Source: Lachnospiraceae bacterium
GTDB taxonomy: Bacteria > Bacillota > Clostridia > Lachnospirales > Lachnospiraceae
Direction of reading: 5' to 3'
Assembly: GCA_031554725.1 (NCBI GenBank)
Contig: JAVBUZ010000058.1
Location: 410-64,409 of the forward strand
DNA length: 64,000 nucleotides
In this document: positions 1 to 64,000 of the stretch, in pieces
Numbering within the stretch: the stretch's first letter is position 1
Layout of the letters: each line of letters begins with the position of its first letter
Made by a program: the position numbers and the translations under genes
Notes under the pieces: model-generated
What the model saw: the letters and a program-made list of their open reading frames with translations, nothing else
What the model was told of the DNA's origin: nothing
The model's database searches: none

Positions 1-1
1 T

Positions 2-511
2 TCTTGGACAGTAGCAATGGTTGCGGGAACTATGGCTAATGTTATTATCTTGCTAGTTGGTGATTTGTTATATGACATAAATATGTCTGTGTTTGGCCTT
101 TTACTATCATCGCTAGTTTCGATAGCCTTGGTGAAGGTGCTTCAATTTTTTGTATTTAGTGTGGATTATAAACGAACAGAAAAGGTACAGTTTGAAGACG
201 ATGAGTATTACTACTATGTAAAAGCTGTTCCTAAGATGATGGTAGCAACACCTACCAAAACAGTGAAAAAAATCAATTCACAATTACACACACCGCAGGA
301 CAGACGAAACGTTGTTGGAGATAGAGTGACTTCTCAAAGAACAACAAATACGCGACCAGTAACAACAGAAAGAACAGTAACAACGGAACGAACAGGTTCA
401 AATGCAAGAAGTATGAATAATACAAGAGTGCAGTCAGGACGTAGCGTTACAACTGGAAGAAGTATTTATGTGGATGAGGATGTAAATAGAGAAGATTACG
501 AAGAAATATAA
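2..511 (+). CDS. C-terminal part of a membrane protein with an Arg/Thr-rich tail (function unknown; 5' end outside the window)
   Basis: The frame is open from nt 2, with no stop before the listed Met at 17. Hydrophobic helices are followed by the low-complexity tail QRTTNTRPVTTERTVTTERTG. I recognise no family. Confidence 0.4.
   Translation, partial: SWTVAMVAGTMANVIILLVGDLLYDINMSVFGLLLSSLVSIALVKVLQFFVFSVDYKRTEKVQFEDDEYYYYVKAVPKMMVATPTKTVKKINSQLHTPQDRRNVVGDRVTSQRTTNTRPVTTERTVTTERTGSNARSMNNTRVQSGRSVTTGRSIYVDEDVNREDYEEI
359..394 (+). repeat. Two tandem copies of an 18-nt unit, encoding VTTERT twice
   Basis: gtaacaacagaaagaaca / gtaacaacggaacgaaca, 16 of 18 identical, in frame inside the first CDS. 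Confidence 0.8.
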
Positions 512-532
512 AATATTCAGTAGTGCTAAGTT

Positions 533-1444
533 TTGCAGTCTACGAAGAAAGGTATGACTATTTTTATGCAGTATATTTACCTAGTGCTTGATAATCTACA
601 TATGCGTATGCCGAGTATTGACTTGACAGATGTCATTGAGATATTGATTATTGCTTTTATGATATATCACATTTTAACATGGATTAAAAATACAAGAGCC
701 TGGTCTTTACTTAAAGGTCTCTTTGTCATACTAGGATTTATTCTATTAGCATATAACTTTAAAATGAATACCATCTTGTGGATTGCAAGAAATATTTTGA
801 GTTTTGCTGCCATGACGTTTATTGTGGTATTACAGCCTGAATTAAGAAAAGCACTGGAAGAGCTTGGTAACAAAAACCTTATTCATTCAGTGTTGCCCTT
901 TGATTCAACCAAAATAGAAGATGGAAGGTTTTCAGACAAAACGATTCATGAAATAACAAAGGCTTGTGTAGAGATGGGAAGAGTAAAAACAGGTGCTCTT
1001 TTGGTAATTCAGCAAAAACAGCCATTAAATGATTTTGAGAGAACGGGCATAGAAGTCGATGCTATTTTAACGAGTCAATTATTAATTAATATTTTTGAAC
1101 ATAACACACCATTGCATGATGGTGCGGTTATTGTGCGTGGAAATAGAATTATGTCTGCAACATGTTATCTTCCATTATCAGACAACATGAGTTTAGATAA
1201 GGAGCTGGGAACAAGACATCGCGCGGGGCTCGGAATTTCTGAAGTGACGGATTCTATGACAATTATTGTTTCAGAGGAAACCGGAAAAATTAGTGTTGCA
1301 TATAAAGGGAACTTGGAAAGAGGCGTAGATGCAGAACGACTGAAAGAGTGCTTGGCGACCATCCAGAATAAGAGCGATGAAGACGTAAAAAAACAGCGCA
1401 AATGGAGAGGACGGAATAAAAATGAAAAAGAAACTGTTGAATAA
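533..1444 (+). CDS. cdaA: Diadenylate cyclase CdaA (c-di-AMP synthase)
   Basis: Three N-terminal TM helices precede a DAC domain with the signature motifs HDGAVIV and TRHRAG. cdaR and glmM follow in the conserved order. The listed start is a TTG; the ATG at 554 is an alternative. Confidence 0.9.
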   Translation: MQSTKKGMTIFMQYIYLVLDNLHMRMPSIDLTDVIEILIIAFMIYHILTWIKNTRAWSLLKGLFVILGFILLAYNFKMNTILWIARNILSFAAMTFIVVLQPELRKALEELGNKNLIHSVLPFDSTKIEDGRFSDKTIHEITKACVEMGRVKTGALLVIQQKQPLNDFERTGIEVDAILTSQLLINIFEHNTPLHDGAVIVRGNRIMSATCYLPLSDNMSLDKELGTRHRAGLGISEVTDSMTIIVSEETGKISVAYKGNLERGVDAERLKECLATIQNKSDEDVKKQRKWRGRNKNEKETVE

Positions 1445-2699
1445 TTGGTGGATTAAAATAGTATCTCTTTTTTTTGCGTTTATCCTTTGGTTTGTGGTAG
1501 TTAATATAGACGATCCGGTGGAAGACAAGACATTTTCTAATATAAAGGTAACGCTACTCAATACCAACTTGATAACAGATAAGAATAAGGTTTATCAGGT
1601 ACTTGATGGTACTGGCGTTGTTAGAAGTGTAAAGGTAAGTGCATTAAGAAGTATTGTAGAAGAACTTGATGAAGGTGATATTGTTGCAGAGGCGGACTTT
1701 GCGAATGTGACAGTAAACGACACCATAGAAATTGTATTTTATAGTAATCGATATAACAAAGAAATACAAAGTATTACGGGAAATATCGAAATGCTGAAGC
1801 TGAATATTGAGGATAAGAAAAAAGATGTATTCCCGATCAAGGCTGAAACAAATGGAGAGCCAGCAGATGGCTATATTATAGGAAATGTAAATGTGGATCA
1901 AAACCGATTGGAAATTTCGGGACCTGAATCGGCAGTGTCTCTTGTTAAGAGTGCAATCGTAAAGGTAGATGTTACAGATGCAACGAGTGATATCTCGACG
2001 TATGCAGACATAAAATTATTTGATGCTGATGGAAATCAGCTATCTACAGAAACTTTATCAATGAATGCAGAATCGATACGTGTTGGAGTGCAGGTTTTGG
2101 CGACCAAAGAGGTGCCATTAGAATATAGTGTCATGGGGACGCCAGCACAAGGCTTTATGGCAACGGGTGTAATAGAGAGCAATCCAACCACAGTACGTAT
2201 TGCGGGAACAAATAGCACCTTAGCTGGAATTAATAGTATTGTAATACCAGAAGAGGTATTGAATGTTACGGGTCAGAATGCAGATATGATGACAATTGTA
2301 AATATTAAAGAATATCTGCCAGATAATGTAAGCTTGGTAGGTAACTTTAATGGAAAAGCTGCTGTTACTGTTTACATTGAAAAACAAGAGAAGAGAGAGA
2401 TAGAATTGCCGGTTGATCGTATTCGAGTATTGGGCTTGGGTACGGGCTACGAAGCTGAAATAGACACAGCTCAGACGGAGTATATTGTTAATCTTTTGGG
2501 GCTGGCTAGCCAAGTAGGGGCAGTAAATGCCAATGCCCTGTATGGATATATTCAAATGACGGATGTTTTGGAAGAGGCGAATATAGAAGAAGTGAAGGAA
2601 GGTACCTATCATGCAAATGTAGTGTTTAACTTGGGGCAGAACATTACATTAGAAAATGAATTGAGGGTAACCCTAAAGATTAGTAAGACGGAGGAATAA
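1422..2699 (+). CDS. cdaR: CdaA regulatory protein CdaR (YbbR-domain protein)
   Basis: An N-terminal TM anchor (WWIKIVSLFFAFILWFVV) is followed by repeated beta-rich YbbR-like segments. It overlaps the cdaA stop by 23 nt and sits between cdaA and glmM. Confidence 0.8.
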   Translation: MKKKLLNNWWIKIVSLFFAFILWFVVVNIDDPVEDKTFSNIKVTLLNTNLITDKNKVYQVLDGTGVVRSVKVSALRSIVEELDEGDIVAEADFANVTVNDTIEIVFYSNRYNKEIQSITGNIEMLKLNIEDKKKDVFPIKAETNGEPADGYIIGNVNVDQNRLEISGPESAVSLVKSAIVKVDVTDATSDISTYADIKLFDADGNQLSTETLSMNAESIRVGVQVLATKEVPLEYSVMGTPAQGFMATGVIESNPTTVRIAGTNSTLAGINSIVIPEEVLNVTGQNADMMTIVNIKEYLPDNVSLVGNFNGKAAVTVYIEKQEKREIELPVDRIRVLGLGTGYEAEIDTAQTEYIVNLLGLASQVGAVNANALYGYIQMTDVLEEANIEEVKEGTYHANVVFNLGQNITLENELRVTLKISKTEE

Positions 2700-2703
2700 G
2701 ACA

Positions 2704-4053
2704 GTGGGACGTTTATTTGGAACGGATGGAGTAAGAGGAATAGCGAATGAGGAACTGACCCCGCTTTTAGCAATGCAATTAGGTCAGGCAGGTGCGTATG
2801 TTCTTACAAAAGAAAATGAGCACAAGCCAACAATTATGGTTGGTTGTGATACTCGTATATCAGGCGACATGCTTGCCAATGCACTAATGGCAGGTGCTTG
2901 CTCGGTAGGCGCGAACTGCATTTTTGTGGGTGTGATTCCAACACCAGCAGTAGCATACTTAACTAAAAAATATAAAGTGGATGCGGGTGTTGTAATTTCA
3001 GCATCTCACAATCCAGTAGAATTTAATGGAATTAAATTCTTTGATGGAGAAGGCTATAAGCTTCCTGATGAGTTAGAAGATGAGATTGAAGCACTAATAC
3101 GTTCCAATATGAGTGGTGTTGCATTCCCGACAGGAACTGGAATTGGTAAAATTAAGTATAGAACGGATGCAAGAGAAGAATATATCAATCATGCAATTCA
3201 GTCTGTTAATGTAGAACTATCGGGCGTTAAAATTGTGGTAGACTGTGCTGAAGGCGCTTCATTCTACACATCTGTAGAAGCGCTAAAGGAATTGGGCGCT
3301 GAAGTAGTAGCAATACATAATAATCCAGATGGAACAAATATTAATGCTAACTGTGGTTCCACACATATGGAAGAGCTACAAGCCAGAGTAGTATATGAAA
3401 AGGCAAACCTTGGTTTAGCTTTTGATGGGGATGCAGATAGACTTTTAGCGGTAGATGAAAATGGTAAGATGGTTGACGGTGACCAGATTATGGGTATTGT
3501 TGGAAACTACTTAAAGAATAATGGCAAATTAAAAAAGAATATTATTGTAGCGACAATCATGAGTAACCTTGGTTTCTTTTTAATGGCAGAAAAAAATGGT
3601 ATTAAAGCGGAGCAAACAAAAGTTGGTGATCGCTATGTTTTGGAAAGAATGAAAGAAATTGGGGCTAACCTAGGTGGAGAGCAGTCAGGACATGTCATTT
3701 TCCTAGATGAAAATACAACTGGTGATGGACTACTTAGTGCGTTACATTTATTGGAAGTAATGGTGGAAACCAAAAAACCCCTTTCAGAGCTTGCTCAGAT
3801 TATGGAAGTATTACCTCAAGCACTTGTTAATGCGAAGGTAGCAAATCATAAAAAAGAGCATTATATGGAATATCCGGAAGTGGCTTCTGCAATTGAAAAA
3901 ATAACAGAGAAGTTTGCAGGTGAGGGTAGAGTTTTAATAAGACCTTCAGGAACAGAACCTCTAGTTCGTGTTATGATTGAAGGCAAAGATAAGGTACAGA
4001 TACAACAAGAGGCGGACAAATTAGCAAGCTTAATCCAAGATATTATGTTCTAG
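2704..4053 (+). CDS. glmM: Phosphoglucosamine mutase GlmM
   Basis: GTG start. It has the phosphoserine loop ISASHNP, the metal loop FDGDADR, the sugar loop GGEQSGH and an N-terminal FGTDGVRG. Confidence 0.95.
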   Translation: MGRLFGTDGVRGIANEELTPLLAMQLGQAGAYVLTKENEHKPTIMVGCDTRISGDMLANALMAGACSVGANCIFVGVIPTPAVAYLTKKYKVDAGVVISASHNPVEFNGIKFFDGEGYKLPDELEDEIEALIRSNMSGVAFPTGTGIGKIKYRTDAREEYINHAIQSVNVELSGVKIVVDCAEGASFYTSVEALKELGAEVVAIHNNPDGTNINANCGSTHMEELQARVVYEKANLGLAFDGDADRLLAVDENGKMVDGDQIMGIVGNYLKNNGKLKKNIIVATIMSNLGFFLMAEKNGIKAEQTKVGDRYVLERMKEIGANLGGEQSGHVIFLDENTTGDGLLSALHLLEVMVETKKPLSELAQIMEVLPQALVNAKVANHKKEHYMEYPEVASAIEKITEKFAGEGRVLIRPSGTEPLVRVMIEGKDKVQIQQEADKLASLIQDIMF

Positions 4054-4144
4054 GAAACATTGCGATTGAAGTATAGTTGGACTTGAGATATTTGTGGAAA
4101 AATGGTATAGTGATATTAGCGCAAAGGAATTGGAGGTAAGGCAT

Positions 4145-4408
4145 ATGGTAAGCCAGAAGGTTGTTGTAAAAAATCCAACAGGACTACATTTAAGACCAGC
4201 AGGGATTCTTTGTAAGGAAGCTATGAAATATAAATCTCTTATTACATTTATGTTTCGCGATAGCACCGCAAATGCAAAAAGTGTTCTTAGCGTATTAGGT
4301 GCATGTGTAAAGAGCGGCGATGAAATCGAACTTTGCTGTGATGGAGACGATGAAGAAACTGCACTACATAATTTAGTGGAATTAATTGAAAGCGGACTTG
4401 GTGAATAA
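4145..4408 (+). CDS. HPr-family phosphocarrier protein
   Basis: It has the active-site context NPTGLHLRPAG (His15 equivalent) and AKSVLSVLGA (Ser46 equivalent). The ATG at 4145 has GGAGG 7 nt upstream; the listed GTG at 4094 would add 17 unrelated residues. Confidence 0.75.
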   Translation: MVSQKVVVKNPTGLHLRPAGILCKEAMKYKSLITFMFRDSTANAKSVLSVLGACVKSGDEIELCCDGDDEETALHNLVELIESGLGE

Positions 4409-4423
4409 TGATATAAATCTAAC

Positions 4424-4450
4424 AGCCCATCTACGATGGGCTTGTTTTTT
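4424..4450 (+). terminator. Rho-independent terminator after the HPr-like gene
   Basis: AGCCCATC-tacg-GATGGGCT (8-bp stem, 4-nt loop) followed by G and T6. Confidence 0.8.
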
Positions 4451-4474
4451 AGACATAAAAAGAAGGAGAATGTA

Positions 4475-6148
4475 ATGCTTAACTATCAAAGATATCAAAA
4501 GAAGCCAGTGGTGGAATATCCACAGAGAAAGTGGCCAACTAGAGAAATCACAAAGGCACCAGCTTGGTGCAGTGTAGATTTAAGAGATGGAAATCAAGCA
4601 CTAATTGATCCCATGATTGTGGAAGAAAAAGTGGAAATGTTTGAATTTTTGGTGGCTTTAGGATTTAAAGAAATCGAAGTTGGATTTCCAGCTGCAAGTC
4701 AAATTGAATTTGATTTTTTAAGACAGCTAATTGATAGGAGACTTGTGCCAGATGATGTAAAGGTGCAGGTTTTAACTCAGTGTAGAAAAGAGCTTATTGA
4801 AAGAACCTTTGAATCCATAGAAGGCTGTAAACAGGCTGTTGTTCATATCTATAATTCTACATCGACCTTACAACGCGATGTGGTTTTTGGCATGGATAGA
4901 GAACAGATTGTGGATATTGCAGTACAAGGAACTAGAATGGTTAAAGAGCTTGCGGCTAGCTTTCCAGGAGAAATTACCTTGGAATATTCTCCAGAAAGTT
5001 TTACGGGAACAGAGCTTGATTTTGCGCTAGAGATTTGTAATGCCGTGCAGAGAGAATGGGGAGCAACACCTAAAAACCCAATTATATTTAATCTACCATC
5101 GACAGTGGAAATGAATACACCAAACGTATATGCAGACCAGATCGAATACATGATCGAAAATTTTGAAAATAGGGAAAGCATTATTGTTAGTGTACATCCA
5201 CATAATGATAGGGGAACTGGTGTGGCTAGTGCAGAGCTAGCGCTTCTTGCTGGTGCAGATAGGGTAGAAGGGACACTGTTTGGCAATGGCGAAAGAACTG
5301 GAAATGTAGATATTTTAAATATAGCCTATAATATGTTTTCTCAAGGGATTGATCCAGAGCTTCATATTGAAAAAGTAAATGAAATTGTAGAAATATATGA
5401 GAGATGTTGTAAATTGCCAGTTCATCCAAGGCATCCTTATGCTGGAAAGTTAGTGTTTACAGCATTTTCAGGATCACATCAAGATGCTATTAATAAAGGC
5501 GTTCGGGCAATGAAGGAAAGAGACTCCCAGTATTGGCAGGTGCCATATCTCCCAATAGACCCAGCGGATATAGGTAGAGAATATGAGCCAATTGTAAGAA
5601 TTAACTCCCAATCGGGAAAAGGTGGAGTTGCCTTTGTTATGGACAATTACTATGGATTTAAGCTTCCCAAAGGAATGCATAAGGAATTTGCCAATGTGAT
5701 TCAGGATATATCCGAAAAGCAGGGTGAGGTTTCTCCAGAAGAAATCATGGAATGCTTTAAAAAGGAATATCTAGATCAAAAAGAACCAATTCACTTTAAG
5801 AAGTTGCAGGCTGACGATTTGAGTGAAGAAATAAATGGTGAATTTGATACAAGGGTACGAGTGGCTTATACCAAGAGTGGGGAAGAACGAAACTTTGAGG
5901 CAGTTGGTAATGGACCAATTGATGCTGTGAAAAGAGGTCTTTGTGATAACCTAGATTTAGAGATTAAGATTTTAGACTATGAAGAGCACGCTTTACAAAG
6001 TGGTTCTAACTCCCAAGCAGCAGCGTATATCCACCTGCTTGATGCCCAAACGGGAAGAGTGACCTACGGCGTAGGGGTAAGCTCTAATATAACAAGAGCT
6101 TCCGTTAGAGCAATTTTTTCGGCTATAAACAGATTAAAATTAGGTTAA
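4475..6148 (+). CDS. leuA: 2-isopropylmalate synthase, long (LeuA type 2) form
   Basis: It has the motifs WCSVDLRDGNQ and HPHNDRG plus a C-terminal LeuA dimerisation/regulatory region. The ATG at 4475 has AAGGAG 6 nt upstream. The listed start at 4436 lies inside the upstream terminator hairpin. Confidence 0.85.
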   Translation: MLNYQRYQKKPVVEYPQRKWPTREITKAPAWCSVDLRDGNQALIDPMIVEEKVEMFEFLVALGFKEIEVGFPAASQIEFDFLRQLIDRRLVPDDVKVQVLTQCRKELIERTFESIEGCKQAVVHIYNSTSTLQRDVVFGMDREQIVDIAVQGTRMVKELAASFPGEITLEYSPESFTGTELDFALEICNAVQREWGATPKNPIIFNLPSTVEMNTPNVYADQIEYMIENFENRESIIVSVHPHNDRGTGVASAELALLAGADRVEGTLFGNGERTGNVDILNIAYNMFSQGIDPELHIEKVNEIVEIYERCCKLPVHPRHPYAGKLVFTAFSGSHQDAINKGVRAMKERDSQYWQVPYLPIDPADIGREYEPIVRINSQSGKGGVAFVMDNYYGFKLPKGMHKEFANVIQDISEKQGEVSPEEIMECFKKEYLDQKEPIHFKKLQADDLSEEINGEFDTRVRVAYTKSGEERNFEAVGNGPIDAVKRGLCDNLDLEIKILDYEEHALQSGSNSQAAAYIHLLDAQTGRVTYGVGVSSNITRASVRAIFSAINRLKLG

Positions 6149-6154
6149 TAAAAA

Positions 6155-6189
6155 AGGTCGCTAGCAATGTATCAATGTGCTAGCGACCT
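6155..6189. terminator. Hairpin between the convergent leuA and lipoprotein genes
   Basis: AGGTCGCTAGCA ... TGCTAGCGACCT, a 12-bp perfect stem. The flank is A5 on the + strand, which is T5 on the - strand, so it is the better terminator for the - strand gene. Confidence 0.7.
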
Positions 6190-6206
6190 ATTAAAATTAA
6201 AGATTT

Positions 6207-7367
6207 TTATTCGTAAAGAACATTTCTTCCATCCTGAGCAATTGCAATATATGTCTTGCCTGGATTCAACTGAATTTCATTTCCGTTATCATCATAATAT
6301 CTTGTTGGGCCATAATCGCTAGTTTTTTTCCAAGTAATGTGGATGCCTTTTCCCTGTGTGAAATAGTAACCATCACGTGTAGAATCAATACACTGGAATA
6401 CAAGGTATTTGTTGTCTGGGCGATACTCCCAATAGGTATTTTGTACAATAACATTTGTAAAGGATAACTGCTCGTCGGTTAAGACATCAGTTTGTTTGTT
6501 TCCGTATAGGAATTTGTAATATACACCTTTTTCTTCATCATAAGTTAAAGATGAACGAGTAGTGGTGAAAATTTTTGATAAGTCAATTTTTGTAGCACTA
6601 AATGAACCGGGAGCATTCTCTAAAGTATTTGGCTCAGCAATAGTTGCAAAATTGAAATGATTTGATTCGTAGTAAGCATCTCGATGATCTACAGAATATC
6701 CTAACGTTTTTATGGTAGAAGTTAACTTTTCACCATTGGTGTAGCCATTGTGAATTGTAGGATTCTTTGGATCGCTACGGTAAAATGCTTGATTTCCTGT
6801 AGCAGGAGCTTCTTTGGTTTTAACACCTACAGAAACGGCAGTTAAGTTGTCAAAATCAGAACGAGTAACAACATCAACTAAATAAAAAGGACCGCCCCAG
6901 TGAACAAAAAATGCATCCCATTCCATGGACCAGTAAGCATAATAGTCACGAGCGCTTCTGATATTACCTATTTGAGAAAGATTTTGCCATTCTTCAATAA
7001 CGCCCATTTGTCGAGACATTTCACCTTCTTCCATACATTCGTATAGAATACCGGCATGACCGATAGCGTATTGTGGCTGAGAACCCTTATCGGTTGGAAA
7101 CATTACTGCAATTGGTCTAGCATTAGCAACTTCTTCATCTACCCATAAACCAGTTAAAGCACTATGAACCATTCCAGCAGCAGGAGCTTCGTCTGTAAGT
7201 GGAACATCAACTTCCGCCTCGGTAGTTTCAGGAGTTACTTGTGATTCCACAATAGGCTCTCCGAGATCAGCAGGGTGTATGACTTCGCTTGGTTCTTCTT
7301 TACCACAACCACCAAGTAAAAGAGTACTGGTTAGGGCGAGTAAAAAAAGAATTTTTGTTTTTTTCAT
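6207..7367 (-). CDS. DUF3048 (YerB-like) lipoprotein
   Basis: It has a signal peptide with lipobox LLGGC. LTGLWVD, RPIAVMF, SARDYY and FVHWGG match my recollection of B. subtilis YerB. Confidence 0.75.
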   Translation of the reverse strand: MKKTKILFLLALTSTLLLGGCGKEEPSEVIHPADLGEPIVESQVTPETTEAEVDVPLTDEAPAAGMVHSALTGLWVDEEVANARPIAVMFPTDKGSQPQYAIGHAGILYECMEEGEMSRQMGVIEEWQNLSQIGNIRSARDYYAYWSMEWDAFFVHWGGPFYLVDVVTRSDFDNLTAVSVGVKTKEAPATGNQAFYRSDPKNPTIHNGYTNGEKLTSTIKTLGYSVDHRDAYYESNHFNFATIAEPNTLENAPGSFSATKIDLSKIFTTTRSSLTYDEEKGVYYKFLYGNKQTDVLTDEQLSFTNVIVQNTYWEYRPDNKYLVFQCIDSTRDGYYFTQGKGIHITWKKTSDYGPTRYYDDNGNEIQLNPGKTYIAIAQDGRNVLYE

Positions 7368-7442
7368 GAATAATCCTCGCTTTCATTCGCAAAATACATA
7401 GTGTTAGACAATAAAAGTCCAACAAGGGTATTGTAACATAAA

Positions 7443-7473
7443 AGGGAACATTCGTCATTAACAAATGTTCCCT
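7443..7473 (-). terminator. Putative terminator downstream of the PAP2-like gene
   Basis: AGGGAACATT ... AATGTTCCCT, a 10-bp stem. On the - strand it is followed by TTTATGTT, a weak U-tract. Confidence 0.5.
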
Positions 7474-7504
7474 AAAAACTTAATTTTTTACTAATATAGA
7501 CAGC

Positions 7505-7960
7505 TTAGAAAGGTGTTATGAGAAGGGCGATAATAATTCCTAAAATGGCACCTATAAAAACCTGAAGCGGAGTATGTCCAACAAATTCTTTCAATTTTTC
7601 ATAGGGTGGCATATCACTTCCCATATCCTCAAATAACTGTATCATACTGTTTAATACCTTGGCCTGAATACCGGTTTCTCTTCTAACCCCAATTGCGTCA
7701 TACATAACAACAATTGCGAAAATAAGAGATATGGCAAATTCAACACTTCCGGGTCCAAATTCGAGGCAAGTGGAAGTTGCTAAGGCACAAACGGTTGCAG
7801 AGTGAGAACTTGGCATTCCACCACTTCCAACAAGGCGTTCCGCAACAAAGGTTTTGGTAAACCATAAGTGAATCAAGGTTTTTAATATTTGTGCAATTCC
7901 CCAGCCAGCTAAGGCGGAGACTAAAATTTTGTTTTGTAATAGTTCGCTCCAGAAATCCAT
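7505..7960 (-). CDS. Divergent PAP2 family membrane protein (YuiD/DUF212-like)
   Basis: GGMPSSHSATVCALAT and YDAIGVRRETG are typical of the acid phosphatase / vanadium haloperoxidase-related family. It is about 150 aa with 4-5 TM helices. Confidence 0.85.
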   Translation of the reverse strand: MDFWSELLQNKILVSALAGWGIAQILKTLIHLWFTKTFVAERLVGSGGMPSSHSATVCALATSTCLEFGPGSVEFAISLIFAIVVMYDAIGVRRETGIQAKVLNSMIQLFEDMGSDMPPYEKLKEFVGHTPLQVFIGAILGIIIALLITPF

Positions 7961-8013
7961 ATCAAATTCTCCTAAAGTGCTTTTGTATTTTAAGCAGTAA
8001 CCAATGAATTATA

Positions 8014-8859
8014 TCACCATTTGTGTCGATATTCAAGAGGCGTCAGGTTTTCATATTTTTTGAACACTTTAATAAAATATGTGGAGGTTTGAAAACCACA
8101 TGAGGTAGCAATTTCTTCAATCGATTCCGTACTAAAACGAAGAAGAGACTTGGCATGGGATAACCTTGAAATTGTTAAATCGGTTAAAATTCCTACGGAA
8201 AAGAGCTTCTGATACTCTCTAGAAAGGTGATACTTACTTATAAAGAAAAGGGAAGAAATGTCATCTAAAGTAAGCTTTTCCATGTAATTTGTTTTTATAT
8301 ATTCACGAATGTCTAAAAACTTTTGGGGAATGGTGTCACTTAAGTCATTCTGAAAGGTGTCCATAAAAATTTGCGTAATTAAATCAGTCAAATGCTTGTG
8401 GCAATATAGGTCAGACATGGCATTTTTTTGAGCTTGCAAATGGTAAAGTGCCTGTAAGGACTCTATGTATGGCAAAGTAGAGCTTGGGGTATATGTGCAA
8501 GTACCTTCCCTTTCACAATAGGTGCGATAAAAAGCAGGTGCCTCGTTGCCATAAAAATGCACCCACATTAGAGACCACATATCCTTTGCACTACTTTCGT
8601 GGGCATAAGGAGTTTGGCAATCTAACCATACACAATCGCCAGCAGAAACCGGATATTCATGTCCATCAAAGGTAAGTGTTCCTGAACCTTCTAGAACAAT
8701 AAAAAAAAGATAGGATTCCAAACGCTCCCTACGACTGGTATGTGGTTCAAGACTTTTTAATGTACCTACTTCCTGTACGTATAAATAGTGAGAACGAGAA
8801 TAGGAGGAGGGAGTTACTAAAATACGATCTGCCAAAGACGTCTTATTCTTATTTTTCAT
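8014..8859 (-). CDS. AraC-family transcriptional regulator with an N-terminal cupin sensor domain
   Basis: The C-terminus is a double HTH (LTLDDISSLFFISKYHLSREYQKLF ... IEEIATSCGFQTSTYFIKVFKKYENLTPLEYR). The N-terminus is a cupin-like beta barrel. Confidence 0.85.
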   Translation of the reverse strand: MKNKNKTSLADRILVTPSSYSRSHYLYVQEVGTLKSLEPHTSRRERLESYLFFIVLEGSGTLTFDGHEYPVSAGDCVWLDCQTPYAHESSAKDMWSLMWVHFYGNEAPAFYRTYCEREGTCTYTPSSTLPYIESLQALYHLQAQKNAMSDLYCHKHLTDLITQIFMDTFQNDLSDTIPQKFLDIREYIKTNYMEKLTLDDISSLFFISKYHLSREYQKLFSVGILTDLTISRLSHAKSLLRFSTESIEEIATSCGFQTSTYFIKVFKKYENLTPLEYRHKW

Positions 8860-8916
8860 GTGAACCTCGTAATTGTGCTACAGCAATAAAATGCTATTTT
8901 TGAGCAATATAATGTA

Positions 8917-8945
8917 TTGATATTGATATTATACAATAGTATACT
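8917..8945 (+). promoter_or_regulatory. Putative sigma-A promoter for gmd-fcl
   Basis: -35 TTGATA (8917-8922), a 17-nt spacer, then -10 TATACT (8940-8945). The TTGATA hexamer is tandemly duplicated at 8917-8928. Confidence 0.4.
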
Positions 8946-9019
8946 TCAAAACGGAACAGCAAAAATTTACATTGTTTATAGAAAATAAGATGAATTTAAA
9001 ATATGGAGGAAAACGAAAT

Positions 9020-10087
9020 ATGAGACAGGTAGCATTAATTACAGGCGTAAAAGGACAAGATGGTTCTTATTTGGCAGAATTTTTATTGGAAAAGGGATAT
9101 GAGGTACATGGACTTATTCGAAGACACAGTCATGAGAACTTGGACAGAATTGAGCATATCATTAATTCTTCCTATAACCATGTTAAGTTCTTTTTGCATT
9201 ATGGAGATTTAACAGATTCAAGTAACTTGATAAGCATTATATCAAAGGTAAAGCCGACAGAGGTTTACAACTTAGGAGCACAGTCACATGTAGGGATTTC
9301 TTTTGATGTACCAGAATATACAGCTGATGCTACAGGAGTAGGAACACTTAAGCTTTTAGAAGCAATTAGAATTAGCGGTGGAAATTGTCGTTTCTACCAA
9401 GCATCTACATCTGAGCTTTTCGGTGGTTTAGCAGAAAATGCTCCACAAAGCGAAAGAACTCCATTTTACCCTAAGAGTCCATATGGGGTGGCAAAATTAT
9501 ATTCTTACTGGATAACTGTAAACTATAGAGAATCTTATCAGATGTTTGCTTGTAACGGAATTTTATTTAACCATGAATCACCACGCCGTGGAGAAAACTT
9601 TGTTACAAGAAAAATTACATTAGCAATAGCAAACATTATGGCGGGCAAGCAAGAAAAATTATCTTTGGGAAATATGGATGCAAAGCGTGACTGGGGATTT
9701 GCAGGTGATTATGTTAAGGGCATGTGGATGATGCTACAGCAAGAAAAGCCTTGTGACTATGTTCTTGCAACCAATGAAACACACACCGTACGTGAGTTTG
9801 TTGTGGCAGCCTTTGCAGAGGTTGGCGTAGAGATAAGGTTTGAAGGAACAGGAGTTTTGGAAAAGGGCTACGATGCAAAAACTGGAAAGCTTTTAGTTGA
9901 TATTAATCCTGAGTTCTATCGTCCAGCAGAAGTGGAATTCCTTTGGGGTGATGCAAGTAAGGCGGAAAAAGAACTTGGATGGAAAAGAGATGTAGATTTC
10001 ACTAAATTGGTAAAAATGATGATGAGCGCAGATTTGGAAGCAGCTCTTGGAATGAACTCTGAAGAATATCGAGAGGCACACAAATAA
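9020..10087 (+). CDS. gmd: GDP-mannose 4,6-dehydratase
   Basis: [31 protein letters not shown], the YxxxK motif in SPYGVAKLY, and NHESPRRG. The ATG at 9020 follows GGAGGA; the listed TTG at 8972 is less likely. Confidence 0.95.
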
Positions 10088-10088
10088 T

Positions 10089-11030
10089 ATGAATAAATCA
10101 GATAAAATATATGTTGCAGGTCACAGAGGCCTAGTAGGTAGTGCAATTGTAGAATCCTTAAACAAAAAAGGCTATGAGAACATTATCGGAAAAGGCCACG
10201 GAGAATTAGATTTAACAAATCAGGCGGCAGTAAAGGATTTTTTTGAAAAAGAAAAACCAGACATTGTTATATTGGCTGCGGCAAAGGTGGGCGGAATTAA
10301 TGCAAATAATACGGCGCCAGCTGAGTTTGCTTATGAAAATCTTCAGATACAATGTAATGTGATTAAAAGTGCTCATGATACTGGCGTAAAGAAATTATTA
10401 TTTTTAGGAAGTACCTGTATATATCCTAAAATGGCAGAGCAACCTATTGTGGAGGACGCGCTGCTTACAGGAGAGCTTGAACCTACAAATGAGGCTTATG
10501 CGATTGCAAAGATTGCAGGTCTAGAGATGTGCAAGTATTTCAAAAGACAGTATGGTGACAATTTTATAAGTTGCATGCCAACGAATCTTTATGGCCCACG
10601 CGATAATTACGATTTAGAAGGCTCTCATGTAATGCCAGCCATGATACGTAAGTTCCATGAAGCCAAGGTGGCAGGTGCGGCAAGTGTAGAATTATGGGGA
10701 ACAGGAACACCACTACGCGAGTTTTTGTATGTAGAAGATATGGCGGATGCATGTGTGTTTTTGCTTGAAAACTATGAAGGTGAGCAGCACGTGAATATAG
10801 GAACTGGAAAAGAAATTTCTATTATGGAATTAGCCAATACAGTAAAGGAAACGGTTGGGTTCCAAGGGGAAATTATATGGAACAAGAATATGCCAGATGG
10901 TACACCAAGAAAGCTGACAAATGTGGATAAATTGCATGCAATGGGATGGAAACATAAGGTAGAGCTTAATGAAGGCGTAAAATTGGCATATAAGTGGTTC
11001 TGCGAGAATGTAGACACGGCTAGAATGTAG
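10089..11030 (+). CDS. fcl: GDP-L-fucose synthase (GDP-4-keto-6-deoxymannose 3,5-epimerase/4-reductase)
   Basis: [15 protein letters not shown], the YxxxK motif in YAIAKIAG, and [10 protein letters not shown]. It starts 1 nt after the gmd stop. Confidence 0.9.
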
Positions 11031-11145
11031 AATAGGAAGCCACATTTTAATAGACACAAAGGGCGCCATCTGTTATCCTAATGGAAGAATCATAGTATCA
11101 AATTTGGAAATAAACAGTGGATATGTAAAATATCTATAGGAGGTC

Positions 11146-12078
11146 ATGATGGCTTTATTGAGTGTCATAGTACCCTGTTATAATGAGCAGGAGACGGTAA
11201 GAGATTTTTACTTGGAATTTATCAAAAATGCTCCTTTCTTTGAAAAAGAGGATATTACATTTGAAATTTTATATGTAAATGATGGATCACGTGACAATAC
11301 AGTAGAAGAGATTAAGAAACTGCATGATGAGGATGCAAGAGTACATCTAATATCCTTTTCTAGGAACTTTGGAAAAGAAGCAGCAATGTACGCTGGCTTG
11401 CAAAAGTGCAAGGGAGACTATGTAGTTATTATGGATGTAGATTTGCAAGATCCCCCAGCTATTTTGCCAGAAATGTTTTCTTATATTAAGAATGGATATG
11501 ATTCTGTAGCAACTAGAAGAGTAAGTCGAAAGGGTGAACCAGTAATTCGCTCACTTTTTGCGCGGATATTCTATCGCTTGATGAAAAAAATTTCAAAAAC
11601 AGAAATTATGGATGGGGCAAGGGACTACCGCTTAATGACAAGACAGGTAGTAGATGCCATTTTATCTATGAATGAATATAATCGATTTACGAAAGGAATA
11701 TTTGGTTGGGTTGGTTTTGAGACCAAATGGATTGAGTTTGAAAATGTAGAGAGAACAAAAGGCGAGACTAAGTGGAACTTTTGGAAGCTTCTACTATACT
11801 CCTTTGAGGGAATCACAGCGTTTTCTACAGCGCCTCTATCTTTTGCAGCTGTGATAGGTGTCTTATTTTGTATGCTAGCCGTATGCCTTGTGTTGTTTAT
11901 TATTATTCGAACCGCAGTTTTTGGCGACCCTGTATCTGGTTGGCCATCACTTGTTTGTATTATTTCCATGATAAGTGGCGTACAATTGTTTTGTATAGGG
12001 ATTGTTGGACAATATTTGGCGAAAACGTATATGGAAGTAAAAAGACGTCCGATTTATTTGATAAAAGAAGAAATCTAG
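11146..12078 (+). CDS. GtrB-like polyprenyl-phosphate glycosyltransferase (GT2), copy 1
   Basis: SVIVPCYNEQ, NDGSRDNT, SRNFGKEAA and MDVDLQDPP, plus two C-terminal TM helices and the terminal KRRPIYLIKE. The architecture matches GtrB/CsbB. Confidence 0.8.
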   Translation: MMALLSVIVPCYNEQETVRDFYLEFIKNAPFFEKEDITFEILYVNDGSRDNTVEEIKKLHDEDARVHLISFSRNFGKEAAMYAGLQKCKGDYVVIMDVDLQDPPAILPEMFSYIKNGYDSVATRRVSRKGEPVIRSLFARIFYRLMKKISKTEIMDGARDYRLMTRQVVDAILSMNEYNRFTKGIFGWVGFETKWIEFENVERTKGETKWNFWKLLLYSFEGITAFSTAPLSFAAVIGVLFCMLAVCLVLFIIIRTAVFGDPVSGWPSLVCIISMISGVQLFCIGIVGQYLAKTYMEVKRRPIYLIKEEI

Positions 12079-12132
12079 GTGAAAATGCGGTAGATTAAGT
12101 AAGATACTTGATGTGATATGCTGATTTACGCG

Positions 12133-12155
12133 ATGAAAATAACTTTTCATTTTTC
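12133..12155 (+). terminator. Weak AT-rich hairpin after GtrB-like copy 1
   Basis: ATGAAAA-taac-TTTTCAT followed by TTTTC. The stem has only one G-C pair. Confidence 0.3.
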
Positions 12156-12159
12156 GACA
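12153..12159. promoter_or_regulatory. Perfect Spo0A-box heptamer (TTCGACA, the reverse complement of TGTCGAA)
   Basis: It is an exact consensus heptamer 68 nt upstream of the GTG start of the Spo0A_C-only gene. A 7-mer is expected several times by chance in 64 kb, so position is the only argument. Confidence 0.25.
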
Positions 12160-12226
12160 ATTGTGCTAAGATAGTGTTGCATTTTGGTAATGGCAATACA
12201 CGGCACATAAGGAAGGGGATTTCATT

Positions 12227-12604
12227 GTGGATATTGCTAAAGTTACTGACATCGAACTAGAGAAGTACATTACTAAAATTATGTTAGACATAGGGGTACC
12301 GGCGCATCTAAAAGGGTACCATTACTTAAGGGATGCAATTCTTCTGTCAGGGAGGGATATGGAGGTAGTGAGCAGCGTTACAAAATTGTTGTATCCTGTC
12401 ATTGCTAGACATTTTAGAACTACCGATCAAAAAGTAGAAAGAGCGATAAGAAATGCGATAGAAGTATCTTGGGTTAGGGGAAACACAGATACTTTTCACG
12501 AACTCTTTGGCTACAGTGTTGAAACGGGGAAAAATAGACCGACAAACAGCGAGTACATTGCGAGAATTGCAGATAAGATTAGGCTTGATATTAGAGCTAT
12601 GTAA
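12227..12604 (+). CDS. Stand-alone Spo0A C-terminal (DNA-binding effector) domain protein, with no receiver domain
   Basis: Full-length similarity to the Spo0A effector domain: GVPAHLKGYHYLRDAI, VTKLLYPVIARHF, VERAIRNAIEVSWVRGN, LFGY, RPTNSEYIARIADKIRL. GTG start preceded by GGAAGGGG. Only 125 aa. Confidence 0.85.
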   Translation: MDIAKVTDIELEKYITKIMLDIGVPAHLKGYHYLRDAILLSGRDMEVVSSVTKLLYPVIARHFRTTDQKVERAIRNAIEVSWVRGNTDTFHELFGYSVETGKNRPTNSEYIARIADKIRLDIRAM

Positions 12605-12674
12605 CGTTAACATAAGATATTTGGGAAATAAGATTATATTAAATCGTATTCCCATTGCCAAGGTGCAGAGCTAG

Positions 12675-12716
12675 TGGTAGGTTCGGAAAATTCCAAACCT
12701 ACCATTTCTTTGTCTT
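12675..12716 (+). terminator. Rho-independent terminator after the Spo0A_C gene
   Basis: TGGTAGGTT ... AACCTACCA, a 9-bp stem, followed by TTTCTTTGTCTT. Confidence 0.75.
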
Positions 12717-12719
12717 AAG

Positions 12720-12748
12720 TTGTGCGAATATCATAAATGTGGTAAAAT
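12720..12748 (+). promoter_or_regulatory. Putative sigma-A promoter with extended -10 for the downstream glycan genes
   Basis: -35 TTGTGC (12720-12725), a 17-nt spacer ending in TGG, then -10 TAAAAT (12743-12748). Confidence 0.5.
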
Positions 12749-12757
12749 GTCCAAGAT

Positions 12758-13717
12758 ATGTTGGAAGAAATAAAAGAATATTTTCAGCCCTTGAAAAGGA
12801 GAATTCTGGAAGTTATTATGAAAAAACAAAACGTGAGCTTAATAGATCAAATAATTATAGGAAGCTTTATTGTTCTAGGAATAGCAGAGGCTTCACACCT
12901 ATTAACCTTTATACTTGGTATGGAATTTCGTATCTGTGCGACAATTATGGGTATGGGGTTGCTACTATTTGCGGTGGTAAATATTTTCTACAGAGCAAAA
13001 ATGAGAAGAAAAGCAAAATCTTTTCATAAGAATAAAAACTATGCAATTGGTAAGTTTCCAGGCTGGTGCATGTTGATTGCAGGCTTAATTCTGTTTCAAG
13101 TTATTTGGAACTATTATATACAAGAACCATATGTAGAAACGGATATTACGGTAGAAACAGTTCAGACAATTCTTTCTACGAATAGTATTTACGAGATAAA
13201 TCCAATGACTGGAAGAGCATTTACAGAAGGAATGCCAATGCGCCTTAAAATACTTGTGCTACCAGTATTTTATGCAACAATAGGTTTATGGAGCAATGCT
13301 TCGGTGCAGACTATCTGTTATGAGTGGATTCCAACTTTGGTCTTATTACTTAGCTATCTTGTATACAGCAGGTGGGCGGTATATTTGTTTCCAGAGGAAA
13401 GAAAAAAACAATGCATCTTTCTATTTTTTATTGTGCTTTTAAATCAGTTTGGAAATTATGCGACGACTACGGAGAGTTTTTTGCTGTTTTCGAGTGGTTT
13501 TTCTGGTGAAGCAATAAGGGTAGCCGTCATTTTACCATACGTGCTTTTGTCATGCTTGGAAAGGAAATGGTTACGTGCCATATTAGGTGCATTTGCAGAG
13601 CTTTGCATTGTTTGGACCTTCTATGGTTTGGGATATTCGATACTTATTATTGCATTAGTCATATTGATTCGTTTTGTGAAAGGAGTATGTGCGAAAAATG
13701 CAAGAACTCATAAATAA
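12758..13717 (+). CDS. Polytopic membrane protein, unknown family (about 8 TM)
   Basis: It is a long hydrophobic ORF. The probable true start is the ATG at 12818 (MKKQNVSL...), because the putative promoter -10 ends at 12748. Confidence 0.6.
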   Translation: MLEEIKEYFQPLKRRILEVIMKKQNVSLIDQIIIGSFIVLGIAEASHLLTFILGMEFRICATIMGMGLLLFAVVNIFYRAKMRRKAKSFHKNKNYAIGKFPGWCMLIAGLILFQVIWNYYIQEPYVETDITVETVQTILSTNSIYEINPMTGRAFTEGMPMRLKILVLPVFYATIGLWSNASVQTICYEWIPTLVLLLSYLVYSRWAVYLFPEERKKQCIFLFFIVLLNQFGNYATTTESFLLFSSGFSGEAIRVAVILPYVLLSCLERKWLRAILGAFAELCIVWTFYGLGYSILIIALVILIRFVKGVCAKNARTHK

Positions 13718-14522
13718 TATGGAACATGGATATTTGCAGGTAACGGGTGGTGGGCAGTATTTGGCGCTTTTTTTCTTGGCAAGTATTATGCTTGTGCTAT
13801 ATAAAGGAAAAAAGGAAAAGGAACTTTATATTTATGGAATCGTTGTGATTTTTCTTTTACTGTGTCCCCTTACGGCATTTGGCTTACTAAAATATCAGAC
13901 GGCTTTTTATTCATATGCAAGCCTATGGAACTTACTTCCCTTAATCTTGGTAATAGCATATGCGGCAGTGATTATACTTCATATGGCAAGGCAATATAGT
14001 GTGGGGAAACCTGTGATTGGGCATAAGAAATATGGAGAACCCCTACTTGTTTTTTTGATTTCTTTACTGATTTTTATGGCAGGTACGATTTCCTTTGCAA
14101 AGGAGAATACGGTAAAGGCAGCAAATTCGTTTAAAATACCAGCGGAAGAGCTGGAAGTTTTGCAAGAGGTAAGTAGCTTGAATGGTGCGGTTTTGCTGGG
14201 ACCGGATAAGTTGCTTGAATATGCTAGAGCATATAGTGGAGAGTTAGAGCTAATATATGGTAGGAATATGTGGAATCCAGCGTTAAATGCCTATACATAT
14301 GATACCTATTCAGCAGATTTAATCAGGCTTCATGATTGGATGAACGGCGAGGGAGATATGTCTCCTGATGAGGCTCTTAAAATTGCGTTTGCTCATGACT
14401 GTAATGTGCTTGTTCTTGAGAAAGAGGCTTTTAACAATGAGCTGCAAAAAACATTAAATAAGATAGAAACCTTTAGCTATGCAGGTGAGATAGGAAATTA
14501 TGTGATCTTGATACATAGCTGA
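13689..14522 (+). CDS. Membrane protein with a C-terminal soluble domain, unknown family
   Basis: Four to five TM helices are followed by a soluble tail of about 130 aa. It overlaps the previous ORF by 29 nt in another frame. Possible starts are GTG 13689 and ATG 13698. Confidence 0.6.
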   Translation: MRKMQELINNMEHGYLQVTGGGQYLALFFLASIMLVLYKGKKEKELYIYGIVVIFLLLCPLTAFGLLKYQTAFYSYASLWNLLPLILVIAYAAVIILHMARQYSVGKPVIGHKKYGEPLLVFLISLLIFMAGTISFAKENTVKAANSFKIPAEELEVLQEVSSLNGAVLLGPDKLLEYARAYSGELELIYGRNMWNPALNAYTYDTYSADLIRLHDWMNGEGDMSPDEALKIAFAHDCNVLVLEKEAFNNELQKTLNKIETFSYAGEIGNYVILIHS

Positions 14523-14546
14523 TGGATAAAGTGAGGAACGCCATAG

Positions 14547-15311
14547 ATGGAAAATCAAGGTAAGGTAAGTGTTGTTATTCCGATTTATAATGCAGAAGGC
14601 TATATTGCAGAAACGATAGAGAGTGTTTTAAATCAAGATTATGGGAATTGGGAATTGCTTTTAGTGGATGATTTATCTACGGACAATAGTATCAAGGTTA
14701 TGGAAGATATTGCAAGAAGGCATTCAGATAGAGAAATTTACATTCTTAAGCAAGAAGAAAATGGCGGTGCTGCAAGGGCAAGAAATAGAGGCGTAGAAGA
14801 AGCGAAGGGAAGATATATTGCTTATTTAGACGCAGATGATATTTGGGAAGAAAGTAAATTATCAGAGCAGCTTTTTTTCATGAAAGAGCAAAATGCGGCC
14901 TTTTCCTTTACGGGATATGAGTTTGCGGATGAAAATGGTGTAGGCACAGGAAAGGTAGTATCTGTACCTTTGACCATTAGTTATAAGGAAGCATTGCGAA
15001 ATACCACTATTTTTACAACTACAGTAATTTTTGATACAGATTTAATTGCGAAAGAAATGCTTGAGATGCCAAGGATAAAAAGTGAAGATACAGCGCTTTG
15101 GTGGAAGGTTCTAAGAAATGGATATGTAGGGTATGGGCTTAATCGAAACCTTGCAAGATATAGACGAGCAGGAAAAACATTATCCTCCAACAAGCTAGAA
15201 GCTATTAGACGAATTTGGAATTTATATCGACAGGCAGAAGGACTTTCTTTTCTTTATAGTATATACAATTTTTGCTTTTGGGCACTGCGTGCGGTGAAGC
15301 GAAGGGTATAG
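14547..15311 (+). CDS. Family 2 glycosyltransferase
   Basis: VSVVIPIYNAEGYI, VDDLSTDNS and YLDADDIW (DxD motif). Confidence 0.85.
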   Translation: MENQGKVSVVIPIYNAEGYIAETIESVLNQDYGNWELLLVDDLSTDNSIKVMEDIARRHSDREIYILKQEENGGAARARNRGVEEAKGRYIAYLDADDIWEESKLSEQLFFMKEQNAAFSFTGYEFADENGVGTGKVVSVPLTISYKEALRNTTIFTTTVIFDTDLIAKEMLEMPRIKSEDTALWWKVLRNGYVGYGLNRNLARYRRAGKTLSSNKLEAIRRIWNLYRQAEGLSFLYSIYNFCFWALRAVKRRV

Positions 15312-15330
15312 TAAAGAATGTGGTAAGACA

Positions 15331-15349
15331 TGGTAAAATATGTTATACT
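15331..15349 (+). promoter_or_regulatory. Two adjacent extended -10-like elements upstream of the large phosphoglycosyltransferase
   Basis: TGGTAAAAT (15331-15339) and TGTTATACT (15341-15349). I see no good -35. Confidence 0.3.
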
Positions 15350-15393
15350 CATAAAAATATAAATCTACCAAATGATGAAGTAGGAGAAGCTAA

Positions 15394-16797
15394 GTGAAAA
15401 AGTTGGAATCGTTTAAAAGACTAATCTCTTTAACAATGTCAGGTATATGTTTGGGAGTTCAAGTATTGGTATTTGTATACTTTTGGAATTTTCATTACTT
15501 TAATGATATAAAAAAATATTTGGATTTTTGGAACAAAGGACATTGGGTTATTGCTGCAATTTATGCGGTACTTTTATTCTTCTTTACAAATATGTATGGT
15601 GGTGCAAGACTAGGATATTTAAAAAATACAGAGATTGTCTTTTCGCAGATATTTGCTTCCGTAGCAGTTAATGCCATTACCTATTGTCAGATTTCATTAA
15701 TGGTGATGGAACCATACTATTTTAAAACCTATATTACCATGATGATAATCCAAATGGTTTGGATATTTATTTGGACAACCATATCAGGTTATGTTTATAA
15801 AAATGTTTTCCCACCAAGAAGATTATTGGTGGTGCACGGTGATAGACCAATAGATTCTTTGCTACTTAAATTTAATAGTAGAAAGGATAAGTTTGAAATA
15901 AGCAAGTGTATGCATATAAAAGCAGGCTTGGATGCCATAAGGGCAGAGGCGTTAGAACGCTATGATGCAGTGGTTCTTTGGGATATAGAAGACGAGGAAC
16001 GAAGTGCACTTTTGAAATTTTGCTATGGTCAAGGGATTCGTATTTATACAATGCCAAAGATTTCTGATGTTATTTTGAAGGGGTCAGAGGAGTTGCATAT
16101 TTTTGATACACCGCTTTTTCTTACTAGGGAATATTGCTTAACAATTGAACAACGAGTTTTGAAAAGAGCTATAGATCTCTTTTTTTCCATTTTACTTTTT
16201 ATCATTACAATTCCATTTATGATACTTACAGCCTTGGCTGTTAAGCTATATGACAAAGGACCAATTTTGTACAAACAGCTGCGTTGTACTACGGGAGGAA
16301 AAGAGTTTTATATTCTGAAATTCCGAAGTATGCGAATGGATGCAGAGAAGGATGGTGTAGCCAGACTTGCCTCTAAAGGCGACTCAAGAATTACACCCGT
16401 GGGCAAGTTTATTCGTAAGGTACGACTGGATGAGCTACCACAGCTTATGAATATCATCAAGGGAGATATGTCCTTTATTGGGCCACGACCAGAGAGACCA
16501 GAGATTATAGCTCAGTATATGGAAATTATGCCAGAGTTTGCTTTTAGAATGAAAGTAAAGGCAGGATTAGCAGGGTATGCTCAAGTATATGGAAAGTATA
16601 ATACTACACCCTATGACAAGCTAAAGCTAGACTTGGCCTATATCGAAAACTATTCCGTATGGCTAGACATTAAACTTATGCTTTTGACGCTAAAGGTGCT
16701 TTTGTGGCCTGATAGTACGGAGGGTGTAGAGGCTGATCAAATCACAGCTCTACGAGAAGAAATTGAAGAAAAACCAAGAAAAAAACAAGACCAGTGA
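15394..16797 (+). CDS. Large polyprenyl glycosylphosphotransferase (WbaP/CpsE-type initiating enzyme)
   Basis: GTG start after AGGAG. N-terminal TM bundle, central Rossmann-like segment, and a C-terminal bacterial sugar transferase domain (KRAIDLFFSI..., ILKFRSMRMDAE, LDELPQL, GDMSFIGPRPERP). Confidence 0.85.
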   Translation: MKKLESFKRLISLTMSGICLGVQVLVFVYFWNFHYFNDIKKYLDFWNKGHWVIAAIYAVLLFFFTNMYGGARLGYLKNTEIVFSQIFASVAVNAITYCQISLMVMEPYYFKTYITMMIIQMVWIFIWTTISGYVYKNVFPPRRLLVVHGDRPIDSLLLKFNSRKDKFEISKCMHIKAGLDAIRAEALERYDAVVLWDIEDEERSALLKFCYGQGIRIYTMPKISDVILKGSEELHIFDTPLFLTREYCLTIEQRVLKRAIDLFFSILLFIITIPFMILTALAVKLYDKGPILYKQLRCTTGGKEFYILKFRSMRMDAEKDGVARLASKGDSRITPVGKFIRKVRLDELPQLMNIIKGDMSFIGPRPERPEIIAQYMEIMPEFAFRMKVKAGLAGYAQVYGKYNTTPYDKLKLDLAYIENYSVWLDIKLMLLTLKVLLWPDSTEGVEADQITALREEIEEKPRKKQDQ

Positions 16798-16815
16798 TAG
16801 TGGGAGGAAACTAGG

Positions 16816-17868
16816 ATGTGGGAAGCAAAGTATGCCAAGGAGCCTTTTGATTTAAAACTCGTGGTATTGTGTTTTGCTAAAAAAATATGGATTCCCATTT
16901 TGGCCGCTTTCATAGGAGCGGCTGTTTTTGGTGGTGGGTATTTTGTAAAAAACGTGGTATTTGGTGGACCGGTGACTTTTGAAATGACCAGCCAATATTA
17001 TGTAGAATATGGAATTGACCCGCAGGTGGGAAACGAATACACATATATTAACAGTGAAACATGGAATGGCTGGGTTACGACAGATTATTTTATTCAACTC
17101 GTGCTAGAAAATGAGAACGTAAGTAAATATGCTCTAAGTAAAACAGATTTTCAACAATATTTTTCTGCAACCTTAGCAACAGATCTTCGCATTCCAAGTA
17201 GCAAGGTAGTTACTCAAAGTAAAGAGATGACGGCGGACTTGGGTAAGGCATTGGAAGAGGCTTTTGTAGCATTTGGCGAAAAGCAAAAGGAAATTAATGA
17301 AATAACGGTAGTAGATAGCACCGAGGTGACGCAAACAAAAGCAGATATTAGAACAATGAGAGCAACAATTCTAGGAGGGCTTATTGGTCTGTTTTTTGCA
17401 TGCGTTATTATGCTTTTATACTTTTTAATTGATGATTCAATTTATGTTCCAGCCACCTTTTCCTATCGATATGGAATTCCTATGCTGGGCGTAATATTTG
17501 CAGGTCTTAAGACTTCTACAGAACTAGAGGAAAATATAAGCTATGTTCTAGGCAAGGAGGGTAAAATAGCGGTGACTGCATTGGAGCCAGAGATTGATTT
17601 GACAGAGGCAGCGCAGGCGATGAATTTAGGAAGCTATGTATGTGTACCAAGCCCAGAACAGCTGCCAGAGGCGGCAAGGATATTAAGAGAAGCCGAAAAA
17701 GTAGTTCTTTTAATTGAGGCAGGTGCTCATAATGGAAAAAGAATAGAAACCTTATTGCAATATTTGAAAACCCAAGACTGTAAGATAGATGGTGCTGTTT
17801 TATATAATGGAGATGAACACTTAATAGCGGCTTATTGTTATTCTGGTTTTAGAGGAGTAGACAAATGA
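16816..17868 (+). CDS. Wzz/PCP-like chain-length protein fused to a degenerate kinase-like C-terminal domain without a P-loop
   Basis: The topology is TM1, a 150-aa loop, then TM2. Next comes DDSIY...YGIPMLGVI, and then a tail shaped like a BY-kinase domain (KIAVTALEPEIDLTEAAQ..., KVVLLIEAGAHNG, IDGAVLYNGD). It reads LEPEIDLT where Walker A would be expected. Confidence 0.55.
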   Translation: MWEAKYAKEPFDLKLVVLCFAKKIWIPILAAFIGAAVFGGGYFVKNVVFGGPVTFEMTSQYYVEYGIDPQVGNEYTYINSETWNGWVTTDYFIQLVLENENVSKYALSKTDFQQYFSATLATDLRIPSSKVVTQSKEMTADLGKALEEAFVAFGEKQKEINEITVVDSTEVTQTKADIRTMRATILGGLIGLFFACVIMLLYFLIDDSIYVPATFSYRYGIPMLGVIFAGLKTSTELEENISYVLGKEGKIAVTALEPEIDLTEAAQAMNLGSYVCVPSPEQLPEAARILREAEKVVLLIEAGAHNGKRIETLLQYLKTQDCKIDGAVLYNGDEHLIAAYCYSGFRGVDK

Positions 17869-18659
17869 AAAAAGAAATGACGTTGCAGCTTTTGGTAGCA
17901 GCCATGGGTAAGGATGCTCTAGAGCTAGCAAAAGAAATGAATATCGGCAGCGATGCGATTATTGTAAGCCAAGGTGAGGAATACTCCTATCAAGAAGTGG
18001 ATTATAAGGGAAAGACAATAAAGTATTTTTCTATGGCAGAACGTGGAGTTGGTCTTAGCAGAAACCATGCACTACTGCGAGCAGATCATGACATTAGTGT
18101 TTTTGCAGATGAAGATATTGTATATACAGATGACTATGCGGAGCAAATTTGCAAGGCATTTGAAGATCACCCCGAAGCAGATATGCTGATGTTCAATGTG
18201 GAGGCATCTCAGGGAAGAGAAACCTATCACATCGAAAAGTTTGGGAGAGTGAGAAGCTATAACTGTGCAAGGTATTCAACCTATAGTGTGGCAGTAAAAA
18301 CTGAAAAGATTCACAAACGAAATATTACGTTTTCTCTTTTGTTTGGCGGTGGAGCTAAGTATAGTAATGGTGAGGACAGCTTATTTATTAGCGAATGCAT
18401 TAGAAAAGGGATGAAGGTGTATAAGGTTCCGGTATTAATTGGAAGAGAGCAAGAAGGGGAATCTACTTGGTTTAGTGGATATAACAGAAAGTTCTTTTTT
18501 GACCGTGGAGTTCTGTATCACTATTTATATGGAGGGCTAAAAACTCTTATGTCATTACGTTTTTTACTAGCACATAAAGCAAAAATGTGTAACGAGATTC
18601 CATGGAAAGAAGCATTCAAAATAATGAGAGAAGGAATAAAGGAAGCGGAGGAATCATAA
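17865..18659 (+). CDS. Putative GT-A fold glycosyltransferase
   Basis: About 260 aa and soluble, with RGVGLSRNHALLRA and an acidic FADEDIVY motif in the DxD position. It overlaps the upstream stop by 4 nt. Confidence 0.5.
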   Translation: MKKEMTLQLLVAAMGKDALELAKEMNIGSDAIIVSQGEEYSYQEVDYKGKTIKYFSMAERGVGLSRNHALLRADHDISVFADEDIVYTDDYAEQICKAFEDHPEADMLMFNVEASQGRETYHIEKFGRVRSYNCARYSTYSVAVKTEKIHKRNITFSLLFGGGAKYSNGEDSLFISECIRKGMKVYKVPVLIGREQEGESTWFSGYNRKFFFDRGVLYHYLYGGLKTLMSLRFLLAHKAKMCNEIPWKEAFKIMREGIKEAEES

Positions 18660-19478
18660 ATGCAGCCGATGTTTAGCATTATAGTTGTTTCTTTAAATCC
18701 AGGTGACAAGCTACTTGAAACGATAGCTAGTATAAAAATGCAGACCTACCAAAACTATGAAGTAATAGTTAAGGATGGTGGATCTAAGGATGGCTCTTTG
18801 ATAGAGCTAAAAAAGCAATTGGCGAATGAAAGCATAGATTTTGTAGAGAAGATTCATATTTTTGAAGAAGCAGATAAGAGCATCTATGAAGGAATGAATC
18901 AGGCAACCCAAAAAGCAAAGGGCCAATTTCTTCATTTTTTAAATTGCGGTGATCTGTTTTATGATGAGAAGGTGCTTGAAAATATAACCAAGGAAATGGA
19001 AAAAGAAGCAGAAAGTAAGCTGTACTACGGAGATATATTTAACTCCCTACAGAATACAAAAATATCATCCAATCCTAATATAAATGGCTTTGCATGTTAT
19101 CGCAACGTACCTTGCCATCAAGCATGCATATATAGTGCCCAGCTGTTTGAAGCTAGAGGCTATGAACCGAGGTATAAGGTTCGAGCAGATTATGAACATT
19201 TTTTGTGGAGCTACTATACTCAGGAAGCGAAACCAAAGTATATCCCTGTAATTATCGCGAAATATGAGGGTGGTGGATATTCGGAGACAAAAGAAAATAG
19301 AAAACGTTCCGCCATCGAGCATAAAGAAATTACAACAATGTATATGGGCAGGATTGATAGATTTAGATATAAGGCAGTTTTATTACTGACCTTGGCACCA
19401 CTTAGAACTAAAATGGCAGAAAGTCCGAGTATGTCTAAGATTTATAATGGATTAAAGAGGGCTTTGTATAGAAAATAG
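18660..19478 (+). CDS. Family 2 glycosyltransferase (WcaE-like)
   Basis: FSIIVVSLNPGDKL, VKDGGSKDGS and LNCGDLFYD. Confidence 0.8.
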   Translation: MQPMFSIIVVSLNPGDKLLETIASIKMQTYQNYEVIVKDGGSKDGSLIELKKQLANESIDFVEKIHIFEEADKSIYEGMNQATQKAKGQFLHFLNCGDLFYDEKVLENITKEMEKEAESKLYYGDIFNSLQNTKISSNPNINGFACYRNVPCHQACIYSAQLFEARGYEPRYKVRADYEHFLWSYYTQEAKPKYIPVIIAKYEGGGYSETKENRKRSAIEHKEITTMYMGRIDRFRYKAVLLLTLAPLRTKMAESPSMSKIYNGLKRALYRK

Positions 19479-19493
19479 CGTAAGAACAAGAGG

Positions 19494-20624
19494 ATGAAAA
19501 TGGCGGTTTATATTTCCTTGACTTTGCTTGTGATTGGACTAGCATTTTTTGCTAATAATTATGAGTATGTAAAACTGCATATAGAACCTAGAAGCAGGCA
19601 AAATAGGTTGCCCAAACAGTTTCAGCGGCAGCAGGCAATCAACCTTCTAATTGCGGTTGCTATTTTTGTGTTACTTGCATCTGTTTCAGCATGCCGTATA
19701 GCAGTGGGCAATGATTATTGGGGATATAGGGACCAGTTTATTCTTATTATGCAGGGACGCTACGTTTCTTTTGAATGGGGTTTTAATTTGGTGGTTTGGC
19801 TAATTCAATCTCTTTTTGGATATGACAACTATCTTCCTGTGTTTGCGGTTTTTTCCATAGCAACTAGCTATTTTTTTGTGAAAGCAATCTATGATCAAGC
19901 TGAGTGGTTTTTAGCTACGGTTTTTTTACTAATGACCAGCGGATATTATTTTTCTAGCTTGAATTCTGTCAGATATTATTTTGTTCTTTCTATTGCGCTT
20001 TATGCCATGAAGTATGTATTAAGGAAAGAATATGGAAAGTTTATTCTTTGGATAGCTTTTGCCGCCTGTTTCCATAAGTCCATCATAGTGGTGATACCAT
20101 TTTATATTGGTGCAAGATGGCTTGCGGAAAGGAAAATTCCTAAGTTTCTTTATATAGCTGGCGCGGGATTAGTGGCAAGCTTACTTATATTTCAGAACGT
20201 ATACAGAGAAATTATCTTTTTCTTTTACCCGTATTACAGAGATTCAGCTTTTGACACTGGCGACATATCGATTACTAATATCGCAAAATGTCTAGGTACG
20301 CTAGTGCTAGTGCTTATATATTATAAGAGTGCGGTTAAAGAAAATATTCAAAATAGATTTTATTTCTTCCTAAATATTGGAGGATTAGTCATATATACCT
20401 TTGGTTCTTTTATACCTGAAATTTCACGTATAGGGTACTACTTTATTATTTCACAGATATTTCTAATACCAGGAGTGCTAATTACGATTACAAATAAGAA
20501 GTGGAAGACCTTTTTTACCCTAGGCGTGGCAGTTGCTTTTATAGGGTATTTTGGCTTGTTTTTGCGCGCTGCTACAGATGTGAGCGTAAGACTACTGCCT
20601 TATTTAAACTGGATTTTTAACTAA
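19494..20624 (+). CDS. EpsG-family polysaccharide polymerase (Wzy-like)
   Basis: About 11 TM helices. It has the GNDYWGYRDQF motif after TM2 that is typical of EpsG-type polymerases. Confidence 0.7.
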   Translation: MKMAVYISLTLLVIGLAFFANNYEYVKLHIEPRSRQNRLPKQFQRQQAINLLIAVAIFVLLASVSACRIAVGNDYWGYRDQFILIMQGRYVSFEWGFNLVVWLIQSLFGYDNYLPVFAVFSIATSYFFVKAIYDQAEWFLATVFLLMTSGYYFSSLNSVRYYFVLSIALYAMKYVLRKEYGKFILWIAFAACFHKSIIVVIPFYIGARWLAERKIPKFLYIAGAGLVASLLIFQNVYREIIFFFYPYYRDSAFDTGDISITNIAKCLGTLVLVLIYYKSAVKENIQNRFYFFLNIGGLVIYTFGSFIPEISRIGYYFIISQIFLIPGVLITITNKKWKTFFTLGVAVAFIGYFGLFLRAATDVSVRLLPYLNWIFN

Positions 20625-20657
20625 CTATTTTATACAAGAAAGTAAAAGGATAAAAAT

Positions 20658-21257
20658 ATGTATAACGCTTTCAAAAGAATTATGGATTTTGTATTAAGTC
20701 TAGTGGCACTGATATGTTTGTCACCCATTTTTTTGGTGCTAATTTTAGCGATAAAGTTGGATAGCAGGGGCCCTATTTTTTTTAAACAAAAAAGAATCGG
20801 TATTAGAAAAAGTCACTTTTTTATCCTAAAGTTTAGAACCATGAAAACAGATACACCTAAAGATATGCCGACCCATTTATTAAAAGACCCACAGCAGTAT
20901 ATTACTAGGGTTGGAAGGTTTTTGCGTAAAACAAGCTTAGATGAATTGCCGCAAATTATCAATATTTTGAAAGGTGAAATGTCTATTGTTGGACCCAGAC
21001 CAGCTCTTTGGAATCAATATGATTTAATCGAAGAAAGAGATAAATATGGTGCCAATGATATTAAGCCAGGTCTTACCGGATGGGCGCAGGTAAATGGAAG
21101 AGATGAACTAGAAATTCCAGTGAAGGCGGCATTAGATGGTGAGTATGTAAAAAAGATGGGATTTATTATGGATTGCTGTTGCATCGTAAAAACAGTCGCA
21201 CAAGTATTTACACATGAAGGTGTTGTTGAAGGTGGAACGGGAAATCTAAAGAAATAA
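20658..21257 (+). CDS. Small monotopic phosphoglycosyltransferase (PglC/EpsL-type)
   Basis: 199 aa. FKRIMDFVLSLVALICLSPIFLV, RGPIFFKQKR, ILKFRTM, LDELPQIINILKGEMSIVGPRP. Confidence 0.85.
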   Translation: MYNAFKRIMDFVLSLVALICLSPIFLVLILAIKLDSRGPIFFKQKRIGIRKSHFFILKFRTMKTDTPKDMPTHLLKDPQQYITRVGRFLRKTSLDELPQIINILKGEMSIVGPRPALWNQYDLIEERDKYGANDIKPGLTGWAQVNGRDELEIPVKAALDGEYVKKMGFIMDCCCIVKTVAQVFTHEGVVEGGTGNLKK

Positions 21258-21272
21258 GGAATAGGTTACTCT

Positions 21273-22604
21273 ATGAAAGTATTGTGGGTATGTAATGTTA
21301 TGCTTCCAGTGGTGGCAGAGCATTTAAACAAAGAGGTAAGTAATAAAGAGGGATGGCTTGTGGGACTATCTACAACTATCTTGGAAAGAGGAAGGGACAA
21401 CAAGGTTGAGCTTGCTGTTGCATTTCCTGTGGAAAAAACGCTTGAAAATTATAAGGAAATAATTAGCATACCGGAAATGGATGCTACTCTTTGTTGCTAT
21501 GGTTTTTATGAAAATACGGACAATCCAGAAAACTATGATGTAAGTATTGAAGAAAGAATGGAAACAATTTTAGCGGATTATAACCCCGATGTAGTACACT
21601 GTTTTGGAACAGAATATCCACATGCCTTAGCTTTAAGCAGGGTGTGTGACACAAATAAATTGCTGCTGGGAATACAAGGTCTTTGCAAGGTATGTGCAGA
21701 TACATATTATGCCGACTTACCTGAAAGAGTAATTAATAGAGTTACCTTTCGTGATTATTTGAAAAAAGATAGTATCAAGAATCAAAAGGAAAAATTTGCG
21801 GCTAGGGGAAAAATGGAGGAAGAGGCCATTCGCAATGCGAAACATGTGACTGGTCGGACAGAATTTGACAGCCATTATACAAAGCTTTGGAACCCGAGTG
21901 TTACGTATCATTTTATGAATGAAACCTTACGTAAGAATTTTTATGAAGGCGCATGGTGTCCTGAAGGGTGCGAACTACACAGCATTTTTTTTAGCCAAGG
22001 AGATTATCCTTTGAAGGGGTTACATTATGTTCTTCGTGCATTGCCAGAGATCTGCCAGAGCTATCCAGATACAAAATTGTATGTTGCAGGTAATTCAATA
22101 GTTAGTAGGGAGAGCTTGAAAGACAAAATTAAAATCTCTTCTTACGGTAAGTATTTATTGGAGCTTATTAAAAAGAATAACCTAAGTGACAAGGTGGTAT
22201 TTTTAGGGAAACTATCAGCATTTGAAATGAAAGCAGCTTTTTTGAAAAGTCATTTGTTTTTATCAGCCTCTACTTTGGAAAACTCGCCCAATTCATTAGG
22301 CGAAGCTATGCTTTTAGGGGTTCCCTGTGTTTCTTCAAAGGTAGGAGGGGTACCTTCTGTTTTTGCTGAGGGCGAGGATGGAATTCTTTATCCAGGGTAT
22401 GGAAGTGAGCTTTATAATCAGGAAAACGACAAGGAAAAGGCTCAAGCCCATAGCTTAGCAAGTGCAGTAATTAAAATGTGGTCCAAGGAAGAAGAACTGT
22501 TAAGCTTTTCAGCGTCTGCTAGAGCGCATGCTAAGGAAACACATAATCAAGAAAAGAACTATCAAAGGTTGATCGAGATTTATCATATCATAGCGGAAGC
22601 ATAA
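21273..22604 (+). CDS. GT4-type (GT-B) glycosyltransferase
   Basis: The C-terminus carries ENSPNSLGEAMLLGVPCVSSKVGGVPSV (an E-x7-E type motif). Confidence 0.8.
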   Translation: MKVLWVCNVMLPVVAEHLNKEVSNKEGWLVGLSTTILERGRDNKVELAVAFPVEKTLENYKEIISIPEMDATLCCYGFYENTDNPENYDVSIEERMETILADYNPDVVHCFGTEYPHALALSRVCDTNKLLLGIQGLCKVCADTYYADLPERVINRVTFRDYLKKDSIKNQKEKFAARGKMEEEAIRNAKHVTGRTEFDSHYTKLWNPSVTYHFMNETLRKNFYEGAWCPEGCELHSIFFSQGDYPLKGLHYVLRALPEICQSYPDTKLYVAGNSIVSRESLKDKIKISSYGKYLLELIKKNNLSDKVVFLGKLSAFEMKAAFLKSHLFLSASTLENSPNSLGEAMLLGVPCVSSKVGGVPSVFAEGEDGILYPGYGSELYNQENDKEKAQAHSLASAVIKMWSKEEELLSFSASARAHAKETHNQEKNYQRLIEIYHIIAEA

Positions 22605-22623
22605 GGAGCATGAGTATAAATAT

Positions 22624-23793
22624 ATGAAAGTAGCTTTTGTGTCAAATTATATCAATCACCATCAAATTCCATTTTGTAATGCAATGATAAAGCGTTTAGG
22701 AAATGACTTTACCTTTGTGCAAACGGAGCCGATGGAAAAAGAACGTGTTCAAATGGGATGGAATCCTATGGCGCAAGAGCAGAACTTTGTAAAGTGCTCC
22801 TATGAGTCGCCAGAAGAATGTAGTCAATTAATATTAGATAGTGACGTGGTAATTTGGGGTGGCGTAGAAGACGAAACTATGCTATGGCCAAGACTATTAC
22901 AAGGAAAAGTAGTATTTCGCTACTCGGAAAGACTATATAAGACAGGTCAATGGAAAGCTATTTCACCAAGGGGGCTCATAAAAAAATATAAGGATCATAC
23001 TAGTTTTCGAAAAGCACCAGTATATTTGCTTTGTGCAGGTGCCTATGTTCCTTCGGACTTTCATATCGTTCGTTCTTATCCACATAAAATGCTAAAATGG
23101 GGATATTTCCCAGAAACAAAGCAATACGATGTGGAAAAGCTTATGAAAAATAAAAAGAGCAAAAACACGAAGGTAGAAATTTTGTGGGCGGCGCGTTTCT
23201 TGGATTGGAAGCATCCAGAGGCGGTGGTGGCTTTGGTGCAAAAGCTTCGTGAAAGCCATGATAATTTTCACGTTACCATGATTGGTGGCGGTGAGATGGA
23301 AACTAGTATAAAAAGCATGATAAGGGAAAAGGGATTAGAAGAGCTTATTACTCTAGCCGGTTTTTTAACTCCAGAGCAGGTAAGAGTTGCAATGGAGGGA
23401 GCAGATATATTTTTGCAAACCAGTGATAGATATGAAGGCTGGGGAGCGGTACTTAATGAGGCTATGAATAGTGGCTGTGCAGTTGTGTCGAGTCATATGA
23501 TTGGTGCGGCAAGATATTTAATTGAGCAGGGCAAAAACGGATGTATGTATCACGATGGAGACCTAGAGGAACTGTATATGTATGTATCAGAGCTACTAGG
23601 TCATAATGAATTAAGAGAAGACTTTGGGAAAAAAGCTTATAAAACGATTAATGAAGTGTGGAACGCGGAAACAGCAGCAGATAGGCTATTTACGGTTTTG
23701 GAGGATGTGCTGTGTGGAAGAGGGCTACTTGACCGATGGGAAAATGGTCCTTGTAGTAAGGCAAGAGTTATTAAAGAGAGAGAACAAATTTAA
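22624..23793 (+). CDS. GT4-type (GT-B) glycosyltransferase
   Basis: EGWGAVLNEAMNSGCAVVSS. Confidence 0.75.
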   Translation: MKVAFVSNYINHHQIPFCNAMIKRLGNDFTFVQTEPMEKERVQMGWNPMAQEQNFVKCSYESPEECSQLILDSDVVIWGGVEDETMLWPRLLQGKVVFRYSERLYKTGQWKAISPRGLIKKYKDHTSFRKAPVYLLCAGAYVPSDFHIVRSYPHKMLKWGYFPETKQYDVEKLMKNKKSKNTKVEILWAARFLDWKHPEAVVALVQKLRESHDNFHVTMIGGGEMETSIKSMIREKGLEELITLAGFLTPEQVRVAMEGADIFLQTSDRYEGWGAVLNEAMNSGCAVVSSHMIGAARYLIEQGKNGCMYHDGDLEELYMYVSELLGHNELREDFGKKAYKTINEVWNAETAADRLFTVLEDVLCGRGLLDRWENGPCSKARVIKEREQI

Positions 23794-23810
23794 GCTTATA
23801 GGAGTAATGA

Positions 23811-24803
23811 TTGATGATAAAGGAACCACTTGTTAGTGTGATTATACCTATATATAATATTTTAGAATACCTACCTAGATGCGTCGAGTCGGTTTGCAAA
23901 CAGGGGTATCGTAATTTGGAAATCATACTTGTGGATGATGGTTCAAATGACGGAACGGAAAAACTATGTGATCAATTGGCACAGAAGGATTCGCGCATAA
24001 AGGTGATTCATAAAGAAAACGGTGGTTCTTCTTCTGCTAGAAACTGTGGTTTGAAAGAAGCGACAGGTGAGTATGTTGGCTTTGTTGATAGTGATGATTA
24101 TATAGAACCAACAATGTATGAGCTTTTGGTGAAAGCAATCTTGGAGAAGGAGTGTAAAATAGCACAGGTCGGACGAGATGAAATAGATGCATCCGGCAAT
24201 AAGCTCCCCAATATTTGCGAACCACCGACCCAAGAACAATGGATATCCGCTAGAGATTTTTTGGAAGAGCTACTTTTGCATAAAGGTGATGCTTCCTTTT
24301 GTACGAAGCTCTTAAAACGAGAATTGTTTGAAGAAAAAGGCTTTCCAGAAGGGGAGCTAAATGAAGATTTTAGACTTTTAGTATCGTTACTACTGGAAGT
24401 GGATGGAATAATATCTATTCCGAAGCAGAGCTATCATGTGTTTTATAGAATTGGAAGTAACACTAGGAAAAAGGAAAAGGATTCTTTTTCTAGAGTTTAT
24501 TTTGACTGTGTAAAAAACGCGGATAGAGTAGAAGAAATTGTGAAAGAACGGTATTTGGATTTGGTGCCAGTGGCATTTCGATTTGGCGTATTTCAAAGAA
24601 TTGAATATTTACTTCATATTCCTATTTCAATGATGGTAAAAGAAAATACGGAATATATGGAGGTTTGTGCAGGTGCTCGAAAAAGATGGGGGAAGGCGTG
24701 GAAAAATCCAATATTAACGACAAAGAATAAGGTCTATCTAACGTTATTTGCAATTGCGCCGAAACAAGTTAGAAAGATACATAAAAGAATAAAAGGTTTA
24801 TAA
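23811..24803 (+). CDS. Family 2 glycosyltransferase
   Basis: VSVIIPIYNILEYL, VDDGSNDGT and FVDSDDYIE. Confidence 0.85.
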   Translation: MMIKEPLVSVIIPIYNILEYLPRCVESVCKQGYRNLEIILVDDGSNDGTEKLCDQLAQKDSRIKVIHKENGGSSSARNCGLKEATGEYVGFVDSDDYIEPTMYELLVKAILEKECKIAQVGRDEIDASGNKLPNICEPPTQEQWISARDFLEELLLHKGDASFCTKLLKRELFEEKGFPEGELNEDFRLLVSLLLEVDGIISIPKQSYHVFYRIGSNTRKKEKDSFSRVYFDCVKNADRVEEIVKERYLDLVPVAFRFGVFQRIEYLLHIPISMMVKENTEYMEVCAGARKRWGKAWKNPILTTKNKVYLTLFAIAPKQVRKIHKRIKGL

Positions 24804-24826
24804 AAGTGTAAAGGGATGAAATTAAT

Positions 24827-25708
24827 ATGAAAAAGATCTTAATTGCGGGGCAAAATAGTTATATCGGAAATAGTTTTGAACAGTATATTCAAAATAATTT
24901 TTCAAAGGAAGAGTATACAATAGAAAAAATATCATTAAGAGGCAGTGAGTGGCGAAATATCACTTGGATGGGATATGATGCCATTCTTTATGTTACAGGA
25001 ATTGCCCATGCAGATACGAAAAAAGCGTCAGATGAAATAAGAAAACAGTATTATGAGATAAATACAGACTTAACAATTGAGGTAGCAGAAAAGGCAAAAC
25101 AAGACGGGGTTACCCAGTTTGTTTTTCTAAGCAGTATGATTGTTTTTGGTGAGAATTCATCTATGGGAGATGGTGGGAAGATTTCAAAAGATACAAGCCC
25201 AAACCCAAGTGGCTTTTATGGTGATAGCAAGCTACAAGCAGAAAAGAAGCTAATGGAGCTAGAGTCAAAGGAGTTTTTGGTTTCTATTGTTAGACCTCCG
25301 ATGGTATATGGCAAGGGGTCAAAAGGAAATTATCCAAGACTGGCAAAGCTAGCCAAAAAGACCTTTGTTTTTCCTAATATAGAAAATAAACGAAGCATGA
25401 TATATATTGAAAATTTATGTGAGTTTTTAAGACTCATAGTTGAAAAAAGAGCGGTGGGATATTTTCACCCTCAAAACCAAAGGACCGTATCAACCACTGA
25501 ATTAGTAAAAGTAGTTGCTAAAACAGTAGACAAAGAGATTTGGTATCCATCCCTATTTAACCCAATACTTAAAATGCTTGGAAAGAAAATAGGAGTAGTG
25601 CAAAAGGTGTTTGGAAGCTTTTATTATGATTCTGCACTTTCTGAATACGCGGAGTGGAACTATCAGTTATATAGCTTTATAGAATCAATTTTTAAGACGG
25701 AAAAATGA
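24827..25708 (+). CDS. NAD-dependent sugar epimerase/reductase (extended SDR)
   Basis: N-terminal Rossmann segment KILIAGQNSYIGNSF and the catalytic YxxxK in FYGDSKLQAE. Confidence 0.7.
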   Translation: MKKILIAGQNSYIGNSFEQYIQNNFSKEEYTIEKISLRGSEWRNITWMGYDAILYVTGIAHADTKKASDEIRKQYYEINTDLTIEVAEKAKQDGVTQFVFLSSMIVFGENSSMGDGGKISKDTSPNPSGFYGDSKLQAEKKLMELESKEFLVSIVRPPMVYGKGSKGNYPRLAKLAKKTFVFPNIENKRSMIYIENLCEFLRLIVEKRAVGYFHPQNQRTVSTTELVKVVAKTVDKEIWYPSLFNPILKMLGKKIGVVQKVFGSFYYDSALSEYAEWNYQLYSFIESIFKTEK

Positions 25709-25727
25709 TTTGACAAGGTGAGGAAAA

Positions 25728-26471
25728 GTGCAAATGAAAATATCAATTATAACAATTGCGTATAATAGTGAAAAGGAAATCGAACGGACGATACAATCAG
25801 TATTGAATCAAACCTATACCAATTTGGAATATATTATTATTGATGGAGCTTCCAAGGATAAAACGGTAGAGATAGCAGAAAGCTATCGAGAAAAACTCGA
25901 AAATCAAGGGGTTACCTTTCGGGTTTATAGTGAGCCGGACAAAGGAATCTATGATGCAATGAATAAAGGCATTCGTAAAGCAACCGGAGAAGTAATAGGA
26001 CTACTAAATAGTGGTGATTGGTATGAGGTGGATACAGCGGAAGCGGTGGCGGACGCTTTTGGTGATAGTACAGTGGATTTAATATATGCAAATATTAGAA
26101 TGCATAAGACAAATGGAAGTAGCTTTGTTAAAAAATCAAAGCAGGCAAAGATTGAAACCTCAAGAAATTGGAATCATCCGACCATGTTTGTAAGGGCAAA
26201 TATTTATAAAGAAAATCCCTTTAGGTGTGAAGGAATTCATGATGATTATGGTTGTTTTTTACAAATGAAGAAAAAAGGGGTAACAATTAAGATTGTTGAT
26301 AAGGTTTTAGCAAATTTTGAGATGGGTGGAGTAAGCAATCAAAAGGGACTAAAATCCGCAGTAAGCAGAATTAGGGATAGATATATCTGGTGTTATCGTA
26401 TAAATGGGTACAGCAGATGGTACATGGTAGAATGTGTTGCTATCGAAGTTGTGAAAATGATTTTAGGATGA
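25728..26471 (+). CDS. Family 2 glycosyltransferase (WcaE-like)
   Basis: ISIITIAYNSEKEI, IDGASKDKT and LNSGDWYE. Confidence 0.8.
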   Translation: MQMKISIITIAYNSEKEIERTIQSVLNQTYTNLEYIIIDGASKDKTVEIAESYREKLENQGVTFRVYSEPDKGIYDAMNKGIRKATGEVIGLLNSGDWYEVDTAEAVADAFGDSTVDLIYANIRMHKTNGSSFVKKSKQAKIETSRNWNHPTMFVRANIYKENPFRCEGIHDDYGCFLQMKKKGVTIKIVDKVLANFEMGGVSNQKGLKSAVSRIRDRYIWCYRINGYSRWYMVECVAIEVVKMILG

Positions 26472-26510
26472 TTTTGCATAGTCAAGGAACCGCGAGTGGT
26501 CTGTTTTTTA

Positions 26511-26537
26511 TTGTGCTTTTTAATAGAATGTTATATT
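26511..26537 (+). promoter_or_regulatory. Possible promoter upstream of the CapD-like gene
   Basis: TTGTGC (26511-26516), then TGTTATATT (26529-26537). The spacer is only 15 nt, so this is weak. Confidence 0.3.
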
Positions 26538-26575
26538 ATTACTAAGGTAAAGTGTAACAGGAGGAGTGAAATAAT

Positions 26576-28444
26576 ATGATGCATAAGGAAGTGGGTTTAA
26601 AGATTCCCCTTAACAGAATTTTGGCATTGCTCATTTTAGATATTATCTCAGTAGTATTGGCGGTATACATTTCCATACTACTTCGTTTTGATATGAGTAT
26701 AGCGGGCACGCCAACTAGGTATCTGGAGATGGCGACAATGCTTCTTATTCCTAATATTGCGGTGGCACTTATGTTTTTTACCATTTGGAGATTATATAAA
26801 AGTGTGTGGCAATATGCTAGCGCAAATGAGATGATAAATATCGCAGGAGCAATTTTGAGTTGTAGCGTTGCTCAAATAATTATAAGTATAATAATGGGCT
26901 ATAGAATGCCTAAAAGTTATTATGCTTTTTATGCATTTGTTTTGTTTGTAGAAATCTGTATTATTCGGTTTAGCTATAGAATTTTGCGATTAGTAAATGT
27001 CAAAAGAACAAATTGGTTAGATTCTGATAAAAAAATACGAACCATGATAATTGGTGCAGGTGCAGCGGGAAATACGATTATCAAAGAGATTGAGTCTAGT
27101 GCATATGTAAACATGAAGGTGGTTTGCGTAATTGATGATGATCCTCAATGCCATGGAAGATGGCTTCGTGGCGTGCAGGTTGTGGGAGACCGCACAAAGA
27201 TTTTTGAGGCAGTAGAAAAATATGGTGTGGATGAAATTGTAATAGCGATACCTACCGCACCAAAATCAGAGATAAGTAAAATTATTGAAATCTGTAAAGA
27301 GACAGGGTGCAAGCTACGAACCTTACCAGGAGTGTTCCAGCTTATTAATGGAGAGGTGTCTATTTCTAAACTACGGGAGGTTCAAATAGAAGACTTACTA
27401 GGAAGAGAACCTATTCAGGTAAATACAGAAGAAATTTTTGAGTATGTAAAAAATAAGGTGGTTATGGTTACCGGTGGTGGCGGTTCCATAGGAAGTGAAC
27501 TATGTAGACAGATTGCCGAGCATAAACCGAAACAATTAATCATCATCGATATTTACGAAAATAGTGTTTATGATATACAGCAGGAATTAGTTCGAAAATA
27601 TCCGAAGCTAAATTTAAAGGTGCTTATTGCATCAGTGAGAAACACCAACCGGATGGAACAAATCTTTTCTGCCTATAGACCCAATATTGTTTATCATGCC
27701 GCTGCTCATAAGCATGTTCCTCTGATGGAGGATAGTCCAGGAGAAGCAATAAAGAACAATGTTTTTGGAACATATAAAACAGCCATGGCAGCAGATAAAT
27801 TTGGTGTCCAAAAATTTGTGCTTATTTCTACAGATAAAGCTGTGAATCCTACCAATATTATGGGAGCATCTAAGCGTATTTGTGAAATGGTTATTCAGAT
27901 GTTAAATAACAGATCTGCGACAAATTTTGTTGCTGTAAGGTTTGGTAATGTGCTTGGAAGTAACGGAAGTGTTATTCCTTTGTTTAAAAAGCAAATTGCA
28001 GAGGGGGGGCCAGTAACAGTTACGGACCCAGAAATCATTCGATATTTTATGACCATACCAGAAGCAGTGTCACTGGTGCTACAAGCGGGTGCATATGCGG
28101 CAGGAGGAGAAATCTTTGTACTAAATATGGGAGAACCTGTAAAGATACTTGATCTTGCAAAGACCTTAATTAAGTTGTCAGGATACCGTGTGGGTGAAGA
28201 TATTGAAATTAAATTTACGGGTCTTAGACCAGGGGAAAAAATGTACGAAGAGCTTCTAATGGACGAAGAAGGTCTTAAAAAGACCTTGAATAAGATGATA
28301 TATGTAGGAAGCCCAATTGAGTTTGATGAAGAAGAATTTAGTAAGCAGTTAGACAAGCTTAAAGAAGTAACAGATGGTGAACCCGAAATGATTAAAACGT
28401 ATGTGAAAGAAATTGTTTCAAGTTATCATTTTGAAGATAAATAA
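26576..28444 (+). CDS. Membrane-anchored nucleotide-sugar 4,6-dehydratase (CapD/PglF/EpsC family)
   Basis: Four N-terminal TM helices and two Rossmann segments (IIGAGAAGNT, VTGGGGSIGSEL), plus YHAAAHKHVPLME and FVAVRFGNVLGSNGSVIPLF. Confidence 0.85.
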   Translation: MMHKEVGLKIPLNRILALLILDIISVVLAVYISILLRFDMSIAGTPTRYLEMATMLLIPNIAVALMFFTIWRLYKSVWQYASANEMINIAGAILSCSVAQIIISIIMGYRMPKSYYAFYAFVLFVEICIIRFSYRILRLVNVKRTNWLDSDKKIRTMIIGAGAAGNTIIKEIESSAYVNMKVVCVIDDDPQCHGRWLRGVQVVGDRTKIFEAVEKYGVDEIVIAIPTAPKSEISKIIEICKETGCKLRTLPGVFQLINGEVSISKLREVQIEDLLGREPIQVNTEEIFEYVKNKVVMVTGGGGSIGSELCRQIAEHKPKQLIIIDIYENSVYDIQQELVRKYPKLNLKVLIASVRNTNRMEQIFSAYRPNIVYHAAAHKHVPLMEDSPGEAIKNNVFGTYKTAMAADKFGVQKFVLISTDKAVNPTNIMGASKRICEMVIQMLNNRSATNFVAVRFGNVLGSNGSVIPLFKKQIAEGGPVTVTDPEIIRYFMTIPEAVSLVLQAGAYAAGGEIFVLNMGEPVKILDLAKTLIKLSGYRVGEDIEIKFTGLRPGEKMYEELLMDEEGLKKTLNKMIYVGSPIEFDEEEFSKQLDKLKEVTDGEPEMIKTYVKEIVSSYHFEDK

Positions 28445-28468
28445 AAGATAGTGGAGGATAAGGTTAAA

Positions 28469-30229
28469 ATGAAAGGTATTAAATTACGCGTGGCTTTACT
28501 CGCGGTGATGGTACTGTTTGCTGTGGGGGCATTCAGTGCTTGTGGAACAGAAAAAACAAAAGATGGTCATGCAATGAGTCCCAAATTAACATCGGTAGAG
28601 CTTGTTAATTTAATGGGAAATGGAACAAACTTAGGAAATACCATGGAAGCTTACGGAAGAGCAAGTGCAGGTGTTGGTGCAGAGACTTCCGTTTATGAAA
28701 CCGCTTGGGGACAACCAATAACAACACAAGAAATTATTTGTGGTTTAAAAGACGCTGGATTTGATTCACTCAGAATCCCTGTGGCTTGGACCAATGCAAT
28801 TAATTTTGAGAGTGGCGACTATACTATCGGGGAGGATTACCTTGACCGTGTTGAAGAAATTATTAACTATGCATTAAATGAGGACATGTATGTAATCATC
28901 AACGACCATTGGGATGGTGGCTGGTGGGGCAAGTTTGGTTCTGCTAGTGAAGAAACAAGAAAGATGGCAATGGATTTGTATGTTTCGATGTGGAAGCAAA
29001 TCGCTGAAAGATATAAAGATTATTCTGATTATCTGATTTTTGAATCAGCGAATGAAGAGCTTGGAAATCGTTTAAATGCATTAGACTTAGCACCAGATTC
29101 AGGAACTCTTTCTACGGATGAATGTTATGTAATGACAAACAAAATAAATCAAGCCTTTGTAGATACGGTGCGTGCTACAGGGGGGAACAATAAGCAACGT
29201 TTTCTTCTGATTGCAGGATATGGCACAGATATTGAAGCGACATGTGATGCGCGTTTTGTTATGCCAACAGATAAGGTAAAAGATAAGCTACTTATCTCCG
29301 TACACTATTACAACCCATTTGGCTATTGTGGAAGTGCTAGCCTTTCCTCTTGGGGATCAGAAAGAAACTATACAGATCAAAATACTCTTTTGGCGATGAT
29401 GGATAAATTTACCCAGCAGGGCTATGGTGTTGTGTTTGGTGAATATTCCGTGGCATTAAATGAAGATGGGACTGTAAAAGATAATACCTGTGACTTTTTG
29501 ACAAACTTTTTAGACAACTGTGATTATTATGGATATTGTCCAATGTTTTGGGATTGCAGTAGCCACTATATAAGAAGAGACTTAAAATTCTTGGATCAAA
29601 AGGTTGGAGATGTTTTTGCAAGTCGTAGCTATAATGCACAGTCTTCCATGACGGCGGAAGAGGTTAGGGAAGCGGCAAAGCTTTCTATGGATACAATTCT
29701 TAGTGAAGTGGCAAGTAGAGAAGAAGCAGCAAAGCTAGGCGACGATGAATCGGTTGCTTGGATTATGTATAATAGTAGTGATTGGAATACCATTTATAGC
29801 GTCGGTGATATTTACGATCCAACAGGAAAAACAGATGGAATTGTAGCCACAGACGTTGAAGTGACAGGTGAAGGTACATATACGGTAGCTCTTGATTTTA
29901 CAGGAACAGCTGCAGGCTATGCAAATAGTGTAGTATTTGCTGCCATTGGTATTGCAAATGGCGAACAGCTTTTTCCAGGATATCTAATTAACATAACAGA
30001 AGTGTTGGTTAATGGCGAAAAGATAACTTTAACAGGGAAACCGTATACAACAACTGATGATGGCAAGTGTACCAGACTTAACTTGTTTAATGAATGGGTT
30101 ACATCAACACCAGATGAAGCGCGTGCGGCTGGCGGTACCAATTATGCATCTTCAGTTCTTTTAGACAAGGATACGCTAGGCAATGTTAAAACAATTTCTG
30201 TTACCTTTAGATATGCGCCAGGAAATTAA
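28469..30229 (+). CDS. GH5-family glycoside hydrolase lipoprotein with a C-terminal beta-rich domain
   Basis: Lipobox FSACG. NLGNTMEA, SLRIPVAW, FESANEE (acid/base Glu) and VVFGEYSV (nucleophile Glu). The ATG at 28469 lies behind GGAGGA; the listed GTG at 28451 is less likely. Confidence 0.8.
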   Translation: MKGIKLRVALLAVMVLFAVGAFSACGTEKTKDGHAMSPKLTSVELVNLMGNGTNLGNTMEAYGRASAGVGAETSVYETAWGQPITTQEIICGLKDAGFDSLRIPVAWTNAINFESGDYTIGEDYLDRVEEIINYALNEDMYVIINDHWDGGWWGKFGSASEETRKMAMDLYVSMWKQIAERYKDYSDYLIFESANEELGNRLNALDLAPDSGTLSTDECYVMTNKINQAFVDTVRATGGNNKQRFLLIAGYGTDIEATCDARFVMPTDKVKDKLLISVHYYNPFGYCGSASLSSWGSERNYTDQNTLLAMMDKFTQQGYGVVFGEYSVALNEDGTVKDNTCDFLTNFLDNCDYYGYCPMFWDCSSHYIRRDLKFLDQKVGDVFASRSYNAQSSMTAEEVREAAKLSMDTILSEVASREEAAKLGDDESVAWIMYNSSDWNTIYSVGDIYDPTGKTDGIVATDVEVTGEGTYTVALDFTGTAAGYANSVVFAAIGIANGEQLFPGYLINITEVLVNGEKITLTGKPYTTTDDGKCTRLNLFNEWVTSTPDEARAAGGTNYASSVLLDKDTLGNVKTISVTFRYAPGN

Positions 30230-30259
30230 ATCATTTATGGCACGAAAGGAATAAATATA

Positions 30260-31822
30260 GTGAAGGCAAAACTTTTCTCCAAAAGAACATTATTTACACT
30301 GTGTTTTATTATGGTAAATGTAATTGAACTATTGTATGCAAGTGCAAGAGGGGATATATGGCATGTAGCAATAAACTGCATGGGACTTGTCATGATGGTA
30401 ATTGTGATGAGTGCATATTCGCTGAAAGACTTTTGCAATATTTCGAGTTATGTTTATACCGGTGTATGTGCTGCTGCATTAGTTGCGGTTTATGTTTATT
30501 GGAGACAGCATGCTGGGGTATATTTATTATGGCAGATCGAAACAGCGGTTTTAAATGTCTGGTGGATAGGCCTTGTTTTAAAACATCTATTTAAAAAGAT
30601 AATTATTGAAAAAAGTATTTCCTTTAAACCCAATCTTTTAGGATGGCTTTGGATTGCTCTAAGTGTTCTTATGATTTGCTCGGTAAGTGGCAGAGTTTGG
30701 CCATTATGGTATTTGCTTATGTTTGGTTGTTTTTATCTAACAAAGTATACGGACGAGGATAAGAAGGCACTTTGGGATGGCATGATTTATGGAACAATTA
30801 TTTCGTTTTTTGGAATCCAGATATATGCATATGGTTTTAGGCCATACGATGAGGTAAGGTATAAGGGTGCTTTTTCAAATTGTAATATGATGGCGCTATA
30901 CTATTTGATTGTATACGCGATGATACTCTTTAAGCTACATCTACTGGAGCGAGAGAAGGCTAAAAAGGGATGGAAGTTATTCTATCTGATTGGCGCAGGC
31001 GGACTCTTGTCCTTTCAGTTTTTAACGATGGGGCGTACTGCATGGATAACATCCATTGCAATAACCTTTTTATATGGAATTTTAGTAATTAGAAAGATTT
31101 GGAAAAAGAAATGGACTCAGGTAGTTGCAAGAGGAGTTGCACTGGTACTGACTATGATGATGACCTTTCCAATAGTCTTTGCTACCGTAAGGTGGCTACC
31201 AACCATCCTCCATCGTCCAATATGGTATGTAAATGAAGGATATAGCGAAGATAAGGTACATTCCTTTGATCCTGCCAATTCGTGGAAATATGTAGAGATG
31301 GATGAATTTTTATATGAAGTATTTGGACGTATCTATGGAACGCTGAGACAGGTTGGAAGTAATAACCCTCTTGTAATCCAGACAAGAGCCATGGAAAGGG
31401 TTGACCTAGTGGAGCTTCCGTGGACAGAAGATCAAGGCTTGGTATACCGATTTACAATCTATAAAGCTTACTGGGATGATTTGACTTTTGTAGGCAACCC
31501 ACAAGGCTCAGGAATGTATCTGCTGGGCGAAGGGGGCTTTCATTCTTGGCATGCGCAGAATTTATGGTTACAAATTGCATATTCCTTTGGAATACCAGCA
31601 GGAGTAGTCTTTGTTGTACTTTCGATGGTAATGTTAGGCTCTAATTATAAAGTTCTTAACAAGAACCAAGAAAACGAATATTCGATTATCCCATTTTTTA
31701 TAGGTTGCATTTTTTTATTATTTGGAACAATGGAAGTGGTGTGGAACCCGGGGCAATTAATTATGTTTTTACTTTTCTTTGTCCAACACCCGAAGTTAAC
31801 AATGAGGAATGTAGATGAATAG
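30260..31822 (+). CDS. O-antigen ligase / Wzy_C-like polytopic membrane protein
   Basis: More than 10 TM helices. The LTMGRTAWITSIAITFLYG segment, followed by a large external loop, is typical of the O-antigen ligase/polymerase family. Confidence 0.6.
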   Translation: MKAKLFSKRTLFTLCFIMVNVIELLYASARGDIWHVAINCMGLVMMVIVMSAYSLKDFCNISSYVYTGVCAAALVAVYVYWRQHAGVYLLWQIETAVLNVWWIGLVLKHLFKKIIIEKSISFKPNLLGWLWIALSVLMICSVSGRVWPLWYLLMFGCFYLTKYTDEDKKALWDGMIYGTIISFFGIQIYAYGFRPYDEVRYKGAFSNCNMMALYYLIVYAMILFKLHLLEREKAKKGWKLFYLIGAGGLLSFQFLTMGRTAWITSIAITFLYGILVIRKIWKKKWTQVVARGVALVLTMMMTFPIVFATVRWLPTILHRPIWYVNEGYSEDKVHSFDPANSWKYVEMDEFLYEVFGRIYGTLRQVGSNNPLVIQTRAMERVDLVELPWTEDQGLVYRFTIYKAYWDDLTFVGNPQGSGMYLLGEGGFHSWHAQNLWLQIAYSFGIPAGVVFVVLSMVMLGSNYKVLNKNQENEYSIIPFFIGCIFLLFGTMEVVWNPGQLIMFLLFFVQHPKLTMRNVDE

Positions 31823-32936
31823 AAGAGAAGACAAGATATTATGGATAATGACATGGGTACTGACAGGAATAACACTCTTGATGATGTATTTGACTCATAG
31901 AGCGGTCCCTTTTATGATGGATGATTTATGGTACTTAACAAAACTTTCTTCAGAAATGCCCATTTCCTCATTAAGTGATATTTGGGAAAGCCAAGTGTGG
32001 CATTATTTTAATTGGGGAGGAAGAAGCATTACCCATTCGATACTTCAGGTGATTTTGCTGGCAGGAGAGCGGGTTGCGGATGTATTAAATATAGTAGCCA
32101 CCTTACTATTAGCATGGCTTATGTGTGTTATGGCAGGAGAAAAAAAGCTATTTTCTTTTTTTGCCGCACTGGGCATGCTATTAGGCTTAAATGCAAATTG
32201 GAAGATGAGTATGTTTTGGCAAGCAGGAGCGGCTAATTATTTATATATTACTGTTTTTGTGTTGCTATTTTTATACTGTTATCTTCGAGAAGATGACAAC
32301 AATAAAGGGTTGCCTGGTATTACCTTTTGGATTGTTCCTTTGGGAGTTATTGCTGGATGGAGCAATGAAAATATGGGACCCGCAATATGGGTTATCAGCT
32401 TGCTAATTATTTTGCTGGCAAAAAAGGACCAAAAGAAAATAAAGCCTTGGATGATCTTAGGTAATTTAGCATCTCTTGTGGGAAGCGTATTGATGATTCT
32501 CGCCCCTGGTAATTTTGTCAGGGGGGCACGAGTTGCATCTAATGAATTTGGAACCTTATGGAAGCTTTTCTTACATTGCTATGCAGAGAGTAAGGCGGCT
32601 TTAGAATATCTATTTCCAACATTACTTGTTTTAGCTTGTTTACTTGTTATAAGCAAAGGGATTTTGAAAGTGAACATCACAAGAAAGAATATATTGCTAC
32701 TTTTATGCGCGCTTTTATCGTGGGGGGCAATGGTATTATCGCCTCATTATCCGGATAGAGCAACCTTTGGGACAATGGTGCTGCTGATATGCGTTATTCT
32801 ATCCCTCATAAAGGATATTGTCCGTGAAAGAAAAGACGTAGCAATGATGATGTGGGGAATATCAGCCCTTATATGGTTAAGAGGAATGTTTTTCCTAGGT
32901 GAATTTTTGAGTATTTCATGGGGATGGATTAAGTAA
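31815..32936 (+). CDS. Polytopic membrane protein, GT-C-like candidate
   Basis: TM1 is followed at once by AVPFMMDDLWY and FNWGGRS. About 10 TM helices. It overlaps the upstream gene by 8 nt. Confidence 0.5.
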   Translation: MNRREDKILWIMTWVLTGITLLMMYLTHRAVPFMMDDLWYLTKLSSEMPISSLSDIWESQVWHYFNWGGRSITHSILQVILLAGERVADVLNIVATLLLAWLMCVMAGEKKLFSFFAALGMLLGLNANWKMSMFWQAGAANYLYITVFVLLFLYCYLREDDNNKGLPGITFWIVPLGVIAGWSNENMGPAIWVISLLIILLAKKDQKKIKPWMILGNLASLVGSVLMILAPGNFVRGARVASNEFGTLWKLFLHCYAESKAALEYLFPTLLVLACLLVISKGILKVNITRKNILLLLCALLSWGAMVLSPHYPDRATFGTMVLLICVILSLIKDIVRERKDVAMMMWGISALIWLRGMFFLGEFLSISWGWIK

Positions 32937-32940
32937 CAAA

Positions 32941-34818
32941 TTGGTCGAGGTGGACAAGTTGGAAAAAATGAAAAAGTTGTATAGTATGAATAGACAAATG
33001 ATTAAAAATACGATGCTAGTAATTGAGGCCTTGCTCGGTGTTTATGGGATAAATTATCTATACTCACTAGTGAGTGGAACAGCACTTTCAAATAGTGTTT
33101 TTTCCGTGATGGTATTCGCTATGATTTTAGCATCACTCTTCTATGCAGAAAAAAGCTTGGAAAAAATAACGGATAAGAAAGATAAAAAAAGGAGAATTTG
33201 CTATAGTATCGGACTGGCATTTTTGTTTTCGCTAATGATGGTATTTGGTTATCAGCTAAGAGCCTATGGCATGACAGAGTGCGGAGTTAGAGGAAAAGGG
33301 CTGATTCTAATTAGGTCTTTGTGTATAGCTTTCGCCGTGTTTCCGTTTTCTAATTTCTTTTTTGTGATTTTGGAAAAAGTAAAGAACAAAAGTTTTGAAG
33401 ACGTGGAGCAAAAGAAATTCTGGAAGGGTAAACATATATTTTTTGTTAGCTGGATACTGATTTTTGTTAGCTGGATACCTGTGTTTTTGGCGTATTATCC
33501 AGCAGTTATGGGCTTTGATTTTCATCGCCAGTCTCAAGAAGCGATGAAGGGATTTATTTGGTTTAATAGCCATCATCCCTTAATTCATACTTGGCTTATT
33601 TGGTTGTTTTTACATGTAGGAGAGGCAGTAGGTTCCTATGAGGTAGGAATGGCATGCTACAGTATTTTTCAGATGCTAGTTTTAGCTTCGGCCTTGGCAT
33701 ATTCTTGTGCCATGATTTATCGGATTGCAAAGAAAAAATGGCCGTTAGTAGTTTCTATCATATTCTACGGTTTTTTTCCCTATAATTCGATTTTAGCAGT
33801 GGGAGTGACCAAGGATGTTTTATTTAGTGCATTGCTTTTAGTGTTTGTTTTATTGCTGATGGAAAGAACCTTTTTTTGTCAGGGAAGAAAAAAGCTGATT
33901 ATTGATATCTTGTTAGTGCTGGAAGGTATCCTAATGATTCTTTTCAGAAATAATGCCTTATATGCGGTTCTTTTATTTGGAATTATTTTTGTGATTTGCG
34001 CTGAGAAAAAGGAAAAAGTTAGAGTATTAGTCATGTGCCTTTTATTGGTGATTGGAGGAAAGCTGGCATTTGAAGGAATGCAGCTTGTCATTGGAACCGA
34101 AGGCAGAGGAAGCGACAGCGAAAAGTATAGTGTCTTAATTCAGCAGTTTGCTCGCGTAGGCTACTATCATGGAGAGGATATGCCGAAGGAGGACAAGGAG
34201 CTTCTTAATAAATATGTTTCTGAGGAATATTGGAAAAAGTATTATCCACCGTTAGCGGATTCAGTAAAAATATTTGTTGCAATTGACAACTATTCCGAAA
34301 ACTGGAAGGGTCAGATGCCAGAGGTATTAGGCTCATGGATAAAATTGGGATTGAAATATCCAAATGAATATATTGATGCGTTTTTATGCCTCACAAGTGG
34401 CTATTGGTTTTTAGATGATGTCTCTTATGCAGAGGTTTTTGGCTATGGGATAGATGGAAGAATGGGTGCTTTACCAACCTTTAATTCTACAGAGTCAGAT
34501 GTTCTTGATGGAATAGAGCATATTTCAAAAATGCCTAAGCTAGAGGCAGCTTTAGAAGAAATTACAAGTGCGAATTCATATTATAATTGGCCGGTTCTTT
34601 CTAATTTCTTTAAAACGTCTTTTTATTGTTGGGTACTGCTCTTAATATTTATTGGCTTACTTTATATAAAAGAAAAGAAAAAGTGTCTTATGACAATATT
34701 ACCGTTGACGTACTTGCTTACCATGTTTTTAGGACCTGTGGTTCAAGTAAGATATGTATTCGCAATTATTATATTAGTTCCTATGTTTTTGGTGATGTTA
34801 GTTTATCAAAAGGAATAA
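32941..34818 (+). CDS. Large polytopic membrane protein (625 aa), unknown family
   Basis: About 12 TM helices and a soluble loop of about 150 aa (residues about 390-540). TTG start; the ATG at 32968 is an alternative. Confidence 0.5.
   Translation: MVEVDKLEKMKKLYSMNRQMIKNTMLVIEALLGVYGINYLYSLVSGTALSNSVFSVMVFAMILASLFYAEKSLEKITDKKDKKRRICYSIGLAFLFSLMMVFGYQLRAYGMTECGVRGKGLILIRSLCIAFAVFPFSNFFFVILEKVKNKSFEDVEQKKFWKGKHIFFVSWILIFVSWIPVFLAYYPAVMGFDFHRQSQEAMKGFIWFNSHHPLIHTWLIWLFLHVGEAVGSYEVGMACYSIFQMLVLASALAYSCAMIYRIAKKKWPLVVSIIFYGFFPYNSILAVGVTKDVLFSALLLVFVLLLMERTFFCQGRKKLIIDILLVLEGILMILFRNNALYAVLLFGIIFVICAEKKEKVRVLVMCLLLVIGGKLAFEGMQLVIGTEGRGSDSEKYSVLIQQFARVGYYHGEDMPKEDKELLNKYVSEEYWKKYYPPLADSVKIFVAIDNYSENWKGQMPEVLGSWIKLGLKYPNEYIDAFLCLTSGYWFLDDVSYAEVFGYGIDGRMGALPTFNSTESDVLDGIEHISKMPKLEAALEEITSANSYYNWPVLSNFFKTSFYCWVLLLIFIGLLYIKEKKKCLMTILPLTYLLTMFLGPVVQVRYVFAIIILVPMFLVMLVYQKE
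33440..33481 (+). repeat. In-frame 21-bp tandem duplication (FVSWI x2) inside a TM segment
   Basis: tttttgttagctggatac occurs at 33440-33457 and again at 33461-33478, 18 of 18 identical with a 21-nt period. Confidence 0.9.
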
Positions 34819-34862
34819 GAACATAGTACAAATGATAAAGAGCTTTATGGGGGAAATATAGC

Positions 34863-36437
34863 TTGATGAAAATGATGGAAATATTTGAGAAGGTGTCTGT
34901 TAAATTTGTTTTATTATTTATAATGTTTATTGGATTAATATTTGCATATTGGGCAGGAGTTTATACTCACAACTATCCAATGGATTATTGCGTTGAGAAA
35001 ATGGATGGAAATCCAGATTCGATTATTCGAAATATCCTTGCGTTGTGTGTTGCGCTACTAAGAATGTTTTGCCTACAAAAGTTTTTTTTAAAGGACAGCT
35101 TTGAAGAAAATGAAAAGCTTTTAAGAAGTCTTTTCTTGGTAGAATGCATAGTTATAGGCTGCTTACTTTTGCTATGGATTGCCTACAGTCATACGGATCT
35201 TCAGGCAGATCAGATTCAGGTTTATTGGGCAGCAAATAGCTTTTTAAATGGTGACTATTCGGATATGTTACCTGGGCACTATACCAATATCTATCCACAT
35301 CAATATGGACTAACTTTTTTGTATGAAATTATTTTTTCGCTTACCTTTTCTAGAAGCTATAAGATAATACAAATAATTAATGTGGTATGCATAGTTTTGA
35401 TTATTTATTATGGTGACAAGCTGGTAAAAGAAATTTTTGCGAATCAAACGATAGAGTTTTACTATCTGCTTTTGTTACCGGCGTTTCTGCCATTATATCT
35501 TTATTCCACCTTTGTGTATGGTGATATTTTTGCAACGGCAGCCAGTGTGATCTGTAGCTTTTTGGTTATACGCTGGTGCAAGGAAGAAAAAAAGAAGTCT
35601 GCTTTAGGAATAATCATATGGATGACTTTAGCAGTAACAGCAAGAAGAAATACCTGGGTTATTGTTATTGCTATTATAATGGTACTCGTCATACATGCGA
35701 TAAAAGAAAAAAGGTGGAAATCTGCCCTGGTGGCATTTTTATTAGTGACAATACCGTTTTTATGCATGAGCTTGATTGAGGTCTCTTATGAAAAACGTTC
35801 TGGTATGGAAATAGGTGAGGGTATTCCTTCCATTATGTGGATTGCAATGGGAATGCAGGATACTTGGAATGGACCAGGATTTTATAATGGTTACAGTAAT
35901 ATTGTGTACACTTGGGATGCTAATATGGATTCTCGGGTATGTAGTGAGATAGGAAAAGAGTACATAAAGGAAAGAGCCAAAGAATTTTCTGAGGATTTGG
36001 GATATGCAAAAAGATTTTTTTGCAATAAGCTACTCTATCAATGGAATGATCATACCTTTAGTAGCTTTATCTTAACAAAATATTTTGATGAAGAACCAAC
36101 CGGCTTTGTATATAATGTTTACTATGGGAAGCTACATCTTGCTATAATTGAATTTATGCAAAGATATATTTTTGTGTTATATTTAGGGATGGCGGCAGGT
36201 GCTTTTTATCTGCTATGCCGAAAAACAGACCTATACGTATGCCTGCCTCTAATTGGAATTATTGGCGGCGTGCTGTTTAGTATATTATGGGAGGCCAAAG
36301 GCAGATATGTTTTATCCTATGTGGTACTCATAATTCCGTATGCGGCAGCGGGAATATATGGGGTACAATGGGCAGCGCAAAAAGTGAAAACTAAGTGGAG
36401 AAAAGCCATTGAAGGGAAAAAGAAAAATCTGGAATAA
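34863..36437 (+). CDS. Polytopic membrane protein, GT-C (PMT_2/ArnT-like) candidate
   Basis: About 12 TM helices, with ADQIQVYWAANSFLNGDY and YPHQYGL segments resembling the ArnT/PMT N-terminal region. Confidence 0.5.
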   Translation: MMKMMEIFEKVSVKFVLLFIMFIGLIFAYWAGVYTHNYPMDYCVEKMDGNPDSIIRNILALCVALLRMFCLQKFFLKDSFEENEKLLRSLFLVECIVIGCLLLLWIAYSHTDLQADQIQVYWAANSFLNGDYSDMLPGHYTNIYPHQYGLTFLYEIIFSLTFSRSYKIIQIINVVCIVLIIYYGDKLVKEIFANQTIEFYYLLLLPAFLPLYLYSTFVYGDIFATAASVICSFLVIRWCKEEKKKSALGIIIWMTLAVTARRNTWVIVIAIIMVLVIHAIKEKRWKSALVAFLLVTIPFLCMSLIEVSYEKRSGMEIGEGIPSIMWIAMGMQDTWNGPGFYNGYSNIVYTWDANMDSRVCSEIGKEYIKERAKEFSEDLGYAKRFFCNKLLYQWNDHTFSSFILTKYFDEEPTGFVYNVYYGKLHLAIIEFMQRYIFVLYLGMAAGAFYLLCRKTDLYVCLPLIGIIGGVLFSILWEAKGRYVLSYVVLIIPYAAAGIYGVQWAAQKVKTKWRKAIEGKKKNLE

Positions 36438-37284
36438 AAATTATATATATTGGTTCATAGGTCTAGTGCTTTTGGCTGGCGTTGCTTATTGGATTTTTTC
36501 GCCAACAAGTAAGGGGGGAAAAGAGTATTCCATAGTAGTCCTAGGTGATAGTGTGATAGGAAATGTATGGTCTTATCCAAGTGTGACAGAGGTGATGGAG
36601 GAACGTTTGGAAACGTCTGTTTTTAATGGTGGATTGGGTGGAACAACTATGAACAATAGTAATCCATCAAGGCGACCTTCAAAAGTTGGGGCGAATATAT
36701 CTATGTATGAATTAGCGCAGGCAATATGTAACGGAGATTGGGGTGGTCAAAAAGCAGCCATCGCATATGCGGACAATTATCGTGAAACCAATACACAGGT
36801 GCTCAATTATTTTAAAGAACGGTTAGAAAATTTGTCTCAAATTTACTTTGACTCGGTGGAGATACTTATTATTGAGCACGGGACAAATGATTATAATAAA
36901 GGAACGCTGCTAGAGAATGCGAATGACCCCTATGATAGTCAGACCTTTGGCGGAGCGCTGAGAAGTAGCTTAAGACTTTTGCAAGAGTCTTACCCCCAGA
37001 TGAGAATTATACTTGTAACGCCAGCTTATTGCGAATTAGGTGAAAATGGAATTAATAAGTGCTATAATAAGGATTACGGCGGTGGAGTTATGGATGACTA
37101 TGTGAATCTAGAAAAGCAGATTGCACAGGAATTTAATATAGAGCTTATTGATGTATATCATGAATCAGGAATTTGGGAGGATACAGCAGAGCTTTATTTA
37201 GAAGATAGACTACATCCTAGTGTAGAAGGAAGGATTTTGTTAGGAAACTTTATTTCTGACTATATCCTTGAAAATAGCTATTAG
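36409..37284 (+). CDS. Membrane-anchored SGNH/GDSL hydrolase
   Basis: An N-terminal TM anchor is followed by all four SGNH blocks: VLGDSV (I), GGLGGTT (II), HGTNDYN (III) and DRLHPS (V). TTG start overlapping the upstream gene. Confidence 0.8.
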   Translation: MKGKRKIWNKNYIYWFIGLVLLAGVAYWIFSPTSKGGKEYSIVVLGDSVIGNVWSYPSVTEVMEERLETSVFNGGLGGTTMNNSNPSRRPSKVGANISMYELAQAICNGDWGGQKAAIAYADNYRETNTQVLNYFKERLENLSQIYFDSVEILIIEHGTNDYNKGTLLENANDPYDSQTFGGALRSSLRLLQESYPQMRIILVTPAYCELGENGINKCYNKDYGGGVMDDYVNLEKQIAQEFNIELIDVYHESGIWEDTAELYLEDRLHPSVEGRILLGNFISDYILENSY

Positions 37285-37309
37285 AAGAAATGCAAGAAAA
37301 GGAGAACAT

Positions 37310-38257
37310 ATGCCACTATTATCAATCATATTGCCTTCTTACAATGAAGAGCAAAATATAGCAAATACGGCGTCTGTTTTGTCGGATTTTCTGGAAAAAG
37401 AAAAGATAGAATATGAGCTTATATTTATAAGTGATGGCTCTAAAGACAATACTTATAGTGAAATACTAGCAGCAGCAGAGAAAAACGCTTGCGTTAAGGG
37501 TGCGCAGTTTAGTAGAAATTTTGGAAAAGAAGCAAGTATTTTTGCAGGCTTGCAATTGGCATGCGGGGATGCATGTATTGTAATGGATTGCGATCTTCAA
37601 CATCCGCCAGGGGTGATTCCAAGGATGTGGGAACTATGGAAGGAAGGATACGAAGTAGTAGAGGGCATCAAGTCCAGCAGAGGAAAAGAAAGTCTAGGCT
37701 ATAAGCTTTCAGCAGGACTTTTCTATAAGATTATGAGTAAATTAATGAAAATGGATATGAATGCCTCTTCGGATTATAAGCTTTTAGATAGAAAGGTGGT
37801 CGATGTTCTTCTAGGGCTTACTGAAAAGAACACGTTTTTTAGAGCCCTTACTTTTTGGGCGGGTTTTAAAACCACAGCAGTAGAATATGAAGTGCAGGAA
37901 CGAAAATATGGGCAAAGCAAGTGGTCTGTGTTTAGCTTGATGAAATATGCAATTTCCAATGCAACATCTTTTAGCACTTTGCCACTACAGCTAATAACAG
38001 TTATGGGAATGATTTCTATACTTTTTAGCGGAATATTAGCAATACAGACGTTTATTAAATACTTAATGGGAACTGCGGTAGAAGGATTTACTACAGTTAT
38101 TTTGTTGATTTTGATTATTGGCGGATTTATAATGCTAAGCTTAGGAATTATTGGGCATTATATTGCAAGAATATATGAGGAAGTAAAGGGTAGACCTAAG
38201 TATATTATTAGTGCTGTGACTGAAAATGTTCAAGGAAACATTAAAGGAAAGGCCTAA
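37310..38257 (+). CDS. GtrB-like polyprenyl-phosphate glycosyltransferase (GT2), copy 2
   Basis: LSIILPSYNEE, SDGSKDNT, SRNFGKEAS and MDCDLQHPP, plus two C-terminal TM helices and KGRPKYII. The ATG at 37310 lies 5 nt after GGAG. Confidence 0.8.
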   Translation: MPLLSIILPSYNEEQNIANTASVLSDFLEKEKIEYELIFISDGSKDNTYSEILAAAEKNACVKGAQFSRNFGKEASIFAGLQLACGDACIVMDCDLQHPPGVIPRMWELWKEGYEVVEGIKSSRGKESLGYKLSAGLFYKIMSKLMKMDMNASSDYKLLDRKVVDVLLGLTEKNTFFRALTFWAGFKTTAVEYEVQERKYGQSKWSVFSLMKYAISNATSFSTLPLQLITVMGMISILFSGILAIQTFIKYLMGTAVEGFTTVILLILIIGGFIMLSLGIIGHYIARIYEEVKGRPKYIISAVTENVQGNIKGKA

Positions 38258-38278
38258 AGAATATCTGAAAGGAGCACC

Positions 38279-39400
38279 ATGACAGAGATTAAGATACAGA
38301 CACAGAAGAAAAGAATGGCTAATATCGAGCTACTACGTATACTTGCGATGATGATGGTGGTGATGCTACACTTTTTATCGAAAGGTAATGTGTTACCTAA
38401 ACTCACATCAAGTATGGATGCAAATGGTGTTTTGGCGTGGGTCTTAGAAAGCTTATCCATAGTTGCTGTAAATGTTTATATGATAATCAGTGGCTATTTT
38501 TTGGTACAATCAAAGTTTCACTTTCACAGATTAATTGAATTGATATTGCAGGTTTTATTTTATAGCTTGTTAGTTCCAATATGCCTTATAAGCTTGGGAA
38601 TTTTATCGCTTCAAGATATTACGACATATCAAATATTACATTATATCTTTCCAACCCAGATGCTACACTACTGGTTTGTGACAGCATATGTGCTGATGTA
38701 CTTATTTTCTCCAGTTTTAGGAACGGCAGTTAAAAGCATGAGTCAAAAGCAGCTTCAAGTAACGCTGGCCTTATTGCTTGTTGTTCTATCCGTGAGTAAG
38801 TCGATATTGCCAGTAAAGCTAGAAATGGATAATTTGGGCTACGATGCTATCTGGTTTATGTGCGTATATTTAATCGCAGCATATATTCGTTTGTATGGCA
38901 TTGCTTTTTTTAAGAATGGTGGTATTAGTGCAATCACATATTTTATGGGATGCATAGGAATGTTTGGTATTGCATTTTTGATTAGGGTAGTATATTTAAA
39001 AACGGGAGCACTAGAATACTTTATAGGTGCCTCTTATGGCTATAATCACGTGTTAAACTTACTTGCAGCAGTTGCGCTATTTTATGCATTTTATTATATG
39101 AAAATACCAGAGGGAAGAGTCGCTAATCTTATCTGTAAGATATCAAAGCATACCTTTGGAGTCTATCTATTACATGAACAGATAGAAGTTAGATATCTTT
39201 GGCCGAAATGGGTAGGTGCAGGGCAGATACAAAACTCGGTTCTTTTTGTGCTTCATGCAATTGGATGTGTGGTTCTCGTATTTGCAGTGGGAACATTGAT
39301 TGATATGGTTAGAGGACTTTTATTTAAAGGGGTAGGGCATGTATTTGCAAAAGGAAAAATTGCAAAACTAATTCATAAAATAGACGATGTATTCAGGTAA
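38279..39400 (+). CDS. Acyltransferase family 3 (AT3) membrane O-acyltransferase
   Basis: NIELLRILAMMMVVMLHF at the N-terminus, with about 10 TM helices. Confidence 0.8.
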   Translation: MTEIKIQTQKKRMANIELLRILAMMMVVMLHFLSKGNVLPKLTSSMDANGVLAWVLESLSIVAVNVYMIISGYFLVQSKFHFHRLIELILQVLFYSLLVPICLISLGILSLQDITTYQILHYIFPTQMLHYWFVTAYVLMYLFSPVLGTAVKSMSQKQLQVTLALLLVVLSVSKSILPVKLEMDNLGYDAIWFMCVYLIAAYIRLYGIAFFKNGGISAITYFMGCIGMFGIAFLIRVVYLKTGALEYFIGASYGYNHVLNLLAAVALFYAFYYMKIPEGRVANLICKISKHTFGVYLLHEQIEVRYLWPKWVGAGQIQNSVLFVLHAIGCVVLVFAVGTLIDMVRGLLFKGVGHVFAKGKIAKLIHKIDDVFR

Positions 39401-39430
39401 ATGAAGTAATCCAAATTGAGGAAGTAAATT

Positions 39431-41260
39431 ATGAAAGTATGGAAAAATAAAGGGCTCTATGAAAAGCTTGCAACAATACTGTTTCCGATATTGCTTTTTT
39501 TATATCCCTTAAGACATATATGTTATGGTGCTGAGTGGTGGGATACCGGATATAACTATGGGAATTTTGTTTTTATAGATAAAATGGATTCCATGTGGAT
39601 TTTTAGCACGTATCTGGCAAATGTCATTGGGAACTTGATGACGAAAATGCCCTTTGGGAAATATATGCTAGGCATGAACTTTTATACGGGTATGGTGGTA
39701 AGTGTACTAGCGTTAAGTGGCTATTTCTTTTTTACAAAAAAGGTTAAAATGCCTGCAATAATTGCATTTGCTGGCGAGATTATTGGGATAGGACTTTGCT
39801 GGTGTCCAACAGCACTTTTATACAATTATCTCACCTATCTGCTGATGCTTTTGGGGGTAATTTTTCTGTATTTAGCACTTACAGAAGAGAAAAAGAAATT
39901 ATTTATAGTGGCAGGAATCTGTTTAGGGATAAACATATTTGTGCGTTTCCCTAATATGGCAGAAATGGCTTTAATTGTGGCGGTATGGGCCTACGCTATG
40001 ATTCAAAAGAAGCCCTTTAAGCAGGTGGCTATTCAGACAGGACTTTGCCTTGTAGGGTATTTAGCTGGAGCACTAGGAGTTTTGGGATATATCTGTGTAC
40101 GATACGGATTCACCACCTATATAGATGCAATACAAAGATTATTTGGAATGACTAGTGATGCTACAGACTATACCATCAGGTCGATGGTTGAGTATCAATT
40201 AAGAAATTATTGGCAAAATATGATTTGGCTTGGATACATCCTTCCTTTTGTCCTTTTAGGGGTGATAGGATTTATGATTTTGCCAAAGAAGATGATAAAA
40301 ATAAAGCAAGTTGGATTTGTAGCAGGAATGCTTTGCGTGTTCTATTGGCTGATGAATCAAAATATGTTTAACATGAAATATAGTACCAAGTTATCGGTAT
40401 TTCAATGGGCAATATTTTTGCTCACCTTTTCTATTCTTATTGGAATTTATACTATTTTTAATAAAAGTACATCAAATGAAGACAAGCTCTTGTGTGGTCT
40501 GGCGATTATTATTGCGGTAATAACACCACTTGGAAGTAATAATCATTTATATTCCAGTATGAATAATCTCTTTTTTTGCGCGCCAGTTATTTTGTGGATG
40601 CTATGGAAAACATTTAAAAAATTAGTGGCAGTAAAAGAAATTCAAATAGGAGAAAAGAAACTTCATTTATATTCGTATCCAATTAAGGCAACATTAGCAA
40701 TGATTATAGGTATGCTACTGGTTCAGAGTATTGGTTTTGGCTTTGGTTATGTATTTTCAGAAAGTGATGGAGGCGAAAATCTTCACACAAAGATAGAAAA
40801 TAGTGATATACTTAAAGGCATGTATACAGATGATTTTAGAGCGGAGCAGCTGGAGTCCTTGACGGTGTTTACCAAAGAAAATCAGCTAACAGGGAAAGAA
40901 GTTATTTTATATGGTGAAATACCATCCCTATCATACTATTTGGAAATGCCCTTTGCGATTAGCGCATGGCCTGATTTACGATCCTACACTTATGAGGTAA
41001 TGGAGTCGGATTTGGAAAATGTTAAGAAGCAAGTTCAAGCGGGAGGCCAGCTACCAGCAATTCTATTCGAGGCAAGCTATGGTAACTTTTTTGTAGGTGG
41101 CAGAGAAGTGCTGGAAGAGAAGCAACTAGAAGAGAGTAAAATAATCAAGATAGAAGAAGACAAAAAATTCAAATTACTTATGGAGTTTGCATTGGAATAT
41201 AACTATGAATTAAAGTTTTCCAATGAAAAATTTACGCTTTTTATGGTAAATGATAAGTAG
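39431..41260 (+). CDS. Large polytopic membrane protein with a C-terminal soluble domain, GT-C-like candidate
   Basis: TM1 is followed by GAEWWDTGYNYGNF. About 13 TM helices and then a soluble tail of about 170 aa. Confidence 0.5.
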   Translation: MKVWKNKGLYEKLATILFPILLFLYPLRHICYGAEWWDTGYNYGNFVFIDKMDSMWIFSTYLANVIGNLMTKMPFGKYMLGMNFYTGMVVSVLALSGYFFFTKKVKMPAIIAFAGEIIGIGLCWCPTALLYNYLTYLLMLLGVIFLYLALTEEKKKLFIVAGICLGINIFVRFPNMAEMALIVAVWAYAMIQKKPFKQVAIQTGLCLVGYLAGALGVLGYICVRYGFTTYIDAIQRLFGMTSDATDYTIRSMVEYQLRNYWQNMIWLGYILPFVLLGVIGFMILPKKMIKIKQVGFVAGMLCVFYWLMNQNMFNMKYSTKLSVFQWAIFLLTFSILIGIYTIFNKSTSNEDKLLCGLAIIIAVITPLGSNNHLYSSMNNLFFCAPVILWMLWKTFKKLVAVKEIQIGEKKLHLYSYPIKATLAMIIGMLLVQSIGFGFGYVFSESDGGENLHTKIENSDILKGMYTDDFRAEQLESLTVFTKENQLTGKEVILYGEIPSLSYYLEMPFAISAWPDLRSYTYEVMESDLENVKKQVQAGGQLPAILFEASYGNFFVGGREVLEEKQLEESKIIKIEEDKKFKLLMEFALEYNYELKFSNEKFTLFMVNDK

Positions 41261-41273
41261 GAAGTGAGGCAAC

Positions 41274-42401
41274 ATGATTAACTTTAATGTACCACCATGT
41301 ACGGGAAAAGAATTGGATTATATCAAGCAGGCTGTAAAAAATCATAAAATTTGCGGCGATGGGGAGTTTACACATAAATGTAATGCTTGGTTGGAAGACA
41401 GAACCGAGTCAAAGAAATGTTTGCTGACAACCTCTTGCACTCATGCATTAGAAATGGCGGCGCTACTAGCGGATATAAAGGAAGGCGACGAAGTAATTAT
41501 GCCTGCATTTACCTTTGTTTCTACAGCAGATGCTTTTGTTTTACGTGGAGCCAAGGTGGTGTTTGTTGATATTAGACCAGATACAATGAATATTGACGAA
41601 AACTTAATTGAGGCAGCAATTACGGAAAAAACAAGAGCAATTGTTCCAGTTCATTACGCAGGGGTATCTTGTGAGATGGATAAAATTATGGACATTGCTT
41701 CAAGACATAATCTTTATGTAATTGAAGATGCAGCACAAGGCATCTTATCCACCTATAAAGGAAAAGCTTTAGGGGCGATTGGCGATTTTGGATGCTTAAG
41801 CTTTCATGAGACTAAAAACTATAGCATGGGTGAAGGCGGAGCTTTAATGATTCAGCATGAAAAAGATATTGAAGATGCTGAGATTATTAGAGAAAAGGGA
41901 ACCAATAGAAGTAAGTTTTATAGAGGTCAAATTGATAAATACACTTGGGTAAACTATGGTTCGTCTTATTTGCCAAGTGATATGAATGCTGCTTATTTAT
42001 ATGCGCAGTTAGAAATGGCAGATGAAATAAATGATATGAGACTGGAATGCTGGAATCGTTACTATGAGAACTTAAAGCCTCTTGCAGCAAGTGGAAAGAT
42101 AGAGTTACCTGTAGTTCCTGAAGGATGTGTGCATAATGCGCATATGTTTTATATTAAAGCCAAGGATGTTGAAGAAAGAACCGCTTTAATTTCATTCTTA
42201 AAAGAAAATGAGATTATGTCGGTCTTCCATTATATTCCATTACACACAGCACCAGCAGGCTTAAAATTTGGAAGATTTCATGGAGAAGATAAATATACCA
42301 CCAAGGAAAGTGAAAGACTAAGCAGACTTCCGATGTATTATGGCTTAACAGTAGAGTTGGTAGACCAGATATGCGATAAAGTTAAGGAGTTCTATTTGTA
42401 A
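41274..42401 (+). CDS. wecE: dTDP-4-amino-4,6-dideoxygalactose transaminase (WecE/RffA-like)
   Basis: It is near-colinear with E. coli WecE as I recall it: FNVPPCTGKELDYI, ICGDGEFT, LLTTSCTHALEMAALL, GDEVIMPAFTFVSTADAFVLRGAKVVFVDIRPDTMNIDE. Confidence 0.7.
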   Translation: MINFNVPPCTGKELDYIKQAVKNHKICGDGEFTHKCNAWLEDRTESKKCLLTTSCTHALEMAALLADIKEGDEVIMPAFTFVSTADAFVLRGAKVVFVDIRPDTMNIDENLIEAAITEKTRAIVPVHYAGVSCEMDKIMDIASRHNLYVIEDAAQGILSTYKGKALGAIGDFGCLSFHETKNYSMGEGGALMIQHEKDIEDAEIIREKGTNRSKFYRGQIDKYTWVNYGSSYLPSDMNAAYLYAQLEMADEINDMRLECWNRYYENLKPLAASGKIELPVVPEGCVHNAHMFYIKAKDVEERTALISFLKENEIMSVFHYIPLHTAPAGLKFGRFHGEDKYTTKESERLSRLPMYYGLTVELVDQICDKVKEFYL

Positions 42402-43772
42402 TTGAAAACACTAAAACGGCATTTGATGAAAACAACATATTCGCTTGTTTTGCTTTTGATGAGCGGGCAAATATTGCTCGGATTCATTTGGCTGTGTACA
42501 AATCTGTCTGGATATCCTTTGTTTGCAGAAAGTATAGAATTTTTTGACATCAGCAACACATGGATATTGGATGAGTATGTAGGAATTGGGTATCCATTTA
42601 TTTTGTGGATTATGGGCGGAATAGAAAGCTTTATGGGTATTCCATATCAGATACCTATTTATATCCTACAGATAGTTCTTGCTTTTTTTATTGGTAGATA
42701 TTTTCTTATCAAAAGCAAGGTTGTAGACGGTGAGCATAAAGAAATAGCGGCGTGCTTTGGGTCCTTGTATATCCTAACAGTGCCGATGATACTACAGTGT
42801 CATATGGCTGTTTTAGCATATTCTATTTCTTTTTCATTACTCCTACTTTTACTTGGTGAGTGTATCTATGTAATAAATAGTACAGATATCTCACTCAGAA
42901 AGAGTTGGGTTAAGATATGTGTGACTTGGTTTATCATGACGATGTTTATTCCAGAGTATGCTTGGTTTGGAGGATTACTAACGGCGATAACACTTTGTAT
43001 GGTGGTAAGAAAAAGAAAAAATAGCTTATTGTATCTTGCACTTGCATTTATAATTACGATTTTGAGCGTTGTGGGGATTAGCGCCCTTGCTCAAGAGAAG
43101 GGGAGTAGAGACAGAATCCCTAAGTCTATTGAGGCGACTTTACTAAGACGTATTGCATGGCCGAATTTTGCAAAGAATAGCTATTTTTGGGGCGAGAATA
43201 TTAAAAGTGTGATAGATGATAATAAGCTTGCAGAGATTTCTACAGAACCGGAAAATGTACTATATGTACTAGGAGCTTCGTTAGAAGAAAAATACGGAAA
43301 GAAGGAAGCGAGTATCCTTTATTGGCATATGATAGAGACATCTTTTGAGATGCGAACAAAGGAAATTGCAAAATCGATAGGAAGTGATTTTGCTTCGTAC
43401 ATTTGCCCACAAGTGGCGGTGCAATGTCAATTATCAGGTAGTGGTGTTTCTTATACGGGGTGGAATTATGCCCAGATGCATGAGAAAGCACCTGTTCTTA
43501 CAAAATATTATATGCAGTACGCATTAAAGAGCTGGAATGTTGAAATGGTATTGGCTCTATTACTGATTTTAGGCAGTGGGATAAGAAAAAGGCGCGTATA
43601 CATAGAAAGCTTGCTGTTACCGATATTGACTGGCGCGAGCATGATACTTTGGTATACGATGGAGGGCGCTGGTATACAGGACTATAAAAAGGTGATGCTT
43701 GTAAGTGCGATTTGGGCAATCGTTATTATAAAGGGTATAAGCGCAGGGAGAACAGTATATGAAGAAAACTAG
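42402..43772 (+). CDS. Polytopic membrane protein, unknown family
   Basis: About 10 TM helices, with NTWILDEYVGIGYP after the first helices. TTG start directly after the wecE stop; the ATG at 42426 is an alternative. Confidence 0.5.
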   Translation: MKTLKRHLMKTTYSLVLLLMSGQILLGFIWLCTNLSGYPLFAESIEFFDISNTWILDEYVGIGYPFILWIMGGIESFMGIPYQIPIYILQIVLAFFIGRYFLIKSKVVDGEHKEIAACFGSLYILTVPMILQCHMAVLAYSISFSLLLLLLGECIYVINSTDISLRKSWVKICVTWFIMTMFIPEYAWFGGLLTAITLCMVVRKRKNSLLYLALAFIITILSVVGISALAQEKGSRDRIPKSIEATLLRRIAWPNFAKNSYFWGENIKSVIDDNKLAEISTEPENVLYVLGASLEEKYGKKEASILYWHMIETSFEMRTKEIAKSIGSDFASYICPQVAVQCQLSGSGVSYTGWNYAQMHEKAPVLTKYYMQYALKSWNVEMVLALLLILGSGIRKRRVYIESLLLPILTGASMILWYTMEGAGIQDYKKVMLVSAIWAIVIIKGISAGRTVYEEN

Positions 43773-45360
43773 AAATTATAGTTGGATTCCCTATGTACTT
43801 TTGTTGGGAGTGTTAGGGATACTTGTGTTTCTAAATGTATTTTGCTTGGAGCATTGGTTAGATTCAGACATGGCAGCAGAAATGATTTTTTCTAAGCAGC
43901 TTGCAGAGGAAGGTAAGTTTCTTACCTCATCAGAATGGTACTACTCTTCAGAGTTTCGAGTATTATATACACAAATTTTGATGGTACCACTTTTTAAGCT
44001 GTGCTCAAGCTGGCATCTTATTAGAAGTATAACAAATATTGTTTTTTACCTACTTATGTTAGGCAGTTATTTTTATATGATAAAGCCGCTGAAAATAAAG
44101 AAAACCTGGGTGGCATTAACCTCAATCATTTTGGTACTACCATTTTCTGAAACATTGATGACGCATATGCAAATGGGAAATACGTATATGTCTCATGTAA
44201 TAATAATATTCTTTAGTTTTGGTATGTTTCTGCGCTTGAGCATGAAAGAAGATAAAAGCAAATTATATAGACTGTGTTTAACAGCGGTATATGTTTTACT
44301 GAGCATTGTATGTGGAATGTCAGGGGTAAGATATATGCTTGCTTTGTATTGCCCACTAGTAATAACGGCATTTGTTCTCCTCGTAAGGAGTCGGGAATTT
44401 TTAGTATTACGAAAGGAAATTTCTTGGGCAAATGCTAAAATGTTTTTTAAACAAAAAGGAATGACCTATTTTACTTATAGTATTTTAGGCGCTGTGATGG
44501 TGGTAATAGGTTATGGAATAAACATTGTGTGGATTGCCAAAAATTACTCTTTCCAGACATATGATACCATTGAATTCATCGGAATTTATAAGGGTATTTT
44601 TTTAGAACGGGTTCAGAATACCTTCGGAAGCTTAATGATGCTTTTAGGGTATATTTCCAATAAAAGTGTTTTATCCTTAAGAGGTTTGATTACAATGATT
44701 TCCTTTGTGCTTATTGCACTTGGTGTTTTCGTTGTTAAGAGAAGTGGGGCATTGCTAAAAGATGAGGAACTTAAAAATGACGGAATGCTAAATCGCAGGT
44801 TTGTGCAAGATTTTTTTGTGGTCTCTTTTCTTCTTAATACCTTTGTGTTTCTATTTACCACCAGTACTATTGTGGATAGATATTATATAACCACGCTTAT
44901 TTTTATCTTACCGTTACTAGCCAGCTTTTTTGATATGGAAAAGCTTGCTTTTGATAAAATTGTGATTGGAGTTATCTTTGTAGGATGTATGCTTTTAGCC
45001 ACATCCAAGGTAGTATATTCTTTGATGACAGTGGATAAAAATCAAGATAAAGTGGGAGTGCTAACATTTTTAGAGGAAAACGACTACGATTTTGGCTATG
45101 CTACTTATTGGAATGCCAACATTATGACAGAGCTCTCAAATGGCGAAGTTGAGCTTGCCAATATTATTAATCCAGAGAGTATGGAGTATTTTAAATGGTC
45201 TAGTCCGAAAAAATATTATGAAGCGAATTATGAGGGAAAAGCAAGCTTTATCCTTTTAACAGCAGCGGAAATGGACTTGTACCAAGATAGTGAGAAGATT
45301 AAGGATGCTGAGCTCTTATATCAGGATTCTTATTATACGGTATTAGAATATGAAAATTAG
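43759..45360 (+). CDS. Polytopic membrane protein, GT-C-like candidate
   Basis: TM1 is followed by EHWLDSDMAAEMIF. About 11 TM helices and a soluble tail of about 110 aa. It overlaps the upstream gene by 14 nt. Confidence 0.5.
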   Translation: MKKTRNYSWIPYVLLLGVLGILVFLNVFCLEHWLDSDMAAEMIFSKQLAEEGKFLTSSEWYYSSEFRVLYTQILMVPLFKLCSSWHLIRSITNIVFYLLMLGSYFYMIKPLKIKKTWVALTSIILVLPFSETLMTHMQMGNTYMSHVIIIFFSFGMFLRLSMKEDKSKLYRLCLTAVYVLLSIVCGMSGVRYMLALYCPLVITAFVLLVRSREFLVLRKEISWANAKMFFKQKGMTYFTYSILGAVMVVIGYGINIVWIAKNYSFQTYDTIEFIGIYKGIFLERVQNTFGSLMMLLGYISNKSVLSLRGLITMISFVLIALGVFVVKRSGALLKDEELKNDGMLNRRFVQDFFVVSFLLNTFVFLFTTSTIVDRYYITTLIFILPLLASFFDMEKLAFDKIVIGVIFVGCMLLATSKVVYSLMTVDKNQDKVGVLTFLEENDYDFGYATYWNANIMTELSNGEVELANIINPESMEYFKWSSPKKYYEANYEGKASFILLTAAEMDLYQDSEKIKDAELLYQDSYYTVLEYEN

Positions 45361-47059
45361 AAACAAGCTATATGCTTGTCTAGGCAAAATAAAAAGCTAT
45401 AAATGGGAGCTTGCAGCTTTGGCATTGGTGATGGTAATGCTAAGCTTTTTTGTTTCCCAAAAAGAAGGCTATCATATGGATGAATTGCTTTCTTTTGAAC
45501 TTTCTAATGCAGAGTATAACCCTTGGATTGTACCAACTCAGCCTCAGGGGCGTTTGGCAAAGTTTGTGCAGGAAGAGATTGATGGCGAGACGATAGCAGA
45601 AACTTATAAAAATATTTTTGCAGTTGTGAAAGATGTAGTAGAAAATAAAGGTGGTAGTTTAATTGCTAACTATAGGGCTGATATCTATGATGAGCCGATT
45701 TGGATAAATAGGAAGCAGTTTACAGAATATATTACGGTAGATAAAACGGACGACTTTAACTATCTTTCGGTATATTTCAACGTCAAGGATGACAATCACC
45801 CACCAATACATTTTATGCTTTTACATACGGTGTCATCTTTGTTTAAAGAAAAAATTAACCCTTGGATGGGGTGTATTATTAATATGCTTGCCATTTTAGG
45901 CTGCAGCATCTTACTAATGAAGATATGTAATCTTTTAGGGTTTGAAAAGCGATATGGCATAATGGCAGTGCTACTGTATGGCATGTCTTCGGGTGGAGTA
46001 GCGACTACTTTGCTAATCCGTATGTATGGTGTTATGACCTTGTTTTGTGTGTGGGCACTATACCTGCATTTAAAGAAATGGAAAAGTGATAACTGGAAAA
46101 AAGAAAACAAGCTACTTGCGATAGTTACAGTGCTTGGATTTTTGACACAGTATTTTTTCTTGTTCTATATTCTTGCTTTAGCCGCAATAACGGTAATTTG
46201 CCTTTGCGCTACGAAGAAAAGAAAAGAAATCTTTTATTATATTCGCACCATGCTTATAGCGGCAATCATCGGTGTGTGCGCATTTCCTTTTGCTATTTCG
46301 GATGTGTTGTTTAGCGGAAGAGGGGTAGAGGCAATCGACAATTTGAAAGAAGGCTTTCATGGATATGGAGAGCGTTTAGCTAGCTTTGGTAAGGTTCTAG
46401 TACAAAGCATGCCTGGTGGAATTGTGGGAGCTGTTTTGGCAATTGGCTTGCTAGTTTTTTGGATATATCGAATCATATCGAAAAAGGAGCAAAAGAACAC
46501 AACGGATATTGTTGTATGGATGATGCTAGGTGTTCCCTTTGTAATTTACTTTTTATTGGCAGCTAAAATGTCACCTTATATTGTAGATAGGTATATTATG
46601 CCGATATTCCCTGTGATGACGCTACTGATTGTTTGTATTTATGAGAGATGTAGCTTAAGCATAAGAGGAGGGCTACTAATAGCTCTGTGCTTGGGGATTT
46701 TTACGGGACTTGCTTATAATGGTGAATACTTATTTAAGGGATATGCGGCTCAGGAACAGGTATCTAGAGAGTATGAGAGTTTGCCATGTGTTTGTGTTTA
46801 TGAAGGATATGGTTTCTATAAAAACCTGATGGAATTTACAAACTATGAGGAAACCCTTTTGGTAACCTTTGATGAGCTAAAACAGCGAAATGAAGATGCG
46901 GTAATAGATGAAAATAATCAGGTGATAGTGCTAGTAAAAGGCGAAATAGATAAAAACCTATTAGCCCAGTTGCTTACAGAAAAATATAGTTATCAGGTGA
47001 CAAAAGAGTTAATAGCAGACGGCGTTCATGGGGATAGTGTATGGCTTTGTGAAAGGTGA
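45350..47059 (+). CDS. GT-C glycosyltransferase candidate (GT39/GT83, ArnT/PMT-like)
   Basis: TM1 is followed by GYHMDELLSFELSN, and later by DDNHPPIHFMLLH, which resembles the HPPL motif of ArnT/PMT_2. It overlaps the upstream gene by 11 nt. Confidence 0.6.
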   Translation: MKIRNKLYACLGKIKSYKWELAALALVMVMLSFFVSQKEGYHMDELLSFELSNAEYNPWIVPTQPQGRLAKFVQEEIDGETIAETYKNIFAVVKDVVENKGGSLIANYRADIYDEPIWINRKQFTEYITVDKTDDFNYLSVYFNVKDDNHPPIHFMLLHTVSSLFKEKINPWMGCIINMLAILGCSILLMKICNLLGFEKRYGIMAVLLYGMSSGGVATTLLIRMYGVMTLFCVWALYLHLKKWKSDNWKKENKLLAIVTVLGFLTQYFFLFYILALAAITVICLCATKKRKEIFYYIRTMLIAAIIGVCAFPFAISDVLFSGRGVEAIDNLKEGFHGYGERLASFGKVLVQSMPGGIVGAVLAIGLLVFWIYRIISKKEQKNTTDIVVWMMLGVPFVIYFLLAAKMSPYIVDRYIMPIFPVMTLLIVCIYERCSLSIRGGLLIALCLGIFTGLAYNGEYLFKGYAAQEQVSREYESLPCVCVYEGYGFYKNLMEFTNYEETLLVTFDELKQRNEDAVIDENNQVIVLVKGEIDKNLLAQLLTEKYSYQVTKELIADGVHGDSVWLCER

Positions 47060-47067
47060 TAAAATAT

Positions 47068-47096
47068 TTGGCATTTTAAGCGTATGATGTTATAAT
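47068..47096 (+). promoter_or_regulatory. Near-consensus sigma-A promoter with extended -10
   Basis: -35 TTGGCA (47068-47073), a 17-nt spacer ending in TGT, then -10 TATAAT (47091-47096). It lies about 50 nt upstream of pseB. Confidence 0.65.
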
Positions 47097-47146
47097 GTAG
47101 TTTGTTGAAAATAATGTAAAAAAGATTTATATGTGTATAGAAAGGC

Positions 47147-48154
47147 ATGGACAATATTATGTTAAATGATAAAGCAATTTTAATTACTGGAGGAACTGGT
47201 TCTTTTGGTAAGGCGTTTACAAAATATGTTTTGGCGCATTACAATCCTAAAAAAATTATTATTTATTCTCGTGATGAGTTTAAACAGTTTCATATGCAAA
47301 ATGAATTTAAAGAATATGCAGACAAGCTTCGTTTCTTTATTGGGGATGTTCGTGATAAAGAAAGATTAACAAGAGCGTTTGACGGTGTGGATTATGTTAT
47401 ACATGCAGCGGCATTAAAACAGGTGCCAGCCTGTGAGTATAATCCAGCAGAAGCAATTAAAACAAACATTAATGGAGCGCAGAATGTTATTGATGCAGCC
47501 TTAGATACAGGAGTTAAGAAGGTAGTGGCACTGTCTACAGACAAGGCAGTTAACCCAGTTAACTTATATGGTGGAACAAAGCTAGTTTCTGATAAACTCT
47601 TTATTGCAGCCAATGCTTATGCAGGTAGTAAAGATGTTAATTTTTCAATTGTTCGTTATGGAAATGTAGCAGGAAGTCGTGGTTCTGTAATTCCATTTTT
47701 CCAGAACTTATTAAATCAAAACAAAACAGAGCTACCAATTACAGATTATAGAATGACTCGTTTTTGGATAAGCCTAGAAGAAGGCGTTGAGCTTGTAATT
47801 AAGGCTCTTGAAGAAGCAAAAGGCGGGGAAACCTTTATTTCTAAAATACCTTCTTTCAAAGTGACAGATTTAGCAAAAGCAATGTGCCCAGAATGCACAA
47901 TGCCTGAAGTCGGTATTCGTGAAGGCGAAAAATTACATGAAGTGATGGTAACAGTGGAAGATTCACTTACTACTTACGAGTATGATAAGCATTTTATTGT
48001 ATATCCACAAATGGTATGGAGCGAACATAGAAAGACTCAGCCAACAGGCAAGAAAGTTTCAGAAGGATTTTCTTATAGCTCAGATAATAATACGCAGTGG
48101 CTATCAGTAGAAGAGATAAGAGAACTTTTAAAGAATGTAAATTTGGAAAAATAG
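47147..48154 (+). CDS. pseB: UDP-N-acetylglucosamine 4,6-dehydratase, inverting type (PseB/FlaA1)
   Basis: ILITGGTGSFGK, IIIYSRDEFKQ, RFFIGDVRDKERL, VRYGNVAGSRGSVIPFF, ITDYRMTRFWISLEEGV and GIREGEKLHE are colinear with H. pylori FlaA1 as I recall it. Confidence 0.85.
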   Translation: MDNIMLNDKAILITGGTGSFGKAFTKYVLAHYNPKKIIIYSRDEFKQFHMQNEFKEYADKLRFFIGDVRDKERLTRAFDGVDYVIHAAALKQVPACEYNPAEAIKTNINGAQNVIDAALDTGVKKVVALSTDKAVNPVNLYGGTKLVSDKLFIAANAYAGSKDVNFSIVRYGNVAGSRGSVIPFFQNLLNQNKTELPITDYRMTRFWISLEEGVELVIKALEEAKGGETFISKIPSFKVTDLAKAMCPECTMPEVGIREGEKLHEVMVTVEDSLTTYEYDKHFIVYPQMVWSEHRKTQPTGKKVSEGFSYSSDNNTQWLSVEEIRELLKNVNLEK

Positions 48155-48224
48155 TAGATAAAGCGAGGGGTAACCGAAAAACGGGTGCCCTTGTTTTATA
48201 TAATGGGAATTGTAAGGAGAATAT

Positions 48225-51212
48225 ATGCAACGTTTATTTCTACAACAAAGCTATATTGACTGCTATGAAGCGTATGAAAAAAGTTTACAAAAAGAATCTT
48301 TTATTAAGTGGGATTATGTAGTGTTAACAGCTTCTAATGAGGAACAAGCTGAAACATATCGTGAACAAATAAAGTATCGCATTTTAAATAAATGTCTACC
48401 TGAAGATACAAAGTATGTGGTGCTTTCTGATCCAGACGGCAAACGCGTGGGCTCAGGTGGAGCAACTTTGAATGTGCTAAAATATATAGCGACTGAGGAA
48501 AATTTGGAGGCTTGCGTTAACCCATTTTGTGGTCAAAGAATACTTGTAATACATTCAGGTGGTGACAGTAAACGTGTTCCCCAGTATAGTGCTTGTGGAA
48601 AACTGTTTTCTCCAGTACCTAGAGAATTGCCAGATGGCAGAGCCTCGACGCTTTTTGACGAGTTTATTATTGGAATGTCAGGTGTGGCAGGTAGGCTAAA
48701 AGAGGGCATGCTAGTGTTGTCGGGAGATGTACTACTATTATTTAATCCTTTACAAATAGATTTTACGTTTCAAGGTGCGGCAGCGTTGTCAATCAAGGAG
48801 AAGGTAAGCATTGGAAAGAACCATGGTGTGTTTCTAAATGATGGAAACGATCACGTAGCCAGATTCTTGCATAAACAATCGGAAGAAACCTTAAGTCAGA
48901 TGGGTGCAACAAATGCGACTGGTATGGTAGATTTAGACACTGGTGCGGTGGCATTAGACGCTGAACTTTTAAAGGATTTATATTCTCTGATATCCAGCCA
49001 AGGAGAGTTCTCAAAAGAAAAATTTGATATGTTTGTAAATGAAAAGGCTCGTATCAGCTTTTACGGAGATTTTTTATTTCCTCTTGCCAGTGAAGCAACA
49101 AAAGAAGCATATTTTATGGAGGCAGCAGAGGGAGAGGCTTGTGAAGAATTAATGCAGTGCCGAGAAGAGATTTGGAAGGTTCTGAGTGCACATCAAATGA
49201 GGCTAATTAGTTTATCACCAGCAGAATTTATTCACTTTGGAACCACCTTAGAGCTACAGCAGTTAGTGACCAAAGAAGTGGAAGAATATGGCTTCTTGGG
49301 GTGGAAAAAGCGAGTTTTAACCAATGCAGATTCTAACAAATACGCAGTTTATAATAGTATGATTGAAAAAACAACCCTTATTGGTGAGGGTGCATATATA
49401 GAGAATAGCGTTATCGGCAGTGGTGTGCGAGTTGGCTTAGGAAGTATTATTTCAGGAGTAGAGCTGAAGAACAGGGGAGGCCAAGAAGTAATCATTCCTT
49501 CAGAGATAGTTTTACACGGTTTACAGCTAAAGGATGGAAGCTTTGTAGTAAGAGTATATGGAGTCAAAGACAACCCCAAAGATAAATGCAGTGAGTGCTT
49601 GTCGGCATCTATGGTAAACCAGCTAGTAGAGGATGTTTCCTTGTGGGAGGCAAAAATTTATCCAATCTGTGATAGCTGGGAAAAAGCTGTGGAAGCGGCT
49701 CTTGTTACCTATCGAATGATGAAGGGCGGTGCTTCGGTAGAAGAAAAAGAGTGGTGGAAAAAACAGGAGAAGACGAGCTTACAGGCTAGCTTTAACCAAG
49801 CGGATACTGGAGCCTTTTTGGCGTGGGTTCATGAGTTAGAAGAAGAAATCAGAATTAGAAGATTTGCGGAAGAGCTTAGAAACCAAAAACAATGGAGCGA
49901 AGCGGTTCTTAATTTAGGAAAGATGGGCATTACCGATAAGCAAAAGGAAATGCTACTAAGAATTGCTGATGAATCCGATTTTTCCTTGAAAATCAGAATT
50001 TACTATGCGTTGATGCAATATGAAAAAGACAGAGGTCTCGATTTTGATAAGTATGAAAGCCTTTGTTTTGGGACAATAGGTAAAGAGATTGATAATAGCC
50101 TTGTTAATAATATTGGTCTAGTTGAAACTAAGAAAATAGCAAAGGAAGAGGTCAAAGTAGAGCTACCAGTACGTGTTAATTGGGGTGGTGGATGGTCCGA
50201 TACCCCTCCTCACTGTATGGAACAAGGCGGAACTGTTTTGAACGCAGCAATAAAACTGAATGGTATATATCCAGTACAGGTAGTTGCAAAGAAGCTTTCA
50301 GAATACAAGCTTGAAGTGGCAAGCGAAGATGTGGGTGCGTATGGAGAAATCCTTACGGTGGAAGAGCTAAGAGACTGTCATAACCCATATGATTCCTTTG
50401 CTCTGCATAAAGCAGCTTTAATCGCTTGTGGTTTGGTTCCAGAAGAAGGTGGAAAGCTTGAAGAAATCCTGGAGCAGCTTGGAGGTGGAATTTTCCTTTC
50501 CACGCAAGTAATTGGAATACCAAAAGGCTCAGGCTTGGGAACGAGTAGTATTTTAGCAGGCGCATGTGTAAAAGCTATTTTTGAGCTGCTAGGAGAAAAT
50601 ATTGCGCAGGATAAGATTTATGATATTGTTCTGAACATGGAACAAATTATGAGCACTGGTGGCGGTTGGCAGGATCAAGTCGGCGGAATTGTGCCTGGCA
50701 TAAAGTTTATTACCTCAAAGCCAGGAGCTAGACAAATTCTAAAGGTAGAAAATATAGAGGTTCCCAAACAAGCGATGGAGGAGCTACAAGAAAGATTTGC
50801 GCTAATATACACTGGGCAAAGAAGATTGGCACGAAATCTATTAAGAGATGTTGTCGGTAATTACATTGGTGCACGCCCTGAGTCATTAGCGGCTTTGTTT
50901 AGGATGCAGCGCCTTGCAGCACTTATGCGTTTTGAATTGGAAAAAGGAAACATTGATGAGCTGGCGAAACTTTTTAATGAGCACTGGGAACTATCCAAGC
51001 AATTGGATGCTGGATCTACGAATACTTGTATAGAACAGATCTTTATGGTTTGCGAAGATCTTATAGATGGAAGGTTTATTGCAGGAGCTGGCGGTGGCGG
51101 GTTTTTGCAGGTTATTTTGAAAAAAGGTATTTCGAAGCAGCAGTTAAAAAATCGTCTCAAGGAAGTATTTCAAGACAGTGGCGTAGATGCATGGGATTGT
51201 GAAATTTGTTAA
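48225..51212 (+). CDS. fkp: Bifunctional L-fucokinase / fucose-1-phosphate guanylyltransferase
   Basis: 995 aa. The N-terminal nucleotidyltransferase part has WDYVVLTASNEEQA, GSGGATLNVL and HSGGDSKR. The C-terminal GHMP kinase part has NWGGGWSDTPPH and PKGSGLGTSSILAGA. Confidence 0.9.
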   Translation: MQRLFLQQSYIDCYEAYEKSLQKESFIKWDYVVLTASNEEQAETYREQIKYRILNKCLPEDTKYVVLSDPDGKRVGSGGATLNVLKYIATEENLEACVNPFCGQRILVIHSGGDSKRVPQYSACGKLFSPVPRELPDGRASTLFDEFIIGMSGVAGRLKEGMLVLSGDVLLLFNPLQIDFTFQGAAALSIKEKVSIGKNHGVFLNDGNDHVARFLHKQSEETLSQMGATNATGMVDLDTGAVALDAELLKDLYSLISSQGEFSKEKFDMFVNEKARISFYGDFLFPLASEATKEAYFMEAAEGEACEELMQCREEIWKVLSAHQMRLISLSPAEFIHFGTTLELQQLVTKEVEEYGFLGWKKRVLTNADSNKYAVYNSMIEKTTLIGEGAYIENSVIGSGVRVGLGSIISGVELKNRGGQEVIIPSEIVLHGLQLKDGSFVVRVYGVKDNPKDKCSECLSASMVNQLVEDVSLWEAKIYPICDSWEKAVEAALVTYRMMKGGASVEEKEWWKKQEKTSLQASFNQADTGAFLAWVHELEEEIRIRRFAEELRNQKQWSEAVLNLGKMGITDKQKEMLLRIADESDFSLKIRIYYALMQYEKDRGLDFDKYESLCFGTIGKEIDNSLVNNIGLVETKKIAKEEVKVELPVRVNWGGGWSDTPPHCMEQGGTVLNAAIKLNGIYPVQVVAKKLSEYKLEVASEDVGAYGEILTVEELRDCHNPYDSFALHKAALIACGLVPEEGGKLEEILEQLGGGIFLSTQVIGIPKGSGLGTSSILAGACVKAIFELLGENIAQDKIYDIVLNMEQIMSTGGGWQDQVGGIVPGIKFITSKPGARQILKVENIEVPKQAMEELQERFALIYTGQRRLARNLLRDVVGNYIGARPESLAALFRMQRLAALMRFELEKGNIDELAKLFNEHWELSKQLDAGSTNTCIEQIFMVCEDLIDGRFIAGAGGGGFLQVILKKGISKQQLKNRLKEVFQDSGVDAWDCEIC

Positions 51213-51242
51213 TGATTATTTATCTAGAATGGAAATAAGTTT

Positions 51243-52376
51243 ATGAAAAAGCTAAAGGCGGATAAAATTATTATTGGTGCAGGTTTATATGGGCTATATG
51301 CGGCGCTATTTTGTGCAAAACGGGGACAGCAGGTAATCGTTTTGGAGCAGGAGAAAATGCCATTTTGTCGTGCAACCTATATCAATCAAGCAAGAGTGCA
51401 TATGGGATATCATTACCCTAGGTCGATATCCACCGCACTAAAATCTGCGGGTTATTTTAAAAGATTTGTGGAAGACTATGGATTTTGTATACACCAGGAA
51501 TTTCAGCAGATTTATGCAACATCAGCCCATTTTTCGTGGACAGATGCGCAGGAGTTTAAAAAGTTTTGTAAGGCTGCAGATATTATGTGTATGGAGCTTC
51601 CCGCAGATGCGTATTTTAAAGCAGGAATGTGCGATGGAGCCTTCTTGACTCAGGAATATACCTATGACGCCTTTATACTTAGGGATTATTTTGTGGAGCA
51701 GCTAAAAGCGTTTCCTAATGTGTCAATTGAATATGGAGTCGAGCTTGAGAAAATACAAGTATGTGGAGAGAATTATCTTGCGACTGCGAAAGAAGCACAA
51801 TACGAGGCTCCCTTTGTACTCAATGCAACCTATGCGGCAGTAAATCATGTTCTAAATCTGCTGGAGGATGTGGAGGCAGATAAATTTGCACTAAAGTATG
51901 AGCTGTGTGAAATCATATTATGTAAGGCAAGTGAAAAGCTAAATAATCTTGGACTTACAGTAATGGATGGGCCCTTCTTTTCTATTATGCCTTTCGGAAA
52001 GACTGGTTATCATTCTCTGACCTCAGTTACGTTTACACCTCATGAAACAGATTATCATGTAATACCGGAGTTTGAGTGCACGAAAAAGGTAGATGGAAAT
52101 TGTAGGAAGAAGCAGTTAGGAAATTGCAATGAATGCTTATATAAGCCACAAAGTGCGTGGGAATATATGAATGCTTTGGCAAAGAAATATATGCTCGAGG
52201 AGTATGGCTTTGAATATAAAGAGTCGTTATTTTCAATGAAACCGATTTTAAAGGCATCTGAAATTGATGATTCTAGGCCAACAGTTATAAAAGTAGCTTC
52301 AAATGCTCCGACATTTGTTAGTGTGCTTTCTGGAAAGATTAATACCGTATATGACTTAGACGAAATATTAATATAA
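51243..52376 (+). CDS. FAD-dependent oxidoreductase, substrate unknown
   Basis: N-terminal dinucleotide fold KIIIGAGLYGLYAALFCAKRGQQVIVLE. It lacks the UDP-galactopyranose mutase signature. Confidence 0.7.
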   Translation: MKKLKADKIIIGAGLYGLYAALFCAKRGQQVIVLEQEKMPFCRATYINQARVHMGYHYPRSISTALKSAGYFKRFVEDYGFCIHQEFQQIYATSAHFSWTDAQEFKKFCKAADIMCMELPADAYFKAGMCDGAFLTQEYTYDAFILRDYFVEQLKAFPNVSIEYGVELEKIQVCGENYLATAKEAQYEAPFVLNATYAAVNHVLNLLEDVEADKFALKYELCEIILCKASEKLNNLGLTVMDGPFFSIMPFGKTGYHSLTSVTFTPHETDYHVIPEFECTKKVDGNCRKKQLGNCNECLYKPQSAWEYMNALAKKYMLEEYGFEYKESLFSMKPILKASEIDDSRPTVIKVASNAPTFVSVLSGKINTVYDLDEILI

Positions 52377-52378
52377 AA

Positions 52379-53329
52379 ATGGAGAAAAATATGAGGGAGA
52401 AGCAAAAGAATTTTATTTCCTGTGTAGTTTATTTGCACAATGAAGCTAATACAATAGAAAGATTTTTAGAAACTACCGTTCAAGTGTTAAAAGATAACTT
52501 TGAAAAGTATGAGATTATTTGTGTAAATGATGCTTCGGATGATGAAACCGTTGATAAGCTAAAAGAGTATTTAAAGAAGGAAGATAGCATTAAATCAATT
52601 AGTCTTGTTAACATGAGCTACTTTCAAGGAATTGAAGTGGCAATGAACGCAGGGCGTGATTTGGCTGTTGGTGATTTTGTCTTTGAGTTTGATATGGTAA
52701 GTGTAGATTACGATGCGGATCTAATTATGAAGATATATTATAAAGCACTAGAAGGATATGACATTGTAGCGGCAACGCCTAAATATTTTATTCCGCTTTC
52801 CTCCAAGTTATTTTATGCCGTATACAATTGGGGAAATAAGGCTTCTATGAAACTGCGCCAGGAACGTTTTCGCTTTGTATCAAGAAGAGCAATTAATAGG
52901 GTGAATCAATTAAATACATATATCCCTTACCGAAAGGCGACATATGTAAAATGCGGACTTAGATTTATTTCCATAGACTATGACAATAAACGCGGAGAAC
53001 ATAGAAATCGAAATAAGCAGGAAAGAGGTAGCAGAAATCTCTTGGCATTTGACTCTTTCATTATCTTTACCGATATTTTAGAACGGATTTCTTTGCTTTT
53101 ATGTGTAGCATTTTTGATAGCTATGTTAGTAATGGCGGGATATGTAATCTGGTCAGTATTTAGTGCTGTTCGTCCAGTTGAAGGCTGGATGTCAATTATG
53201 GGATTAATTTCGTTTGGATTTTTTGGTGTATTTTTATTACTGACACTGATTTTAAAGTATTTGTCGGTTGTTCTAAATATCTCTTTTAAAAAACAACGAT
53301 ACGTTATTGAAGGAGTAGAGAAGCTATGA
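52379..53329 (+). CDS. Divergent GtrB-like GT2, copy 3, with a non-canonical DxD region
   Basis: It has the GtrB architecture: a GT-A domain (VNDASDDET) plus two C-terminal TM helices. Where GtrB has DVDLQDP, this protein reads FDMVSVDY. Confidence 0.6.
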   Translation: MEKNMREKQKNFISCVVYLHNEANTIERFLETTVQVLKDNFEKYEIICVNDASDDETVDKLKEYLKKEDSIKSISLVNMSYFQGIEVAMNAGRDLAVGDFVFEFDMVSVDYDADLIMKIYYKALEGYDIVAATPKYFIPLSSKLFYAVYNWGNKASMKLRQERFRFVSRRAINRVNQLNTYIPYRKATYVKCGLRFISIDYDNKRGEHRNRNKQERGSRNLLAFDSFIIFTDILERISLLLCVAFLIAMLVMAGYVIWSVFSAVRPVEGWMSIMGLISFGFFGVFLLLTLILKYLSVVLNISFKKQRYVIEGVEKL

Positions 53330-54051
53330 CAATAAACATTATATTTCCAGTGCTAAATGAAAAAAAACGCTTGAAGAACGGCATTGTAAATACCGTGGAG
53401 TATTTAAAAAAAATAGATTTTCAAGACTACAAAATTACCATTGTAGATAATGGGTCTGAAGATGAAACTCCTCAAATAGCCCAGGAGCTAACAGAAAAGT
53501 ATAAAAGAGTTACTTATGAAAGAATTACAGTTCGTGGTGTGGGTGCCGCTTTTCGAAGGGGCGTTGAATTAAATGACTGCGATATTGTAGGCTATATGGA
53601 TATTGATTTGTCTACGAATATTAGGCATTTGGGTGAGGCAATTCATATTTTTGAGAACAGACCTGAGATAGAGTATATAAATGGTAGTAGATTTGCGGCA
53701 CAGTCAGATACGAAAGGTAGAAAGTGGTATCGAAAAATCACTTCTCAAGGGCTGCTTGTTCTATTGAAGCTTTTTCTTGGAATGAAGTCAACAGATGCAA
53801 TTTGCGGATTTACCTTTGTTAGAAAAGACTTGGCGGAGGAACTAGTAAAGGGTTCAAGTCAGGACAATGGTTGGTTTTATATGATAGAATTTTTGCTTCG
53901 AGCAGAAAAGCGTCATAAAAATGTTTTGGATTACCCTGTTACCTGGCAAGAAGACTACAATACAACGGTTAAAATATTTAAGACAATCTGCAATTATATG
54001 GTGCAGATAACAAGATTGTTTGTTGAATTTTATATTAAGAAAAACATATAA
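53326..54051 (+). CDS. GT2, DPM1/Dpg-like polyprenyl-phosphate glycosyltransferase without a TM tail
   Basis: INIIFPVLNE, VDNGSEDET and YMDIDLST. It overlaps the upstream stop by 4 nt. Confidence 0.7.
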   Translation: MTINIIFPVLNEKKRLKNGIVNTVEYLKKIDFQDYKITIVDNGSEDETPQIAQELTEKYKRVTYERITVRGVGAAFRRGVELNDCDIVGYMDIDLSTNIRHLGEAIHIFENRPEIEYINGSRFAAQSDTKGRKWYRKITSQGLLVLLKLFLGMKSTDAICGFTFVRKDLAEELVKGSSQDNGWFYMIEFLLRAEKRHKNVLDYPVTWQEDYNTTVKIFKTICNYMVQITRLFVEFYIKKNI

Positions 54052-54079
54052 GAAAATAGAAGGCTACTAGGAGAAATAC

Positions 54080-55186
54080 GTGATGAGTCAGATTAAAAGA
54101 ATTGATCTAACTAGAAATTTCAAGAATCATCAGCAAGAGTATATAGACGCGATTACAGCTGTTTGTGAAGAAACAGCCTTTTCGGGTGGAAAATATGCGG
54201 ATAAATTTGACGAAGAGTTTGCAGACTTTGTAGGAACAAAATATGCGGCAGGTGTGAATAACGGAACATCGGCGTTACACCTAGCAATGCTAGCCTTGGG
54301 TGTAGGTGCAGGCGATGAGGTGATTGTTCCAGCCAACACGTTTATTGCAACTGCGTGGGGAGTGACTTATACAGGTGCAATTCCAGTTTTTGTAGATTGT
54401 ACTGCCGACACATGGGAAATTGATCCTGATAAAATTGAAGAAAAAATTACTTCTAAGACAAAAGGAATTATAGGAGTGCACCTATATGGACAACCTTTTG
54501 AATACCAAAAGGTTCGTGACATAGCAGATAAATATGGTTTATTTGTGGTAGAGGATTGCGCACAATCTCATGCCGCGTTATATGAAGGAAAACAGGTGGG
54601 AAGCTTAGGTGAGCTGGGTTGCTTTAGCTTTTATCCTGGAAAGAATTTATACGCTTTCGGTGAAGGCGGTAGTGTTACTACTGACAATGAGCTATTTTTC
54701 AAACATATAAATCGTTTAAAAAACCAAGGCTGTGACAGACGCTATTACCATGATGAAATTGGTTATAATATGCGTCTAGAGGGAGTGCAGGGAGCTGTAC
54801 TTAGCGTTAGCCTAAAATATTTAAAGGATTGGACCGAAAGAAGAATTGAAATTGGGGAAAAATATATACGTGAAATTAAGAACCCTCTTATCACAATGCA
54901 GGCTCACCCAAACAATACCAAGCCTGTGTACCATCTTTTTGTAATTACGGTGCCCGAGCAAGAAAAATTTATTGAATATATGCAGGAGAATGGTATTGAA
55001 TGTAACATGCATTATCCGGTACCCTGCCATTTGCAAGAGGCTTATAAGCATTTAATGTATAAACAGGGGGATTGCCCAAATGCAGAATATTTGGCGAGCC
55101 ACTGTGTAACATTGCCCTTGTATCCAGAAATGCAAGCGGACGAAATTGATAAAGTGGTTGCCATGTGCAATGGGTTTATGGGATAA
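54080..55186 (+). CDS. DegT/DnrJ/EryC1/StrS-family sugar aminotransferase
   Basis: VNNGTSALHLAMLALG, the CFSFYPGKNLYAFGEGG lysine motif, and IGYNMRLEGVQGAVL. Confidence 0.85.
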   Translation: MMSQIKRIDLTRNFKNHQQEYIDAITAVCEETAFSGGKYADKFDEEFADFVGTKYAAGVNNGTSALHLAMLALGVGAGDEVIVPANTFIATAWGVTYTGAIPVFVDCTADTWEIDPDKIEEKITSKTKGIIGVHLYGQPFEYQKVRDIADKYGLFVVEDCAQSHAALYEGKQVGSLGELGCFSFYPGKNLYAFGEGGSVTTDNELFFKHINRLKNQGCDRRYYHDEIGYNMRLEGVQGAVLSVSLKYLKDWTERRIEIGEKYIREIKNPLITMQAHPNNTKPVYHLFVITVPEQEKFIEYMQENGIECNMHYPVPCHLQEAYKHLMYKQGDCPNAEYLASHCVTLPLYPEMQADEIDKVVAMCNGFMG

Positions 55187-55212
55187 TCAGTGAAAGAATA
55201 GGAAGGTGACAT

Positions 55213-56127
55213 ATGGACAAGATTGCAATATTAATTCCCTGTTATAATGAAGAGAAAACAATTGGAAAGGTAGTACGAGATGCCAAGGCAGCAATACCAG
55301 AGGCGGTGGTCTACGTTTATGATAATAACTCAAAAGACAGAACGGTAGAACTTGCTAAGGAAGCAGGAGCTGTTGTGAAATATGAATATAAGCAAGGAAA
55401 AGGCAACGTAATTCGTCGTATGTTCCGCGAGGTGAATGCTGAGTGCTATCTAATGATAGATGGTGATGATACCTATCCACTAGAATCGGCAAGAGAAATG
55501 GTTGAGAAGATTTTATACCATAATGCAGATATGGTGGTAGGTGACAGACTTTCTTCTACCTATTTTACAGAGAATAAACGTCCCTTCCATAATTTCGGAA
55601 ATAGTATTGTTCGTGGAACAATTAATTGGCTGTTTGGCTCTGATATAAAAGATATTATGACAGGCTTTCGTGCGTTTAGTTATAGCTTTGTAAAAACATT
55701 TCCGGTTTGCTCTGCAGGATTTGAAATTGAAACAGAGATGACGATACATGCAGTAAATTATCGACTACAGGTTGAAAATATAGTAGTAGATTATAGAGAC
55801 CGACCAGAAGGAAGCGAATCAAAGTTAAACACCTATTCTGATGGTATAAAGGTGCTTTGGAAGATAGTTCATATGTTTAAGACCTATAAGCCATTAGGAT
55901 TTTTTGGGGCAATTAGTGTGCTATTAATGCTTGTGGCAGTGGCCTTTTTTGCTCCTATATTGGTTGAGTTTCTAAAAACAGGACTGGTACCTAAATTTCC
56001 AACCTTTATTGCTAGTTGCTTTTTGGGAATCGCATCCTTGCAGTCTTTCTTCACTGGATTAATGCTTTCTTGCATCAATACCAAGGATAAGAAAGATTTC
56101 GAGTACCGTTTAAATGGTATTAAATAA
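55213..56127 (+). CDS. GtrB-like polyprenyl-phosphate glycosyltransferase (GT2), copy 4
   Basis: IAILIPCYNEEKTI, YDNNSKDRT and MIDGDDTYP, plus two C-terminal TM helices. Confidence 0.75.
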   Translation: MDKIAILIPCYNEEKTIGKVVRDAKAAIPEAVVYVYDNNSKDRTVELAKEAGAVVKYEYKQGKGNVIRRMFREVNAECYLMIDGDDTYPLESAREMVEKILYHNADMVVGDRLSSTYFTENKRPFHNFGNSIVRGTINWLFGSDIKDIMTGFRAFSYSFVKTFPVCSAGFEIETEMTIHAVNYRLQVENIVVDYRDRPEGSESKLNTYSDGIKVLWKIVHMFKTYKPLGFFGAISVLLMLVAVAFFAPILVEFLKTGLVPKFPTFIASCFLGIASLQSFFTGLMLSCINTKDKKDFEYRLNGIK

Positions 56128-56154
56128 AACGGATAGATAAAAAGAGGACAAAAC

Positions 56155-56679
56155 GTGTTAGGAAGAGTGGAGAACGGAATATATCTTAGGGCTATGACTC
56201 TAGAGGATACCTCTAATGTTGTAACATGGCGAAATAGTGAAGCGGTGAGAAGCAGATTTATTTATAGAGAGCTTTTTACCGTAGAATCTCACTTAAAATG
56301 GGTGGAAACGATGGTAGACACTGGGAAAGTGGTGCAGACCATTATTTGTGATGCTAAAACGGATAAGCCCTTGGGTTCGGTATATATAAGAGATATTGAT
56401 TTAACTCATAATAAAGGTGAATATGGAATTTTTATTGGTGAGGAAGAGGCAAGAGGTAAAGGCGTTGGAACAACAGCTGCTAAGCTGATGGTAGAACATG
56501 CTTTTGAAGATATGAAGTTGCATCGATTATACTTGCGAGTTTTTGCAGATAATACGCAAGCAATTAGAAGCTATGAAAAGGCGGGGTTTCAGAAAGAAGC
56601 CCATTTGAAGGATGATGTTTACATTGATAATACATATCATGATATTGTTTTAATGGCAATTGTGAGGAAGGAAGTTTAA
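56155..56679 (+). CDS. GNAT-family N-acetyltransferase (PseH/RimL-like)
   Basis: VVTWRNSEAVRSRF, HLKWVE, GKGVGTTAAKLMVEHAF, NTQAIRSYEKAGF. GTG start. Confidence 0.75.
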   Translation: MLGRVENGIYLRAMTLEDTSNVVTWRNSEAVRSRFIYRELFTVESHLKWVETMVDTGKVVQTIICDAKTDKPLGSVYIRDIDLTHNKGEYGIFIGEEEARGKGVGTTAAKLMVEHAFEDMKLHRLYLRVFADNTQAIRSYEKAGFQKEAHLKDDVYIDNTYHDIVLMAIVRKEV

Positions 56680-56682
56680 GGC

Positions 56683-57624
56683 ATGAAAAAGATAAGTTTT
56701 GTAATACCCTGTTATCGATCGGCACACACCCTACCCCATGTTATTGCCGAAATAAGTGCGGTTATGGAAAAACTAAATAACTATGACTATGAAGTGGTGT
56801 TAGTGAATGATAGCTCACCAGACAATACATTTGAAATCATTAGAAGATTATGTGAAGAAAATGATAAACTAAGAGGAATTAATTTTTCTCAAAATTTTGG
56901 ACAGCATGCTGCACTTATGGCAGGTCTACGCCATACAACCGGTGAGTATGTGGTGTGTTTAGACGATGATGGACAAACACCAGCGGATGAAGTAGATAAG
57001 CTGATTGATAAGCTGGAAGAGGGGTTTGATGCTGTTTATGCAAGCTATGAACATAAAAGGCATTCTGCTTTTCGTAATCTAGGAAGTAAGGTCAATGAGC
57101 TAATGACTCGCTATATGCTAGGGAAACCCAAGGATTTATATCTATCTAGCTACTTTGCAGTAAAACGTTTTATTGTTGAAGATATGATCAAATACGAAAA
57201 CTCCTATCCATATGTCATTGGCTTGGTACTTCGTGCTACGAAAAATATTACAAATGTACCAGTAAATCATCGAGAACGTGAAGAAGGTGCTTCAGGATAT
57301 ACACTGAAGAAGCTTTTGGGATTATGGTTTAATGGGTTTACAGCATTTTCCATTAAGCCTCTTAGAGTTGCTACAGGGGTAGGAATATTTTGCGCCTGCG
57401 GTGGATTTGCCTATGGAATATACACGGTCATAAAGAGAATTGTAAATCCTAATGTACCACAGGGCTTTAGCGCCAGCATGGCAGCGATTGTATTTATAGG
57501 CGGAATGATTATGATTATGTTAGGACTTATAGGTGAGTATATAGGAAGAATTTATATAAGCTTGAATAATTCTCCTCAATATGTAATAAGAGAAAGAATT
57601 AATGTGGAAAAAAAGGAAATCTAA
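56683..57624 (+). CDS. ArnC/GtrB-like polyprenyl-phosphate glycosyltransferase (GT2), copy 5
   Basis: ISFVIPCYRS, VNDSSPDNT, SQNFGQHAALMAG and LDDDGQTPA, plus two C-terminal TM helices. Confidence 0.8.
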   Translation: MKKISFVIPCYRSAHTLPHVIAEISAVMEKLNNYDYEVVLVNDSSPDNTFEIIRRLCEENDKLRGINFSQNFGQHAALMAGLRHTTGEYVVCLDDDGQTPADEVDKLIDKLEEGFDAVYASYEHKRHSAFRNLGSKVNELMTRYMLGKPKDLYLSSYFAVKRFIVEDMIKYENSYPYVIGLVLRATKNITNVPVNHREREEGASGYTLKKLLGLWFNGFTAFSIKPLRVATGVGIFCACGGFAYGIYTVIKRIVNPNVPQGFSASMAAIVFIGGMIMIMLGLIGEYIGRIYISLNNSPQYVIRERINVEKKEI

Positions 57625-57629
57625 AAAGC

Positions 57630-59207
57630 ATGGAAAACAATTTGAAACGTAGCGTAAAAATTATGAATGGGATAAAGAAAAGAGAAGGGCTAATTACAGC
57701 ACTAATTATGTCGCTATTACCTTTATTGTGCTGTATTGTAACCTGCGCACTTGAAGGTAGAGGGATAAAGGATGTCTATCTTCCCGGTTCTGAATGGAAT
57801 GATGAGCTGTTCTATTTCAAGCAAGTGGAGGGAATTATTAATTATGGCTTTCCACAAGGTTTCTTTGGTTTTAATGAAAGCCACGCCTTGAAACTGTCTT
57901 TTGCGGCATGGAGCCCTGTTTTAGTGTGGCCATGGCTTATTTGGGGAGCGGTATTTGGGTGGAATTTGATGTCTCCTATTTATTGCAATATCTTTTTGAT
58001 GATGCTTACGATGTTCTTGTTTGTTTGGTTGGTGAAGCCATCTAAAAAGCAACTAGGAATTTTGGCAATTCTTTTTATAACATTTACACCATTTACACGC
58101 TATATGCTTTCTGGGATGCCAGAGGTAATTTGCTTCTCCATGGTTATCCTAGTTTTAACAGTAGGTATCTGTTACCTAAGAAAGGAACACCTTGGAAAGC
58201 TTGTTTTATTGTTTGTTATGACATCAGTGATGACCTTAATGAGACCTTATCTAATTGTGTTTATGCTTTTGCCTATTTACTTAAGCGTTAGAAAAAGCAA
58301 ATGGATTGGAGCGGGTGCTTCGTTAGGTACCATTGTGGTAACAGGAGGCGCCTATGCGGCGATTAAGCACTTTTTAGGAGCAGAATATTTTGCCCCATTA
58401 TTTGATACAACATGGGTGGAAAAGTTTTTGCATGAAGGAATTTTTCAAGGTACAAAATACGTTATTTATCGTTTGTGGACGGTGGGCAAGGTGTTTACGG
58501 GGATGCTACTTGAAGGATTTAAAACAGGACTAGCATCAGGAGCGCTATTTGCTGGCTTCATGCTAGTAATGGCAATTTTGTTTATACAAGCATGGATGAA
58601 TTATAGAAAAAAAGAAAAGAACGCCCTTGTTATTAATTTGTATTTGGCTATTTGCTTTTTCGGGATGTGGATGGCACTACTTTTAATGTATAAGATGACA
58701 GAGGGAAGTAAACATTTGGCAACATTTATTGCAGTGGGTATTTTTGCGATATGCCTTATGGAAACAAGATTTTATAAAAAAATGATTGTTGCCACGGCTG
58801 TTTTTGCCTATTTGTATAGCATTATGGCATTGGATCCTTATGATTATCAAATTCCATTTAGAACCCAAGAGTTAGTAGAAGAGGAAGATACATGGCAGAG
58901 TATATTTGATAGCAATCTGGAGTTTGCTAAGCAGGAGGTCCCCAATTTTGAAAATGTAGTCATTTGGACCTTTAATGATGTGGTGAATGAAAAGTCCTTG
59001 CTTACACCATGGCAATACTTATATATGCTACCAGAAGGATATGGCATTAGCTGCTGTGAAAGAAAATATGTGCTTGAAGAACTGGGAGAGCTAAAGAGTA
59101 AGTATTTGGCAGTGGTTCCTGGCGGCGAAATAGAGACCCTTTGTGTTGAACAAGGCAAAAAAGAAGTTGGACGTAGTGAAGGAATGGTATTATATGAGTT
59201 ACACTAA
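57630..59207 (+). CDS. Polytopic membrane protein, GT-C-like candidate
   Basis: TM1 is followed by LPGSEWNDELFYFKQ. About 11 TM helices and a soluble tail of about 120 aa. Confidence 0.5.
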   Translation: MENNLKRSVKIMNGIKKREGLITALIMSLLPLLCCIVTCALEGRGIKDVYLPGSEWNDELFYFKQVEGIINYGFPQGFFGFNESHALKLSFAAWSPVLVWPWLIWGAVFGWNLMSPIYCNIFLMMLTMFLFVWLVKPSKKQLGILAILFITFTPFTRYMLSGMPEVICFSMVILVLTVGICYLRKEHLGKLVLLFVMTSVMTLMRPYLIVFMLLPIYLSVRKSKWIGAGASLGTIVVTGGAYAAIKHFLGAEYFAPLFDTTWVEKFLHEGIFQGTKYVIYRLWTVGKVFTGMLLEGFKTGLASGALFAGFMLVMAILFIQAWMNYRKKEKNALVINLYLAICFFGMWMALLLMYKMTEGSKHLATFIAVGIFAICLMETRFYKKMIVATAVFAYLYSIMALDPYDYQIPFRTQELVEEEDTWQSIFDSNLEFAKQEVPNFENVVIWTFNDVVNEKSLLTPWQYLYMLPEGYGISCCERKYVLEELGELKSKYLAVVPGGEIETLCVEQGKKEVGRSEGMVLYELH

Positions 59208-60411
59208 ATTTTGGAATAAAAATAAGAATATTGATGTGGCGTTATTTTGCATACTGTTAATTCTGCATACGGTAATTATGTTTATCTTGTTTCAAAGACA
59301 AGTGCTAGGAAGTGAAAGCTATTATCATTCCGATATGAAGGCATATATCTTGGAAATGCAAGGATTGAACACAAAGTATAGTTTCCCCTATCCTATCTTC
59401 TTTAAGCTAGGAGCACTATTTCATTTGTTCGTTAGTAGTCCAGAGCTTAGTATTGCTCTTGCGGCGACAGTGCTAAATGCTTTTAGTCCGATATTTTTAA
59501 AGTATTATATGGATAAAACCTTAAGTCAGTATGAAAAAGAAAAACTATGGGTGAGTTTATTAACAACTGTAGTGATATTTTCTATATTTTTTGTATCTAT
59601 GGTATATATACCTGGTGGAAGATTTCTTCCGGGACTGCGATTCAGATATGTAGGTATTTTTTCGCCGAATCCTTTTCATAATGCAACTTATATGGCAACT
59701 AGGCCATTCTCAATTGTGTGCTTTTTTGTATTTGCCAAGATTTTGCTAGAATATGAGAAGAAGATAAACTGGAAAGACAATATTGTATTTGCCGTATTTC
59801 TACTACTAACGACGATGACAAAGCCGAGCTTTACCTTTGTATTAGTGCCAGCGGCGGGCCTTATTATGTTATATCGTTTGATTAGAAGTCGTTTCTCAAA
59901 TTTTGTACCAACAATCCAGCTAGGTATTTGTTTTATCCCTACTTTTTGTGCCCTATTGTATCAATTTTTTGGTGTGTTTGGCCCTATAGAAGAGGGTGAA
60001 AGTGGGATTGGCTTTGGTATAGCAACAGCGTGGAAGCTGTATAGCAGTAATATACTCTTTTCGGTATTATTGGCAGCAGCATTTCCAATTGCGGTATTTG
60101 TTTTTAACTATAAAGAGGTAAAAAAGGAAGGCTTTTATCGCTTTTCGCTACAATTATTTTTGATGAGTTTCGCACAGGTCTTTTTCTTGTATGAAAAGGG
60201 ATTTAGGTTGCCAGACATGAATTTTTCTTGGGGATATATGCATGGAATATTTTTTGCCTTTGTAGCATCGTTGTTGATACTTATAAAAAACACATATTTG
60301 AAAAATCAAAAGCCTTGGATTTTAGGTGTACAATGGCTGGCTTATTTGGGGCATTTTGTACTTGGAATTTTATATTTTAGCGGCATTTTTATGGGTGGTT
60401 CCTACTACTAA
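59194..60411 (+). CDS. Polytopic membrane protein, unknown family
   Basis: About 11 TM helices, with GSESYYHSDMKAY after TM1. The ATG at 59194 (MSYTKFW) overlaps the upstream stop by 14 nt. The listed start at 59143 is probably too early. Confidence 0.5.
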   Translation: MSYTKFWNKNKNIDVALFCILLILHTVIMFILFQRQVLGSESYYHSDMKAYILEMQGLNTKYSFPYPIFFKLGALFHLFVSSPELSIALAATVLNAFSPIFLKYYMDKTLSQYEKEKLWVSLLTTVVIFSIFFVSMVYIPGGRFLPGLRFRYVGIFSPNPFHNATYMATRPFSIVCFFVFAKILLEYEKKINWKDNIVFAVFLLLTTMTKPSFTFVLVPAAGLIMLYRLIRSRFSNFVPTIQLGICFIPTFCALLYQFFGVFGPIEEGESGIGFGIATAWKLYSSNILFSVLLAAAFPIAVFVFNYKEVKKEGFYRFSLQLFLMSFAQVFFLYEKGFRLPDMNFSWGYMHGIFFAFVASLLILIKNTYLKNQKPWILGVQWLAYLGHFVLGILYFSGIFMGGSYY

Positions 60412-60427
60412 GATAAAGAAAATAAAA

Positions 60428-60459
60428 ATAGAAAGAGAAAATTCTCTTTCTATTTTTTG
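60428..60459. terminator. Bidirectional rho-independent terminator between convergent genes
   Basis: ATAGAAAGAG ... CTCTTTCTAT, a 10-bp stem, followed by T6 on the + strand. It is preceded by an A-rich run, which is a T-run on the - strand. Confidence 0.8.
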
Positions 60460-60461
60460 TT

Positions 60462-61661
60462 CTAGCGTTCTATTTTGTAGTATGCAATAATTTTTTTGAC
60501 AGCTTGGATAACATCAGAAACATCTTCATCAGTTAAGGAATAGAAAAGAGGAAGACTCATAGATTCTTCGTAATACTTTTCCGCATTTGGTGCAATTCCA
60601 TGCTTATAACCTAGATGCTCATAGTGTGGATGATGGTACACGGGAATGTAATGTACCTGTGTGAGAATATTTTCAGCTCGTAATGCTTCGAAAAACTCTC
60701 TTCTTGTACAAGTAAGCATATCCAGGTGTAGGCGTAGAATATATAAATGTCTAGTAGTATCTGATTCGGCAATCTCTTTTTGTACTTGGATTTCCGGTAT
60801 CAAAGAAAAGGCATCATCATACAGCTTAACAACTTCTTTTCTACGTTTTGAAAAGGCTGGAAGCTTATCGAGCTGGGTTATAAGTAAGGCCGCTTGAATA
60901 TCTGTGAGGCGATAATTATAGCCTAAGGTTATTTGCTCATGATACCAAGGCCCTGCCACAGTATGCTCCATCTGTGTGGCGTCATGGGTGATTCCGTGAG
61001 TACGATAAAGAGATAGCTTCTTGTAAAGATCTTCATCATTGGTGGTAACAGCTCCGCCCTCTCCCGAAGTAACAGTTTTTACTGGGTGAAAACTAAAACA
61101 GGTCATATCGGCAATACTACCAACAGGCTGACCTTTATATTTGGTTCCTATGGCGTGAGCAGAATCTTCAATAAGAATGAGGTTGTGTTCCTTGCATATG
61201 GAACGGATTTCATCTAATTCCACAGCCTGACCAGTAAAATCAACGGCTACCACAGCCTTTGTTTTGGGCGTAATGCACTTTAGAATGGAAGCGGGATCAA
61301 TATTATAGGTTTCAGGGTTAATATCGGCAAAAACAGGAGTGCCACCACAGTAAAGTACGCAGTTGGCAGAGGCGGCAAAGGTAATAGGACTAACAATAAC
61401 CTCATCACCCTCAGAAATACCAGCAGCCATAGCAGCAATATGAAGGGCGGCGGTGCCATTGCTTACAGCAACCGCATATTTGGCGCCGGTTACGCTACAA
61501 AGCTTGTCTTCTAACTCTTTTATTTTGGGTCCGCAGGTTAGGCAGTCGCTTTTTAAAGTAGCTACAACGGCTTCAATGTCTGCGTCGTCTATATATTGTT
61601 TTCCATAAGATATTGGATTTTTTCGTGTAGGGTTTCCGCCAAAAATGGCTAGTTTTTCCAT
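60462..61661 (-). CDS. pseC: PseC-family aminotransferase (UDP-4-amino-4,6-dideoxy-N-acetyl-beta-L-altrosamine transaminase-like)
   Basis: ISYGKQYIDDADIEAVVATLKSDCLTCGP, FSFHPVKTVTSGEGGAVTTND, RTHGIT, LGYNYRLTDIQAAL. Confidence 0.7.
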   Translation of the reverse strand: MEKLAIFGGNPTRKNPISYGKQYIDDADIEAVVATLKSDCLTCGPKIKELEDKLCSVTGAKYAVAVSNGTAALHIAAMAAGISEGDEVIVSPITFAASANCVLYCGGTPVFADINPETYNIDPASILKCITPKTKAVVAVDFTGQAVELDEIRSICKEHNLILIEDSAHAIGTKYKGQPVGSIADMTCFSFHPVKTVTSGEGGAVTTNDEDLYKKLSLYRTHGITHDATQMEHTVAGPWYHEQITLGYNYRLTDIQAALLITQLDKLPAFSKRRKEVVKLYDDAFSLIPEIQVQKEIAESDTTRHLYILRLHLDMLTCTRREFFEALRAENILTQVHYIPVYHHPHYEHLGYKHGIAPNAEKYYEESMSLPLFYSLTDEDVSDVIQAVKKIIAYYKIER

Positions 61662-61736
61662 ATGATTTAAGTGCTCCTTTCAAAATATAGCAATGTAACA
61701 ATCATTATAGCACCGAAGTGAAAAAAGGGAAAGCGT

Positions 61737-61765
61737 TTGTCTTTTTAGAAGAGTGATGTTATAAT
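61737..61765 (+). promoter_or_regulatory. Putative sigma-A promoter with extended -10
   Basis: -35 TTGTCT (61737-61742), a 17-nt spacer ending in TGT, then -10 TATAAT (61760-61765). Confidence 0.5.
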
Positions 61766-61798
61766 AAAAAGATTAAAAATGGAGGCACTTTATCTAAA

Positions 61799-62869
61799 AT
61801 GAAAGAAAGAATCTACGTTTGTCATACTTATTATCACGTATATGTAAGCTTTCTGAAGGAACTTAACTTGCCTAAGGGTAAGCGTGGACAGGCCACTTTA
61901 GTTTTAAGTAAAATGTCTATTGATTTTGAAAAGCTGAATGAAAGAGTAGAAGCTACAGGTTTATTTGAAAAGGTAGTTTTTTTCGATGAAAAGAGAGACA
62001 CTTATTTTCCAGAACTAGCAAAGTATAAAAAAGACAGAGGAAATATTCTATTAAACATGTGGAATAGAATTCTTTTTACAAGAAAGTATGCCGCCCTTGA
62101 GGAAGAGTTTCTTCCTGTTGACTTTAAAGAATATAAAGATATATATGTGTTTTGTGATTCAGACCCGATTGGTTATTATTTGAATCAAAATAAAATTTTC
62201 TATCATGCCCTAGAGGACGGACTTAACTGCTTGAAAAACTATGATGCAGCAAGATACGATAATCGTGGTATGTTTGGTTTTAAAGCGTTTATGTCTGAGA
62301 AGCTTAATTTGATTTTTATTCAAAATGGCTACGGCAAATATTGCTTGGATATGGAAGTAAATGATATTTCCGTATTAAAGTATCCCTACAAAAAATATGT
62401 CCAGGTTCCAAGACAGGAACTAGTGGATAAGCTAACGCAAGCGGATAAGGATATTATATTACAGGCATTTATAAGAGATATTGATGGACTAAAAGAGCAA
62501 TTAAATGAAAGCAGCAGTATTGGGGATAAAATTCTTATTTTAACAGATCCGCTGTGTACATTGGATATTAGAGAGCAAATTTTTAGAGACATTATTACAA
62601 CCTATGAAAAAGAAGGAACTATATTTATAAAGCAGCACCCCCGAGATGAATTAAATTATCGCGAGCTGTTTTCCCAGTATCCACAATTTGATGCTACGGT
62701 ACCCATGGAAATGCTTAACTTTTTCCCAGGTATTCATTTTAAAAAAGCAGTGGCAGTTTTGACAGAAACAAAAGCAATTCAATTTGCTGATGAGGTGGTA
62801 CGCTTAGGGGGAGATTTCATGGATAAGTATGAGAATCCTATGGTGCATAGGCAAAATGAGCAGATATAA
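61799..62869 (+). CDS. GT52-like glycosyltransferase carrying both bacterial sialyltransferase short motifs (candidate nonulosonic-acid transferase)
   Basis: N-terminal RIYVCHTYYHVYVS, an E-D-G motif at 62213-62221 (ALEDGL), and an H-P motif at 62636-62641 (IKQHPRDE). Confidence 0.5.
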   Translation: MKERIYVCHTYYHVYVSFLKELNLPKGKRGQATLVLSKMSIDFEKLNERVEATGLFEKVVFFDEKRDTYFPELAKYKKDRGNILLNMWNRILFTRKYAALEEEFLPVDFKEYKDIYVFCDSDPIGYYLNQNKIFYHALEDGLNCLKNYDAARYDNRGMFGFKAFMSEKLNLIFIQNGYGKYCLDMEVNDISVLKYPYKKYVQVPRQELVDKLTQADKDIILQAFIRDIDGLKEQLNESSSIGDKILILTDPLCTLDIREQIFRDIITTYEKEGTIFIKQHPRDELNYRELFSQYPQFDATVPMEMLNFFPGIHFKKAVAVLTETKAIQFADEVVRLGGDFMDKYENPMVHRQNEQI

Positions 62870-62893
62870 GGGTTATAACAGAATGGAGCTAAA

Positions 62894-64000
62894 ATGGTTA
62901 AGATATTAAAGAAGCTAAATGTTTTATTAGATAAAAAACAAAAAATAGCTATGGCATGGCAGATTGTACTTATGGTTATTGGAGCGGCATTACAAACGGC
63001 TGGTATCAGCCTACTTGTTAATGTTGTGAACACAGTTATGCAAGCTGATGTGCTGGAAAGTAATAAAGAGGTTGCCTGGATATACAAGCTGTTAGGAATG
63101 AAATCCATGCAGCAATTTACGATTGTTATTATGTTAGCATTAATAGTTATCTTTATTGTTAAAAATATATTCTTATATTATCAGCAGAAGGTGATGTATG
63201 CGTTTGTTTACAAGAATCAATTTAAAACCTCAGAACGTATGATGAGGAACTATTTGCGCAGAGGATATGAATTTTATCTAAATGCAGACACTGCAGTGGT
63301 TCAAAGAAGCATTACTTCAGATGTTAATAATATGTATGCTTTAATATTGGCGCTTCTACAGCTAGCATCAGATGGAATCGTATTTGTATTTTTGGTGGTT
63401 TATCTTTTGTTAAAGGATGTGGGCATGACCATTTTATTGGCTACCGTATTAATTCTTCTTTTGCTCATTATTAAAAGAGTGTTAAAGCCTATTATGTATA
63501 CCGCCGGAGAAAATAATCAACACTATTATAGTGGCTTGTTTAAGTGGATATCTCAAACTGTGCAGGGAATAAAAGAAGTAAAAATAGCGGGAAAAGAAAA
63601 CTACTTTATTTCTGAATATGTAAAATGTGGAAAGGGCTATGTTGATTCTGTACAAAAATATAGCTTATACAATAATATCCCCAAGCTTTTGATTGAATCT
63701 GTGTGTGTTATTTGTATGATTGGTTATATGATGTTTATGCTTTTTAATGGTGCAGATGGAGATGCTATTACGAATACAATTACTGCATTTGCGGCAGCCT
63801 CCTTGGTGCTTTTGCCATGCGTTAATCGTGTAAACAATCAAATCAATTCCATGGCATATTTTGAACCGTTTTTTATGGGGGTTAGCGACAATCTTCAAGA
63901 CGAGATTAGTGGCAAAAATATCGATATGGCTTTTGCTACCGAGGCAGACAAAAAGCTTCCTATAGTTAAGTCCATAAAGCTAGAGGATATAACCTATGCA
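62894..64000 (+). CDS. Fused TMD-NBD ABC exporter (MsbA/PglK-like), 3' end outside the window
   Basis: This ORF is not in the supplied track. I read it open from the ATG at 62894 to the window end. It has six hydrophobic helices, and the start of the NBD (IKLEDITYA) is at the edge. Confidence 0.7.
   Translation, partial: MVKILKKLNVLLDKKQKIAMAWQIVLMVIGAALQTAGISLLVNVVNTVMQADVLESNKEVAWIYKLLGMKSMQQFTIVIMLALIVIFIVKNIFLYYQQKVMYAFVYKNQFKTSERMMRNYLRRGYEFYLNADTAVVQRSITSDVNNMYALILALLQLASDGIVFVFLVVYLLLKDVGMTILLATVLILLLLIIKRVLKPIMYTAGENNQHYYSGLFKWISQTVQGIKEVKIAGKENYFISEYVKCGKGYVDSVQKYSLYNNIPKLLIESVCVICMIGYMMFMLFNGADGDAITNTITAFAAASLVLLPCVNRVNNQINSMAYFEPFFMGVSDNLQDEISGKNIDMAFATEADKKLPIVKSIKLEDITYA

Follow-up and report, generated by a model that had tools for sequence, protein, structure and literature searches.

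The window, a 64,000-nucleotide stretch from an uncultured gut Lachnospiraceae bacterium related to Acetatifactor, contains the main cell-envelope glycan locus of this organism, in which approximately ten membrane enzymes probably attach lipid-loaded sugars outside the cell. We consider it fairly likely that the locus operates in two coupled stages, namely glycan assembly followed by extracytoplasmic decoration by sets of GT2 and GT-C enzymes. To our knowledge, the number of such GT2 and GT-C pairs here is far above that in any studied system.

The bounds 11146-60411 given in the initial annotation proved too narrow: the sugar-polymer locus exceeds 50 kb, extending from the gmd/fcl genes at its 5' start (approximately 8972) past the end of the window (Table 1). 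The gmd and fcl products are predicted from sequence to make GDP-L-fucose de novo. Within 11146-60411 the reported one-directional arrangement with tiny gaps or overlapping codons was confirmed, since 41 co-directional + strand genes make this block 97.7% coding, with 8 stop/start overlap junctions, 25 gaps of 35 nt or less, and a maximum gap of 153 nt. The six - strand ORFs of at least 100 aa are each antisense within a + strand gene. The terminator scan found no intrinsic-terminator-like sites in the intergenic gaps of this block, and the frequency of such sites was not above that in shuffled sequence. The Spo0A_C protein encoded at 12227 is a possible regulator of the locus.

Table 1. Features of the glycan locus (window positions; a single number is a gene start).
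Feature	Position	Strand	Evidence
Promoter-like site	8917-8945		Promoter scan; near gmd/fcl 5' start
gmd	8972-10087	+	Pfam GDP_Man_Dehyd, E 3e-147
fcl	10089-11030	+	NCBIfam GDP-L-fucose synthase, 490 bits (cut-off 500)
GtrB/PgfS/ArnC-like GT2, predicted polyprenyl-phosphate-sugar synthase 1	11146-12078	+	Pfam GT2, E 1e-33; NCBIfam PgfS, E 1e-94 (full length, below curated cut-off); ArnC, E 1e-46
Stand-alone Spo0A C-terminal DNA-binding domain protein	12227-12604	+	Pfam Spo0A_C, E 1e-39
DUF6077 polytopic and overlapping partner (29 nt)	12758-13717, 13689-14522	+	Pfam DUF6077, E 4.5e-34
Cytoplasmic repeat-unit assembly block	14547-26471	+	Pfam, NCBIfam
GT2 genes of assembly block	14547, 17865, 18660, 23811, 25728	+	Pfam
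Large WbaP/WcaJ-type phosphoglycosyltransferase	15394	+	Pfam
Wzz-like protein	16816	+	Weak GNVR match, nothing further
EpsG-family polymerase, polytopic	19494	+	Pfam
PglC-like small phosphoglycosyltransferase	20658	+	Best PDB match PglC, E 1.6e-34
Two GT4 genes	21273, 22624	+	Pfam
Epimerase/reductase	24827	+	Pfam
PglF/CapD-type UDP-GlcNAc 4,6-dehydratase, membrane-anchored	26576-28444	+	Pfam Polysacc_synt_2, E 4e-124, and CoA_binding_3; N-terminal TM helices; PglF-type domain layout
Secreted GH5 glycoside hydrolase, lipobox-like	28451-30229	+	Pfam Cellulase, E 3e-46; N-terminal ...AFSACGT
O-antigen ligase- or Wzy polymerase-like polytopic	30260-31822	+	Pfam Wzy_C, E 1e-3 (below cut-off); ~10 TM helices
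DUF6056 polytopic, GT-C candidate	31815-32936	+	Pfam DUF6056, E 2e-71; FMMDD after TM1
DUF6020 polytopic, GT-C candidate	32941-34818	+	Pfam DUF6020, E 3e-36
PMT_2-like polytopic, GT-C candidate	34863-36437	+	Pfam PMT_2, E 6e-5, 23.7 bits (cut-off 26.1)
Module B: 36409, 37310, 38279, 39431, 41274	36409-42401	+	
SGNH/GDSL hydrolase, membrane-anchored	36409	+	Pfam
GtrB/PgfS-like GT2	37310-38257	+	Full-length PgfS and ArnC profile matches, below curated cut-offs
Acyl_transf_3, polytopic	38279	+	Pfam
Polytopic, invariant D38	39431-41260	+	No Pfam match; family of 858 representative clusters
WecE-type dTDP-4-amino-4,6-dideoxyhexose transaminase	41274	+	NCBIfam WecE, 644 bits (above cut-off)
Polytopic, D57-E58-Y59	42402-43772	+	No Pfam family; motif conservation
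Polytopic, W33/D35/D37/E41	43759-45360	+	No Pfam family; motif conservation
PMT_2 polytopic, YHMDE	45350-47059	+	Pfam PMT_2, above cut-off
Promoter-like site	47068-47096		Promoter scan, 11/12 positions, extended TG
PseB, inverting UDP-GlcNAc 4,6-dehydratase	47147-48154	+	NCBIfam PseB, 548 bits (cut-off 408)
FKP-like fucokinase/GDP-fucose pyrophosphorylase	48225-51212	+	FKP, E 3e-143 (below cut-off)
Conserved four-gene cassette: 51243, 52379, 53326, 54080	51243-55186	+	Pfam; order preserved in 23-24 related loci
FAD-dependent oxidoreductase	51243	+	Pfam
Divergent GT2 with TM hairpin	52379	+	Pfam; invariant E-x-D replaces D-x-D
Soluble DPMS/PpgS-like GT2	53326	+	DPMS 5mlz, E 2e-14; no TM helix
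DegT aminotransferase	54080	+	Pfam
AglJ/DPMS-like GT2 with TM hairpin	55213-56127	+	NCBIfam AglJ, E 4e-60 (full length, below cut-off); DPMS 5mlz, E 8e-11
Module C: PseH-like GNAT, ArnC-like GT2, GT-C, compact GT-C	56155-60411	+	
PseH-like GNAT	56155	+	PseH, 89 bits (cut-off 93)
ArnC-like GT2	56683-57624	+	ArnC structures, E 3e-51 (full length); GtrB 5ekp, E 3e-38
GT-C	57630-59207	+	AlphaFold2 model, Foldseek
Second, compact GT-C	59194-60411	+	AlphaFold2 model, Foldseek
Bidirectional hairpin, 15-bp stem	60424-60457	.	Terminator scan; separates + block end from convergent pseC
PseC, UDP-4-amino-4,6-dideoxy-N-acetyl-beta-L-altrosamine transaminase	60462-61661	-	NCBIfam PseC, 479 bits (cut-off 423.5); runner-up ArnB
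GT38 polysialyltransferase-like glycosyltransferase	61799-62869	+	Pfam A-2_8-polyST, 24.7 bits (cut-off 23.3)
PglK-like ABC exporter, TM domain, cut by window end	62894-64000	+	Pfam ABC_membrane, E 8e-10

All six genes initially described as GtrB/ArnC/DPM1-like (11146, 37310, 52379, 53326, 55213, and 56683) contain Pfam GT2 domains and, as judged from matches to ArnC, GtrB, DPMS, AglJ, and PgfS, belong to the predicted polyprenyl-phosphate-sugar synthase class (ArnC, GtrB, DPMS or AglJ-like). Five of them have a C-terminal two-helix TM anchor, formed in the 11146 protein by segments at residues 222-290, the exception being 53326. The D-x-D motif is invariant in the families of 53326, 55213, and 56683 (as D-G-D-D in the 49 sequences of the 55213 family). 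The 52379 protein is divergent and may have no catalytic activity, because E-x-D stands where D-x-D is expected. The 55213 product is predicted to be a polyprenyl-phosphate-hexose synthase.

The comparison of gene order in 80 related Lachnospiraceae loci demonstrated that donor GT2 and transferase GT-C genes adjoin each other in dozens of genomes, which supports the initial reading that GtrB-type synthases work with GT-C transferases. The GNAT, the ArnC-like GT2, and the 57630-type GT-C occur together in 68 of the 80 loci, and the latter two genes (56683 and 57630 in the window) are direct neighbors in 60/80; the recurring order is PseH-like acetyltransferase, ArnC-like GT2, GT-C (approximately 60 loci). 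A 32941-like (DUF6020) gene lies directly downstream of the 55213 homologue in 27 of 48 cases, and 32941 is the likely partner of this AglJ-like GT2. The 37310 gene is followed by differing transferases depending on the genome: the order 37310, Acyl_transf_3, 39431 is kept in locus L001, whereas in L008 and L012 the transferase is exchanged and a full-length DUF6077 gene (E 2e-106) with a 13689-like gene is found downstream of the 37310 homologue. The overlapping DUF6077/13689-like pair also recurs in L013, and the 12758/13689 pair is likely a transferase serving the neighboring GT2. A GtrII-family GT-C is the immediate neighbor of the GtrB-like gene in some of these loci. Across loci the donor enzymes are conserved (70-80% identity), whereas their GT-C partners are variable (31-54%). 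One-to-one pairing is impossible, since approximately ten GT-C candidates face five or six donor synthases.

Polytopic ORFs are present at every start listed in the initial annotation, but two further ones had been overlooked (EpsG-family 19494 and Acyl_transf_3 38279), and 13689, with about four TM helices and a soluble domain, is instead a conserved overlapping partner subunit of the DUF6077 protein. The earlier view that these proteins represent no recognised family holds for 57630, 59194, 39431, 42402, and 43759, which have no Pfam match; Pfam assigns the other five to DUF6077 (12758), DUF6056 (31815), DUF6020 (32941), and PMT_2 (45350 and, below the cut-off, 34863). The 42402, 43759, and 45350 genes (42402-47059, + strand) are linked by overlapping stop/start codons.

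AlphaFold2 modelling covered two of the approximately ten polytopic proteins, 57630 and 59194, and their models show the GT-C fold rather than a transporter fold. For 57630 (pLDDT 91.3), the best 33 Foldseek PDB matches are all GT-C (TMq 0.30-0.48), including AglB, ArnT, ALG9, STT3, DPY19, PglB, Emb, and Pmt, whereas transporters reach a TM of at most 0.16. The 59194 model (pLDDT 89.9) best matches PglB, AftA, Pmt4, and ArnT (TMq 0.42-0.49), with EmbB and PimE at ranks 10 and 12. The leading matches of both models have a probability of at least 0.96 and are exclusively GT-C. PMT_2 matches also occur among some 57630 homologues, and one 59194 homologue has a precomputed match to PF11028, which we take to be DUF2723, a TMEM260-type family. 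The DUF6020 protein is related to the PMT_2-like 34863 family with an hhalign probability of 93.8%. Neither hhalign nor profile searches of PDB sequences linked 12758, 31815, 39431, 42402, or 43759 to GT-C, and these five are candidate GT-C enzymes on topology and motif. For 43759 none of 571 homologues has a Pfam match. One of its close homologues, from a prevalent gut species, counts against this role, as the gene there is an orphan not located in a glycan locus.

Each of the six acidic motifs noted initially is invariant on homologue alignment: FMMDD of 31815 (D36, D37; 63/63), W56-N57-D58-E59 of 57630 (63 sequences), W33, D35, D37, and E41 of 43759 (54 sequences), D38 of 39431 (60 sequences, 28-49% identity), YHMDE of 45350 (14/14), and D57-E58-Y59 of 42402 (7/7). 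D193 of 32941 (37/37) and D116 of 34863 (26/26) are likewise invariant, and acidic residues are invariant across nine polytopic families in total; no invariant outward-loop Asp/Glu was identified in 12758. In most proteins the acidic residue follows TM1, but in 32941 and 34863, and perhaps also in 42402, it comes after further helices. A Lys/Arg-rich N-terminus precedes the first helix in 57630, 43759, 39431, 45350, 42402, and 31815; by the positive-inside rule, the motif is therefore predicted to face outward, though less certainly in 42402. The proposed combination of many GtrB-type synthases with many GT-C enzymes is favored by two GT-C folds, PMT_2 matches, invariant motifs, and gene adjacency, but less firmly for the five polytopic proteins assigned by topology and motif.

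The Pse-type module is the best-defined module of the locus. PseB, PseC, and the PseH-like GNAT would produce UDP-2,4-diacetamido-2,4,6-trideoxy-L-altrose; PseG, PseI, and PseF, which lead onward to pseudaminic acid, were not found in the window. The ArnC-like 56683 enzyme would transfer this sugar to undecaprenyl phosphate, and the GT-C proteins 57630 and 59194 would then pass it on, in parallel with the Arn pathway.

In the first stage, as suggested by domain content, a cytoplasmic repeat unit would be built on undecaprenyl diphosphate by PglC-like 20658 and WbaP-type 15394 together with soluble glycosyltransferases of the GT2 and GT4 families, probably flipped by the PglK-like ABC exporter (62894 onward), and polymerised or ligated by EpsG-family 19494 and Wzy_C-like 30260 with Wzz-like 16816. 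The exporter best matches PglK/WlaB in PDB (5c73, 6hrc; E 2e-17; query 5-337 versus chain 2-334), followed by MsbA (1e-3); its full-length homologues have approximately 580 aa, and the ABC gene follows a 61799-type gene in 24 of the related loci. Its product is a candidate lipid-linked-glycan flippase.

The initial annotation reported no GtrA and no MOP/Wzx protein, and indeed no ORF in the window matches those Pfam families, nor does any free stretch of at least 200 bp remain to house such a gene. Flipping was accordingly called unexplained; the PglK-like candidate, 2.5 kb past 60411, changes this in part, probably for the repeat unit, but a flippase for undecaprenyl-phosphate sugars was found neither in the window nor in the 80 related loci. 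The missing GtrA is not unusual, since characterised Gram-positive systems usually have one unlinked, shared GtrA-type flippase, e.g., CflA or GtcA. A single flippase of this kind is able to support several GT-A/GT-C pairs, and a GT-A that is itself soluble can cooperate with a distinct membrane protein (PMC8035078). The undecaprenyl-phosphate sugars are most likely flipped by a GtrA- or SMR-type protein that is shared and unlinked, as precedents in Lactococcus, Listeria, and Bacillus suggest; it is less likely that the PglK-like exporter also does so.

In the second stage, five or six ArnC/GtrB/DPMS GT2 enzymes (11146, 37310, 55213, 56683, and 53326, the last either alone or together with 52379) would load single sugars from nucleotide sugars onto undecaprenyl phosphate at the cytoplasmic face. 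After flipping, approximately ten GT-C-type transferases (57630, 59194, 34863, 45350, 32941, 31815, 12758 with 13689, 39431, 42402, and 43759) would use their invariant outward-loop Asp/Glu to place the sugars on the extracytoplasmic glycan or, possibly, on proteins. The split Acyl_transf_3/SGNH pair (38279, 36409) and the secreted GH5 (28451) would provide additional extracytoplasmic tailoring. The pairing is seen in gene order and the GT-C fold in the 57630 and 59194 models, whereas we infer the chemistry; decoration may be combinatorial, with a polysaccharide or protein as acceptor. The locus would represent an extreme variant of multi-component transmembrane glycosylation, a mechanism that is already known rather than new.

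The region between 11146 and 60411 (single numbers denote gene starts) contains 41 genes on the + strand and is 97.7% coding, and the - strand ORFs within it are antisense artefacts inside + strand genes, which bears out the one-directional block proposed in the initial annotation. Adjacent genes are joined by 8 stop/start overlaps and 25 gaps of 35 nt or less, the widest gap being 153 nt. The proposed limits were too narrow: the true start of the + strand run is at gmd and fcl, and the block resumes 3' of pseC. Scans of the window yielded promoter-like and terminator-like sites in the same numbers as in shuffled sequence, and terminator-like hairpins were absent from the intergenic gaps of 11146-60411. 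Rfam and tRNA scans gave no matches. The features considered are collected in the table.

The window has a G+C content of approximately 37% and a positive GC skew throughout. The nearest relatives of its proteins (50-66% identity) come from Lachnospiraceae genomes and MAGs, mostly labelled Acetatifactor and also Waltera. The housekeeping genes upstream of the locus are cdaA, cdaR, glmM, an HPr-like gene, and leuA, the first three forming the canonical Firmicute operon just 5' of the locus. GlmM makes glucosamine-1-phosphate, the precursor of UDP-GlcNAc, which is heavily consumed by the locus. A stand-alone protein consisting of a Spo0A C-terminal DNA-binding domain without a receiver domain is encoded inside the locus and may be its regulator.

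Features of the glycan locus and its surroundings, with family matches and invariant residues of the polytopic proteins
Position	Strand	Feature	Family match	Invariant residues (alignment)
533-4053	+	cdaA, cdaR (YbbR), glmM
8917-8945		Noteworthy promoter-like site
8972-11030		gmd (8972), fcl (10089)
11146	+	GT2 donor synthase
12227-12604	+	Stand-alone Spo0A C-terminal domain protein, 125 aa
12758-14522	+	Polytopic protein (12758) and overlapping partner (13689)	DUF6077 (12758); none (13689)
14547-26471	+	Cytoplasmic block, predicted repeat-unit assembly
19494	+	EpsG family protein	EpsG
20658	+	Small phosphoglycosyltransferase
26576	+	Membrane dehydratase
28451-30229	+	GH5 'cellulase'
30260	+	Polytopic, O-antigen-ligase-like	Wzy_C (weak)
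31815	+	Polytopic	DUF6056	F-M-M-D-D (63/63)
32941	+	Polytopic	DUF6020	D193
34863	+	Polytopic	PMT_2 (below cut-off)	D116
36409-37284	+	Membrane-anchored SGNH/GDSL hydrolase
37310	+	GT2 donor synthase
38279-39400	+	Acyltransferase	Acyl_transf_3
39431	+	Polytopic	none	D38 (60 representatives, 28-49% identity)
41274	+	dTDP-4-amino-4,6-dideoxyhexose transaminase	WecE-type (above cut-off)
42402	+	Polytopic	none	D-E-Y (7/7)
43759	+	Polytopic	none	W33, D35, D37, E41 (54 sequences)
45350	+	Polytopic	PMT_2 (above cut-off)	Y-H-M-D-E (14/14)
47068-47096		Noteworthy promoter-like site
47147	+	PseB	PseB (above NCBIfam cut-off)
48225-51212	+	Bifunctional fucokinase/GDP-fucose pyrophosphorylase, 995 aa	FKP-like
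51243-55186	+	Four-gene cassette including 52379 and 53326
52379	+	GT2 donor synthase
53326	+	GT2 donor synthase, soluble
55213	+	GT2 donor synthase
56155	+	GNAT acetyltransferase	PseH (89 bits; cut-off 93)
56683	+	GT2 donor synthase, ArnC-like
57630	+	Polytopic	none	W56-N57-D58-E59 (63 sequences)
59194	+	Polytopic	none	D47, E54 (67 sequences)
60424-60457		Hairpin, 15-bp stem, closing the block against convergent pseC
60462	-	PseC	PseC (above NCBIfam cut-off)
61799		First gene of the block after pseC	GT38-like
62894-64000	+	ABC exporter, second gene after pseC, extending past the window

A GT2 domain was found in all six putative donor synthase genes (11146, 37310, 52379, 53326, 55213, and 56683), and five of the proteins end in a two-helix hairpin, the exception being 53326 (241 aa), which has no TM helix. 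The 56683 protein aligns over its full length (residues 1-312) with three ArnC structures (E 3e-51), followed by GtrB (5ekp, E 3e-38) and then DPMS; its NCBIfam ArnC score of 190 bits is below the equivalog cut-off of 529, and hence it is regarded as a homologue of ArnC and not an orthologue. DPMS (5mlz) is the closest solved relative of both 55213 and 53326. According to NCBIfam, 11146 and 37310 match PgfS best and also ArnC, 55213 is closest to archaeal AglJ, and 53326 weakly resembles mycobacterial PpgS, in each case with scores below the equivalog cut-offs. The D-x-D motif is invariant in the families of 53326, 55213, and 56683, and an invariant E-F-D takes its place in the 52379 family. 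Since the GT2 domains, the hairpins, and the matches to ArnC, GtrB, DPMS, AglJ, and PgfS agree, the initial label 'GtrB/ArnC/DPM1-like' is correct for the set, with the amendments that 53326 is soluble and 52379 atypical. The six proteins are thus predicted to make polyprenyl-phosphate monosaccharides as members of the ArnC/GtrB/DPMS/AglJ class.

The genes 52379 and 53326 overlap and occur together in 24 related loci; by analogy, they may act as a pair in the manner of streptococcal GacI/GacJ, a soluble GT-A with a membrane partner (PMC8035078). Both belong to a cassette that also encodes an FAD-dependent oxidoreductase and a DegT aminotransferase and is kept as a block in 23-24 related loci. 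One possibility for its chemistry is oxidation and then transamination of a lipid-linked or nucleotide sugar.

The polytopic proteins were initially described as belonging to no recognized family, which holds for 13689, 39431, 42402, 43759, 57630, and 59194 but not for 12758, 31815, 32941, and 45350, whose Pfam matches are above the cut-offs; the 57630 protein of the window is under every Pfam cut-off. BLASTP all-against-all detected no mutual similarity among the polytopic proteins, and the sole hhalign link connects DUF6020 (32941) with the PMT_2-like 34863 (93.8% probability), which argues against a recent expansion of paralogues, these nulls carrying no information on fold. Sequence and profile searches of the PDB with 57630, 59194, 43759, 39431, and 45350 gave no match; such searches are too insensitive for GT-C proteins, as even the PMT_2-positive 45350 remained without one.

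The folds of 57630 and 59194, both lacking a Pfam family, were read from AlphaFold2 models compared with the PDB by Foldseek. For 57630 (63-sequence alignment, pLDDT 91.3, pTM 0.91), the top 33 PDB matches are all GT-C proteins, including AglB, ArnT (5ezm), ALG9, STT3, DPY19, ALG12, PglB, EmbA/B, AftD, and Pmt, with probabilities of about 1.0 and TMq of 0.30-0.48, against TM of 0.16 or less for transporters. The 59194 model (67-sequence alignment, pLDDT 89.9) first matches PglB, AftA, Pmt4, and ArnT, with EmbB at rank 10 and PimE at rank 12; six of its seven top matches are GT-C chains (probability of at least 0.96), and those aligned over approximately 380 columns or more have TMq of 0.42-0.49, against TM of 0.2 or less for all non-GT-C matches. 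Judged by these models, both proteins are GT-C enzymes and not transporters, as the initial annotation had proposed for the whole group. The same result rules out 59194 as the missing flippase. Precomputed PMT_2 matches exist for some 57630 homologues, one of which is named GT39 by its source, and one 59194 homologue has a precomputed match to PF11028, which we take to be DUF2723, the TMEM260-type family. The eight others (12758, 31815, 32941, 34863, 39431, 42402, 43759, and 45350) are GT-C candidates by Pfam, topology, and motif.

Acidic motifs had been pointed out in 31815, 39431, 42402, 43759, 45350, and 57630, and all six proved to be invariant in alignments of homologues; invariant acidic residues were also found in 59194 and, beyond the first six, in 34863 and 32941. 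A Lys/Arg-rich N-terminus precedes the first helix in the six proteins and in 59194, so that by the positive-inside rule the motifs are expected to face outward. The motif of 42402 follows the first helices, and its outward orientation is a prediction with ambiguous TM parity before the motif. For 31815, 39431, 42402, and 43759, in which the invariant acidic motif comes after one or more initial helices, no profile similarity to any GT-C was found. The AEWWDTGY stretch of 39431 was also considered as an oligosaccharyltransferase WWDYG motif and rejected because of its wrong position (after TM1) and the lack of conservation of its Trp residues.

These data bear on the possibility that the polytopic proteins are mainly flippases, Wzy-type polymerases, ligases, and transporters with incidental motifs, the locus being a conventional capsule locus of the Wzx/Wzy or ABC-dependent type whose membrane parts are unusual. 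We consider this highly improbable. It is true that 19494 is an EpsG protein and 30260 is Wzy_C-like, that five polytopic proteins have no GT-C link detectable by sequence profiles, and that, in the absence of an annotated Wzx, a very divergent flippase might be among the polytopic proteins. Nonetheless, both modelled proteins have GT-C folds with transporter folds at TM of 0.2 or less, there are relationships to PMT_2 and GtrII, all families examined have an invariant Asp or Glu in a loop facing outward, and the genes are tightly adjacent to those of the GtrB class.

Several of the candidate families are large. The 39431 family (858 representative clusters), the 43759 family (571 homologues), the 59194 family (approximately 1,400 homologues), and the 42402 family have no Pfam model, and the 57630 family (approximately 1,400 homologues) borders on PMT_2. 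In a very prevalent human-gut species (L082-L085, 10001-11605; cluster on 229 contigs), a 43759-family gene is an orphan outside any glycan locus, its neighbors being a DEAD-box helicase gene and ispF; this homologue is uninformative with respect to pairing. DUF6056 homologues had no consistent GT2 partner in metagenome neighborhoods, and most of their neighbors are unrelated to the window genes.

Pairing was studied in 80 related loci centered on 57630 homologues. The GNAT (56155), ArnC-like GT2 (56683), and GT-C (57630) genes are nearly fixed in order, and all three are present in 68 of the 80 loci; the 56683-type gene directly adjoins the 57630-type gene in 60 loci (60/70 cases of 56683). 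A DUF6020 gene follows the 55213 homologue in 27 of 48 cases, which suggests that 55213 works with 32941 although the two are 20 kb apart in the window. Homologues of 37310 (67-84% identity) are followed by Acyl_transf_3 and then by differing transferases, namely a 39431-type protein (L001) or a full-length DUF6077 protein accompanied by a 13689-like one (L008 and L012). Genetic linkage of GT-A and GT-C genes is thus established. The recurrence of the two-gene arrangement in L013, L008, and L012 identifies 12758 and 13689 as a genuine unit and rules out a frameshifted pseudogene, and its position after the 37310 homologue in L008 and L012 makes it a plausible user of a GtrB-type donor (11146 in the window). 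The DUF6077 gene is always followed by an overlapping gene encoding four TM helices and a soluble domain, as in L013 (11554-13144) and L008 (18443-20285). A weak hhalign match (32%) relates this partner to the C-terminal half of the 39431 family, and the DUF6077 protein and its partner may form a two-subunit membrane enzyme.

The donor synthases are far more conserved than their GT-C partners, with median identities across the related loci of 77% (56683), 70% (55213), and 77% (53326) compared with 54% (57630), 49% (59194), and 31% (32941). A conserved GtrB alongside variable type-specific Gtr enzymes is a known pattern. The three-component Gtr systems by which Shigella and Salmonella phages glucosylate O-antigen, comprising GtrA, GtrB, and a type-specific GT-C, likewise combine a GtrB-class GT2 carrying a C-terminal hairpin with a polytopic GT-C, the donor being conserved and the GT-C highly variable, and GtrII-family (PF14264) genes adjoin a GtrB-like gene in some of the related Lachnospiraceae loci. 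In contrast to these prophage systems with one donor and one GT-C each, the window has no GtrA, contains 5-6 donors and about 10 GT-C candidates in one chromosomal locus, and belongs to a Gram-positive host whose donors probably include amino and deoxy sugars and not glucose alone. At least 20 other polytopic families occur in the related loci, including GtrII, DUF6044, PMT_2, DUF6056, DUF6541, and MBOAT. Among the 52 loci of at least 20 kb, a stretch of 21.5 kb contains a median of 5 polytopic (range 2-11) and 2 GtrB-class genes; such a density thus characterizes the clade as a whole and is not specific to the window. The locus type was found in at least 205 species-level genomes, and a literature search returned no paper describing these loci.

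The two GT-C folds, the motifs, and the gene linkage support the central claim of the initial annotation, the joint occurrence of many GtrB-class donor synthases and GT-C transferases. The same logic and GT-A/GT-C pairing are known from Gram-positive wall-polymer systems, such as CsbB/GtcA/YfhO, GtlA/GtlB, the lactococcal CsdAB/CD/EF with CflA, and the streptococcal GacI/J/K/L (PMC8035078), whose GT-C proteins are, as here, too divergent to be recognized except by structure. These systems comprise 1-3 pairs scattered in the genome (PMC8035078), whereas the window holds one block in which at least four GT-C candidate families (39431, 42402, 43759, and 59194) have no Pfam model.

Instead of decorating a polymer, the GT-C enzymes might build the main chain outside the membrane, sugar by sugar, from undecaprenyl-phosphate sugars, an option to which we assign a small likelihood. 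Mycobacteria build arabinan and mannan extracytoplasmically with Emb, Aft, and Mpt enzymes, and the ratio of about 10 GT-C candidates to 5-6 lipid-monophosphate donors is nearer to mycobacterial arabinogalactan/LAM than to Gtr side-chain addition. The mycobacterial machinery (EmbA/B/C, AftA-D, PimE, and PpgS/Rv3632/Rv3779) likewise employs many GT-C enzymes and few polyprenyl-monophosphate donors, AftA, EmbA/B, and PimE are among the Foldseek matches, and 53326 is a soluble PpgS-like GT2. Runs of 3-6 polytopic genes without an interleaved GT2 are conserved, including 42402, 43759, and 45350 in the window and 39431, 42402, 45350, 30260, 57630, and 59143 in L003-L005. However, there is no kinship with the mycobacterial proteins at the sequence level, the window genes are clustered in one block, and their donors would derive from nucleotide sugars via GT2 and not from PRPP. 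Further arguments against main-chain synthesis are the cytoplasmic repeat-unit block, which looks complete and includes polymerase and chain-length genes, and the variation of GT-C families between genomes with conserved donors, which is typical of variable decoration.

With respect to sugar supply, the window encodes PseB, PseC, and a protein slightly below the PseH cut-off, and no equivalents of PseG, PseI, and PseF were found among its ORFs, so that the pseudaminic acid set (PseB, PseC, PseH, PseG, PseI, and PseF) is incomplete within the window; the last three enzymes could be located outside it. ArnB is the second-best NCBIfam match of PseC, which fits an analogy with the Arn pathway (ArnB, ArnA, ArnC, ArnD, ArnE/F, and ArnT) of lipid A aminoarabinose modification. 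Because the PseH-like gene is locked beside the ArnC-like GT2 and the GT-C genes, we infer an Arn-like branch, in which undecaprenyl phosphate would be loaded with the sugar of UDP-2,4-diacetamido-2,4,6-trideoxy-L-altrose and an acceptor outside the membrane would receive it in turn. The order of steps (4-aminotransferase, N-acylation, ArnC, GT-C transfer) would be the same, and ArnT is among the top Foldseek matches of 57630 and 59194. The branch differs from Arn in its predicted sugar, a 2,4-diacetamido-2,4,6-trideoxyhexose, and in N-acylation by a GNAT acetyltransferase instead of a formyltransferase; no formyltransferase/decarboxylase (ArnA), deformylase (ArnD), or SMR protein (ArnE/F) was found among the window ORFs. 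Lipid A is ruled out as the acceptor by the Gram-positive host, a member of the Lachnospiraceae. GDP-fucose is predicted to be provided by both a de novo route (gmd/fcl) and a salvage route (the FKP-like protein), all encoded in one Firmicute locus. This combination is reminiscent of fucose-salvage surface fucosylation in Bacteroides.

The initial annotation reported no GtrA or Wzx, which is literally correct: GtrA, MOP/Wzx, and SMR Pfam matches are absent from the window, which has no free coding space for them, and from the 80 related loci except for one weak partial Polysacc_synt match. The further statement that flipping is wholly unexplained does not stand, given the PglK-like ABC exporter at 62894, a candidate flippase of which the window includes the TM domain and not the nucleotide-binding domain. 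The only strong solved relative of this TM domain is PglK/WlaB, the lipid-linked-oligosaccharide flippase of C. jejuni (E 2e-17 over 333 residues; MsbA is next with 1e-3). Full-length homologues are approximately 580 aa long and come after a 61799-type gene in 24 related loci. The PglK-like gene in the related loci is always preceded by this GT38-like gene. Together with the PglC-like small phosphoglycosyltransferase 20658 (E 1.6e-34) and the PglF-type dehydratase 26576, the exporter could provide a predicted route for flipping the diphosphate-linked unit without Wzx. No flippase for monophosphate-linked sugars was found in the window or the related loci. This is normal for Gram-positive systems, where the flippase gene is often unlinked from the GT-A/GT-C pairs and hence not strictly required in cis: the three pairs of L. 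lactis that rely on CflA are unlinked to it, and in Listeria, Bacillus, and S. aureus most pairs served by GtcA lie apart from its gene (PMC8035078). The flippase family varies between systems, and none has been directly demonstrated (PMC11127046).

The Pgl-like parts also relate to the acceptor. It is rather unlikely, in our estimate, that proteins (S-layer, Ser/Thr-rich surface proteins, or flagellin) and not a polysaccharide are the acceptors for some or most GT-C enzymes, in the manner of streptococcal Pgf, actinobacterial Pmt, or a block-transfer pathway like Pgl. PgfS, the best NCBIfam match of 11146 and 37310, is the donor synthase of S. mutans protein glycosylation (PgfS, PgfM1, PgfE, and PgfM2; PMC12041528), where two GT-C enzymes share a single GT2, as 57630 and 59194 may share 56683; no PgfE-type epimerase gene is found beside 11146 or 37310. 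Other indications are the matches of 45350, 34863, and 57630 homologues to PMT_2 (a family of protein O-mannosyltransferases), the position of two oligosaccharyltransferases, AglB and PglB, at the head of the Foldseek lists, and the similarity of 30260 to the Wzy_C/O-antigen-ligase family, which includes PglL-type O-oligosaccharyltransferases. The PglC-, PglF-, and PglK-like proteins are shared with the C. jejuni Pgl system (PglF, PglE, PglD, PglC, PglK, and PglB), but a WWDYG-containing oligosaccharyltransferase of the PglB type is missing from the window: the models of 57630 and 59194 lack the large C-terminal extracytoplasmic domain of STT3/PglB/AglB, 59194 being nearly without any soluble domain, and the 'WWD' of 39431 is a different motif. 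Moreover, unlike Pgl, the window adds polymerase and chain-length genes and many GT-C candidates using lipid-monophosphate donors; the Wzz-like protein, the EpsG polymerase, and the two phosphoglycosyltransferases are typical of polysaccharide synthesis, and an obvious Ser/Thr-rich target gene is absent from the window.

For the polysaccharide as acceptor, the cytoplasmic block would build a repeat unit on undecaprenyl diphosphate, joined with many transmembrane glycosylation modules. Tailoring would be added by a split O-acetylation pair and a secreted GH5 protein. The SGNH/GDSL hydrolase and Acyl_transf_3 genes flank the GtrB-like 37310, and their products look like a split form of the fused AT3-SGNH O-acetyltransferases. 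The mid-locus GH5 protein has a lipobox-like signal sequence, and the approximately 200 aa of its C-terminal extension match no family; it may trim or release the polymer. The mechanism is that of already known multi-component transmembrane glycosylation; the locus stands out by its scale, by how many unrecognized families of GT-C candidates it includes, by having more of these candidates than donors, and by the likely diversion of an intermediate from the Pse pathway. A more far-reaching reading, which we regard as unlikely in its entirety, is that Acetatifactor-related Lachnospiraceae assemble a wall or capsular heteropolysaccharide largely outside the membrane, in the mycobacterial manner, with 5-6 undecaprenyl-phosphate sugars feeding about 10 GT-C enzymes, several from undescribed families, with one donor being a Pse intermediate supplied via an ArnC-like enzyme, and with a PglK-like exporter, not a GtrA-type protein, flipping both diphosphate-linked oligosaccharides and monophosphate-linked sugars.

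Lachnospiraceae are dominant gut commensals, and to our knowledge their surface glycans are almost unstudied. At least four abundant families of GT-C candidates (39431, 43759, 59194, and 42402) still lack a Pfam model, and the predicted route from PseB, PseC, and PseH through the ArnC-like GT2 to the GT-C would involve a diacetamido-trideoxyhexose bound to a lipid-monophosphate carrier. With many GT-A/GT-C pairs and no GtrA-type gene nearby, the locus lends itself to identifying directly the protein that flips undecaprenyl-phosphate sugars. With GT-C genes swapped and donor enzymes kept, a locus of this type would give large antigenic and phage-receptor diversity.

Follow-up and report, generated by a model that had tools for sequence, protein, structure and literature searches.

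A conserved chromosomal gene for a stand-alone Spo0A effector domain, whose promoter carries 0A boxes, beside a surface-polysaccharide locus in Lachnospiraceae

In a contig of a Lachnospiraceae bacterium (JAVBUZ010000058.1, assembly GCA_031554725.1) a small gene for a free-standing Spo0A effector domain is found between a sugar transferase gene and a glycan operon. All positions below refer to the window, which is the whole stretch of 64,000 nucleotides that we analysed. The open reading frame (12227..12604, + strand, 125 aa) begins with a GTG codon that is the first start past an in-frame stop, so that an N-terminal extension is impossible. Its upstream neighbour, whose end is separated from this start codon by 148 nt, encodes a GT2 polyprenyl-phosphate sugar transferase of the PgfS/ArnC-like kind (11146..12078, + strand, Pfam Glycos_transf_2), scoring 317 bits with the NCBIfam model PgfS and 159 bits with the ArnC-like model, both under the equivalog cut-offs. 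Downstream lie a terminator, a promoter-like element and then a gene with domain DUF6077 followed by further glycan genes. No Rfam RNA or tRNA was found in the window.

Spo0A, the regulator that defines endospore formation, is considered active only when phosphorylated. The 125-aa protein is a complete Spo0A effector domain without the receiver domain. The Pfam profile PF08769 (Spo0A_C) is matched from end to end (positions 1-104 of 104, by protein residues 15-118, E=1.3e-39), as had been predicted from the sequence alone; TIGR02875, the model of full-length Spo0A, is covered just at positions 144-261 of 262, and its equivalog cut-off is missed (161.1 bits vs 200). The protein matches the PDB chains 1lq1 and 1fc3 with E ~1e-38, and its AF2 model (pLDDT 92.3) superposes on 1lq1_C with an rmsd of 1.0 Å and a TM score of 0.93. 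The absence of a phospho-receiver, also part of the original prediction, held up: the protein has no Pfam match to Response_reg and no possible upstream extension, and no receiver-domain remnant was found across the 64 kb window with a REC query sequence. NCBI gives proteins that have only PF08769 the name ‘Spo0A C-terminal domain-containing protein’, and the window gene, intact, conserved and encoding a single PF08769 domain with no second domain, belongs among these stand-alone Spo0A_C proteins.

The family is matched by 434 stretches in a one-genome-per-species collection, mostly from Acetatifactor-type Lachnospiraceae, with 80-92% identity among its members. The best 120 database homologues listed are all Spo0A_C-only, at 82-100% identity. 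For comparison we used 81 loci, namely 80 orthologues and a second copy of the window's own locus (L001). At the aligned start, 65 of these have ATG, eight have GTG and eight have TTG. Gene order is conserved, running from the PgfS-like GT2 gene through Spo0A_C to DUF6077 and the glycan genes, and GT2 stands directly upstream on the same strand in ~72 of the 80 orthologous loci. Median identity across the orthologous loci is 83% for Spo0A_C, 75% for GT2 and ~32% for DUF6077. In Acetatifactor-type Lachnospiraceae the Spo0A_C gene forms the conserved 5′ boundary of a surface-polysaccharide locus that is hypervariable. This fixed chromosomal place, beside a gene for a PgfS-like undecaprenyl-phosphate sugar transferase and a surface-polysaccharide locus, suggests that the gene is functionally connected with the expression of envelope glycans. 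An association with surface glycans had been proposed together with a survey of the neighbourhoods of Spo0A_C-only homologues, and the conserved synteny bears it out. A search of a limited literature collection for described stand-alone chromosomal Spo0A_C regulators returned nothing usable.

Signals for a separate transcription unit surround the gene. An extended -10 element, TGcTAAGAT (12164..12172, + strand), is conserved in the orthologue alignment; the pattern TGnTAnnnT stands at the equivalent position in 71 of the 81 loci and makes up the best-conserved columns of the intergenic alignment. The putative -35 hexamer, TTTTCA (12144..12149, + strand, 4/6 matches), was read from the sequence at 17 nt from the -10, and TTnnCA is conserved at that position in the alignment. 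We infer a transcription start near 12179. A candidate ribosome-binding site, AGGAAGGGGA, was read at 12210..12219 (+ strand), where GAAAGGGG is conserved in the alignment. At the other end, folding and a T-rich tail identify an intrinsic terminator (12673..12717, + strand), a 34-nt hairpin followed by UUUCUUUGUCUU. The hairpin (12673-12706) has a dG of -26.1 kcal/mol and a z of -5.3, with 0/200 shuffles folding as well, and a T-tailed hairpin (dG <= -10) follows the Spo0A_C gene in 75 of the 81 loci, the hairpins being unrelated in sequence. The strong terminator had been called correctly, and so had the self-contained transcription unit, whose promoter and terminator are both conserved over about 80 species-level genomes. 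The promoter-like element noticed just downstream (12720..12748, + strand) reads TTGTGC-17-TAAAAT with TG at 12740-41, and in orthologous loci an extended -10 of this type is again present ahead of DUF6077; the element is the presumed promoter of the glycan operon.

The gene had further been described as insulated from its neighbours, which applies on the 3′ side but not on the 5′ side. The weak hairpin invoked there, an AT-rich inverted repeat ATGAAAA-n-TTTTCAT (12133..12155, + strand), does exist, with a dG of -4.4 kcal/mol in the window; it is not a conserved structure, since the median over 71 loci is -1.9 vs -2.1 for shuffled sequence, and we rejected it as a terminator or insulator. No strong terminator follows the GT2 gene. 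Because the hairpin folds no better than shuffled sequence and overlaps the putative -35 region, read-through from GT2 is possible.

The heptamer TGTCGAA forms the core 0A box, in which G2, C4 and G5 are contacted (PMC3485338). Its single exact copy in the window lies on the - strand at 12153..12159 (box 1), within the spacer of the promoter and covering roughly -26 to -20; on the plus strand this is the TTCGACA that the original prediction had placed 68 nt ahead of the start codon, and 67 bases lie in between. The window is not enriched for the heptamer, with 1 observed vs 3.96 expected on both strands, and its 1390 nt of intergenic sequence hold no TCGACA beyond the own-promoter copy. Despite this count a chance match is ruled out, because the heptamer is conserved in position and confined to one promoter. 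Exact TCGACA is found at the box 1 position in 49 of the 81 loci, and 47 of those 49 have exactly 7 nt between the box and the -10 hexamer. This is too close for TTCGACA to be a plain -35, and TTnnCA sits at the 17-nt spacing. A second position (box 2, 12199..12205, - strand) lies in the 5′UTR; its family consensus is TGTCGAG, and the window has a degenerate TGCCGTG in which G2, C4 and G5 are kept. Exact TCGACA occupies box 2 in 53/81 loci, including the closest relatives (L002-L005), which are without box 1. Both positions are exact in 41/81 loci and neither is in 20/81. The test proposed for the heptamer, conservation in orthologous loci above background, came out in its favour: exact copies occur upstream of Spo0A_C in 51/82 regions vs ~1.3 expected from the locus-wide density, as against 0/74 regions upstream of GT2 and 3/80 downstream of Spo0A_C.

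The distribution of the boxes bears on what they may control. None is found in the promoter at 12720..12748, no 0A-like box occurs at the DUF6077-operon promoter, upstream of GT2 or in the other intergenic regions of the window, and no 0A-like k-mer is enriched before DUF6077 in orthologues. The glycan promoter yielded no alternative conserved motif either. Since 0A boxes are confined to the gene's own promoter and absent from the glycan promoters, the pattern supports putative feedback on, or Spo0A control of, the Spo0A_C gene, in line with the autoregulation that had been suggested, and does not support direct 0A-box control of the glycan operon. The proposal of a locus-specific regulator of the glycan genes gains no cis evidence from this comparison, and with no box near the glycan promoters it is the synteny that points to a link with glycan expression. 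One more promoter element, CGATGAA (12131..12137, + strand, at about -48 to -42 from the putative transcription start), may represent a 0A-like site that has degenerated, or else a site for an activator. It stands 33 nt (range 32-34) upstream of the extended -10 TG in ~34/71 loci, and two distant stand-alone clades that are without TCGACA boxes show identical spacing in three loci. A conserved element at ~-45 could serve activation instead of repression.

The effector domain of the window protein is 55-58% identical to that of canonical Spo0A (B. subtilis, C. difficile; TIGR02875; 1FC3, 1LQ1), with a common fold and with G227 and F236 kept (B. subtilis numbering). In both, 0A boxes stand upstream of the own gene; for canonical spo0A genes, upstream boxes are described in PMC3485338. 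The window protein differs from canonical Spo0A in having no receiver domain or phospho-acceptor and in falling under the equivalog cut-off, and its gene differs in being monocistronic and in standing between the GT2 gene and the glycan operon. The spoIVB-spo0A neighbourhood, seen in locus L085, is absent here. A further difference lies in the recognition helix, where all 119 family members (100%) have Q, K and N at positions 210, 211 and 218, as against S210 (92%), R211 (92%) and H218 (96%) in 51 full-length-sized homologues. Of the canonical recognition-helix residues S210, R211, E213, R214, R217 and H218, candidates for contact with DNA, the stand-alone family retains E213, R214 and R217 and carries S210Q, R211K and H218N invariantly. 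A search of the same literature collection for Spo0A DNA-contact residues found nothing usable. With these substitutions at nearly invariant canonical positions, the 125-aa protein might not recognise canonical 0A boxes, and if it does not, the boxes could serve full-length Spo0A alone. The term ‘constitutively active 0A-box binder’, which had been applied to the protein, is reasonable as an expectation but does not extend to an identical specificity, which cannot be assumed when every member carries the three changes.

The isolated DNA-binding domain of Spo0A binds genuine targets without phosphorylation, and laboratory constructs such as the receiver-deleted sad67, identical in domain content to the window protein, bind 0A boxes in the same way (PMC3485338). 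The window gene differs from such constructs in being natural, ancient and conserved; it also has regulatory wiring of its own and encodes changed residues in the recognition helix. Receiver-less constructs of this kind reportedly also activate transcription, in the work of Ireton in 1993 and Grimsley in 1994. On balance we favour, with moderate confidence, the reading that the gene encodes a stand-alone Spo0A effector paralogue, transcribed as a monocistronic unit from a promoter of its own that is wired with 0A boxes, likely for negative control. The paralogue is a module of six helices, among them a helix-turn-helix, for DNA binding and transcription activation, and the phosphorelay could not gate its DNA binding, the phospho-receiver being absent; its activity would then be set by the amount of protein made. 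Transcription from the extended -10 promoter (12164-12172), of sigma-A type, would give a leader of ~48 nt and the 125-aa reading frame, and would end at the terminator (12673-12717). TGTCGAA in the -35/-10 spacer and, in most orthologues, TGTCGAG in the 5′UTR just before the ribosome-binding site would be centred at ~-23 and ~+23. These are positions of occlusion and roadblock, which makes negative control the most likely logic, and we predict repression rather than activation from them. The occupant of the boxes may be the gene's own product, giving homeostatic autorepression, or canonical Spo0A~P as sporulation begins, or the two together. The product is probably a signal-independent regulator under feedback control.

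Parallels to this arrangement exist. The abrB promoter has 0A boxes downstream of the transcription start, through which Spo0A represses it, and spo0A is itself autoregulated. In the window family the boxes likewise overlap or follow the core promoter, and the regulator gene carries its own; they differ in being single sites ~46-50 bp apart, with no tandem pair. GerE-type stand-alone effectors are similar in that the DNA-binding module of a response regulator is free-standing and controlled by its own abundance; their fold is unrelated (LuxR/FixJ HTH vs Spo0A_C), so that the comparison is one of analogy only.

Two other regulatory readings have to be weighed against a feedback-controlled paralogue. 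The boxes may be operators for full-length Spo0A~P alone, and the small protein, shifted in specificity by Q210, K211 and N218, may act on other sites. We consider this unlikely, and we are just as doubtful of its extension to particular sites such as those of glycan-operon control, in which the protein, itself repressed or timed by Spo0A, would regulate the surface glycan of vegetative cells. A shift in specificity would account for the invariant family-specific substitutions in and beside the recognition helix, and it agrees with the presence of identical boxes at canonical Spo0A-regulated genes and at spo0A itself, with the gene's fixed place heading the glycan locus and with CGATGAA as a conserved non-0A element common to distant stand-alone clades that have no TCGACA boxes. 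It has to contend with the retention of E213, R214, R217 and the whole fold, and with a glycan promoter that offers no alternative conserved motif. Somewhat less probable again is a phosphorylation-independent competitor or threshold-setter that would occupy 0A boxes genome-wide in vegetative cells and modulate entry into sporulation, its adjacency to glycan genes being incidental. An incidental location sits badly with a glycan synteny strictly kept across ~70 species and with at least one distant stand-alone clade that also adjoins a GT2 gene. In favour of such a competitor, the fold and core base-contact residues are as in Spo0A, autoregulatory boxes would fix the dose tightly, as expected of a titrating factor, and a proposal exists that truncated Spo0A homologues manipulate sporulation without depending on the signals of the host (PMC10294663).

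That last proposal was made for truncated, receiver-less spo0A homologues in gut viromes (Schwartz et al. 2023, PMC10294663), and PF08769 is reported to be enriched on Firmicutes mobile elements (PMC6907783). The idea of a signal-independent truncated Spo0A has already been published for virome sequences. These reports, and a 79%-identical match in a phage database, would favour the window gene being cargo of a phage or mobile element (‘phage-carried truncated spo0A’) or else a decaying fragment of a duplicated spo0A, a reading that we hold to be extremely improbable and regard as effectively refuted. The matching record, MT838085.1, is marked UNVERIFIED and carries the same chromosomal gene block, GT2, Spo0A_C, DUF6077 and on to Bac_transf. 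None of 2.9 million IMG/VR contigs yielded a family member, the neighbourhood of the Spo0A_C gene holds neither phage nor mobility genes, and plasmid matches are ordinary full-length spo0A on large replicons. A pseudogene or a truncated or decaying copy is ruled out by the 80-92% identity, the conserved start codon, the synteny and the lack of a REC remnant, and the conserved promoter, ribosome-binding site and terminator likewise speak against a fragment. The family resembles the virome homologues in its effector-only architecture and in the phosphorelay-independent activity proposed for both; it differs from them in being chromosomal, in a glycan context in ~80 genomes, and absent from IMG/VR. 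Since the virome record nearest to it is itself a piece of this bacterial glycan locus, some of the reported virome cases are possibly chromosomal contamination.

A broader form of the paralogue reading can be put forward as a speculation with the odds against it. A receiver-less ‘vegetative Spo0A’ in hundreds of gut Lachnospiraceae species would read 0A-type boxes without the phosphorelay, be clamped in dose by the boxes of its own promoter, and couple expression of the glycan locus to the decision to sporulate, either because Spo0A~P turns it off or because it competes with Spo0A~P at 0A boxes; as a corollary, part of the virome signal of ‘phage-carried truncated spo0A’ would be this chromosomal gene. 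If the paralogue is functional, part of the ‘0A-box regulon’ would be addressable without a phosphorelay signal, and the constant position bordering a hypervariable surface-polysaccharide locus would tie that regulation to envelope glycans, which act as determinants of how abundant gut commensals interact with hosts and phages. The family is also relevant to the interpretation of ‘phage-carried spo0A’ in viromes, and one small protein with two defined boxes makes a simple testable system. Receiver-less Spo0A homologues were already known from gut viromes (PMC10294663); what is added here is a conserved chromosomal paralogue with 0A-box wiring of its own.

More distant short homologues are found in mixed contexts. 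One of them (P0144) is a split canonical spo0A and not a genuine stand-alone Spo0A_C, and two others are on contigs too short to show gene context. Of the remainder, one adjoins a DUF8201 gene and one, like the window family, a GT2 gene.

The gene at 12227-12604 (+ strand) starts with GTG and encodes a protein of 125 aa; a longer protein is excluded because GTG 12227 is the first start codon past the in-frame stop. The GT2 glycosyltransferase gene upstream stops 148 nt ahead of it. A Pfam search with the 125-aa protein matched PF08769 (Spo0A_C; E=1.3e-39) over all 104 profile positions. TIGR02875, for full-length Spo0A, was matched at positions 144-261 alone and below its cut-off (161 vs 200 bits). 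Residues 11-124 aligned with the Spo0A effector domain structures PDB 1lq1 and 1fc3 (E about 1e-38), and the AlphaFold model, a six-helix structure with pLDDT 92.3, overlays 1lq1_C at 1.0 A. Neither a receiver-domain remnant nor a second Spo0A_C gene copy was found within the 64 kb window. The full-length domain match, the fold and the missing remnant bear out the original prediction of a stand-alone, receiver-less Spo0A effector protein. That observation, together with the 0A box upstream, is strengthened by comparison across orthologous loci; the interpretation placed on it is partly supported.

Searching with the protein yielded 3672 matches, of which the best 120 were all Spo0A_C-only (120-168 aa, 82-100% identity). 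In a collection with one genome per species, 434 stretches matched; the best 80 are from Lachnospiraceae, mainly gut MAGs of Acetatifactor (rabbit, deer, mouse, chicken and human). These 80 orthologues and a second assembly of the window's own locus make up the 81 loci compared below, in which the aligned start codon is ATG (65), GTG (8) or TTG (8). In a library of 50%-identity representatives there is one close family representative (P0127, 78%); all others reach at most 66% over the full domain, full-length Spo0A 50-60%, and so the family is, on these identities, an old clade of its own. Judged by sequence, it is a natural stand-alone paralogue of the Spo0A effector.

Gene order is fixed in about 70/80 loci: PgfS/ArnC-like GT2, Spo0A_C, polytopic DUF6077, unknown membrane protein, TuaG-like GT2 and the priming transferase Bac_transf, with conserved DUF3048 and DUF212 genes upstream in divergent orientation. 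Spo0A_C is the most conserved of the neighbourhood genes (median identity to the window 83%), followed by the upstream GT2 (75%), the second GT2 (63%), Bac_transf (60%) and DUF6077 (about 32%). Downstream of Spo0A_C, gene content and sequence differ strongly among species: the surface-polysaccharide locus is hypervariable, and Spo0A_C thus marks its conserved 5' edge.

Alignment of the 200 nt regions 5' of Spo0A_C gave the consensus GCGATGAAAA-n-CTTTTCATTTTTCGACAGATATGATAAAAT-(25-30 nt)-AATACTCGACATATGAAAGGGGAATTCATTATG. An extended -10 (TGnTAnnnT, 12164-12172) is present in 71/81 loci, and a -35-like TTnnCA (12144-12149) lies 17 nt 5' of the -10. Within the spacer, at about -26 to -20, sits box 1 (TTCGACA, 12153-12159; exact TCGACA in 49/81 loci, with a 7-nt gap to the -10 hexamer in 47 of the 49). 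This position, inside the spacer and 7 nt from the -10, led us to reject box 1 as a -35 hexamer. Box 2 (CTCGACA, TGTCGAG; 12199-12205) lies immediately 5' of the ribosome-binding site, with exact TCGACA in 53/81 loci. Both boxes occur in 41 loci, box 1 only in 8, box 2 only in 12 and neither in 20. The window keeps box 1, and its box 2 is degenerate (TGCCGTG), with G2, C4 and G5 retained, the bases contacted by Spo0A (PMC3485338); its four closest relatives keep box 2 and lack box 1. Farther upstream, at about -45, a CGATGAA-like element (12131-12137) lies 33 +/- 1 nt 5' of the TG in about 34/71 loci. The 33-nt spacing of CGATGAA recurs in L084, L089 and L090, which belong to two distant clades of stand-alone Spo0A_C (51-58% identity) and have no TCGACA boxes; this suggests a homologous promoter and a further candidate operator.

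As predicted, the exact heptamer lies upstream of the gene: it occurs in 51/82 regions upstream of Spo0A_C vs 0/74 upstream of the GT2 gene, in 3/80 regions downstream of Spo0A_C, and across the locus at 0.11 per kb. By this comparison the 0A boxes are specific, within the locus, to the Spo0A_C promoter. The TTCGACA at 12153-12159 (minus strand TGTCGAA) is the sole exact copy in the window vs 3.96 +/- 1.96 expected from dinucleotide shuffles, so that the window, taken whole, shows no enrichment. Of the looser TGNCGAA, the + strand has 16 copies and the - strand 4, a bias that probably reflects a G-rich, C-poor coding strand.

Read most economically, the gene is under negative control by a 0A-box binder, which could be its own product (autorepression), Spo0A~P or the two together. 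Placed at about -23 and +23, the boxes would occlude RNA polymerase or block elongation, as at the Spo0A-controlled abrB promoter. Canonical spo0A genes (L083 and L085) likewise have exact boxes upstream, which fits the autoregulation known for spo0A. Phosphorylation is not needed for the isolated DNA-binding domain of Spo0A to bind its genuine targets (PMC3485338), and constitutive activity is described for receiver-deleted Spo0A (Ireton 1993; Grimsley 1994; both cited in PMC10294663). For a natural paralogue that lacks the receiver, control should therefore lie in abundance, and the activity of the protein would be set by its own level. Of the predicted stand-alone, signal-independent, 0A-box-controlled regulator, the stand-alone gene and the conserved boxes hold; signal independence is probable.

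The sequences of 119 family members were set against those of 51 homologues of full-length size (B. subtilis numbering). The family keeps E213, R214, R217, G227, F236 and the C-terminal PTNSE-IA-IADK motif. It has seven invariant changes (S210Q, R211K, H218N, A223S, K246R, F252Y and M/L255R) at positions nearly invariant in canonical Spo0A; S210, R211 and H218 reportedly contact DNA in the 1LQ1 structure. The recognition helix carries a fixed, family-specific signature, and specificity identical to that of Spo0A therefore cannot be assumed.

A phage origin was considered. Receiver-less spo0A homologues are reported from gut viromes, with a proposed host-signal-independent action (PMC10294663), PF08769 has been reported to be enriched on Firmicutes mobile elements (PMC6907783), and two PHROGs families contain Spo0A_C. 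A search of 2.9 million IMG/VR contigs found no family member. The best phage database match (MT838085.1, L082, 'Bacteriophage sp.', UNVERIFIED; 79% identity) has at 328-5643 the bacterial GT2, Spo0A_C and DUF6077 genes on to Bac_transf, and no phage genes were found on this virome scaffold. A phage-borne family was rejected on the IMG/VR result and this shared chromosomal block. L083 (MT835504.1) carries a full-length spo0A (286 aa). Some 'phage-carried spo0A' calls may therefore stem from bacterial DNA present in viromes. In the literature searched, no Spo0A_C-only family that is chromosomal and linked to a glycan locus is described, nor is its box architecture.

Short database entries need care. 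P0144 (129 aa; L085 2775-3582), listed as 'stand-alone', was rejected as such: with a 154-aa ORF and SpoIVB (Peptidase_S55) directly 5', it is a canonical spo0A that is split or frameshifted. Such cases mean that counts of short Spo0A_C proteins overestimate true stand-alone genes. P0285 (MBE5868235.1, cluster of P0004), a 134-aa family member, is evidently misannotated at NCBI as 'phosphoglycolate phosphatase'. Metagenomic proteins (among P0121-P0126, P0177 and P0189) have 2-4 tandem Spo0A_C domains; one of 1003 aa combines three Spo0A_C with Sigma70_r4 and three RNA polymerase alpha-CTD domains, and in another, Spo0A_C forms the C-terminus behind Cna_B, SdrD and MucBP surface repeats. Use of the domain reaches far past REC fusion, although some of these proteins could be assembly or gene-call artefacts.

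The predicted insulation of the gene holds at its 3' end. A terminator hairpin with U-rich tail lies at 12673-12706 (-26.1 kcal/mol, z = -5.3); hairpins with T tails of unrelated sequence follow Spo0A_C in 75/81 loci, making termination a conserved feature. The weak upstream hairpin (12133-12155, -4.4 kcal/mol) was rejected as an insulator, being promoter sequence that across loci folds no better than shuffled, and read-through from the GT2 gene is possible. The promoter-like element proposed at 12720-12748, facing DUF6077, is TTGTGC-17-TAAAAT with an upstream TG, and matches an extended -10 that recurs 5' of DUF6077 in orthologues. The listed DUF6077 start, ATG 12758, is ~3 nt past the inferred transcription start and lacks a ribosome-binding site; a likelier start is ATG 12818, with AAGGAG ahead of it near 12798. 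In the listed ORF, Pfam matches DUF6077 from residue 21 on.

Control of glycan promoters through 0A boxes, also proposed originally, is unsupported: the 12720-12748 promoter contains no 0A-like motif, and the GT2-upstream regions lack the heptamer. A link between Spo0A_C and glycan expression would follow from synteny only; a hint in its favour is that a distant stand-alone Spo0A_C clade also adjoins a GT2 gene. From 8972 to 60411 the surface-polysaccharide locus keeps to one strand, with glycan-biosynthesis genes following one another over about 51 kb without interruption and with only short gaps; intergenic sequence totals 1390 nt in the whole 64 kb window. Between DUF212 and GT2, at 8014-11030, lie an AraC-type regulator (minus strand), a GDP-mannose 4,6-dehydratase and a GDP-fucose-synthase-like epimerase; most orthologous loci lack all three, with GT2 directly after DUF212. 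Together with a fucokinase/GDP-fucose pyrophosphorylase-like gene at 48225-51212, these genes point to fucose as a component of this strain's glycan.
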